DNA from: Mycolicibacterium smegmatis
GTDB taxonomy: Bacteria > Actinomycetota > Actinomycetes > Mycobacteriales > Mycobacteriaceae
Assembly: GCF_001457595.1 (NCBI RefSeq)
Contig: NZ_LN831039.1
Coordinates: 180,001 to 212,000 of the forward strand
Direction: 5' to 3'
DNA: 32,000 bases
Shown: piece after piece, positions 1 to 32,000 of the stretch
Layout: the number at the start of each line of letters is the position of its first letter
How positions within the stretch are numbered: the first letter of the stretch is position 1
Notes under the pieces: generated by a model
What the model saw: the letters and a program-made list of their open reading frames with translations, nothing else
What the model was told of the DNA's origin: nothing
Databases searched by the model: none
Position numbers and translations under genes: made by a program

Positions 1-1
1 G

Positions 2-634
2 GCCGCCGCCGGCGAGGCATCCACGGAGACAGAGGAATCCGAGGTATCGGAACCTGTCGCGACCGACGAGCCCGACGAGGATCAGCCCACGCAGAACATC
101 GTCTTCGCCCCCTTCCGGCCGGCGGGCAAGGGACTGACCTATGCTGCGATCGCCGCGGCGACACTGTTTGTCGCCGCAGGCGCGTTCGCCGGCGCGACGG
201 TGTGGCCGTATCTGTCGGACCGCGCGCTGGTGGACACGAAAGTGCAAGTGGCGCAGACCTCCGCCGACGCCATCACCACGCTGTGGACGTACACACCGGA
301 GAACATCGACACGCTGCCGGACCGTGCGTCGCGGTTCTTGTCGAACGACTTCGCCGCCGAGTACCGCCAGTTCATCGACTCGATCGTGCCGTCCAACAAG
401 CAGGCGCAGATCACCAACAACACGCAGGTGGTCGGTACCGCGGTCGAGAGCATCAGCGCCAATGAGGCGACGGCCATCGTCTACACCAACTCGGTGTCGA
501 CCAGCCCCGTGACCAAGAACGTGCCGTCGCTGCGGTATCTGTCGTATCGATTGACTCTGGTTCGCAGTGACGGGGACTGGCGGATCACTCAGATGCCTGC
601 CCTGACGCAGTTGGACCTCTCGCCGCAGCTGTAG
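2..634 (+). CDS. Mce-associated membrane protein (5' end outside window)
   Basis: Frame 2 is open from the window edge to TAG at 632-634. Translation shows an acidic N-terminal tail (EESEVSEPVATDEPDEDQ), one TM helix (AAIAAATLFVAAGAFAGATVW) and then a soluble domain. This architecture is typical of mycobacterial Mce-associated (Mas) proteins that follow mce operons. The listed ORF 200..634 is only its tail. Confidence 0.6.
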   Translation, partial: AAAGEASTETEESEVSEPVATDEPDEDQPTQNIVFAPFRPAGKGLTYAAIAAATLFVAAGAFAGATVWPYLSDRALVDTKVQVAQTSADAITTLWTYTPENIDTLPDRASRFLSNDFAAEYRQFIDSIVPSNKQAQITNNTQVVGTAVESISANEATAIVYTNSVSTSPVTKNVPSLRYLSYRLTLVRSDGDWRITQMPALTQLDLSPQL

Positions 635-636
635 CG

Positions 637-1305
637 ATGGCCATCGCCTCGCCGGTCTCGGAGCGGCTCACGGTCACCGCGCTCCTGCTGTTGACTGTTG
701 CGACCGGGCTCGTCGATGCGATCAGCGTGCTGGTCCTGGGGCATGTGTTCGTCGCCAACATGACGGGCAACGTGATCTTCCTGGGCTTCTGGTTCGTGCC
801 GCACTCAGGGGTCGATCTCACCGCGGCGGTCGTCGCGTTTCCCGCATTCGTGGTGGGGACCATCATCGGTGGACGCCTGGCCCGGCACCTCGACGGGCAG
901 GTCCGAACCTGGCTGACGACCGCACTGGGTGTGGAAGTCGTCCTGCTGACGGTGCTTTCGATCCTCGCAGGCACCGGTGTGCTCGACTACCAGGACAACA
1001 CCAAGCTGTTCCTCATCGCGGGCCTGGCCATCACATTCGGTATCCAGAACGCGACGGCACGCCAGTTCGGGATCCAGGAGCTGAGCACCACCGTGCTGAC
1101 CTCCACCATCGTCGGACTCGGGTTCGACAGCCGGCTGGCCGGCGGAACGGGCGAGCGCGAGAAGTTGCGCTATGCCGTCGTCGCGACCATGTGCCTGGGT
1201 GCGGTGATCGGTGCGACGCTGTCGAGATTCACTGTGGCACCGGTGATCGCGCTGGCCGCCGTGGTGATCGCGACCAGCGCGTGCATCTTCCGGTTCGGCC
1301 GCTAG
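637..1305 (+). CDS. DUF1275 (YoaK-like) integral membrane protein
   Basis: 222-aa ORF with multiple TM helices and the characteristic FVANMTGN motif near TM2. It starts 2 nt after the upstream stop. Confidence 0.7.
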   Translation: MAIASPVSERLTVTALLLLTVATGLVDAISVLVLGHVFVANMTGNVIFLGFWFVPHSGVDLTAAVVAFPAFVVGTIIGGRLARHLDGQVRTWLTTALGVEVVLLTVLSILAGTGVLDYQDNTKLFLIAGLAITFGIQNATARQFGIQELSTTVLTSTIVGLGFDSRLAGGTGEREKLRYAVVATMCLGAVIGATLSRFTVAPVIALAAVVIATSACIFRFGR

Positions 1306-3056
1306 AACGGTGGGGGTTTGTTGTGTTCGGCGACGAGGTCGTCGTTGAGTTTGCGTTCGGCGGCGATGGTGCGGGCGGTGTTCTGGGCGCGGGTGCGGCG
1401 TCGTTTGGGCATCTTGACCCCGCGCAGGTCGGGGTCGGCGGTAGGGATCGGGGTGGCCGGTAGGTCCAGTGCGCCGGTGGGTGCGGCCAGTTCGGTGATC
1501 GACAGGCGCCGGTGGCTTCCGGGCACAGTGGTGTACTGCCGCCCGGAAGGGGAGGTCCATACGATGGTGCCGTCGGGGTGTTGTCGGTCTGTCCAGCCGC
1601 GGGGGCCGGTCCAGAACGTTTTCAGAAGATGATGAAAACGACACAGACACTTCAGGTTTGAGGCATGCGTGGGCCCTGCGGGATAGGGCACGGTGTGGTC
1701 GAGGTCGCAGCGGTCGGCGGGTTTGTCGCAGCCGGGGAACCGGCAGGTCAAATCGCGGCAGCGCACATAGTCCGCGAGCGCGCGTGAGGGGATGTAGCGG
1801 TCTTCCGGTGCGGTGTCGCCGGGGTGGATCAGCGGGCGGATGGTGGCGTTGTTGATGATCTCGGCCAGCGCGTAGGCCGGCAGCACTCCCCCACCGAACA
1901 GCACGGCCGGCGGAACGCGGTCCAGCGGGTGCTCGTCGGGGTCGAGGAACGCCGCTGGGGTGTCGCTGCTGTTGTCGGTGAACTCGGTGACGCTGACAGA
2001 TTCGGGGTCGCAATCGGTTTCGGTGGGCGAGTCGGCGGTGTCGGTAGGCGCGGGAGTGTTGGGCTCGGTGTCGGTGGCGGTTTCGGTGGCGGTGGCCGCG
2101 GGTGCGATATCCGGGTCGTCGGCGGGCTCGGCGGGCTCGGCGGGCTCGGCGGGTTCGGTGTCGGCGGCAGGCGTGTCGGTGGCAGGTTCGTCGGGGGTGT
2201 TGGTGGTGGTGGCGGCGTGTTGGGCGGCGGTGACGGTGTCTTCGCGGGCGATGACGTGCACCACGAGGTGTCCGCGGGAGGATTGTTCGCGGCCGCGGAC
2301 ACAGTCGGGGTCCTCGCATTCGCAGGCCAAGGTGGTGTGGTCGAGGATGGCACCGAGAGCGTCGTGGCGCAGCTCATTGAGGGTGCGCGGATCGTCCGGG
2401 CAGACCCCTTCGATGAGTTCGGCGATCCGGGCGTCATAGGCGTTGCCGAGGTGGGCCTGCAGCCGGCCGGTGACCGTGAGCACTCCGGGGGCGTCGGTGG
2501 GTGAGCCGATGTCGAAGTAGCGGCCGCGCCGCGAGGCGCGGCCGCGGCGGAAAGACCCGGGGTCGTGTTTGAGGATCAGATCGTCGATGGTGTTGTCGAT
2601 CTCTTTGAGGGTCAGCTTGCCCCACCCGCTGATCTGGGCGGCCAGCTCGGCGTCGATGAGGGCGAGTTTGTCCGGTTCGAGCATCAGCGCGGTGCTCCAG
2701 CAGATGTTGCGCACGATCATCTCGCTGACCAGCCCGGCGGCGAACACCTCGTTGACCTTGGGCAGCCGGTCGCGCAGCGCGACCCCACGCTGGGCCTGGT
2801 GCAGCGCGGCCCAGGCGGTGATGCCTTGGGCGGCGCCGAGCTGGGCGCCCACGGCCGCGTCGGGGTCGACGAACCACCAGCGGCGCTCATCGGCGCTGGG
2901 GGTGCTGGTGGCACGGATGAACATCTCGGCCATTGCGGCGTGCTTGTGCGCCGAGGCGGACGCTTCGGCCTGTGCCCAGCCGCGGGCCTGGCCCTCCAGC
3001 TCGAGGTCGGACAGCGCGGAGAATTCCGCGATCTGCACCAACGACCCTTCGTACAT
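1302..3056 (-). CDS. DUF222 domain / HNH endonuclease (REP13E12-like family)
   Basis: The C-terminal HNH-type motif reads CRFPGCDKPADRCDLDHTVPYPAGPTHASNLKCLCRFHHLLKT, and the N-terminal region is DUF222-like. The ORF is open to 3146, but I prefer the internal ATG at 3056 (MYEGSLVQIAEF...); the start is uncertain. Its stop overlaps the convergent DUF1275 stop (1302-1305). Confidence 0.8.
   Translation of the reverse strand: MYEGSLVQIAEFSALSDLELEGQARGWAQAEASASAHKHAAMAEMFIRATSTPSADERRWWFVDPDAAVGAQLGAAQGITAWAALHQAQRGVALRDRLPKVNEVFAAGLVSEMIVRNICWSTALMLEPDKLALIDAELAAQISGWGKLTLKEIDNTIDDLILKHDPGSFRRGRASRRGRYFDIGSPTDAPGVLTVTGRLQAHLGNAYDARIAELIEGVCPDDPRTLNELRHDALGAILDHTTLACECEDPDCVRGREQSSRGHLVVHVIAREDTVTAAQHAATTTNTPDEPATDTPAADTEPAEPAEPAEPADDPDIAPAATATETATDTEPNTPAPTDTADSPTETDCDPESVSVTEFTDNSSDTPAAFLDPDEHPLDRVPPAVLFGGGVLPAYALAEIINNATIRPLIHPGDTAPEDRYIPSRALADYVRCRDLTCRFPGCDKPADRCDLDHTVPYPAGPTHASNLKCLCRFHHLLKTFWTGPRGWTDRQHPDGTIVWTSPSGRQYTTVPGSHRRLSITELAAPTGALDLPATPIPTADPDLRGVKMPKRRRTRAQNTARTIAAERKLNDDLVAEHNKPPPF
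2119..2154. repeat. 9-bp in-frame tandem repeat (tcggcgggc x3 plus one degenerate unit)
   Basis: Read directly: tcggcgggc at 2119-2127, 2128-2136 and 2137-2145, then tcggcgggt at 2146-2154. It encodes the (EPA)n run PAEPAEPAEPA inside the acidic T/P/E/D-rich linker of the HNH protein. Confidence 0.85.
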
Positions 3057-3211
3057 ATGTTCGAATCTACCGGCCGTGAGCCCGCTACGGGACCGCAAAA
3101 CCGCTATCTGTGGATGAACACGCGTTTGGGGATAACCCCAGCTCATGCCCCAGAAATGTCACACCCCCGGTGTATAAGGGCCAGTCAAGCAGTCGACGTA
3201 CGGTACAAGCT

Positions 3212-4030
3212 CTAAGCGGGCCTGAACTCGTCCCCGACTCGCACTGTGCCCTCGCCGAGCACTTCGAGATACGCACCGGCGCACGGCAGCTCGCCCAGAC
3301 CGAAAGATTCGACGCGGTTCTCGGCGGCGGGTGTGCGCAGTGCGTGCTGGGCGCGATCGAGGTCACCGTGCTCGAGCGTGGGGATCACGCACCGCGGTGT
3401 CGGGCCCATGGCCTTCACGCGCACTCCGCCGATCGTGAATTCCCGCCCGGTCCAGTCATTTTCGGAGTAGGCCGGGTAGTCGGGCGGGGTCGTGATGACG
3501 ATGTTGGGCCGGTAGCGCGCGGCCTCGGTGCCGATGCGTTCCAAGGTCGCAGTGGTGATCACGTGCAGCGGCGCGAGGTCGACGAACGAATCCCCGGGTG
3601 TCGCTTCGGCGATCTCCAGCAGTGGAGCGTCGACCTCGGCGTCGAGACCGGCCATGAGCACCTGTTCGGGATCGGCGCGCTCCAGGCTCGCGCCGTCGGG
3701 CCGGCCGGTGAGCAGACGGACGGGACGCGCGAGCAGCTTGGAGAACACGTCGTCGAAGTCGTCGTCTTCGGGTGAGGACTCGGTGCCGTCGGGCAGGCGC
3801 ACCTGCACGCTTCCGTTGTCGTCGATACGTGCCCGGCACTTCAGCAGGTTGCGCCAGAGCCGCGCCTGCTTGGCGCTGGCGACCCGTCCGGTCTCCTGAT
3901 CGATGAACGCAAGGTGCCGGTCGCGGTCGACACCCCCCAAGTAGACCTCCAGCGAGGTGACCGATTCACCGAGCATCGATTTGATCGGGTAACGGTGCAA
4001 GCTGTCCACGCGCAAGAGCTCGTCGGCCAT
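3212..4030 (-). CDS. MOSC domain-containing protein (with MOSC N-terminal beta-barrel)
   Basis: The N-terminus LHRYPIKSMLGE is typical of the MOSC_N domain. The conserved MOSC cysteine context GPTPRCVIPT lies near the C-terminus. Confidence 0.8.
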   Translation of the reverse strand: MADELLRVDSLHRYPIKSMLGESVTSLEVYLGGVDRDRHLAFIDQETGRVASAKQARLWRNLLKCRARIDDNGSVQVRLPDGTESSPEDDDFDDVFSKLLARPVRLLTGRPDGASLERADPEQVLMAGLDAEVDAPLLEIAEATPGDSFVDLAPLHVITTATLERIGTEAARYRPNIVITTPPDYPAYSENDWTGREFTIGGVRVKAMGPTPRCVIPTLEHGDLDRAQHALRTPAAENRVESFGLGELPCAGAYLEVLGEGTVRVGDEFRPA

Positions 4031-4087
4031 ACCCGAACTCTAGAGGGTGCGGCGCGCGCCGGACCGTGCGCTCACGGAAACGCCTGG

Positions 4088-5002
4088 TCAGCTTGCGGTG
4101 TGTACCAATTCGGGCTGGGCGGTGTCGGTCTTGGTTTCCTGCCACCCCGGTGGGCGCAGAAGGTACCCGATCCGGCCGCGCCAGGTCTCGGCGTGCCAGA
4201 CATCGCGCAGCATGAGAACGAACTCGTGGTAGTTGACCTTGATCGGGTTGTTGGTGTCGATGTTCTTGGTGAGGCCGTAGCGCACGGGTTCGAGTTCTTC
4301 GGCGTAGCTGCCGAACATGCGGTCGAAGATGATCAGGATTCCGCCGTAGTTCTTGTCGAGGTAGGGGTTGTTGGAGCCATGGTGGACGCGGTGATGCGAT
4401 GGGGTGTTGAAGATGAACTCGATCGGTCTGGGGAGTCGGCCGACGCGTTCGGTGTGGATGGGAAACTGGTAGACCAACACGATGGCCTGGCACAGGAAGA
4501 TCATCCACACGGGAATTCCGATGAGTGCCATGGGAATGCTGACCACCGACTTGAGAAACGACCCTGGCACCAGCCACGGTAAGCGTAGCGAGGTGGACAG
4601 GTTGAAGTACTGACTGGAGTGGTGCACGCTGTGTTCTGCCCAGAAGAGCCGAATTCGATGGCCCATACGGTGTTTGACGTAGTAGGTGGCGTCTGCGAGG
4701 AACAGCGCCAGCGCCCATGTCCACCATTGGTCGGCCGGCAGTGCGAGAGGTGCGAACGCCGCCGCGATCACGATGATCGGCAGCTCGATGAACTTTTCCA
4801 GTGGGCTGACGACGAGCCGGATCAGGTAGGTGGAGATGTTGGCGGCGGTGTCACGGCTCGACACGCCTCGCTTGGGTTCTGACGGGGCTGTGTTCTCCCG
4901 CCGTTCTCGGAAGTAGCTGTAGTACTCGACGGCGATCAACAGCAGAAAAGCGGGAAGGCCGTAGACGAAGACCATCTTGACCTGTTCAGCGAGTTGCTCC
5001 AC
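4088..5002 (-). CDS. Fatty acid hydroxylase / sterol desaturase family membrane protein
   Basis: Three histidine boxes (HRMGH, HSVHH, HHRVHH) in a polytopic membrane protein. It sits 57 nt upstream of the MOSC gene on the same strand. Confidence 0.8.
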   Translation of the reverse strand: MEQLAEQVKMVFVYGLPAFLLLIAVEYYSYFRERRENTAPSEPKRGVSSRDTAANISTYLIRLVVSPLEKFIELPIIVIAAAFAPLALPADQWWTWALALFLADATYYVKHRMGHRIRLFWAEHSVHHSSQYFNLSTSLRLPWLVPGSFLKSVVSIPMALIGIPVWMIFLCQAIVLVYQFPIHTERVGRLPRPIEFIFNTPSHHRVHHGSNNPYLDKNYGGILIIFDRMFGSYAEELEPVRYGLTKNIDTNNPIKVNYHEFVLMLRDVWHAETWRGRIGYLLRPPGWQETKTDTAQPELVHTAS

Positions 5003-5035
5003 GGCAGATGCTTTCTTTCCGGTTGGTGGCGGTGG

Positions 5036-5683
5036 TCAGTGGGCGGGGAGTTTGGGCATCCCGGCCAGCAGCCAGGACAGCAGTTGGCCGAACAGTTCCT
5101 CGGGCACCCATGACGGATTGGTGCGACGCTGACGAATCAAGCCTTGATGCAGCGCGAGGAGAGAGACCGCGAATGTCTCTGGGCGGACCACACTTTGGTC
5201 GACGTTGTGCTCGGCGAGCAGGTCTGCGGCGATTCCGGTGAGTGACTGCAGGGTCTGGCCGACGCTCTCCGTCAGAACATCCATGGCACCCGGATTACGG
5301 ATGGCGTGCAACCAGAACTCGGTGTGCAGTGCGGCCACCTCGATGTTCTTGTCGGCGACCTCGACAAGTTGTCGACTCAACTTCGCGAAAGGGCCACCAG
5401 GATCGCCCTGGGCTGACCGCAGTGCGTCGGCGACTTCGTCCAGGCGCAGGGCGGCGCGCTCAGACCGCAGTTCGGAGAACAACTGCTCCTTGCTGGAGAA
5501 GTTCGAGTACACCGCGCCCACCGAGTAGCCCGCGGCCTCGGCGATCTCCTCGACCGATGCCGCGTCATAACCCTTGCGCGCGAACGTTTCCGCCGCGGCA
5601 TCCAGCAATCTGCGGCGGGTCTGCGCGCGGGCCTCGGCACGGGTGAGCCGCTTCCGCGGCACCACACTGTCATCGCGATCCAT
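5036..5683 (-). CDS. TetR family transcriptional regulator
   Basis: N-terminal TetR helix-turn-helix: LLDAAAETFARKGYDAASVEEIAEAAGYSVGAVYSNFSSKEQLF. It is the first gene of an apparent TetR-desaturase-MOSC operon. Confidence 0.85.
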   Translation of the reverse strand: MDRDDSVVPRKRLTRAEARAQTRRRLLDAAAETFARKGYDAASVEEIAEAAGYSVGAVYSNFSSKEQLFSELRSERAALRLDEVADALRSAQGDPGGPFAKLSRQLVEVADKNIEVAALHTEFWLHAIRNPGAMDVLTESVGQTLQSLTGIAADLLAEHNVDQSVVRPETFAVSLLALHQGLIRQRRTNPSWVPEELFGQLLSWLLAGMPKLPAH

Positions 5684-5709
5684 ATTCAGATAATGGTCGC
5701 TATTTGAAT
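5684..5709. promoter_or_regulatory. Imperfect inverted repeat, candidate TetR operator
   Basis: ATTCAGATA (5684-5692), an 8-nt spacer, then TATTTGAAT (5701-5709). The arms match 8 of 9 as an inverted repeat. It lies in an AT-rich stretch immediately upstream of the TetR start codon. Confidence 0.4.
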
Positions 5710-5745
5710 TAGACGCACTATCCAGTGACGTAGATCACATATCAA

Positions 5746-7169
5746 TCAAGGAAACGGCAGGTAGCTCCCCTTCGAGTGATCGTGGCCGGTGAACGCGGCG
5801 TCGGGATCGGGTGAGAGCGCGAGGAGGTCGCGGCAGTGCGTCTCGCAGCGTGCCCGGGCGATCGCGTGATCGTGCTCGTGGGCCTGGGGGTGCCCCTTGG
5901 CCAGATCTGCCGAATGCGCCGCGATCTTGTGAGCGATGACGGATTCGCGCAGGCGGGCTGGCCGGGGCAGGCAGCACAGCATGGATGTGCCGGCCTGGGC
6001 CGCGACGGCGGCGCCGATCACCGCGGTGGCGTGGTCGTGCTCGGGTGCGACGTCGGTGGTGAGTGGGCCGATGGTGTACGACGGGGCATTGCGGCACAAC
6101 TGCTGATGAAGGCGCACGCTCTCGGCGATCTTGTGCATCGGCACGCGGCCCGGCCCCTCGACCACCACCTGCACGCCGTGCCGGTGCGCGACCCTGGCCA
6201 GCTGACCCAGCGTGCGCAGTTCGGCGATCTGTGCGGCGTCGTTGGCGTCGGCCACAGAGCCCGGCTGTAGGCCCGCGGCCAGCGCCAGCGTGACGTCGTA
6301 CCGCGCCAGGGTCTCGCACAGCTGGTCGAAATGGGCGTACAGAAAGGATTCCGCGTTGTGCAGCAGGCACCAGTCGGCGATGACGGCCCCGCCGCGGCTG
6401 ACGATGCCGGTGATCCGGCCCGCGGCGAGCGACAGATGTTCGCGGCGCAGGCCGGCATGCACCGTCATGCAGTCGACTCCGCTCTCGGCCTGTTCGATCA
6501 CGCTGTCGCAGAACGTGTTCCAGGTCAACGCGGCGATGTCGCCGTGGACCCGGCCGAGTGCCTGGTACAGCGGCACCGTACCCACCGGCACGGGCATGTT
6601 GCGCACCATGCGGTCGCAGTCGCTGCCGGACAGGTCCGTCACGATGTCGGCGCCCCACCGGATCGCCCGCACCATGTCACCGATCACCGCGTCCGGCGGC
6701 GAGCCGATACCGGCGTTGACCTTGACGCGAAACGCCCTGCCGATGATCATCGGTTCGCTCTCGGGGTGACGGTGATTCGCCGGGATCACGGCGTGGCCCG
6801 CGGCGACTGCGTCGCGGACCACCTTGGGGCGCAGACTTTCCCGGGCGGCGACGAACGCCATCTCGCTGGTGACGACGCCCTCACGGGCGCGCTGCAACTG
6901 GGTGCCACGGTCGGTCACCACACCGGGACGCGACGGCAGACCCGTGGCCAGACGGGCGGGGGTGTCGGTTTCGGTGTAGGGCCCCGACGTGTCGTAGAGG
7001 TCGAGATGCCTTCCGCCCGACAGATGTACGCGACGGAAGGGCACGCGCCCGCCGGGTGCGCCGACGGGATCGCGGTAGCACTTGGAACTGCCCGGTATGG
7101 GGCCGGTTGGGACGCCGGTGTCCCGGTCCGGCCCTTGTGGGGCCGGGCCGGGACAGTGGGCCTCAGCGC

Positions 7170-7173
<4 letters not shown>
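5746..7173 (-). CDS. ThiC-like protein (degenerate HMP-P synthase paralog lacking the C-terminal Fe-S motif)
   Basis: Colinear similarity to ThiC along the whole length: [98 protein letters not shown]. It ends about 35 aa before where the CX2CX4C cluster motif should be. The GTG start overlaps the pntB stop (GTGA at 7173-7170). Confidence 0.65.
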
Positions 7174-8599
<1,426 letters not shown>

Positions 8600-8603
<4 letters not shown>

Positions 8604-8923
8604 TTGGCGGCCTCAGCTTCCCGGACTTCGGGCTTGCGGGTCTTGAACATGCCCAGCATGCGGTCGGTCACCAGGAAGCCGCCGATCACGTTGAGCGTGC
8701 CGAAGACGAGGGCGACGAACGCGATGATGCGCACGCCCCACGACGCGTCGGCGGGCAGATCACCCAGCACGATCAGGGCGCCCAGCACGACGATGCCGTG
8801 GATGGCGTTGGTGCCCGACATCAGGGGCGTGTGCAAGGTGTTGGGCACCTTGGAGATGACGGCGAATCCGACGAACCCGGCAAGCACCAGGATCGCGAGA
8901 TTGGCCAACAGTTGGTCGTACAT
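8600..8923 (-). CDS. pntAb: NAD(P) transhydrogenase subunit alpha part 2
   Basis: 107-aa membrane protein containing [18 protein letters not shown]. It lies between pntAa and pntB. Confidence 0.9.
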
Positions 8924-8926
8924 GGT

Positions 8927-10009
8927 TCAGATGTCCCCTTCGGTGCGGGTGATGCAGGAGGCAGCGACGATCTCGTCGGTGAAATCGGGGGCGACGCCGT
9001 CGTCGGTGAGCAGCAGATCGAGCAGGGCGGTCACGTTCTTGGCGTACAACTCGCTGGCGTGCTCGGGCATGGTCGCGGGCAGGTTCAGCGGCGAGGTGAT
9101 CGTGACGCCGTGGTGGACGATGGTGCGTCCCGGCTCGGTGAGCTCACAGTTGCCGCCGGTCTCGCCGGCGAGATCGACGACGACGCTTCCCGGTTGCATA
9201 CCGGTGGCCGCGGCGGCGGTCACCAGACGCGGTGCGGGACGGCCGGGCACCAGCGCGGTCGTGATCACGATGTCGAACTTGGTGATCGCGTCCTCGAGCG
9301 CCTGCTGCTGTTGCGCACGCTCAGCCTCGCTGAGTTCACGCGCGTACCCGCCCTCGCCTGCGGCGTCGATCCCCAGATCGAGCCACTGCGCGCCGACCGA
9401 GCGGACCTGTTCGGCGACCTCGGGGCGTACGTCGTATCCGGTTGTCTTGGCGCCCAAGCGTTTAGCGGTCGCCAATGCCTGCAGGCCCGCGACGCCGACA
9501 CCGAGTACCAGCGCACTGGCGGGTTTGACCGTTCCCGCCGCGGTGGTCAGCATCGGGACGAACCGTGTCGACAGCGATGCTCCCAGCAGCACGGCCTTGT
9601 ACCCGGCGACGTTGGCCTGAGACGACAACGCGTCCATGGTCTGCGCACGGGATATGCGGGGAATCGATTCCATCGCAAAGGCTGTGACATCTGCGATGCG
9701 CAGCCGCGACGCGAGCTCGGGCTGTGTCCGCGGGGCCAAAAAGCCGATGAGTACCGAACCGGGCTTGAGCTGGCTGATCTCGTCCGACGTGGGTGGATTC
9801 ACCTTCACCACCACATCCGCCGGCCACGGATCACCGATCGTGGCCCCCGCTCGCTCGTAATCCGCGTCGCTGAACAGTGCGCCCGCTCCGGCCGCACTCT
9901 CCACGACGACCTCAAGCCCTCGGGCACTCAATTTTTCGACGACTTTTGGGACCAGCGCGACGCGGCGCTCGCCCTCCGCGGACTCCCGCGGCACTCCGAT
10001 CAACGTCAT
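8927..10009 (-). CDS. pntAa: NAD(P) transhydrogenase subunit alpha part 1
   Basis: Alanine dehydrogenase/PNT fold (IGVPRESAEGERRVALVP, VLGVGVAGLQALATAKRLGA). A strong SD (AGGAGGAG) sits 5 nt upstream of the ATG. Confidence 0.95.
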   Translation of the reverse strand: MTLIGVPRESAEGERRVALVPKVVEKLSARGLEVVVESAAGAGALFSDADYERAGATIGDPWPADVVVKVNPPTSDEISQLKPGSVLIGFLAPRTQPELASRLRIADVTAFAMESIPRISRAQTMDALSSQANVAGYKAVLLGASLSTRFVPMLTTAAGTVKPASALVLGVGVAGLQALATAKRLGAKTTGYDVRPEVAEQVRSVGAQWLDLGIDAAGEGGYARELSEAERAQQQQALEDAITKFDIVITTALVPGRPAPRLVTAAAATGMQPGSVVVDLAGETGGNCELTEPGRTIVHHGVTITSPLNLPATMPEHASELYAKNVTALLDLLLTDDGVAPDFTDEIVAASCITRTEGDI

Positions 10010-10114
10010 GATTTCTCCTCCTGGCGCTCACCGGCGGAAATGCTTCAGGCGGTGCAGGTTTCGTGAAACTCCGGCGGTTCTTGTGAACCGGGCAAGAAAC
10101 AGGCTATGCGAACG

Positions 10115-10127
10115 GCATATTGTATGC
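10115..10127. promoter_or_regulatory. Palindrome GCATA-TTG-TATGC (site A of a recurring operator-like motif)
   Basis: Read directly, in the divergent pntAa / panE-like intergenic region. The minus-strand reading is ccTTGCATACAATATGCcg, which includes a TACAAT -10-like hexamer oriented toward pntAa. Confidence 0.5.
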
Positions 10128-10198
10128 AAGGATTAGGTGGATCTTAGCCCTGAATCAGCCTGACCGGGGGATATGGAATCACGCGGGCTGAGTTGGCA

Positions 10199-10212
10199 TA
10201 CAGAATACAAAC
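10199..10212 (+). promoter_or_regulatory. ATAC-N3-ATAC-AAA box (copy 1 of 4)
   Basis: ATACAGAATACAAA lies immediately 5' of the SD (AAGGAGG) of the panE-like gene. Confidence 0.35.
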
Positions 10213-10223
10213 AAGGAGGGCGT

Positions 10224-11237
10224 GTGAGAATTGCAGTTGTCGGCGCCGGCGCGATCGGTGCGTACTGGGGCGCCGCCATGCACCGTGGCGGGGCGGAAGT
10301 TCATCTGATCGCCCGCAATGCCCATCTACATGCGATGCGTGAGCACGGCGTGCGCGTGCTCAGCGACCGCGGCGACTTCGTCGCACACCCGAACGCCACG
10401 GACGATCCGCACGAGATCGGTCCGGTGGACTACGTCTTCCTGGGCCTCAAGGCCCACAGCTACCCGTCCTGCGGACCGCTGATCGAACCGCTGCTCGGCG
10501 AGCACACGGCCGTGCTGGCGGCGCAGAACGGCGTCCCGTGGTGGTACTTCCACGAACTGCAGGGTCCCTACCGCGGCCGCCGCATCGAGGCGGTCGACCC
10601 AGGCGGTGCGACGAGTGCTGTGCTCGCACCCGAGCGCGCGATCGGGTGCGTCGTGTACCCGGCCACCACGATCGAGGCGCCGGGCGTGATCCGCCACCTC
10701 GAGGGCACCCGGTTCTCGATCGGCGAACCGAGCGGCGAGATCTCGCAGCGGTGTATCGCCTTGAGCGAGGCCATGATCGCCGGTGGCCTCAAGGCGCCCG
10801 TGGAGGCCGATCTGCGCAGCGACATCTGGATCAAGCTCATGGGCAACGTGGCGTTCAACCCACTGAGCGCACTGACCAGGGCGACCATGGTCGAGATCTG
10901 CCAGAACCCGTACACGCGCCAGGTCGTGGTCCAGCTCATGGAGGAGACGCTCGACATCGCGTCGCGGCTGGGAGCCAAGCCCGACATCTCCATCGAGAAG
11001 CGCTTGCGTGGTGCCGAGAACGTGGGTCACCACAAGACATCGATGCTGCAGGACCTCGAAGCGGGCAAGCAGCTCGAGCTCGACGCGATCGTCACCGCCG
11101 TCGTGGAGATGGCCGACCTCACCGGTGCGCCTGCGCCCACGCTGCGCACCGTGCACGCCGCCACCGACCTGCTGGCACGCACGGCCGTGCCCGCCGCGGT
11201 GCCACAGGAGCAGGCACTCAAGCCGGCTCTTCGATAA
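10224..11237 (+). CDS. 2-dehydropantoate 2-reductase family (PanE/ApbA-like) NAD(P)H oxidoreductase
   Basis: GTG start preceded by AAGGAGG. There is an N-terminal Rossmann motif (IAVVGAGAIGAYWG) and a C-terminal ketopantoate-reductase-like helical domain (KTSMLQDLEAGKQLELDAI). The listed ORF start at 10173 lacks an SD. Confidence 0.8.
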   Translation: MRIAVVGAGAIGAYWGAAMHRGGAEVHLIARNAHLHAMREHGVRVLSDRGDFVAHPNATDDPHEIGPVDYVFLGLKAHSYPSCGPLIEPLLGEHTAVLAAQNGVPWWYFHELQGPYRGRRIEAVDPGGATSAVLAPERAIGCVVYPATTIEAPGVIRHLEGTRFSIGEPSGEISQRCIALSEAMIAGGLKAPVEADLRSDIWIKLMGNVAFNPLSALTRATMVEICQNPYTRQVVVQLMEETLDIASRLGAKPDISIEKRLRGAENVGHHKTSMLQDLEAGKQLELDAIVTAVVEMADLTGAPAPTLRTVHAATDLLARTAVPAAVPQEQALKPALR

Positions 11238-11247
11238 GGAGAAGAAA

Positions 11248-12681
11248 ATGGCGAATCGCCGCGCAAAGATCGTCTGCACGTTGGGCCCGGCCACGGCCAC
11301 GTCGTCGGTACTGACCGAACTCGTCGACGCCGGAATGGATGTCGCCCGGCTGAACTTCAGCCACAGCACCCACGCCGAGCACTCGGCGCTGTACGGCATG
11401 GTCCGGGAGATCGCCGCCCAGCGTGGCCGCGTGGTCGGCGTCCTCGCGGACCTGCAGGGGCCCAAGATCCGGCTGGGGTGTTTCGCCGACGGTCCCGTCG
11501 TATGGGCGACGGGCGAGCACGTCACGATCACCACGGAGGACTGCCCGGGTGACCACGACCGGGTCTCCACGACCTACGCGGGCCTGTCACAGGACGTGCG
11601 CGCGGGTGACCGGCTGTTGGTCGACGACGGGCGCGTGGATCTGCGCGTGGTGGCCGTCGACGGTCCCGACATCCGGTGCGAGGTCGTCGACGGCGGGCCG
11701 GTCAGCGACCACAAGGGGATATCGCTGCCCAACATCCCGGTGAGCGTTCCGCCGTTGTCGGACAAGGACATCGAGGATCTCAAGTTCGCGCTGGAGCTCG
11801 GCGCGGACATGATCGCGATGTCGTTCGTGCGCGCACCCGAGGAGGTCGAGCTCGCGCACAAGATCATGGACGAGGTGGGACGCCGGGTCCCGGTCATCGC
11901 GAAACTGGAGAAGCCTGAGGCGGTTTCGGACCTACCCGCGATCGTCGAGGCGTTCGACGGTCTCATGGTCGCGCGCGGCGATCTCGGCGTGGAGATGCCC
12001 CTGGAGCAGATCCCGCTGGTGCAGCGCCGCGCGATCGCCCTGTGCCGTCAGGCGGCCAAACCCGTGATCGTGGCGACGCAGATGCTCGATTCGATGGTGT
12101 CGGACCGCCGCCCGACACGTGCCGAGGTGTCCGACGTCGCCAACGCGGTGTTCGACAGGGCCGATGCGGTGATGCTCTCGGCCGAGACGAGTGTGGGCGC
12201 GGATCCGGCGCACGCCGTCGCCACCATGGCACGCATCGTCGTCGCCGCCGAGAGCGGTTCTGGCCGGGGCGAGACGCCCGAATCGGCGCTCGTGGAGGCC
12301 GTGAACGGCACGGACGCGGTGTTCGGTGACGCGATCGCGGTGGCGGCCTGCGAGGTGGGACGCCGGCTGGGCGCCGCGGCCCTGTGCTGCTTCACGCGCA
12401 CCGGTGACACGGCGCTGCGGTTGGCCCGGCAGCGGTCACCGCTGCCGCTGCTGGCCTTCGCGCACGACGACGAGGTGCGGGGGCGCCTGACGTTCTCGTG
12501 GGGTGTCGAGTCGGCGGTGCTGGCACCGACGGAGCTGGCCGAATCCATGCCGGGCGAGGTGTCGCGTGCGTTGCTGAGCATGGGCGCGTGCCACCCCGGC
12601 GATGTCGTGGTGGTCGTCTCCGGAAGCCGAAGCGGTGTCGCGGGGTACACCGATTCGGTCCGGGTGCTCCGTGTCGAGTGA
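11248..12681 (+). CDS. pyk: Pyruvate kinase (paralog)
   Basis: MANRRAKIVCTLGPAT..., NFSHS, DLQGPKIR, MVARGDLGVE and ATQMLDSM motifs. The ATG at 11248 is preceded by AAGGAGAAG and lies 10 nt after the panE-like stop. The ORF-track extension to 11008 overlaps the upstream gene and is rejected. Confidence 0.9.
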   Translation: MANRRAKIVCTLGPATATSSVLTELVDAGMDVARLNFSHSTHAEHSALYGMVREIAAQRGRVVGVLADLQGPKIRLGCFADGPVVWATGEHVTITTEDCPGDHDRVSTTYAGLSQDVRAGDRLLVDDGRVDLRVVAVDGPDIRCEVVDGGPVSDHKGISLPNIPVSVPPLSDKDIEDLKFALELGADMIAMSFVRAPEEVELAHKIMDEVGRRVPVIAKLEKPEAVSDLPAIVEAFDGLMVARGDLGVEMPLEQIPLVQRRAIALCRQAAKPVIVATQMLDSMVSDRRPTRAEVSDVANAVFDRADAVMLSAETSVGADPAHAVATMARIVVAAESGSGRGETPESALVEAVNGTDAVFGDAIAVAACEVGRRLGAAALCCFTRTGDTALRLARQRSPLPLLAFAHDDEVRGRLTFSWGVESAVLAPTELAESMPGEVSRALLSMGACHPGDVVVVVSGSRSGVAGYTDSVRVLRVE

Positions 12682-12722
12682 AGTCGATTGAGATCGTGAG
12701 AGCAGGTGTGGCGCAGGGTTGT

Positions 12723-13193
12723 TCAGGACAGCCCTGCGCGCACCTCGTTCAGTTCGTTCTGCAGTTCGGCGATTCGGGCGTGCAGTGCGCGCTCGGCGGC
12801 ACGCCGCTCGCTCACCTCGCGCATGATGGCCGAGATGCCGACGATCTCGCCGGTGTCGTCGCGCAGCAAAGCCACGCTGAACTCGATGGACAGCCGGTGG
12901 CCGTCCTTGTGCGTTGCCGGGACGGCCAGCATGCTGTCGCCGTACTTGGTGACACCCGTGGCCATGGTCTGGTGGTAACCCTTCCAGTGCCGGTCGCGCT
13001 GCTTCTCCGGGATGATCAGGTCCAGGCTCTGTCCGAGCGCGTCGGCCGCGGTGAACCCGAACATGCGGGCCGCGCCGTCGTTCCAGAGCACGATGTCGCC
13101 GGCCTTGTCGGTCACCACGATGGCCTCGGAAGATGCGTCCACCACCGCCTGGGCGAGCCAGGAGGCGCTGATGGCGGTTGGTGTCTCGGTCAC
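12723..13193 (-). CDS. Stand-alone PAS domain protein with C-terminal coiled coil
   Basis: PAS core (AIVVTDKAGDIVLWNDGAARMFGFTAADALGQSLDLIIP ... HKDGHRLSIEFSVALLRDDTGEIVGISAIMREV) followed by a helical tail. No output domain is present. Confidence 0.8.
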   Translation of the reverse strand: MTETPTAISASWLAQAVVDASSEAIVVTDKAGDIVLWNDGAARMFGFTAADALGQSLDLIIPEKQRDRHWKGYHQTMATGVTKYGDSMLAVPATHKDGHRLSIEFSVALLRDDTGEIVGISAIMREVSERRAAERALHARIAELQNELNEVRAGLS

Positions 13194-13245
13194 GGGATTT
13201 ACCTCTTATCACGGCGCGGCATTGCGTACTGTGTCAGGATACCGA

Positions 13246-13260
13246 ATACTGCATACAAAA
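13246..13260 (+). promoter_or_regulatory. ATAC-N3-ATAC-AAAA box (copy 2 of 4)
   Basis: GAATACTGCATACAAAAGG at 13244-13262 matches 17 of 19 positions of GAATACAACATACAAAAGG upstream of fdhD (24585-24603). It lies in the PAS/LysR divergent region. A nearby ATTGCGTAC at 13231-13239 resembles the half-site of the palindrome motif. Confidence 0.35.
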
Positions 13261-13299
13261 GGGAACGGTCGGACAGGATCGGAGACCGAAAGGACGCTC

Positions 13300-14226
13300 A
13301 TGCTGTTGCGCCAGTTGGAGTACTTCGTCGCCGTGGCCCGGGAACGTCACTTCGCCAGGGCTGCCGAGGTCTGCTACGTGTCGCAACCGGCGCTGTCCAC
13401 AGCAATTGCCAAGCTCGAGCGCGAGCTCGACGTCACGCTGATCCACCGCGGCCAGAACTTCGAGGGCCTCACGCTCGAAGGCGAACGTCTCGTGGTGTGG
13501 GCCAAGAGGTTGCTGGCCGAGCACGACGGCCTCAAGGCCGAGGCGGCCGCGTTGCGCACCGGCATCTCCGGAACGCTACGGCTGGGCACCGGGCCCACGG
13601 TGTCGACGACGACGGCCATCCCCGTTGCGGCGTTCTGCAACCTGCACCCGAAGGCCAACGTCTCCATATCCTCCCGGCTGTCCTCGGCCGAATTGCTGCG
13701 ACAGCTCCGCGATTTCGAACTCGACGCGGCCATCGCCCATTTCGGGCCGGGGGACCGAGCCGGGCTCGAGGTGGTGCCGTTGTACAAGGAGCGGTACGTG
13801 CTGCTGGTCTCCGGAGATCAGCTGGCACCCGGTACGCGCGCCATCACGTGGTCCGACGCCGCGCAGTTGCCGCTGGCGCTGCTCGAGCCGCACATGCGGT
13901 TCCGGCAGTTCATCGACAAGGCCTTCGCCGAGAACGGCGTGACGCCGTCGCCGCAGGTCGAAACGGACTCGGTGGCATCGCTGTATGCCCTGGTGGCCAC
14001 CGGCGCCTGGGCGAGCGTCGTGCCCCACACGTGGCTGCGGGCCGTCCCCCAGCTGGGAGCGGCCAGAGCCGTGCGGCTCATCGAACCAGAGACCACAGCA
14101 CAGATCTCGCTCGCGATCCACGCCGGCCGCGGCTCCGCGGCCGCGCGCGCCTTCGTCAATGTCGCCGCAGGCGCCCGCCTGGACGATCAATTCGATCTGC
14201 AGTCAGAACACTGGCTGCTCAAGTGA
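13300..14226 (+). CDS. LysR family transcriptional regulator
   Basis: The N-terminal LysR HTH reads MLLRQLEYFVAVARERHFARAAEVCYVSQPALSTAIAKLERELDVTLIHR, followed by a C-terminal substrate-binding domain. The ATG at 13300 was chosen within the longer ORF 13012..14226. Confidence 0.85.
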   Translation: MLLRQLEYFVAVARERHFARAAEVCYVSQPALSTAIAKLERELDVTLIHRGQNFEGLTLEGERLVVWAKRLLAEHDGLKAEAAALRTGISGTLRLGTGPTVSTTTAIPVAAFCNLHPKANVSISSRLSSAELLRQLRDFELDAAIAHFGPGDRAGLEVVPLYKERYVLLVSGDQLAPGTRAITWSDAAQLPLALLEPHMRFRQFIDKAFAENGVTPSPQVETDSVASLYALVATGAWASVVPHTWLRAVPQLGAARAVRLIEPETTAQISLAIHAGRGSAAARAFVNVAAGARLDDQFDLQSEHWLLK

Positions 14227-14275
14227 ATGTCGACTGACTCCCCGTTGCTCAACGCCACATTTCTCGGACCAGGTG

Positions 14276-14290
14276 ATAACCGTCGTTTAT
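14276..14290. promoter_or_regulatory. Candidate LysR-type T-N11-A box
   Basis: ATAACCGTCGTTTAT (ATAA..TTAT dyad; T14277-N11-A14289) in the 159-bp region between the LysR gene and oxc. This is a pattern match only. Confidence 0.25.
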
Positions 14291-14385
14291 CGACCGGTTG
14301 AAGACAGGTCTTGGACTGGCTGAGCTGCAAGGTGAAAAGTCAGTCCTGGTAAGGGAATAACCCATCAGCTAGGAAGGCTCACATC

Positions 14386-16119
14386 ATGACCGTCGCTCCC
14401 ACGCGAGACACCGAGGCGGCGAGTACCGACGAGCCCGGCGCACTCACCGATGGCATCCATCTGGTCGTCGATGCGCTGAAGCTCAACGACGTACAGACCA
14501 TCTACGGGGTCGTCGGGATCCCGATCACCGATCTCGCTCGCCTCGCCCAGGCATCAGGCTTGCGCTACATCGGATTCCGGCACGAGAGCGACGCGGGACA
14601 CGCTGCGGCCGCCGCCGGCTTCCTCACCCAGAAGCCCGGCATCTGCCTGACGGTTTCGGCACCTGGCTTCCTCAACGGCCTTGTCGCTCTTGCCAATGCC
14701 ACCACCAACTGCTTCCCGATGGTCCAGATCTCGGGATCCAGTGAACGCCACCTGGTCGACCTGCAGCGCGGTGACTACGAGGAGATGGACCAACTGGCGG
14801 CGGCCAGGCTGTTCGCCAAGGCGGCCTACCGAGTATCCCGCGCCGAGGACATCGGACGCGGCATCGCACGTGCGATCCGCACGGCCGCATCGGGTCGGCC
14901 CGGCGGTGTCTACCTGGACATCCCGGCCGCGGTCCTCGGTGAGGTGATCGACGCGGAGAAGGCCAAGAAGACGCTGTGGCGCGTGGTCGATCCCGCACCC
15001 AAGCAGATGCCCGAGATCGACGCGGTCGACAAGGCCATCGAGCTGCTCGCAGGCGCCGAGCGCCCGCTGATCGTGCTGGGCAAGGGCGCCGCCTACGCGC
15101 AGGCCGACGACACCATCCGCGAGTTCGTCGAGAGCACCGGCATCCCCTATGTGCCGATGTCGATGGCCAAAGGCCTGCTGCCCGACGATCATCCGCAGTC
15201 CGCCGCGACGGCACGGTCGCTCGCGCTCAAGCGTGCAGACGTGGTCATGCTCGTCGGTGCCCGGCTGAACTGGCTTCTGGGACACGGCGATGCGCCGCAG
15301 TGGAACCCCGACGCCAAGTTCATCCAGGTCGACATCTCGGCCACGGAGATGGACAGCAACCAGCCCATCGCCGCACCCCTGGTCGGTGACATCAGCTCGG
15401 TGGTGGAGACGCTGCTGGAGCGCAGCAAGCCCGGCCAGATCAGCGTCGCCCCCGAGTGGCGTCAGGAGCTCGCGGCCAAGTCCGAGCAGAATGTCGCCAA
15501 GATGAGCGGCCGGCTGGAGGCCGCCCTCACGGCGCACCCGATGAAGTTCCTCGGCGCCCTGCAGGCCATCCGCGACGTGCTCGCCGACAACCCGCAGGTG
15601 TACGTGGTGAACGAGGGCGCCAACGCACTCGACCTGGCCCGCAACACCATCGGCATGCAGGTTCCGCGGCACCGGCTGGACAGCGGCACGTGGGGCGTGA
15701 TGGGCATCGGCATGGGCTACGCGATCGCCGCGGCCGTCGAGACCGGCGATCCGGTGGTCGCCATCGAAGGTGACAGCGCATTCGGGTTCAGCGGTATGGA
15801 ACTCGAGGCGATCTGCCGCTACAACCTTCCGATCGTCACGGTGATCCTCAACAACAGCGGTGTGTACCGCGGTGACGAGGCATCGGGTTCGACCGCGGAT
15901 CCCGCGCCGACGGCACTGCGCGCGCAGCACGAGTACATGATCAAGGCCTTCGGCGGCAAGGGATATCAGGCCACCACCCCCGACGAGGTGGCGGCGGCGC
16001 TGCGCGAGGCACTGGCCTCGGGACGTCCCGCGCTCATCGACTGCGTCATCGATCCGTCCGACGGCACCGAGAGCGGCAACATCGCGCATCTCAATCCCAA
16101 GGGCATCAGCACCAAGTGA
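14386..16119 (+). CDS. oxc: Oxalyl-CoA decarboxylase (ThDP-dependent)
   Basis: 577 aa with a ThDP-enzyme fold ([64 protein letters not shown]). Length, N-terminal sequence and adjacency to frc all match Oxc. Confidence 0.9.
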
Positions 16120-16187
16120 GTACCGGGGGCCGATCCCTCGAATCAACACGAACACACCGAAACACCAACAATGAAAGGAACTGTCTC

Positions 16188-17450
16188 ATGACAGAGCTAC
16201 CCCTCTCAGGGATCAAGGTGATCGACTTCACCGGTGTCCAGGCAGGACCGGCCTGCACCCAGATGCTGGCCTGGTACGGGGCCGACGTCCTCAAGGTCGA
16301 GCGTCCCGGTGGCGGCGACGTGACCCGTAAGCAGCTGCGGGACATCCCCGATGTCGACGCGCTGTACTTCACGATGCTCAACAGCAACAAGCGGTCGCTG
16401 GCCATCGACACCAAGTCGCCCGAGGGCCTCGAGGTCATGGAGAAGCTGATCCGCGACGCCGACGTGCTGGTGGAGAACTTCGCACCCGGTGCGCTGGACC
16501 GCATGGGGCTGTCGTGGGAGACCCTGCAGAAGTGGAACCCTCGGCTGATCTTCGGTTCGGTCAAGGGCTTCAACGACGACTCGACCTGGAACGACCTGAA
16601 GGTGTACGAGAACGTCGCACAGTGCGCCGGTGGCGCCGCGTCCACCACGGGCTTCTGGGATGGCCCGCCGACCGTCAGCGGTGCGGCGCTCGGTGACAGC
16701 AACACCGGTATGCACCTGCTGATCGGCATCCTGACCGCGCTGATCCAGCGCGACAAGACCGGCAAGGGCCAGAAGGTGTCGGCCTCGATGCAGGACGCCG
16801 TACTCAACCTGTGCCGTGTGAAGCTGCGTGACCAGCAGCGCCTGGAGGCCGTGGGCTACCTCGAGGAGTACCCGCAGTACCCGCACGGCGAGTTCGGCGA
16901 CACGGTTCCGCGTGGCGGCAACGCCGGCGGCGGCGGCCAGCCGGGCTGGGTGCTCAAGTGCAAGGGCTGGGAGACCGACCCCAACGCCTACATCTACTTC
17001 ACCATCCAGGAGCAGAACTGGGTCCGTACGGCCGAGGCCATCGGCCACCCGGAGTGGGCCGAGGATCCGGCGTACAACACCGCGAAGGCCCGTCAGGACA
17101 AGATCTTCGAGATCTTCGGCGAGATCGAGAAGTGGCTGGCCGACAAGACCAAGTACGAGGCCGTCGACATCCTGCGCAAGTGGGAGGTGCCGTGCGCCCC
17201 GGTGATGAGCATGAAGGAACTCGCGGTCGATCCGTCGCTGCGCAAGTCCGGAAGCATCGTCGAGGTGGACCAGAAGGGACGCGGTTCGTTCCTCACCGTC
17301 GGCAGCCCGGTCAAGTTCTCGGCCTTCCAGCCCGAGATCAAGGGTGCGCCGCTGCTCGGTGAGCACACCGACGAGGTGCTGGCCGGCCTGGGTTACGACG
17401 CCGACCAGATCGAAGAGTTCCACCGCAAGAAGATCGTCGTCGGTTCGTAG
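16188..17450 (+). CDS. frc: Formyl-CoA:oxalate CoA-transferase
   Basis: By my recollection it is near-colinear with E. coli YfdW / O. formigenes Frc: [88 protein letters not shown]. The ATG at 16188 follows GAAAGGAA. Confidence 0.92.
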
Positions 17451-17457
17451 CACTCGC

Positions 17458-17495
17458 ACACCGCCCCATGTCGCCTACCCGGCATGGGGCGGTGT
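17458..17495 (+). terminator. 13-bp perfect stem-loop between frc and fdsG (terminator or attenuator)
   Basis: ACACCGCCCCATG (17458-17470), a 12-nt loop, then CATGGGGCGGTGT (17483-17495). The U-tail is poor (tcgtc), as is common for mycobacterial terminators. Confidence 0.45.
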
Positions 17496-17552
17496 TCGTC
17501 ACCGAAAACGATTCCGCCCGACCGGTTTCGCCCCGTCTGCTGGAGGAAGCCC

Positions 17553-18038
17553 ATGAAACGCACGACCACCGGGGAGACCAGCGTGGCGACCCTGGTCCGT
17601 GAGATCGCCGCCGACCATCGCGACCACCGCGGGCCGCTGCTGCCGATCCTGCACGCGGTCCAGGAGAGGCTGGGATGTGTGCCCGCCGAGGCCGTCCCCG
17701 TGCTCGCCGAAGAACTCAACCTGTCCCGTGCCGATGTGCACGGGGTCATCACCTTCTACCACGACTTCCGCTCGGAACCTGCCGGGCGCACGACGGTCCG
17801 CGTGTGCCGCGCCGAGGCCTGCCAGGCCCTGGGCGCCTCGCGGCTGGTCGCACATCTGCAGGACCGGCACGGGGTGCAACTGGGGGACACCACCGATGAC
17901 GGAACGCTCACGGCCGAGCAGGTCTTCTGCCTCGGCAACTGCGCACTGGGCCCGTCGGCCCAGGTGGACGGCAGGCTCTACGGACGGCTCGACGAGGCGC
18001 GCCTGTCGGCCCTCATCGATTCGGCGGTGACGCGATGA
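17553..18038 (+). CDS. fdsG: NAD-dependent formate dehydrogenase gamma subunit (NuoE-like 2Fe-2S)
   Basis: The ATG at 17553 is preceded by GGAGGAAG. NuoE/thioredoxin-like ferredoxin pattern (VCRAEAC ... CLGNCALGPS). There is an ATGA overlap with the next gene. Confidence 0.85.
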   Translation: MKRTTTGETSVATLVREIAADHRDHRGPLLPILHAVQERLGCVPAEAVPVLAEELNLSRADVHGVITFYHDFRSEPAGRTTVRVCRAEACQALGASRLVAHLQDRHGVQLGDTTDDGTLTAEQVFCLGNCALGPSAQVDGRLYGRLDEARLSALIDSAVTR

Positions 18039-19633
18039 GCGAACCGGTCACCGTCTACGTGCCGTGCGACTCAGCGGCCAAATCCGTCGGCGCCGATGAG
18101 GTCGCCCACGCACTGACCGCGGCAGCGGAGCGCCTCGGACGATCGATCCGATTGGTGCGTAACGGCTCCCGCGGCATGTTATGGCTCGAACCGCTCGTCG
18201 AGGTCGCGACGCCGAACGGCCGCGTGGGTTACGGGCCCGTCACCCCCGGTCAGGTCGACGAACTGGTCGGCGCCGGCCTGTTCGACGCGGCCGAGCATCC
18301 CCTGCGCGTCGGCGTCGTCGAGGACCTGCCCTGGATGGCGACGCAGGAGCGCGTGACGTTCGCGCGCATCGGCGTCACAGACCCCGTGTCGCCCGACGAC
18401 TATCTCGAGCACGGCGGGCTCGCGGGTCTGCGGCGGGCGCTGCAGATGTCGCCGGCAGAGGTCGTCGCCGAGGTCACCGATTCCGGTCTGCGCGGCCGCG
18501 GCGGTGCGGGTTTCCCCGCAGGCATCAAGTGGAAGACCGTGCTGGACTGCGCCGATGCGCTGAAGTTCGTGTGCTGCAACGCCGATGAGGGCGACAGCGG
18601 TACGTTCGCCGACCGGATGGTGATGGAAGGCGATCCGTTCATGCTCATCGAGGGCATGACGATCGCGGCCCACGCGGTCGGCGCCACCGAGGGCTACATC
18701 TACATCCGTTCCGAATATCCCGACGCCATCGCGACCATGCGCGCCGCGATCGACATCGCGCGTGGCCGCGGATGGCTCGGCGACGACGTGCTGGGGTCGG
18801 GGCTTCGCTTCGATATGCACGTACGTGTCGGCGGCGGCGCCTACATCTGCGGTGAGGAAACCTCGATGCTGGAAAGCCTTGAGGGCAAACGCGGTATGGT
18901 CCGCGCCAAGCCGCCGATCCCCGCGATCAACGGGCTGTTCGGCAAGCCGACCGTGGTGAACAACGTCCTGACGCTGTCGAGCGTGCCCCTGGTCCTCGCC
19001 GAGGGCGCGCAGGCGTACGCCGACTTCGGTGTCGGGCGATCCCGTGGCACACAGATCTTCCAACTGGGCGGCAACATCCGCCGCGGCGGCATCGTCGAGC
19101 GTGCGTTCGGCATCACGCTCGGTGAGCTCGTGGAACACTATGGCGGCGGGACACTTTCGGGACGCCCGGTGCGCGCGGTGCAGGTCGGCGGCCCGCTCGG
19201 TGCGTATCTGCCCAGCGACAGGTTCGACCTGCCCATGGATTACGAGGCGTTCGCCGAGGCCGGGGCCATGGTGGGCCACGGCGGCATCGTCGTCTTCGAC
19301 GACAGCGTCGACATGGCCGCGCAGGCCCGGTTCGCCATGGAATTCTGCGCCGCGGAATCGTGCGGCAAGTGCACGCCGTGCCGCGTGGGCTCGGTGCGCG
19401 GCATGGAGGTCATCGACCGGATCACCGCCGGCGACCACCGCGAGGAGAACCTCGCACTGCTCGACGACCTCTGCGATGTGATGACCGAAGGGTCGCTGTG
19501 CGCGATGGGCGGGCTCACGCCCATGCCCGTGCGCAGCGCGCTCACCCATTTCCCCGACGATTTCGGCCCGCGCCAACCGAGCGCGGATACCACGGCCGCG
19601 CCACTGGGCGCGAGGACGGAGGGCCCGCGATGA
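18035..19633 (+). CDS. fdsB: NAD-dependent formate dehydrogenase beta subunit (NuoF-like, FMN/NAD/4Fe-4S)
   Basis: GLRGRGGAGFPAGIKWK, NADEGDSGTF and the ESCGKCTPCRVG motifs of the NuoF family. Confidence 0.9.
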   Translation: MSEPVTVYVPCDSAAKSVGADEVAHALTAAAERLGRSIRLVRNGSRGMLWLEPLVEVATPNGRVGYGPVTPGQVDELVGAGLFDAAEHPLRVGVVEDLPWMATQERVTFARIGVTDPVSPDDYLEHGGLAGLRRALQMSPAEVVAEVTDSGLRGRGGAGFPAGIKWKTVLDCADALKFVCCNADEGDSGTFADRMVMEGDPFMLIEGMTIAAHAVGATEGYIYIRSEYPDAIATMRAAIDIARGRGWLGDDVLGSGLRFDMHVRVGGGAYICGEETSMLESLEGKRGMVRAKPPIPAINGLFGKPTVVNNVLTLSSVPLVLAEGAQAYADFGVGRSRGTQIFQLGGNIRRGGIVERAFGITLGELVEHYGGGTLSGRPVRAVQVGGPLGAYLPSDRFDLPMDYEAFAEAGAMVGHGGIVVFDDSVDMAAQARFAMEFCAAESCGKCTPCRVGSVRGMEVIDRITAGDHREENLALLDDLCDVMTEGSLCAMGGLTPMPVRSALTHFPDDFGPRQPSADTTAAPLGARTEGPR

Positions 19634-22449
19634 CACTGCTCTCAGAACCCGATTTCGGTACACCCGCTAAGCCGGGACCGGCGACGGTCACCGTCGAGGT
19701 CGACGGCATCCCGGTGTCCGTCCCGGAAGGCACATCGGTGATGCGCGCGGCCGCCGAGGCGGGCATCGACGTACCCAAGTTGTGCGCGACCGACCGGCTC
19801 GACGCGTTCGGCTCGTGCCGGCTGTGCCTGGTCGAGATCGACGGCCGCCGTGGCACACCCGCGTCGTGCACCACGCCCGTGGCCGAGGGCATGGTGGTGC
19901 ACACCCAGACCCCCAAGGTCGCCAAGCTCCGCGAGAGCGTCATGGAGCTCTACATCTCCGACCACCCGCTGGACTGCCTGACCTGCCCGGCCAACGGCGA
20001 CTGCGAACTGCAGGACATGGCAGGCGTGGTCGGGTTGCGGCAGGTGCGCTACGGCTACGAGGGCGCCAACCACTTCGACGCCGAACCCGACCACAGCAAC
20101 CCGTATTTCGACTTCGACCCGTCCAAGTGCATCGCGTGCTCGCGGTGCGTGCGGGCGTGCGGCGAGATCCAGGGGACCTTCGCGCTCACCATCGAGGGCC
20201 GGGGCTTCGAGTCGAAGGTCTCTCCCGGTGCCGGCGAGCTGTTCATGGACTCCGAATGCGTGTCGTGCGGCGCCTGTGTGCAGGCGTGCCCGACGGCGAC
20301 GCTGCAGGAACGCTCCGTGGTGGAGCTCGGCATCCCCACCCGGTCGGTCACCACCACATGTGCGTACTGCGGCGTCGGTTGCTCGTTCAAGGCCGAACTG
20401 CGCGGTGACGAGCTGGTACGCATGGTGCCGCAGAAGGCCGGCGGCGCCAACGAGGGTCACTCATGTGTCAAGGGCCGCTTCGCGTTCGGGTATGCGACAC
20501 ACCCGGACCGTGTGCTGCGCCCGATGGTCCGCGACAAGATCACCGACCCGTGGCGCGAGGTCGAGTGGGACGAGGCGATCAACACCGTCGCGCGCGGCAT
20601 GCAGGAGATCTCGCAACGCCACGGCGCCGGCGCGATCGGCGCGATCACATCATCGCGGTGCACCAACGAAGAGGTGTACGTCGTCCAGAAGATGGTCCGC
20701 GCCGCATTCGGCAACAACAACGTCGACACGTGTGCCCGCGTGTGCCACTCACCCACGGGCTACGGCCTCAAGCAGACCTTCGGTGAATCCGCGGGCACGC
20801 AGGACTTCCGGTCGGTCGCCGAGGCCGACGTGATCGTGGTGATCGGCGCCAACCCGACCGACGGGCACCCGGTGTTCGCGTCGCGCATGAAGCAGCGGAT
20901 CCGGGAGGGGGCGCGGCTGGTGGTCGTCGACCCCCGCCGCATCGACCTGGTGCGCTCGCCACACATCGAGGCCGACCATCACCTGCAGTTGCGGCCGGGC
21001 ACCAACGTCGCGGTGGTCAATGCCATGGCACACGTGGTGGTGACCGAGGGTCTCACCGACGCGTCGTTCGTGGCCGAGCGGTGTGAGGGCTTCGAGGAGT
21101 GGGCCGAGTTCATCGCACGCGAGGAGAACAGCCCTGAGGCGGTCGAGGCGATCACGGGTGTGCCCGCAGAGGAACTGCGCGCCGCGGCCCGGCTGTACGC
21201 GCTGGCCCCGAACGCCGCGATCTACTACGGCCTCGGGGTGACCGAGCACAGCCAGGGCTCCACCATGGTGATGGGCATGGCGAACCTGGCGATGGCGTGC
21301 GGCAACATCGGCCGCGACGGCGTCGGGGTGAACCCGCTGCGCGGCCAGAACAACGTCCAGGGTTCGTGCGACATGGGTTCGTTCCCGCACGAGCTGCCCG
21401 GCTACCGGCACGTGTCCGACGACGCGGTCCGCCAGGTGTTCGAGAACCTGTGGGGCACCGAGCTGTTGGCCGAGCCGGGGCTGCGCATCCCCAACATGTT
21501 CGACGCCGCGATCGAGGGCAGCTTCCGTGGTCTGTTCGTGCACGGCGAGGACATCGCCCAGTCCGACCCGAACGTCAAGCACGTCCTCGCGGCGCTGGAG
21601 TCGATGGAACTCGTGGTGGTGCAGGACCTGTTCCTCAACGAGACGTCGAAGTACGCGCATGTGTTCCTGCCCGGTGCGTCGTTCCTGGAGAAGGACGGCA
21701 CCTTCACCAACGCCGAGCGCCGCATCAACCGCGTGCGTGCGGTGATGAAGCCCAAGAGCGGTATGCACGAGTGGGACATCGTCTGCCGGATCGCGACGGC
21801 GATGGGTTATCCCATGCACTACGACCACCCCAGCCAGATCATGGACGAGATCGCCGCGCTCACACCCACGTTCACGGGTGTGTCGTTCGACAAGCTGGAC
21901 CAGCTGGGCAGCATCCAGTGGCCGTGTGACGAAGAGGCTCCCGAGGGCACGCCCATCATGCACGTCGACGCGTTCACCAGGGGACTCGGCAGGTTCGTGC
22001 CCACGCCGTTCGTGCCGACCGACGAGCGCAGCACCAGGCGGTTCCCGCTGATCCTCACCACGGGCCGAATCCTCAGTCAGTACAACGTCGGAGCGCAGAC
22101 CCGCCGTACGGCGAACATCGCCTGGCATGCCGAGGACGTGCTGGAGATCCATCCGCACGACGCCGAGGTGCGCGGGATCGCCGACGGTGATCTGGTCACC
22201 CTGGCCAGCCGTGTCGGGGAGACCACGCTGCACGCGCAGATCTCCGACCGGATGCCGACCGGCGTCGTCTACACCACGTTCCACTATCCCGTAACGGGGG
22301 CGAACGTCGTGACCACGGACAGCTCCGACTGGGCCACGAACTGCCCCGAGTACAAGGTGACCGCCGTGCAGGTCGCCCTCGCGCCTCCTTCGGCCCGCCA
22401 GGCCGAAGCCAGGGTCGATGAACTCCCCGAGACAGAACTGGTGAGGTGA
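19630..22449 (+). CDS. fdsA: NAD-dependent formate dehydrogenase alpha subunit (molybdopterin, Cys-type)
   Basis: The ATG at 19630 overlaps the fdsB stop (ATGA). There is an N-terminal 2Fe-2S and several 4Fe-4S motifs (CRLCLVEI, HPLDCLTCPANGDCELQ, CIACSRCVRAC, CVSCGACVQACP, CAYCGVGCSF). The active-site context CARVCHSP carries a TGC Cys codon at 20743-20745, not TGA. The ORF-track extension to 19360 is rejected. Confidence 0.93.
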   Translation: MTLLSEPDFGTPAKPGPATVTVEVDGIPVSVPEGTSVMRAAAEAGIDVPKLCATDRLDAFGSCRLCLVEIDGRRGTPASCTTPVAEGMVVHTQTPKVAKLRESVMELYISDHPLDCLTCPANGDCELQDMAGVVGLRQVRYGYEGANHFDAEPDHSNPYFDFDPSKCIACSRCVRACGEIQGTFALTIEGRGFESKVSPGAGELFMDSECVSCGACVQACPTATLQERSVVELGIPTRSVTTTCAYCGVGCSFKAELRGDELVRMVPQKAGGANEGHSCVKGRFAFGYATHPDRVLRPMVRDKITDPWREVEWDEAINTVARGMQEISQRHGAGAIGAITSSRCTNEEVYVVQKMVRAAFGNNNVDTCARVCHSPTGYGLKQTFGESAGTQDFRSVAEADVIVVIGANPTDGHPVFASRMKQRIREGARLVVVDPRRIDLVRSPHIEADHHLQLRPGTNVAVVNAMAHVVVTEGLTDASFVAERCEGFEEWAEFIAREENSPEAVEAITGVPAEELRAAARLYALAPNAAIYYGLGVTEHSQGSTMVMGMANLAMACGNIGRDGVGVNPLRGQNNVQGSCDMGSFPHELPGYRHVSDDAVRQVFENLWGTELLAEPGLRIPNMFDAAIEGSFRGLFVHGEDIAQSDPNVKHVLAALESMELVVVQDLFLNETSKYAHVFLPGASFLEKDGTFTNAERRINRVRAVMKPKSGMHEWDIVCRIATAMGYPMHYDHPSQIMDEIAALTPTFTGVSFDKLDQLGSIQWPCDEEAPEGTPIMHVDAFTRGLGRFVPTPFVPTDERSTRRFPLILTTGRILSQYNVGAQTRRTANIAWHAEDVLEIHPHDAEVRGIADGDLVTLASRVGETTLHAQISDRMPTGVVYTTFHYPVTGANVVTTDSSDWATNCPEYKVTAVQVALAPPSARQAEARVDELPETELVR

Positions 22450-22450
22450 C

Positions 22451-22675
22451 ATGCAGATTCACGAAGCCCCCACGACGGCGACCGAGATCAAGCTGATCAA
22501 CCAGATCGCCGCACACTTCGGTTACCTGCCCGAGGACAAGGCGGCCGCGGCCGTGGCCGACCACGTCCGGCGGTTCTGGGAGCCACGGATGCAGCGCAGG
22601 CTGTTCAGCCTGATCTACGCCGACGCCAGCGAGCTCACACCGGTGGCCATGGCTGCCGCATCGCAGTTACGCTGA
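22451..22675 (+). CDS. fdsD: Formate dehydrogenase delta subunit
   Basis: 74-aa ORF 1 nt after fdsA. Its sequence (LINQIAAHFGYLPEDKAAAAVADHVRRFWEPRM) resembles the FdsD family. Confidence 0.75.
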   Translation: MQIHEAPTTATEIKLINQIAAHFGYLPEDKAAAAVADHVRRFWEPRMQRRLFSLIYADASELTPVAMAAASQLR

Positions 22676-22686
22676 CCCGCAACGAC

Positions 22687-22721
22687 TTTGGCCTGGGCCC
22701 CGGAGAGGGGCCCAGGCCAAA
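22687..22721. terminator. Bidirectional intrinsic terminator between convergent fdsD and a hypothetical gene
   Basis: A perfect 15-bp stem: TTTGGCCTGGGCCCC, loop ggaga, GGGGCCCAGGCCAAA. It is followed by tcttttg on the + strand and preceded by an A-run for the - strand. Confidence 0.75.
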
Positions 22722-22737
22722 TCTTTTGTCCGGTGTG

Positions 22738-23049
22738 TCAGGCGTGGCGGCGTACGCCCGCGATGCCCTCGTGGTCGACGTCGCGCCAGAAGTCGATGCC
22801 GTAGTCGGAGTCCGGGATCTGGATCTTCTCGACCGCGGCGGCAGACGAGCGGACACCCGCTGGTGCCAGCTCGGCGAGGTCGATCTTGAGCCTTTCGATG
22901 CCGTTGCGGATGCGCTCGACGTCGTTGACCACGCGGTGTACGGCCGGGACGCGGCCATGGGTCACCTCAAGCGCACTCACGTGGTGCATGAGGTTGTCGA
23001 TCAGCCGGTGCAGGCTGTCTACTGCGGGGTTTCCGGCGAAGCTGGTCAT
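22738..23049 (-). CDS. Hypothetical protein (103 aa, predicted helical)
   Basis: Balanced amino-acid composition, unlike the overlapping Arg/Pro-rich frames. AAGGAG lies 5 nt upstream of the ATG. It sits 45 nt downstream of the MFS gene on the same strand. I recognise no family. Confidence 0.6.
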   Translation of the reverse strand: MTSFAGNPAVDSLHRLIDNLMHHVSALEVTHGRVPAVHRVVNDVERIRNGIERLKIDLAELAPAGVRSSAAAVEKIQIPDSDYGIDFWRDVDHEGIAGVRRHA

Positions 23050-23094
23050 GGCTCTCCTTGAAAGGGGTTGTCAGGGTTTACAGGTGGACGAAGA

Positions 23095-24438
23095 TCAGCG
23101 CGGCAGTGCGACGATCGGAAAACCGGGGAGGTGCAGCAGCCGCGTCATCGCGGCGGCACCGAGACTGAGCAGTCCCGCCACCACGAACGGGTTCATGAGG
23201 TGTGAGCTGATCAGCAGCGCGGGCACGCCGACGCCGATCAGGCCGCCGAACAGCTTGGCGCTGTAGACCAGGCTGAAATTGCGCACGGCGTTGGGCTCAC
23301 CGAAGTAGTCCGCGACCAGGCTCGCGATCAGCGGGTAGAACGCGCCTCCGGACAATCCGCTGAGCCCGGCGAAGACGACGAAGGCGACGGGTACTGCAGA
23401 AGACGCCGAGTAGACGAGGCCGAGTTGGGCGCAGCCCTGGATCAACAGCGCGGCGCTGAGCACCTGCCTGCGCCCCAGGCGGTCCGAGGCCCACCCGGCG
23501 ATGCTGCGGCCCGTGCCGTTGACCACCGCGAGCAGACCGACGGCCAGTGCCGCGACCGCGAGCGAAAAGCCCTGTGAGATCGCCATTATCGGCACGTAGA
23601 CGATGGCCAGCAGCGCGGCCGCCGCCGCGATGACCATGATCAGGTACATCACCACGAACGCGGGTGTGCGCGCGGCTTCTGCCGGTGAGAACTGCCGGAT
23701 CGCGGTTACGTTGTGGCGCAGGCTGCGGTTGAGCGTCTTGTCGAAGGCCCACTGCCGCGGGTCGACGTGGGCGGGCCACCAGCCCGCGGGCGGGTCCTTC
23801 AGCAGCGAGCCGACTTGGGCGACGACGACGAGGACGATGACCGCGACCGCCGTGAAAAGCGCTGTGCGCGTGGTCGATGTCAGGGTGAGCGCGAAAGCTG
23901 CGATGAACGGCACTGCACCGCAGCCGACCGCACCGGTGACCAGCCCGATCCTGGCCGCACGGTTCTCCGGGTACCACTTGGCGACGGTGGCCGTGCAGGT
24001 GGCGTAGACGATGCCCGCGCCGGTTCCGGACAGCACCGAGTAGCCCAGGATCGCCAGCGCGATGTTGTCGGTGTGGGCGACGGTCAGGGGGCCTGCCGCG
24101 CACAGGGCCGCGCCGATCGGGACCGCGCGGGAGGGGGACAGCGCGAACCGGTGGCTGAGCACCGCGGTCGGGGCGGCGGCCCCGGCCTGGAACACGACCC
24201 ACAGCGCGAGCACCCACAGCGCTGCGGTGAGGCTGCGGCCCTCGGTGACGTGCAGTGCGGTGAGCGCGACCCCGTAGCCGTACTGCAGTACACCGATGCC
24301 TGCCATGGCGATCCAGGAGAACGCCAGCATCCACGCTCTCGAGCAGCCGATGAGGTCCTGCGGATCTTCACCTACTCGGTACGTGCGACCTCGCAGGTCG
24401 CGTACCACGACCGGTGCCGCGGTGTCGTTGGCTGCCAT
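23095..24438 (-). CDS. MFS transporter, oxalate/formate antiporter (OFA)-like, paralog 1
   Basis: 12-TM-type hydrophobic profile. It shares with the other two paralogs the N-terminal motif YRVGEDPQDLIGCSRAWM and the KWYPE and FGEPN regions. The ATG at 24438 is preceded by AGGAG; the ORF-track start at 24471 has no SD. Confidence 0.85.
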   Translation of the reverse strand: MAANDTAAPVVVRDLRGRTYRVGEDPQDLIGCSRAWMLAFSWIAMAGIGVLQYGYGVALTALHVTEGRSLTAALWVLALWVVFQAGAAAPTAVLSHRFALSPSRAVPIGAALCAAGPLTVAHTDNIALAILGYSVLSGTGAGIVYATCTATVAKWYPENRAARIGLVTGAVGCGAVPFIAAFALTLTSTTRTALFTAVAVIVLVVVAQVGSLLKDPPAGWWPAHVDPRQWAFDKTLNRSLRHNVTAIRQFSPAEAARTPAFVVMYLIMVIAAAAALLAIVYVPIMAISQGFSLAVAALAVGLLAVVNGTGRSIAGWASDRLGRRQVLSAALLIQGCAQLGLVYSASSAVPVAFVVFAGLSGLSGGAFYPLIASLVADYFGEPNAVRNFSLVYSAKLFGGLIGVGVPALLISSHLMNPFVVAGLLSLGAAAMTRLLHLPGFPIVALPR

Positions 24439-24454
24439 AATCCTGCTCCTAATT

Positions 24455-24467
24455 GCATACCGTATGC
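24455..24467. promoter_or_regulatory. Palindrome GCATA-CCG-TATGC (site B)
   Basis: aaTTGCATACCGTATGCac lies 17-29 nt upstream of the MFS paralog-1 ATG, just 5' of its SD, in the divergent region shared with fdhD. The minus-strand reading contains a TACGGT -10-like hexamer. Confidence 0.5.
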
Positions 24468-24586
24468 ACAAGACTAAGTGACCTGGGTCACGTTGTCCAC
24501 AGGGGCAGCCAGATTCATGTGGTGTCCAGGTAACTCCAAGGACAGTTCGCTGAGCGGCGCGCTGACCATATCCGGAGTTACAGTGA

Positions 24587-24601
24587 ATACAACATACAAA
24601 A
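24587..24601 (+). promoter_or_regulatory. ATAC-N3-ATAC-AAAA box (copy 3 of 4)
   Basis: GAATACAACATACAAAAGGAG lies directly upstream of, and fused to, the fdhD SD. Confidence 0.35.
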
Positions 24602-24611
24602 GGAGTGTCAG

Positions 24612-25454
24612 ATGGGCCGCGTGACGAACAGGTACCGGGTTGTGCGACTCGCCGAGGGCGGCGCGGCCGAACGGCCGGACACCCTGGCCGCGGAGGAACC
24701 GCTCGAGATCCGCGTCGCCGGGCGCCCGTTGACGGTCACCATGCGCACGCCGGGGAACGATTTCGACCTCGCGCGGGGATTCCTGGTCAGTGAGGGCGTG
24801 GTCGCGCGGGCCGGCGACATCGCCGGGATCCGGTACTGCGCAGGGGCCACGCGCGACGGTTCCAACACCTACAACGTGCTCGACGTCGTGCTCGCCGAAG
24901 GTGTCACGGCGCCCGACGCGTCGCTGGAACGCAACTTCTACACGACGAGCTCGTGCGGCGTGTGCGGCAAGGCGAGCTTGGAGGCCGTGCGCACCGTCAG
25001 TTCGTGGACCGTAGGCGACGATCCGGTCGAGTTGTCCGCCGCCACCATCGTCACGATGCCCGACCAGCTCAGGGCCGCACAGCGGGTCTTCGACCGCACG
25101 GGTGGGTTGCACGCCGCGGCCCTGTTCGACGTCGACGGCGAACTGCTCTGCGTGCGTGAGGATGTCGGGCGGCACAACGCGGTCGACAAGGTGATCGGAT
25201 GGGCGCTGGACGGCGACCGGTTGCCACTGCGCGGCACGGTGCTGATGGTCAGCGGCCGCGCGTCGTTCGAGCTCGTCCAGAAGGCCGTGATGGCCGGGAT
25301 TCCGGCCATGGCCGCGGTGTCGGCGCCGTCGTCACTGGCGGTCGACCTGGCCAGGGAGATGGGTCTGACGCTTGTGGGTTTCCTGCGCGGCGCGACCATG
25401 AACATCTACGCCGGGGCCGAGCGGATCAGCGACGACCGCTTCGCGACGGTCTAA
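24612..25454 (+). CDS. fdhD: Formate dehydrogenase accessory sulfurtransferase FdhD (FdsC equivalent)
   Basis: FdhD family motifs: [61 protein letters not shown]. Confidence 0.9.
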
Positions 25455-25455
25455 T

Positions 25456-25498
25456 CCGCCCGGGCCTGGATGTAAGGCCCGATGTCAGGCCTGGGCGG
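25456..25498 (+). terminator. Stem-loop between convergent fdhD and the GntR gene
   Basis: CCGCCCGGGCC (25456-25466) pairs with GGCCTGGGCGG (25488-25498), giving 11 bp with one G-U on the + strand RNA and a 21-nt loop. There is no U-tract. Confidence 0.3.
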
Positions 25499-26213
25499 CC
25501 TTGGCCATGCGCTCCTCGTGGTAGGTCTGCCGCGTGCGGTCGGTGTGCCGCCGCATGATGTCGGTCGCCTGTTCCACGTCATGGGCCGCGATCGCCTTGA
25601 TCAGTTCGGCGTGCTCGGACCACGCATCGTGTCCGCGCGGGCGTGCGATGGGCAGGTAGTACCAGCGCCACTTACGTTCGACGAGGCTGATGTGGTCGGC
25701 GAGCACCTGGTTCCCGGCCAGCTCGGTGATCGCGGCGTGCAGCGCCGCGTTGGCCTCCACCAGGCCCTCGGAATTGTTGGTGGTGAGTGCGTTGAGCCCG
25801 TCCTGCTGAAGCTCCCACAACCGGTTCACGTCCTCGGGTGTCGCGCGTTCGGCGGCCAGGGCGGCCGAGTAGGTCTCAAGGACCGTGCGGACCCCGAGCA
25901 GCTGGTCCACCTCCTCCTCGGAGGGGACGTGGACGAACGCGCCCTGGGCCGGGCGGAGTTCGATCCAGCCGTCGGTCTGCAGGCGCTGCAGCGCCTCGCG
26001 GACGGGCTGGCGGCTGACGCCCAGGTATTCGGCGAGCTCGGCCTCCACGAGGTGCTGGCCGCGCTGCAGGGTGCCCTGGATGATCATCTCGATGATCGCG
26101 TCGTATACGGCCTGGCGTAGGGGAGCGGGCCGTACGACGCGAGGTGCGGCGTCGCCCAGCATGTTTGACGGCGACGCCTTCTTGGGTTTGCCGGCGGGAT
26201 ACGGACGGGACAT
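25485..26213 (-). CDS. GntR family transcriptional regulator (FadR/FCD subfamily)
   Basis: Winged-helix region LRQAVYDAIIEMIIQGTLQRGQHLVEAELAEYLGVSRQPVREALQRLQTDGWIELRPAQGAFV, followed by an all-helical FCD-like C-terminal domain. The ATG at 26213 has AAGGAG 8 nt upstream. The 623-aa ORF-track extension is rejected. Confidence 0.85.
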   Translation of the reverse strand: MSRPYPAGKPKKASPSNMLGDAAPRVVRPAPLRQAVYDAIIEMIIQGTLQRGQHLVEAELAEYLGVSRQPVREALQRLQTDGWIELRPAQGAFVHVPSEEEVDQLLGVRTVLETYSAALAAERATPEDVNRLWELQQDGLNALTTNNSEGLVEANAALHAAITELAGNQVLADHISLVERKWRWYYLPIARPRGHDAWSEHAELIKAIAAHDVEQATDIMRRHTDRTRQTYHEERMAKAAQA

Positions 26214-26333
26214 GGCTGGCGGCTCCTTAGCCTCTGAGGTTGCTCCAAGCTTACCGGTTTTTGGTATGCAATGAACCGTGACCCTCTGAATGTCTGCGGC
26301 GCGTCGTCGCACTTGGTGGGGTACCTCGTACGC

Positions 26334-26383
26334 ACAGAAAACAACCCCGGGCGCGGCGGTCATGTGACTCACCGCGCCCGGGG
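26334..26383 (-). terminator. Rho-independent terminator after MFS paralog 2
   Basis: A perfect 12-bp stem: CCCCGGGCGCGG at 26345-26356 and CCGCGCCCGGGG at 26372-26383. On the minus-strand transcript it is followed by TTGTTTTCTGT. Confidence 0.7.
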
Positions 26384-26413
26384 CCGTTTCAACTGTGGTG
26401 TCGCGCCTGGCCT

Positions 26414-27817
26414 CTAGTCGGCCGCCAGCGACGCCTCCTTTGCCTGGCTGGAGTGCCGAGCCGGATCCTCGGCGGCCAGCCGCTCGGATTTCGGCAGCTT
26501 CGGCTGCTTCAGCAGCAGGGTGAGGAAGGCGCACGCGACGCCCACCGAACCGGCGATGATGAACGCCGCACCGTAACCCCAGGCGCTCACCACGACCGAA
26601 CCCATACCGGCACCCACCAGACCCGAGACCAGCTTGGAGCTGTACACCAGGCCGTAGTTGGTGGCGTTGTTGTTCTCGCCGAAGTAGTCGGCGGTCATCG
26701 CCGCGAACAGCGGGAAGATCGCGCCGCCACCGAAGCCCGAGACCATCGAGGCCAGCAGGAACAGCGGCATGTTGCCGATGGATCCCGAGAAGTACACCGC
26801 GTACTGCGCCAGGCCGAGCACCAGACACACCAGGATCAGCGTGTCGCGGCGGCCGAAGCGGTCGGAGATCCAGCCGATCACGCCGCGGCCGGTGCCGTTG
26901 ATGATGGCCTTGAGGCTCATCGCCAGGGCCACGATGCCGCCTGCGAAGCCCATCTCCTTGCCGAAGGGCACCTGCATGGCGATGCCGAAGATGTTGATGC
27001 CCGCCGTGCACAGCAGGACGAACCACATCAGGGGCAGGATGCCGGTCTTGATGGCCTCCATCGGCGTGAACTGCTTGACGGCCGGCGGGTTCTTGCGCAG
27101 GGCCCGTGCGATGCGCGGGTCGGACGCGGCGCCCAGCGGGTCGACATGCGGCGGCCACCAGTTCTTCGGCGGGTCCTTGAAGAAGAAGCCGCTCACGGCC
27201 ACCAGGCCGGCCAGGAAGACGCCTACCGCGAACAGGACTCCCTGGTAGTTGGCGAGATCCATGTACGACGTGAAGATGAAGATGAAGGGCACCGAGCCGT
27301 AGGCGAAGCCGCCGTTGACGAAGCCGGTCTTGCCGCCTTTGCGTTCGGGATACCACTTACCCACCATGTTCACGCAGGTGGCGTATACGAAGCCGGCCGC
27401 GCCGCCACCGAAGAAGCTGAATCCGAGGTAGGCGAAGAACACGTTCGGCGAGTAGGCCAGCGCCAGGTAACCCATCAGGGATCCCGCCGCACCGAGCATC
27501 ATGGCCGCGCGTGCCGACAGCTTGCCGCTCTCGCGGAGCTTGCCTGCCGGGAAGGCGACCGCGGCCTGGAAGAGGACCCAGGCGCCCAGCAGCCAGAAGA
27601 TGTGCGAGCCATGCCAGCCGTGTGCGTCGGCCAGCGTGTCCTCGGCGGAAGTGAAGGCGTACTCCGAGGAGCTGATCGCCATCATCGAGATCCACGGCAG
27701 CCAGACCATCCAGGCCCGGGAGCGTCCCAGGATGTCGCGATCGGTCTCGCCGATCCGGTACACCCGGCCGTTGTCGTCGACCACCTCGCGGTAGGTCGGC
27801 TGAGCTGAAGAGGTCAT
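26414..27817 (-). CDS. MFS transporter, oxalate/formate antiporter (OFA)-like, paralog 2
   Basis: 467 aa and polytopic. It contains YRIGETDRDILGRSRAWMVWLPW, GKWYPERKGGKTGFVNGGFAYGSVPFIFIF and DYFGENNNATNYGLVYSSKL. By eye it is highly similar to paralog 3. Confidence 0.88.
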   Translation of the reverse strand: MTSSAQPTYREVVDDNGRVYRIGETDRDILGRSRAWMVWLPWISMMAISSSEYAFTSAEDTLADAHGWHGSHIFWLLGAWVLFQAAVAFPAGKLRESGKLSARAAMMLGAAGSLMGYLALAYSPNVFFAYLGFSFFGGGAAGFVYATCVNMVGKWYPERKGGKTGFVNGGFAYGSVPFIFIFTSYMDLANYQGVLFAVGVFLAGLVAVSGFFFKDPPKNWWPPHVDPLGAASDPRIARALRKNPPAVKQFTPMEAIKTGILPLMWFVLLCTAGINIFGIAMQVPFGKEMGFAGGIVALAMSLKAIINGTGRGVIGWISDRFGRRDTLILVCLVLGLAQYAVYFSGSIGNMPLFLLASMVSGFGGGAIFPLFAAMTADYFGENNNATNYGLVYSSKLVSGLVGAGMGSVVVSAWGYGAAFIIAGSVGVACAFLTLLLKQPKLPKSERLAAEDPARHSSQAKEASLAAD

Positions 27818-27950
27818 GCGCGCCGAACCTCTCGATCAGGGGTCGGCCGGCAGGGGCCTGACCTGTGGATTCTGGATATTGCATACAGATTCATGTCGGG
27901 TAACCAATCGATCAGTGGGGCAACACGTGACGACGATCACATCGCAAGGT

Positions 27951-27964
27951 ATACGACATACAAA
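27951..27964 (+). promoter_or_regulatory. ATAC-N3-ATAC-AAA box (copy 4 of 4)
   Basis: ATACGACATACAAA inside the long MFS2/frc2 intergenic region. Confidence 0.3.
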
Positions 27965-28261
27965 TCTGTGCGCAAGGTCAAATCGCGCTGTGAATCCGCT
28001 GGAGGTTCCGGATCGTCGACTTGACGCGCGTCCAAAAGCCTGTGACCTCAGCAGATGCAAACCTTGAAAAATGCTGTGAATGAAGAATATTCGTCCTTGC
28101 GGAGGAAACCAAGAGGGTTGGATGGACGCAGAGGGTGTCGCTGTGGGCAACCTGTGAATGCGCTGGGCCGATGCGTCGGAGCGTCCCCGGAATTGGCCGT
28201 CACATAGATCTCTCCGAACTCTGGACAAGCCTGTGTTACGTGGGACACACTTTCGATGAAC

Positions 28262-28274
28262 GCATACGGTATGC
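28262..28274. promoter_or_regulatory. Palindrome GCATA-CGG-TATGC (site C)
   Basis: The minus-strand reading gaTTGCATACCGTATGCg contains the same 15-mer, TTGCATACCGTATGC, as site B. It lies about 85 nt upstream of the frc2 ATG. An extra ATTGCAT half-site follows at 28284-28290, then an 8-1-8 palindrome ATCGGGGT-T-ACCCCGAT at 28289-28305. Confidence 0.5.
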
Positions 28275-28358
28275 AATCGGGGGATTGCATCGGGGTTACC
28301 CCGATCTGAAGGCGTAGTGCCTGGCCCCGAGCACTTTTTGGCGAGTAGAGGGATGGAC

Positions 28359-29639
28359 ATGGCCGAGACCCGACCTGTGAACGATGACCCCGCAGTGCCG
28401 AAAAACGTCGGTGGGAAGGCGTTGTCCGGCGTCCGCGTACTGGACATGACGCATGTGCAATCCGGACCGTCGGCAACGCAGCTGCTGGCGTGGCTGGGCG
28501 CCGACGTCATCAAACTCGAGGCACCCAAGACCGGGGACATCACCCGCAACCAGCTGCGTGACGTGCCGGGCGTCGACAGCCTGTACTTCACGATGCTCAA
28601 CTGCAACAAGCGCAGCATCACGGTCAACATGAAAAGTGACGCCGGCAAGCAGATCTTCACCGACCTGGTGTCCCGCGTGGACATCCTGGTGGAGAACTTC
28701 GGGCCGGGCGTCGTCGACCGCTTCGGTTTCCCGTGGGAACGGCTGCAGGAGATCAATCCGAGGCTGATCTACGCCTCGATCAAGGGCTTCGGTCCCGGTA
28801 AATACGCCAACTTCAAGGCGTACGAGGTCATCGCACAGGCCATGGGCGGTTCGATGGCCACCACGGGCTTCGAACACGCTCCGCCCACGGTCACCGGAGC
28901 GCAGATCGGTGATTCCGGGACCGGCATCCACCTGGTCGCGGGAGTTCTCGCCGCGCTGTACCAACGCGTCAGCACCGGTCGCGGACAACGCGTCGAGGTC
29001 GCGATGCAGGAGGCCGTGCTCAATCTCTGCCGCGTGAAACTGCGTGATCAGCAACGGCTCACGCACGGTCCGTTGGCCGAATACCCCAACGACAACTTCA
29101 CCGACGAGGTGCCGCGCGCCGGCAACGCCTCCGGCGGCGGGCAGCCCGGATGGGCGGTGCGGACCAAGGGCGGCGGGCCCAACGACTACATCTACATCAT
29201 CGTCCAACCGCAGGTCTGGGCTCCGCTGGCCGAGCTGATCGGCCATCCCGAGCTCGCCGACCACCCGGACTGGGCGCGTCCTGAAAATCGGCTGAACAAG
29301 CTGGACAAGATGTTCGCGCTGATCGAGGACTGGTCGGAGCGGCTCTCCAAGTGGGAGGCGCTTGAGGCGCTCAACGCGTTGAACGTCCCCTGCGGACCAG
29401 TGCTCGGCACCAAGGAACTCATCGAGGATGAGACGTTGGCCGAACTCGGCGCGGTCGTCGAGGTCGAACACCCGCAGCGGGGCTCGTTCAAGACCGTCGG
29501 GTCGCCGCTGCGTCTGTCGGATTCCCCGGTGGAGATCGTCCGCTCGCCGCTGCTCGGCGAACACACCGACGCGATCTGCGCCGAACTGGGCTACACGCCA
29601 GAACAACTCGAACTCTTCCGGGTCTCCGGAGCCATCTGA
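28359..29639 (+). CDS. Formyl-CoA transferase paralog (family III CoA-transferase, Frc-like)
   Basis: [50 protein letters not shown] (catalytic Asp context), [25 protein letters not shown] (glycine loop) and SPLLGEHTD. The ATG at 28359 is preferred because AGAGGG lies 6 nt upstream; 28353 and 28317 are alternatives. Confidence 0.85.
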
Positions 29640-29852
29640 AAGAACGGGTCAGCAGCCCACGAGCGAAAGGCAGTGCGTATCGAGTCAAGCTGTTAGGCAC
29701 TACCGCAAGTGCATTGAGACGACGACGATCATCGGCACGCTGTGCGTGCCGCGATTACGGCAAGCGCTCGACATCAGGCACGGTGACCACCACCTTGCGT
29801 GAATGGGGCAATCGAGCGCCGGCCGCGATCATCGCAAGAAAGAGAATGAACG

Positions 29853-31235
29853 ATGTCTTCAGCGCTCGCAAATTACCGCGAGATAACTGACGCGAACAAC
29901 CGCGTCTACCGCATCGGAGAATCCGATCGCGAAATCCTGGGCCGTTCACGGTCCTGGATGGTCTGGCTGCCGTGGCTCGCCATGATGGCCGTGAGTGTTT
30001 ACGAATACGGCTATGGCGCCGCCGAAGAGGCCATCCGGGACGCACACGGGTGGAGCATGTCGGAGACGTTCTGGCTGCTGGCCATCTGGGCGCTGTTCCA
30101 GGCCGGCATCGCCTTCCCCGCAGGCAAACTGCGTGAGAAGGGCATCGTGTCGGCTCGTGCCGCGATGCTCATCGGCGCGGCCCTGTCCGCACTCGGGTTC
30201 GTCACCCTCACCCAGGGGAACCTGTTCGTCGCGTACCTCGGCTTCGCGGTGTGCGGCGGTATCGGGGCAGGCCTGGTGTACGCGACGTGTATCAACATGG
30301 TCGGCAAGTGGTTCCCCGAACGACGCGGCGGCAAGACCGGTTTCGTCAACGGCGGATTTGCTTACGGCGCAGTACCGTTCATTTTCATCTTCAGCTACGC
30401 GCTGCACCCGAGCACCTACGTGTGGGTGCTCGACCTCGTCGGTGCGTACATGCTGGTGGTCCTCGTCATCTGCGGCCTGATGTTCCGCGACCCGCCGAAG
30501 AACTGGTGGCCGGAGTCGGTCGACCCGCTGCAGTGGGCCAACAGCAAGGCCGGTGCCAAGGGGCTGGCCAAGAACCCGCCTGCCGTCAAGCAGTTCACGC
30601 CGATGGAGGCCATCAAGACCGGCATGTTGCCGCTCATGTGGCTGTCGTTGGGCATCAGCGCAGGTGTGTCTCTCTTCGGCAGCAGCTACATGGTGCCGTT
30701 CGCCAAGGAACTCGGCTTCGGGCCGCTGATCGCGGCATCGTCGGCGGGCGTGCTGTCGATCATCAACGGCACCGGACGCGGCGCGACCGGATGGGTGTCG
30801 GACCGGCTCGGCCGCAAGCTGACGCTGATCCTGGTGCTGCTGGTGTCGGCCGTGGCGCTCGTGGGCCTGCTCTACGCGGGTCAGGCGCACAACGAGGTCC
30901 TGTTCCTGTTCTTCGCCTTCCTGGTGGGCTTCGGTGGCGGCGCGTTCTACCCGATGTTCGCGGCGCTGACCCCGGACTACTTCGGTGAGAACAACAACGC
31001 CAGTAACTACGGCCTGGTCTACAGCTCCAAGCTGCTGGGCTCGGTCGTCGGTATCGGTGTGGGCGCCAGCGTGATCGACACCTGGGGGTACGCCGGTGCG
31101 TACTGGATCGCCGCGGCCAGCGCCCTGGTGTCCGCCGCCATCGCTGTGTTCCTGCGCCAGCCAGGTCGCCGCAGCGGGGCAGCGGTTGCCCCGAGTTCGA
31201 CGAAGACGTCCACGTTGGCGTCGGCGTCGGACTGA
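29853..31235 (+). CDS. MFS transporter, oxalate/formate antiporter (OFA)-like, paralog 3
   Basis: 460 aa. It contains YRIGESDREILGRSRSWMVWLPW, GKWFPERRGGKTGFVNGGFAYGAVPFIFIF and DYFGENNNASNYGLVYSSKL. Confidence 0.88.
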   Translation: MSSALANYREITDANNRVYRIGESDREILGRSRSWMVWLPWLAMMAVSVYEYGYGAAEEAIRDAHGWSMSETFWLLAIWALFQAGIAFPAGKLREKGIVSARAAMLIGAALSALGFVTLTQGNLFVAYLGFAVCGGIGAGLVYATCINMVGKWFPERRGGKTGFVNGGFAYGAVPFIFIFSYALHPSTYVWVLDLVGAYMLVVLVICGLMFRDPPKNWWPESVDPLQWANSKAGAKGLAKNPPAVKQFTPMEAIKTGMLPLMWLSLGISAGVSLFGSSYMVPFAKELGFGPLIAASSAGVLSIINGTGRGATGWVSDRLGRKLTLILVLLVSAVALVGLLYAGQAHNEVLFLFFAFLVGFGGGAFYPMFAALTPDYFGENNNASNYGLVYSSKLLGSVVGIGVGASVIDTWGYAGAYWIAAASALVSAAIAVFLRQPGRRSGAAVAPSSTKTSTLASASD

Positions 31236-31244
31236 CCGAACAAC

Positions 31245-31281
31245 CGGCCGAGGGGGTCATGGAGGGGGATCCCCTCGGCCG
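31245..31281 (+). terminator. Stem-loop after MFS paralog 3
   Basis: CGGCCGAGGGG (31245-31255) pairs with CCCCTCGGCCG (31271-31281), an 11-bp perfect stem with a 15-nt loop. There is no U-tract. A nested 10-bp palindrome GGGGATCCCC lies at 31265-31274. Confidence 0.4.
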
Positions 31282-31334
31282 TGTCCACACGAATACGTAC
31301 ATCGAGATCGGAGAGAACCCGCGCCGTGACCACA

Positions 31335-32000
31335 ATGCTGATCCACCACGAGATCTTCGCCGCCCACCGCACCGCGGCCGGGCACCCGGAACGTCCGGAC
31401 CGCTATCGAGCGGTGGAAATGGCCTTGGCGCAGAGCCGGTTCGACGATCTGCTGCGGGTCGAGGCCGAACTCGCCGAACTCGACGTCACGCGGTACGTCC
31501 ACAGCAACGCCTACGTCGACGCGCTCGAGGCTGCGCGACCGACCGACGGCTTCGTCTACCTCGACGGCGGCGACACCATGATGGAGCCCTCGACGTGGGA
31601 GGTCGTGCTACGCGGTGTCGGCGGCACACTGCAGGCCGTCGACAGTGTGCTCGACGGTACGGCGCAGAACGCCTTCGTCGCGTGCCGCCCGCCGGGGCAC
31701 CACGCGGAAACCGAGCGCGCGATGGGCTTCTGCCTGTTCAACAACATCAGCATCGGGGCGCGTCACGCGCAGCTCAAGCACGGATTGTCGCGCGTCGCGA
31801 TCGTCGACTTCGACGTGCACCACGGCAACGGAACCCAGGAGATCTTCTACTCCGACGGCAGTGTGGTGTACGCCTCGACCCATCAGATGCCGCTGTTCCC
31901 CGGCACCGGTGCAACCGATGAGACGGGCGTCGGCAACATTTTCAACGCACCGCTGCGCGCGGGCGACGGCGGTGACGAACTGCGGGAGGCGTTCCGGGAC
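31335..32000 (+). CDS. Histone deacetylase family protein (AcuC / acetylpolyamine amidohydrolase-like), 3' end outside window
   Basis: Not in the ORF track because no stop is reached. My translation from the ATG at 31335 is open to the window end and contains HPERPDR, RPPGHHA, GFCLFNN and DFDVHHGNGTQ, the class I/II HDAC catalytic motifs. Confidence 0.85.
   Translation, partial: MLIHHEIFAAHRTAAGHPERPDRYRAVEMALAQSRFDDLLRVEAELAELDVTRYVHSNAYVDALEAARPTDGFVYLDGGDTMMEPSTWEVVLRGVGGTLQAVDSVLDGTAQNAFVACRPPGHHAETERAMGFCLFNNISIGARHAQLKHGLSRVAIVDFDVHHGNGTQEIFYSDGSVVYASTHQMPLFPGTGATDETGVGNIFNAPLRAGDGGDELREAFRD

What the first reader, a model, noticed from the sequence alone, without database searches (positions are those of the whole stretch)
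10115..28274. Recurring AT-rich palindrome GCATA-N3-TATGC in three divergent promoter regions: a candidate operator linking pnt/panE-pyk with the oxalate genes
The same 13-bp dyad occurs at three places:
- 10115-10127 (GCATATTGTATGC), between pntAa and the panE-like gene
- 24455-24467 (GCATACCGTATGC), between MFS paralog 1 and fdhD
- 28262-28274 (GCATACGGTATGC), upstream of frc2

Sites B and C share the 15-mer TTGCATACCGTATGC on opposite strands.

Half-sites of the form TTGCATAC / GTATGCAA occur at:
- 26265-26273, about 55 nt upstream of the GntR gene, which suggests autoregulation
- 27879-27886, about 62 nt upstream of MFS paralog 2
- 28284-28290
- in degenerate form (ATTGCGTAC) at 13231-13239, in the PAS/LysR divergent region

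I found no copy inside any coding region. For scale, a fixed 10-nt pattern is expected about 0.03 times in 32 kb at equal base frequencies, and less often for an AT-rich pattern in this GC-rich DNA.

Each site overlaps a -10-like hexamer or lies just 5' of an SD, which fits a repressor operator. The FCD-type GntR regulator at 25485-26213 is the obvious candidate binder; the LysR protein is an alternative. I do not recognise this motif as a described mycobacterial operator.
Basis: partly seen in the sequence, partly recalled or inferred. Interest (0 to 1): 0.7.

Follow-up and report, generated by a model that had tools for sequence, protein, structure and literature searches.

The report
Operator sites of the RoxY repressor
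The repeated AT-rich palindrome is real and is almost certainly the DNA site where a local GntR-type repressor of Mycolicibacterium smegmatis, already named RoxY, shuts off a cluster of genes for using oxalate; this is an ordinary repressor-operator system, but its site and full gene set appear undescribed.

Summary
GCATA-N3-TATGC occurs exactly three times (10115, 24455, 28262), against 0 in shuffles.

The window is M. smegmatis mc2 155, MSMEG_0144-0171. The full element is TTGCATAC-N-GTATGCAA.

- Conservation: it sits at the orthologous promoters in 46 mycobacterial species and 80 metagenome loci. MFS1 38/38, frc2 35/35, panE 45/45; internal controls pyk 0/32, fdsB 0/27. Flanks are not conserved.
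- Position: published transcription starts put the sites on promoter cores. frc2 +3..+19; panE -27..-11; pntAa -20..-36. A lone half-site lies at -23..-30 of the GntR gene's own promoter.
- Co-regulation: published RNA-seq shows pnt-thiC, panE-pyk, oxyS-oxc-frc-fds and frc2 rising together.
- Regulator: the GntR/FCD gene (MSMEG_0166) is already published as RoxY, repressor of oxyS, which is the LysR gene here. I could not read that paper, so I cannot say whether it defined the site.

New here:
- a consensus for the site;
- a second site before panE;
- tandem-repeat variants at oxyS, fdhD and MFS2;
- a reading of the regulon as oxalate catabolism and assimilation.

This is a new member of a known kind, of moderate interest.

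The parts
10113..10129 (.). Operator O1 (CGGCATATTGTATGCAA) shared by the divergent pntAa and panE-like promoters. It lies at -27..-11 of the panE TSS (10140, +) and -20..-36 of the pntAa TSS (10093, -).
   Evidence: TSSs from Martini 2019 Table_1. Orthologs carry TTGCATATTGTATGCAA or TCGCATACTGTATGCAA at the same place. panE 45/45 and pntAa 27/29 upstream regions have a site.
10194..10210 (+). Operator O2 (TGGCATACAGAATACAA), a degenerate dyad in the panE 5' UTR directly before the SD (10213-10219). The start codon GTG is at 10224.
   Evidence: 10.0 bits. In many orthologs this position holds a full dyad, e.g. TTGCATACAGTATGCGA followed by GGAGG. 22 of 45 close orthologs have two sites.
13240..13262 (+). 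Tandem-heptad variant (GGATACC GAATACT GCATACA) over the predicted -10 (AATACT, 13245-13250) and start region of the oxyS (MSMEG_0156, LysR) promoter. It also lies at -11..-33 of the MSMEG_0155 TSS (13229, -).
   Evidence: 13242-13258, 9.9 bits. Conserved as GGATAnC GnATACT GCATACA in 12 distinct orthologous promoters. oxyS is the published RoxY target. The oxyS TSS is predicted, not mapped.
13222..13229 (+). It is most simply the -35 (TTGCGT) of the oxyS promoter, 17 bp from AATACT.
   Evidence: ATTGCG is conserved in orthologs. Assignment as the -35 is inferred.
24453..24469 (.). Operator (TTGCATACCGTATGCAC) at the predicted start site of MFS1 (MSMEG_0164), between the -10 and the SD. The promoter has -35 TGGACA (24494-24499) and -10 TAGTCT (24471-24476), both read on the - strand.
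   Evidence: 38 of 38 orthologous MFS1 upstream regions have the site. Core columns carry about 2 bits and flanks near 0; TGGACA-17-TAnnnT is conserved. No TSS was mapped for MFS1 under standard growth, as expected if it is repressed.
24579..24599 (+). fdhD (MSMEG_0165) promoter or leader with tandem ATAC heptads (TACAGT GAATACA ACATACA) just before the SD.
   Evidence: 4.9 bits, weak. Orthologs with a separate fdhD promoter carry TATACTG AGTACGA CATACAC. Function is inferred.
25485..26213 (-). roxY (MSMEG_0166), a GntR-family regulator with an FCD domain and the proposed binder. Its TSS is at 26241 (-).
   Evidence: Pfam GntR and FCD domains. Identity with MSMEG_0166. Named RoxY, repressor of oxyS. 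Placed in the FadR subfamily with no predicted operator.
26264..26271 (-). Lone half-site TTGCATAC in the spacer of the roxY promoter (-30..-23), followed by the invariant GAAA..CTGTAnnnT. The -10 is TAAGCT at 26248-26253.
   Evidence: Invariant in 44 of 46 species. TSS 191573 corresponds to window 26241.
27879..27886 (-). Lone half-site (GTATGCAA on the MFS2 strand) in the MFS2 5' leader, at +53..+60 of TSS 27938.
   Evidence: Conserved as GTATGCAATAT in orthologs. Role unknown.
27947..27966 (-). Tandem variant in the MFS2 (MSMEG_0167) promoter. It reads TTGTATGTCGTATACC on the MFS2 strand, spanning the spacer and the -10 (TACCTT), about -28..-9 of TSS 27938.
   Evidence: GGATTGTATGTAGTATACC is nearly invariant in about 20 species. 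TSS.
28260..28276 (.). Operator (ACGCATACGGTATGCAA) at +3..+19 of the mapped frc2 (MSMEG_0168) TSS at 28258. The promoter has -35 TGGACA (28222-28227) and -10 CACACT (28246-28251).
   Evidence: TSS 193590. 35 of 35 orthologous frc2 upstream regions have the site. Footprint.
5746..10009 (-). Target unit pntAa-pntAb-pntB-thiC (MSMEG_0152-0149).
   Evidence: Pfam. Up 24-39 fold together with the oxalate genes in RNA-seq.
10224..12681 (+). Target unit of the panE-like reductase (MSMEG_0153; proposed oxalyl-CoA reductase) and pyruvate kinase (MSMEG_0154).
   Evidence: Pfam and NCBIfam. Up 16-17 fold. panE-like lies next to frc, oxc and the GntR gene in distant loci.
13300..22675 (+). Target unit oxyS(LysR)-oxc-frc1-fdsGBAD (MSMEG_0156-0162).
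   Evidence: Pfam and NCBIfam equivalogs for oxc. Up 14-54 fold.

Best explanation
**What it is.** The dyad TTGCATAC-N-GTATGCAA is the operator of RoxY (MSMEG_0166), the FadR-subfamily GntR/FCD repressor encoded at 25485-26213.

**How it works (inferred).**
- RoxY dimers bind the operator and block RNA polymerase or early transcription.
- At MFS1 and frc2 the operator sits on the start site, immediately downstream of a conserved TGGACA-17/18-(-10) promoter.
- Between pntAa and panE one operator covers the -10 of one promoter and the -35 of the other. A second operator lies before the panE SD.
- At oxyS, fdhD and MFS2 the same GCATAC/GTAT half-site occurs as tandem 7-bp repeats over the -10.
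- A single half-site in the spacer of the roxY promoter gives weak autoregulation.
- An unidentified effector of the FCD domain relieves repression. Plausible candidates are oxalate, oxalyl-CoA, formyl-CoA, glyoxylate or formate.

**The regulon reads as a pathway.**
- Uptake: the MFS transporters.
- Activation and decarboxylation: Frc and Oxc, with ThiC supplying the thiamine cofactor.
- Formate oxidation to NADH: FdsGBAD and FdhD.
- NADH to NADPH: PntAB.
- NADPH-dependent reduction of oxalyl-CoA to glyoxylate: the PanE-like enzyme.
- Lower glycolysis: Pyk.

**Status of each step.**
- Shown here: motif significance, conservation, and position relative to mapped starts.
- Shown by others: co-expression, and RoxY repressing oxyS.
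- Inferred: RoxY binding to this exact motif, the effector, and the PanE-like enzyme's activity.
For: - Statistics: 3 exact dyads against 0 expected. The matrix hits are almost all intergenic.
- Footprinting: core columns carry about 2 bits while flanks are near 0, across 46 species.
- Site presence: MFS1 38/38, frc2 35/35, panE 45/45 (22 with two sites), pntAa 27/29; internal genes pyk 0/32 and fdsB 0/27.
- Specificity: of 188 hits of at least 15 bits in 1.28 Mb of related loci, 174 lie within 350 nt upstream of mapped cluster genes.
- Mapped TSSs place the sites on promoter cores.
- The half-site in the roxY promoter is invariant in 44 of 46 species.
- In rearranged distant loci a GntR homologue lies divergently next to panE with two or three sites between them.
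- RNA-seq shows MSMEG_0149-0154, 0156-0162 and 0168 as one co-induced set; a similar set appears.
- RoxY is published as a repressor of oxyS, and the oxyS promoter carries a conserved variant of the motif over its -10.
- In Mycobacterium sp. Root135 a dyad-like site precedes a tartronate-semialdehyde reductase and glyoxylate carboligase operon.
Against: - No binding experiment was done here, and the one paper that tested RoxY binding could not be read.
- The dyad does not fit the canonical FadR-subfamily operator form t.GT.N.AC.a. At its centre AC precedes GT.
- The oxyS site scores only 9.9 bits, close to the null 95th percentile of 9.2.
- Each strong promoter also carries a second conserved palindrome (GTGAyC-N2-4-rTCAC) whose binder is unknown. 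The assignment of RoxY to the first motif rests mainly on the roxY promoter half-site and on co-occurrence.
- All comparison loci were chosen through cluster genes, so a genome-wide specificity test is missing.
- MFS1, fdhD and MFS2 are not in the 4-fold RNA-seq list.
Confidence: 0.8

Rival explanations
1. The dyad is bound by the LysR-type regulator OxyS (MSMEG_0156) rather than by RoxY. OxyS would then coordinate the cluster.
For: OxyS is encoded in the cluster and is co-induced with it. LysR proteins often control adjacent catabolic operons; FdsR of Cupriavidus necator for the fds operon is an example from my own knowledge.
Against: - The footprinted OxyS box is a GC-rich T-N11-A motif, unlike this AT-rich N1-spaced dyad.
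- Dyads occur next to GntR-panE-frc2 in contigs with no LysR gene detected.
- The invariant half-site sits in the roxY promoter, not only near oxyS.
Confidence: 0.05
2. The dyad is the site of another, unlinked transcription factor, such as a global regulator. RoxY would instead bind the second palindrome (GTGAyC..rTCAC) or only the oxyS promoter.
For: - Two conserved palindromes share the MFS1, frc2 and MFS2 promoters.
- The canonical GntR GT..AC order is not met by the dyad.
- The GTGA-N6-TCAC core resembles the Crp consensus TGTGA-N6-TCACA.
Against: - The roxY promoter and the pntAa/panE region carry the first motif but no GTGA-N6-TCAC.
- The oxyS promoter, the published RoxY target, carries the ATAC-type motif.
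- Site occurrence is confined to this gene set in 1.28 Mb of related loci.
Confidence: 0.1
3. The element acts in RNA, as a small 5' UTR hairpin or an sRNA (F6) target next to the SD, and controls translation or stability.
For: - At frc2, MFS1 and panE O2 the dyad is transcribed and lies close to the SD.
- Deletion of sRNA F6 raises exactly these units.
Against: - O1 at pntAa/panE and the roxY half-site lie upstream of mapped starts and are not transcribed.
- The hairpin is weak (-3.7 and -4.4 kcal/mol) and not better than shuffles. The whole frc2 leader has z = 0.30.
- Conservation is of base identity, including the loop and unpaired flanks, with no compensatory changes.
- There is no Rfam family in the window.
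- The F6 authors found a direct target only in MSMEG_4640.
Confidence: 0.03

Closest known systems
RoxY (MSMEG_0166) as repressor of oxyS in M. smegmatis (Daugherty et al. 2011, J Bacteriol 193:6824)
   Same: It is the same protein and the same cluster. It is a repressor acting on the oxyS promoter, which here carries a conserved variant of the motif over its -10.
   Different: In the accessible literature RoxY is framed as an oxidative-stress regulator with oxyS as its target. None of the open papers that cite it gives an operator sequence, and no held paper contains the 13-mers. The strong dyads at frc2, MFS1 and pntAa/panE, the autoregulatory half-site and the oxalate reading are not mentioned there. 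I could not read the original paper.
FadR-subfamily GntR repressors with palindromic operators (FadR, PdhR, LldR, GlcC; Rigali et al. 2002 consensus)
   Same: - A winged-helix GntR domain plus an FCD effector domain.
- A short AT-rich inverted repeat on promoter cores of neighbouring catabolic genes.
- Autoregulation, and expected relief by a small-molecule effector.
   Different: The canonical operators read ..GT-N-AC.. (for example TGGT...ACCA; see the list). Here the half-sites face the other way (CATAC-N-GTATG). No NCBIfam equivalog reaches its cut-off.
E. coli NanR and its (GGTATA)3 tandem-repeat operator
   Same: NanR is an FCD-type GntR regulator. Its recognised unit contains GTAT, as does the reverse complement of the ATAC heptads here, and it is arranged as direct repeats over the promoter. 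RoxY also has an N-terminal extension of about 30 residues before the HTH. NanR is among the detectable structural relatives. The NanR repeat sequence and its N-terminal arm are from my own knowledge.
   Different: RoxY is not a NanR orthologue (83 bits against a cut-off of 260). Its strongest sites are inverted, not direct. The repeat period is 7 bp. Cooperative multi-dimer binding is untested.
PanE2 oxalyl-CoA reductase route of Methylorubrum extorquens (Schneider et al. 2012)
   Same: A PanE/ApbA-family reductase is genetically tied to oxc and frc and is expected to reduce oxalyl-CoA to glyoxylate with NADPH. The review cites this route.
   Different: The activity of MSMEG_0153 is untested. 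The coupling to PntAB and ThiC in one regulon is inferred here.

Membership tests
GntR family, FadR subfamily (FCD) repressor-operator system | N-terminal GntR winged helix-turn-helix domain in the candidate binder | tested here: met
   PF00392, E = 5.2e-20, residues 33-94.
GntR family, FadR subfamily (FCD) repressor-operator system | C-terminal all-helical FCD effector domain | tested here: met
   PF07729, E = 3.9e-24. Classified as FadR subfamily by Vindal 2007. Remote matches to solved FCD regulators.
GntR family, FadR subfamily (FCD) repressor-operator system | Short inverted-repeat operators on promoter cores of adjacent target genes, conserved with the regulator | tested here: met
GntR family, FadR subfamily (FCD) repressor-operator system | Operator fits the subfamily consensus t.GT.N(0-3).AC.a | tested here: not met
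   The centre reads CATAC-N-GTATG, so AC comes before GT. Compare the canonical predicted sites listed.
GntR family, FadR subfamily (FCD) repressor-operator system | Site in the regulator's own promoter (autoregulation) | tested here: inconclusive
   Only a single invariant half-site is present, at -30..-23 of the mapped roxY TSS. There is no full site in 0 of 44 mycobacterial orthologs, but 15 of 24 distant homologues have one.
GntR family, FadR subfamily (FCD) repressor-operator system | Direct, sequence-specific binding of the protein to the motif, released by an effector | not testable with these tools
   This needs EMSA or footprinting. RoxY binding to the oxyS promoter is reported in a paper I could not open.
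NanR-type tandem-repeat operator | Two or three direct repeats of a GTAT-containing unit over the promoter | tested here: met
   oxyS carries GGATACC GAATACT GCATACA. MFS2 carries GTATGTA GTATACC. fdhD carries TATACTG AGTACGA CATACAC.
NanR-type tandem-repeat operator | Regulator is a NanR orthologue | tested here: not met
   NCBIfam NanR subfamily scores 83.3 bits against a cut-off of 260.
LysR-type (OxyS) T-N11-A box | Interrupted dyad with T-N11-A spacing; GC-rich for OxyS | tested here: not met
   The dyad is AT-rich with a 1-nt gap. The OxyS box is described.
Crp/FNR site TGTGA-N6-TCACA | GTGA and TCAC half-sites 6 bp apart | tested here: not met
   This does not apply to the dyad. A separate conserved palindrome in the same promoters has this core.
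Structured cis-regulatory RNA (riboswitch or leader hairpin) | Stable or covarying structure, or a match to a known family | tested here: not met
   No Rfam hit. Folding is no better than shuffles. Two sites are not transcribed.

The most novel reading that the evidence does not exclude
RoxY and 'OxyS' are misfiled as oxidative-stress regulators. Together they form the control circuit of a mycobacterial oxalotrophy regulon that joins three functions: oxalate import and breakdown, NADH-to-NADPH conversion by PntAB, and a PanE-like oxalyl-CoA reductase.

RoxY would read one GCATAC half-site in three architectures set on a 7-bp register: an inverted dyad, tandem repeats, and a lone half-site. Occupancy would be graded, tight on transporters and enzymes and loose on its own gene. 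That implies NanR-like multi-dimer assembly rather than simple dimer-palindrome binding.
Probability: 0.35. Interest if true: 0.55.

Novelty: new member of a known kind. Interest (0 to 1): 0.4.

Why it matters
- Regulation of bacterial oxalate genes is described as understudied, and a consensus operator makes it directly testable in a tractable model organism.
- It explains why an identical block of genes (MSMEG_0149-0162, 0168) rises together in unrelated mutants. The RoxY/OxyS 'oxidative stress' phenotypes may be secondary to carbon and redox metabolism.
- It gives a rationale for a dedicated PntAB-ThiC-PanE-Pyk module attached to oxalate breakdown.
- M. tuberculosis keeps oxyS next to oxcA (my own knowledge), so the reading may carry over to the pathogen.
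- The mechanism itself, a local GntR repressor and its operator, is conventional.

Tried and rejected
1. I first treated the ATAC heptads before the panE, fdhD and oxyS SDs as a separate third motif. At panE the orthologs show a decayed full dyad. At oxyS, MFS2 and fdhD the tandem form is itself conserved, so I kept it as a variant architecture, not a new motif.
2. RNA-element reading: rejected.
3. LysR/OxyS as binder: rejected on motif type.
4. A crude GC3-ORF mask for coding versus non-coding hits mislabelled known promoter sites as coding. I replaced it with distance to tblastn-mapped gene starts.
5. The consensus promoter/terminator scan found nothing in 26200-26430, although a TSS is mapped there. 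The scan is too strict for these promoters.
6. The first matrix script timed out.
7. Three attempts to open Daugherty 2011 failed.
8. Literature searches for the motif strings and for oxalate plus GntR found nothing relevant.

Full report
**1. Observation**

GCATANNNTATGC occurs exactly three times in the 32-kb window, at 10115, 24455 and 28262. None of 100 dinucleotide-preserving shuffles gave a match.

TTGCATAC occurs six times against 0.22 expected. Extended to TTGCATACNGTATGCAA with up to 3 mismatches, a fourth site appears at 10194-10210.

- The TTGCATAC copy at 9194-9201 lies inside the pntAa coding region.
- ATTGCGTAC is at 13221-13229, not 13231-13239.

**2. Where we are**

The GntR protein is identical to one encoded in Mycolicibacterium smegmatis mc2 155 (CP000480.1). 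Window coordinates equal genome coordinates minus 165331 up to about 22449, and minus 165332 from about 22738; there is a 1-bp indel between them.

Pfam and NCBIfam, together with the published gene table, give this map:

| Locus tag | Gene |
|---|---|
| MSMEG_0149-0152 | thiC-pntB-pntAb-pntAa (- strand) |
| 0153-0154 | panE-like, pyk |
| 0155 | PAS protein |
| 0156 | LysR (oxyS) |
| 0157 | oxc (equivalog, 1037 bits) |
| 0158 | frc1 |
| 0159-0162 | fdsGBAD |
| 0164 | MFS1 |
| 0165 | fdhD |
| 0166 | GntR/FCD |
| 0167 | MFS2 |
| 0168 | frc2 (equivalog, 636 bits) |
| 0170 | MFS3 |

**3. Conservation**

I fetched 46 loci from different Mycobacterium and Mycolicibacterium species through the GntR orthologue (59-85% identity). 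I fetched 80 metagenome loci through the panE-like protein (70-100% identity).

- Both dyads near the GntR gene are present at the orthologous places in essentially every species.
- When the sequences are anchored on the site, the core CATAC-N-GTATG has about 2 bits per column, while the surrounding intergenic DNA falls to near 0. The exception is a conserved promoter.
- I built a weight matrix from 108 distinct non-smegmatis sites and counted regions with a site of at least 10 bits:

| Upstream region | With a site |
|---|---|
| MFS1 | 38 of 38 |
| frc2 | 35 of 35 |
| panE (at least 80% identity) | 45 of 45, of which 22 have two sites |
| pntAa | 27 of 29 |
| pyk (operon-internal control) | 0 of 32 |
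| fdsB (operon-internal control) | 0 of 27 |

- In 1.28 Mb of related DNA, 174 of 188 hits of at least 15 bits lie within 350 nt upstream of a mapped cluster gene.
- In the window itself the three dyads score 29.5, 27.5 and 20.8 bits. The 95th percentile of the null maximum is 9.2. Eleven of the top 12 hits are intergenic.

**4. Position relative to promoters**

Martini et al. 2019 mapped transcription starts genome-wide. In window coordinates they are:

| Gene | TSS |
|---|---|
| pntAa | 10093 (-) |
| panE | 10140 (+) |
| MSMEG_0155 | 13229 (-) |
| roxY | 26241 (-) |
| MFS2 | 27938 and 28077 (-) |
| frc2 | 28258 (+) |

All are purines on the transcribed strand.

- frc2: the dyad is at +3..+19, directly after a conserved TGGACA-18-CACACT promoter.
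- pntAa/panE: the dyad covers -27..-11 of panE and -20..-36 of pntAa.
- roxY: the half-site is at -30..-23, in the spacer.
- MFS1: a conserved TGGACA-17-TAnnnT promoter places the dyad over the predicted start, followed by the SD.
- No start was detected for MFS1, fdhD or oxc under standard growth. The roxY start is the strongest of the set. This fits tight repression of the targets and loose autoregulation.

**5. Variant architectures**

- panE: the proximal M. smegmatis site (TGGCATACAGAATACAA) corresponds in many orthologs to a perfect dyad immediately before the SD.
- oxyS: the promoter carries three tandem heptads (GGATACC GAATACT GCATACA) over the predicted -10. They are conserved as GGATAnC GnATACT GCATACA in 12 orthologs.
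- MFS2: the promoter carries GGATTGTATGTAGTATACC, nearly invariant in about 20 species.
- fdhD: where it has its own promoter, it carries TATACTG AGTACGA CATACAC.
- Lone half-sites are conserved in the roxY promoter and in the MFS2 leader.

**6. Who binds**

- The GntR/FCD protein is the published RoxY, 'repressor of oxyS'. I could not open that paper.
- An earlier survey of M. smegmatis GntR proteins found no operator for it.
- No held paper contains the dyad strings.
- In more distant loci a 53-66% identical GntR gene lies divergently next to panE, with a half-site and two dyads between them. So the motif travels with the regulator through gene rearrangements.
- The OxyS box is GC-rich T-N11-A, which argues against the LysR alternative.
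- The RNA alternative fails. Two sites are not transcribed, folding is weak and Rfam finds nothing.

**7. Co-regulation and meaning**

- In an F6 sRNA deletion strain, 14 of the 15 differentially expressed genes are MSMEG_0149-0154, 0156-0162 and 0168, up 14-54 fold.
- CrsL depletion raises a similar set, including 0167-0168 and 0170-0171.
- The units carrying the motif therefore behave as one regulon in vivo.
- Their functions fit a pathway (established functions for most steps; inferred for the PanE-like enzyme):
  - transport of oxalate;
  - CoA activation and decarboxylation (Frc, Oxc; TPP supplied via ThiC);
  - formate oxidation (FdsGBAD, FdhD);
  - transhydrogenation (PntAB);
  - NADPH-dependent reduction of oxalyl-CoA to glyoxylate by the PanE-like enzyme, as known for PanE2 of Methylorubrum (cited);
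  - pyruvate kinase.
- In Mycobacterium sp. Root135 a dyad-like site precedes a tartronate-semialdehyde reductase and glyoxylate carboligase operon. This extends the regulon to the glycerate pathway.

**8. Comparison and verdict**

This works like a classical FadR-subfamily GntR repressor with local operators. The domain tests are met. The canonical GT..AC operator form is not met, because the half-sites are everted. The tandem-repeat variants recall NanR, but RoxY is not a NanR orthologue.

The regulator and one of its targets are known. The consensus, the full target set, the promoter geometry and the oxalate reading appear to be new, subject to what the unread 2011 paper contains.

I rate the finding as a new member of a known kind, interest 0.4. 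Confidence is 0.8 that the dyad is the RoxY operator and above 0.95 that it is a functional cis-regulatory DNA element.

Noticed in passing
window 24478-24491 (GTGACCTGGGTCAC), 28233-28248 (GTGTTACGTGGGACAC), 27927-27940 (GTGATCGTCGTCAC): A second conserved near-palindrome, GTGAyC-N2-4-rTCAC, sits in the -35/-10 spacer of the MFS1 and frc2 promoters and on the MFS2 start site. It is conserved across species (GTGATCGCGATCAC and similar). Its core resembles a Crp site, but the inner bases are also symmetric. The binder is unknown.
   Followed up: partly
window 5746-10009 and the RNA-seq of PMC8583896: The genes up-regulated in the F6 sRNA deletion strain are almost exactly the transcription units that carry the motif. 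This suggests the mutant's phenotype runs through RoxY or its inducer, or through a secondary change, rather than through direct sRNA targeting.
   Followed up: partly
window 5746-7173: thiC is the last gene of the pntAa-pntAb-pntB operon and overlaps pntB by 4 nt. No TPP riboswitch is detectable by Rfam in the window. This is an unusual placement that fits supply of thiamine diphosphate for Oxc.
   Followed up: partly
L019:53-69 and L019:465-4693 (also L020-L022, L053): In related species a dyad-like site (CCGGATATTGTATGCAA) lies upstream of a tartronate-semialdehyde reductase (with an N-terminal extension of about 250 residues) and a glyoxylate carboligase gene, with an IclR/BhcR-like regulator downstream.
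   Followed up: partly
L024, L025, L033, L036, L037, L039, L041-L047, L049-L051, L054, L055: Many species carry a second GntR paralogue (54-65% identical to RoxY) next to MFS3 and the carboligase gene. M. smegmatis lacks it at this position.
   Followed up: no
window 26340-26390: A long GC-rich inverted repeat (CCCCGGGCGCGG...CCGCGCCCGGGG) lies between the end of MFS2 and the roxY promoter. On the - strand it is followed by TTGTTTTCTG, so it looks like a terminator separating MFS2 from roxY. The simple terminator scan did not call it.
   Followed up: partly
window 28293-28309: A perfect palindrome, ATCGGGGT-T-ACCCCGAT, lies in the frc2 5' leader. The sequence is not conserved, but several orthologs have a different small hairpin at a similar distance downstream of the dyad.
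   Followed up: no
window between 22449 and 22738: There is a 1-bp length difference between the window and the coordinates of CP000480.1 used by Martini 2019. Gene coordinates shift from offset 165331 to 165332.
   Followed up: partly
window 12723-13193: MSMEG_0155, divergent from oxyS, is a stand-alone PAS-domain protein (TIGR00229). Its mapped start (13229) lies inside the oxyS promoter region, so RoxY sites there would affect both genes.
   Followed up: no
window 25485-26213 (residues 1-32 of RoxY): RoxY has a basic N-terminal extension (MSRPYPAGKPKK...) before the winged helix, partly conserved in orthologs. NanR uses such an arm for cooperative binding to repeats (my own knowledge).
   Followed up: no
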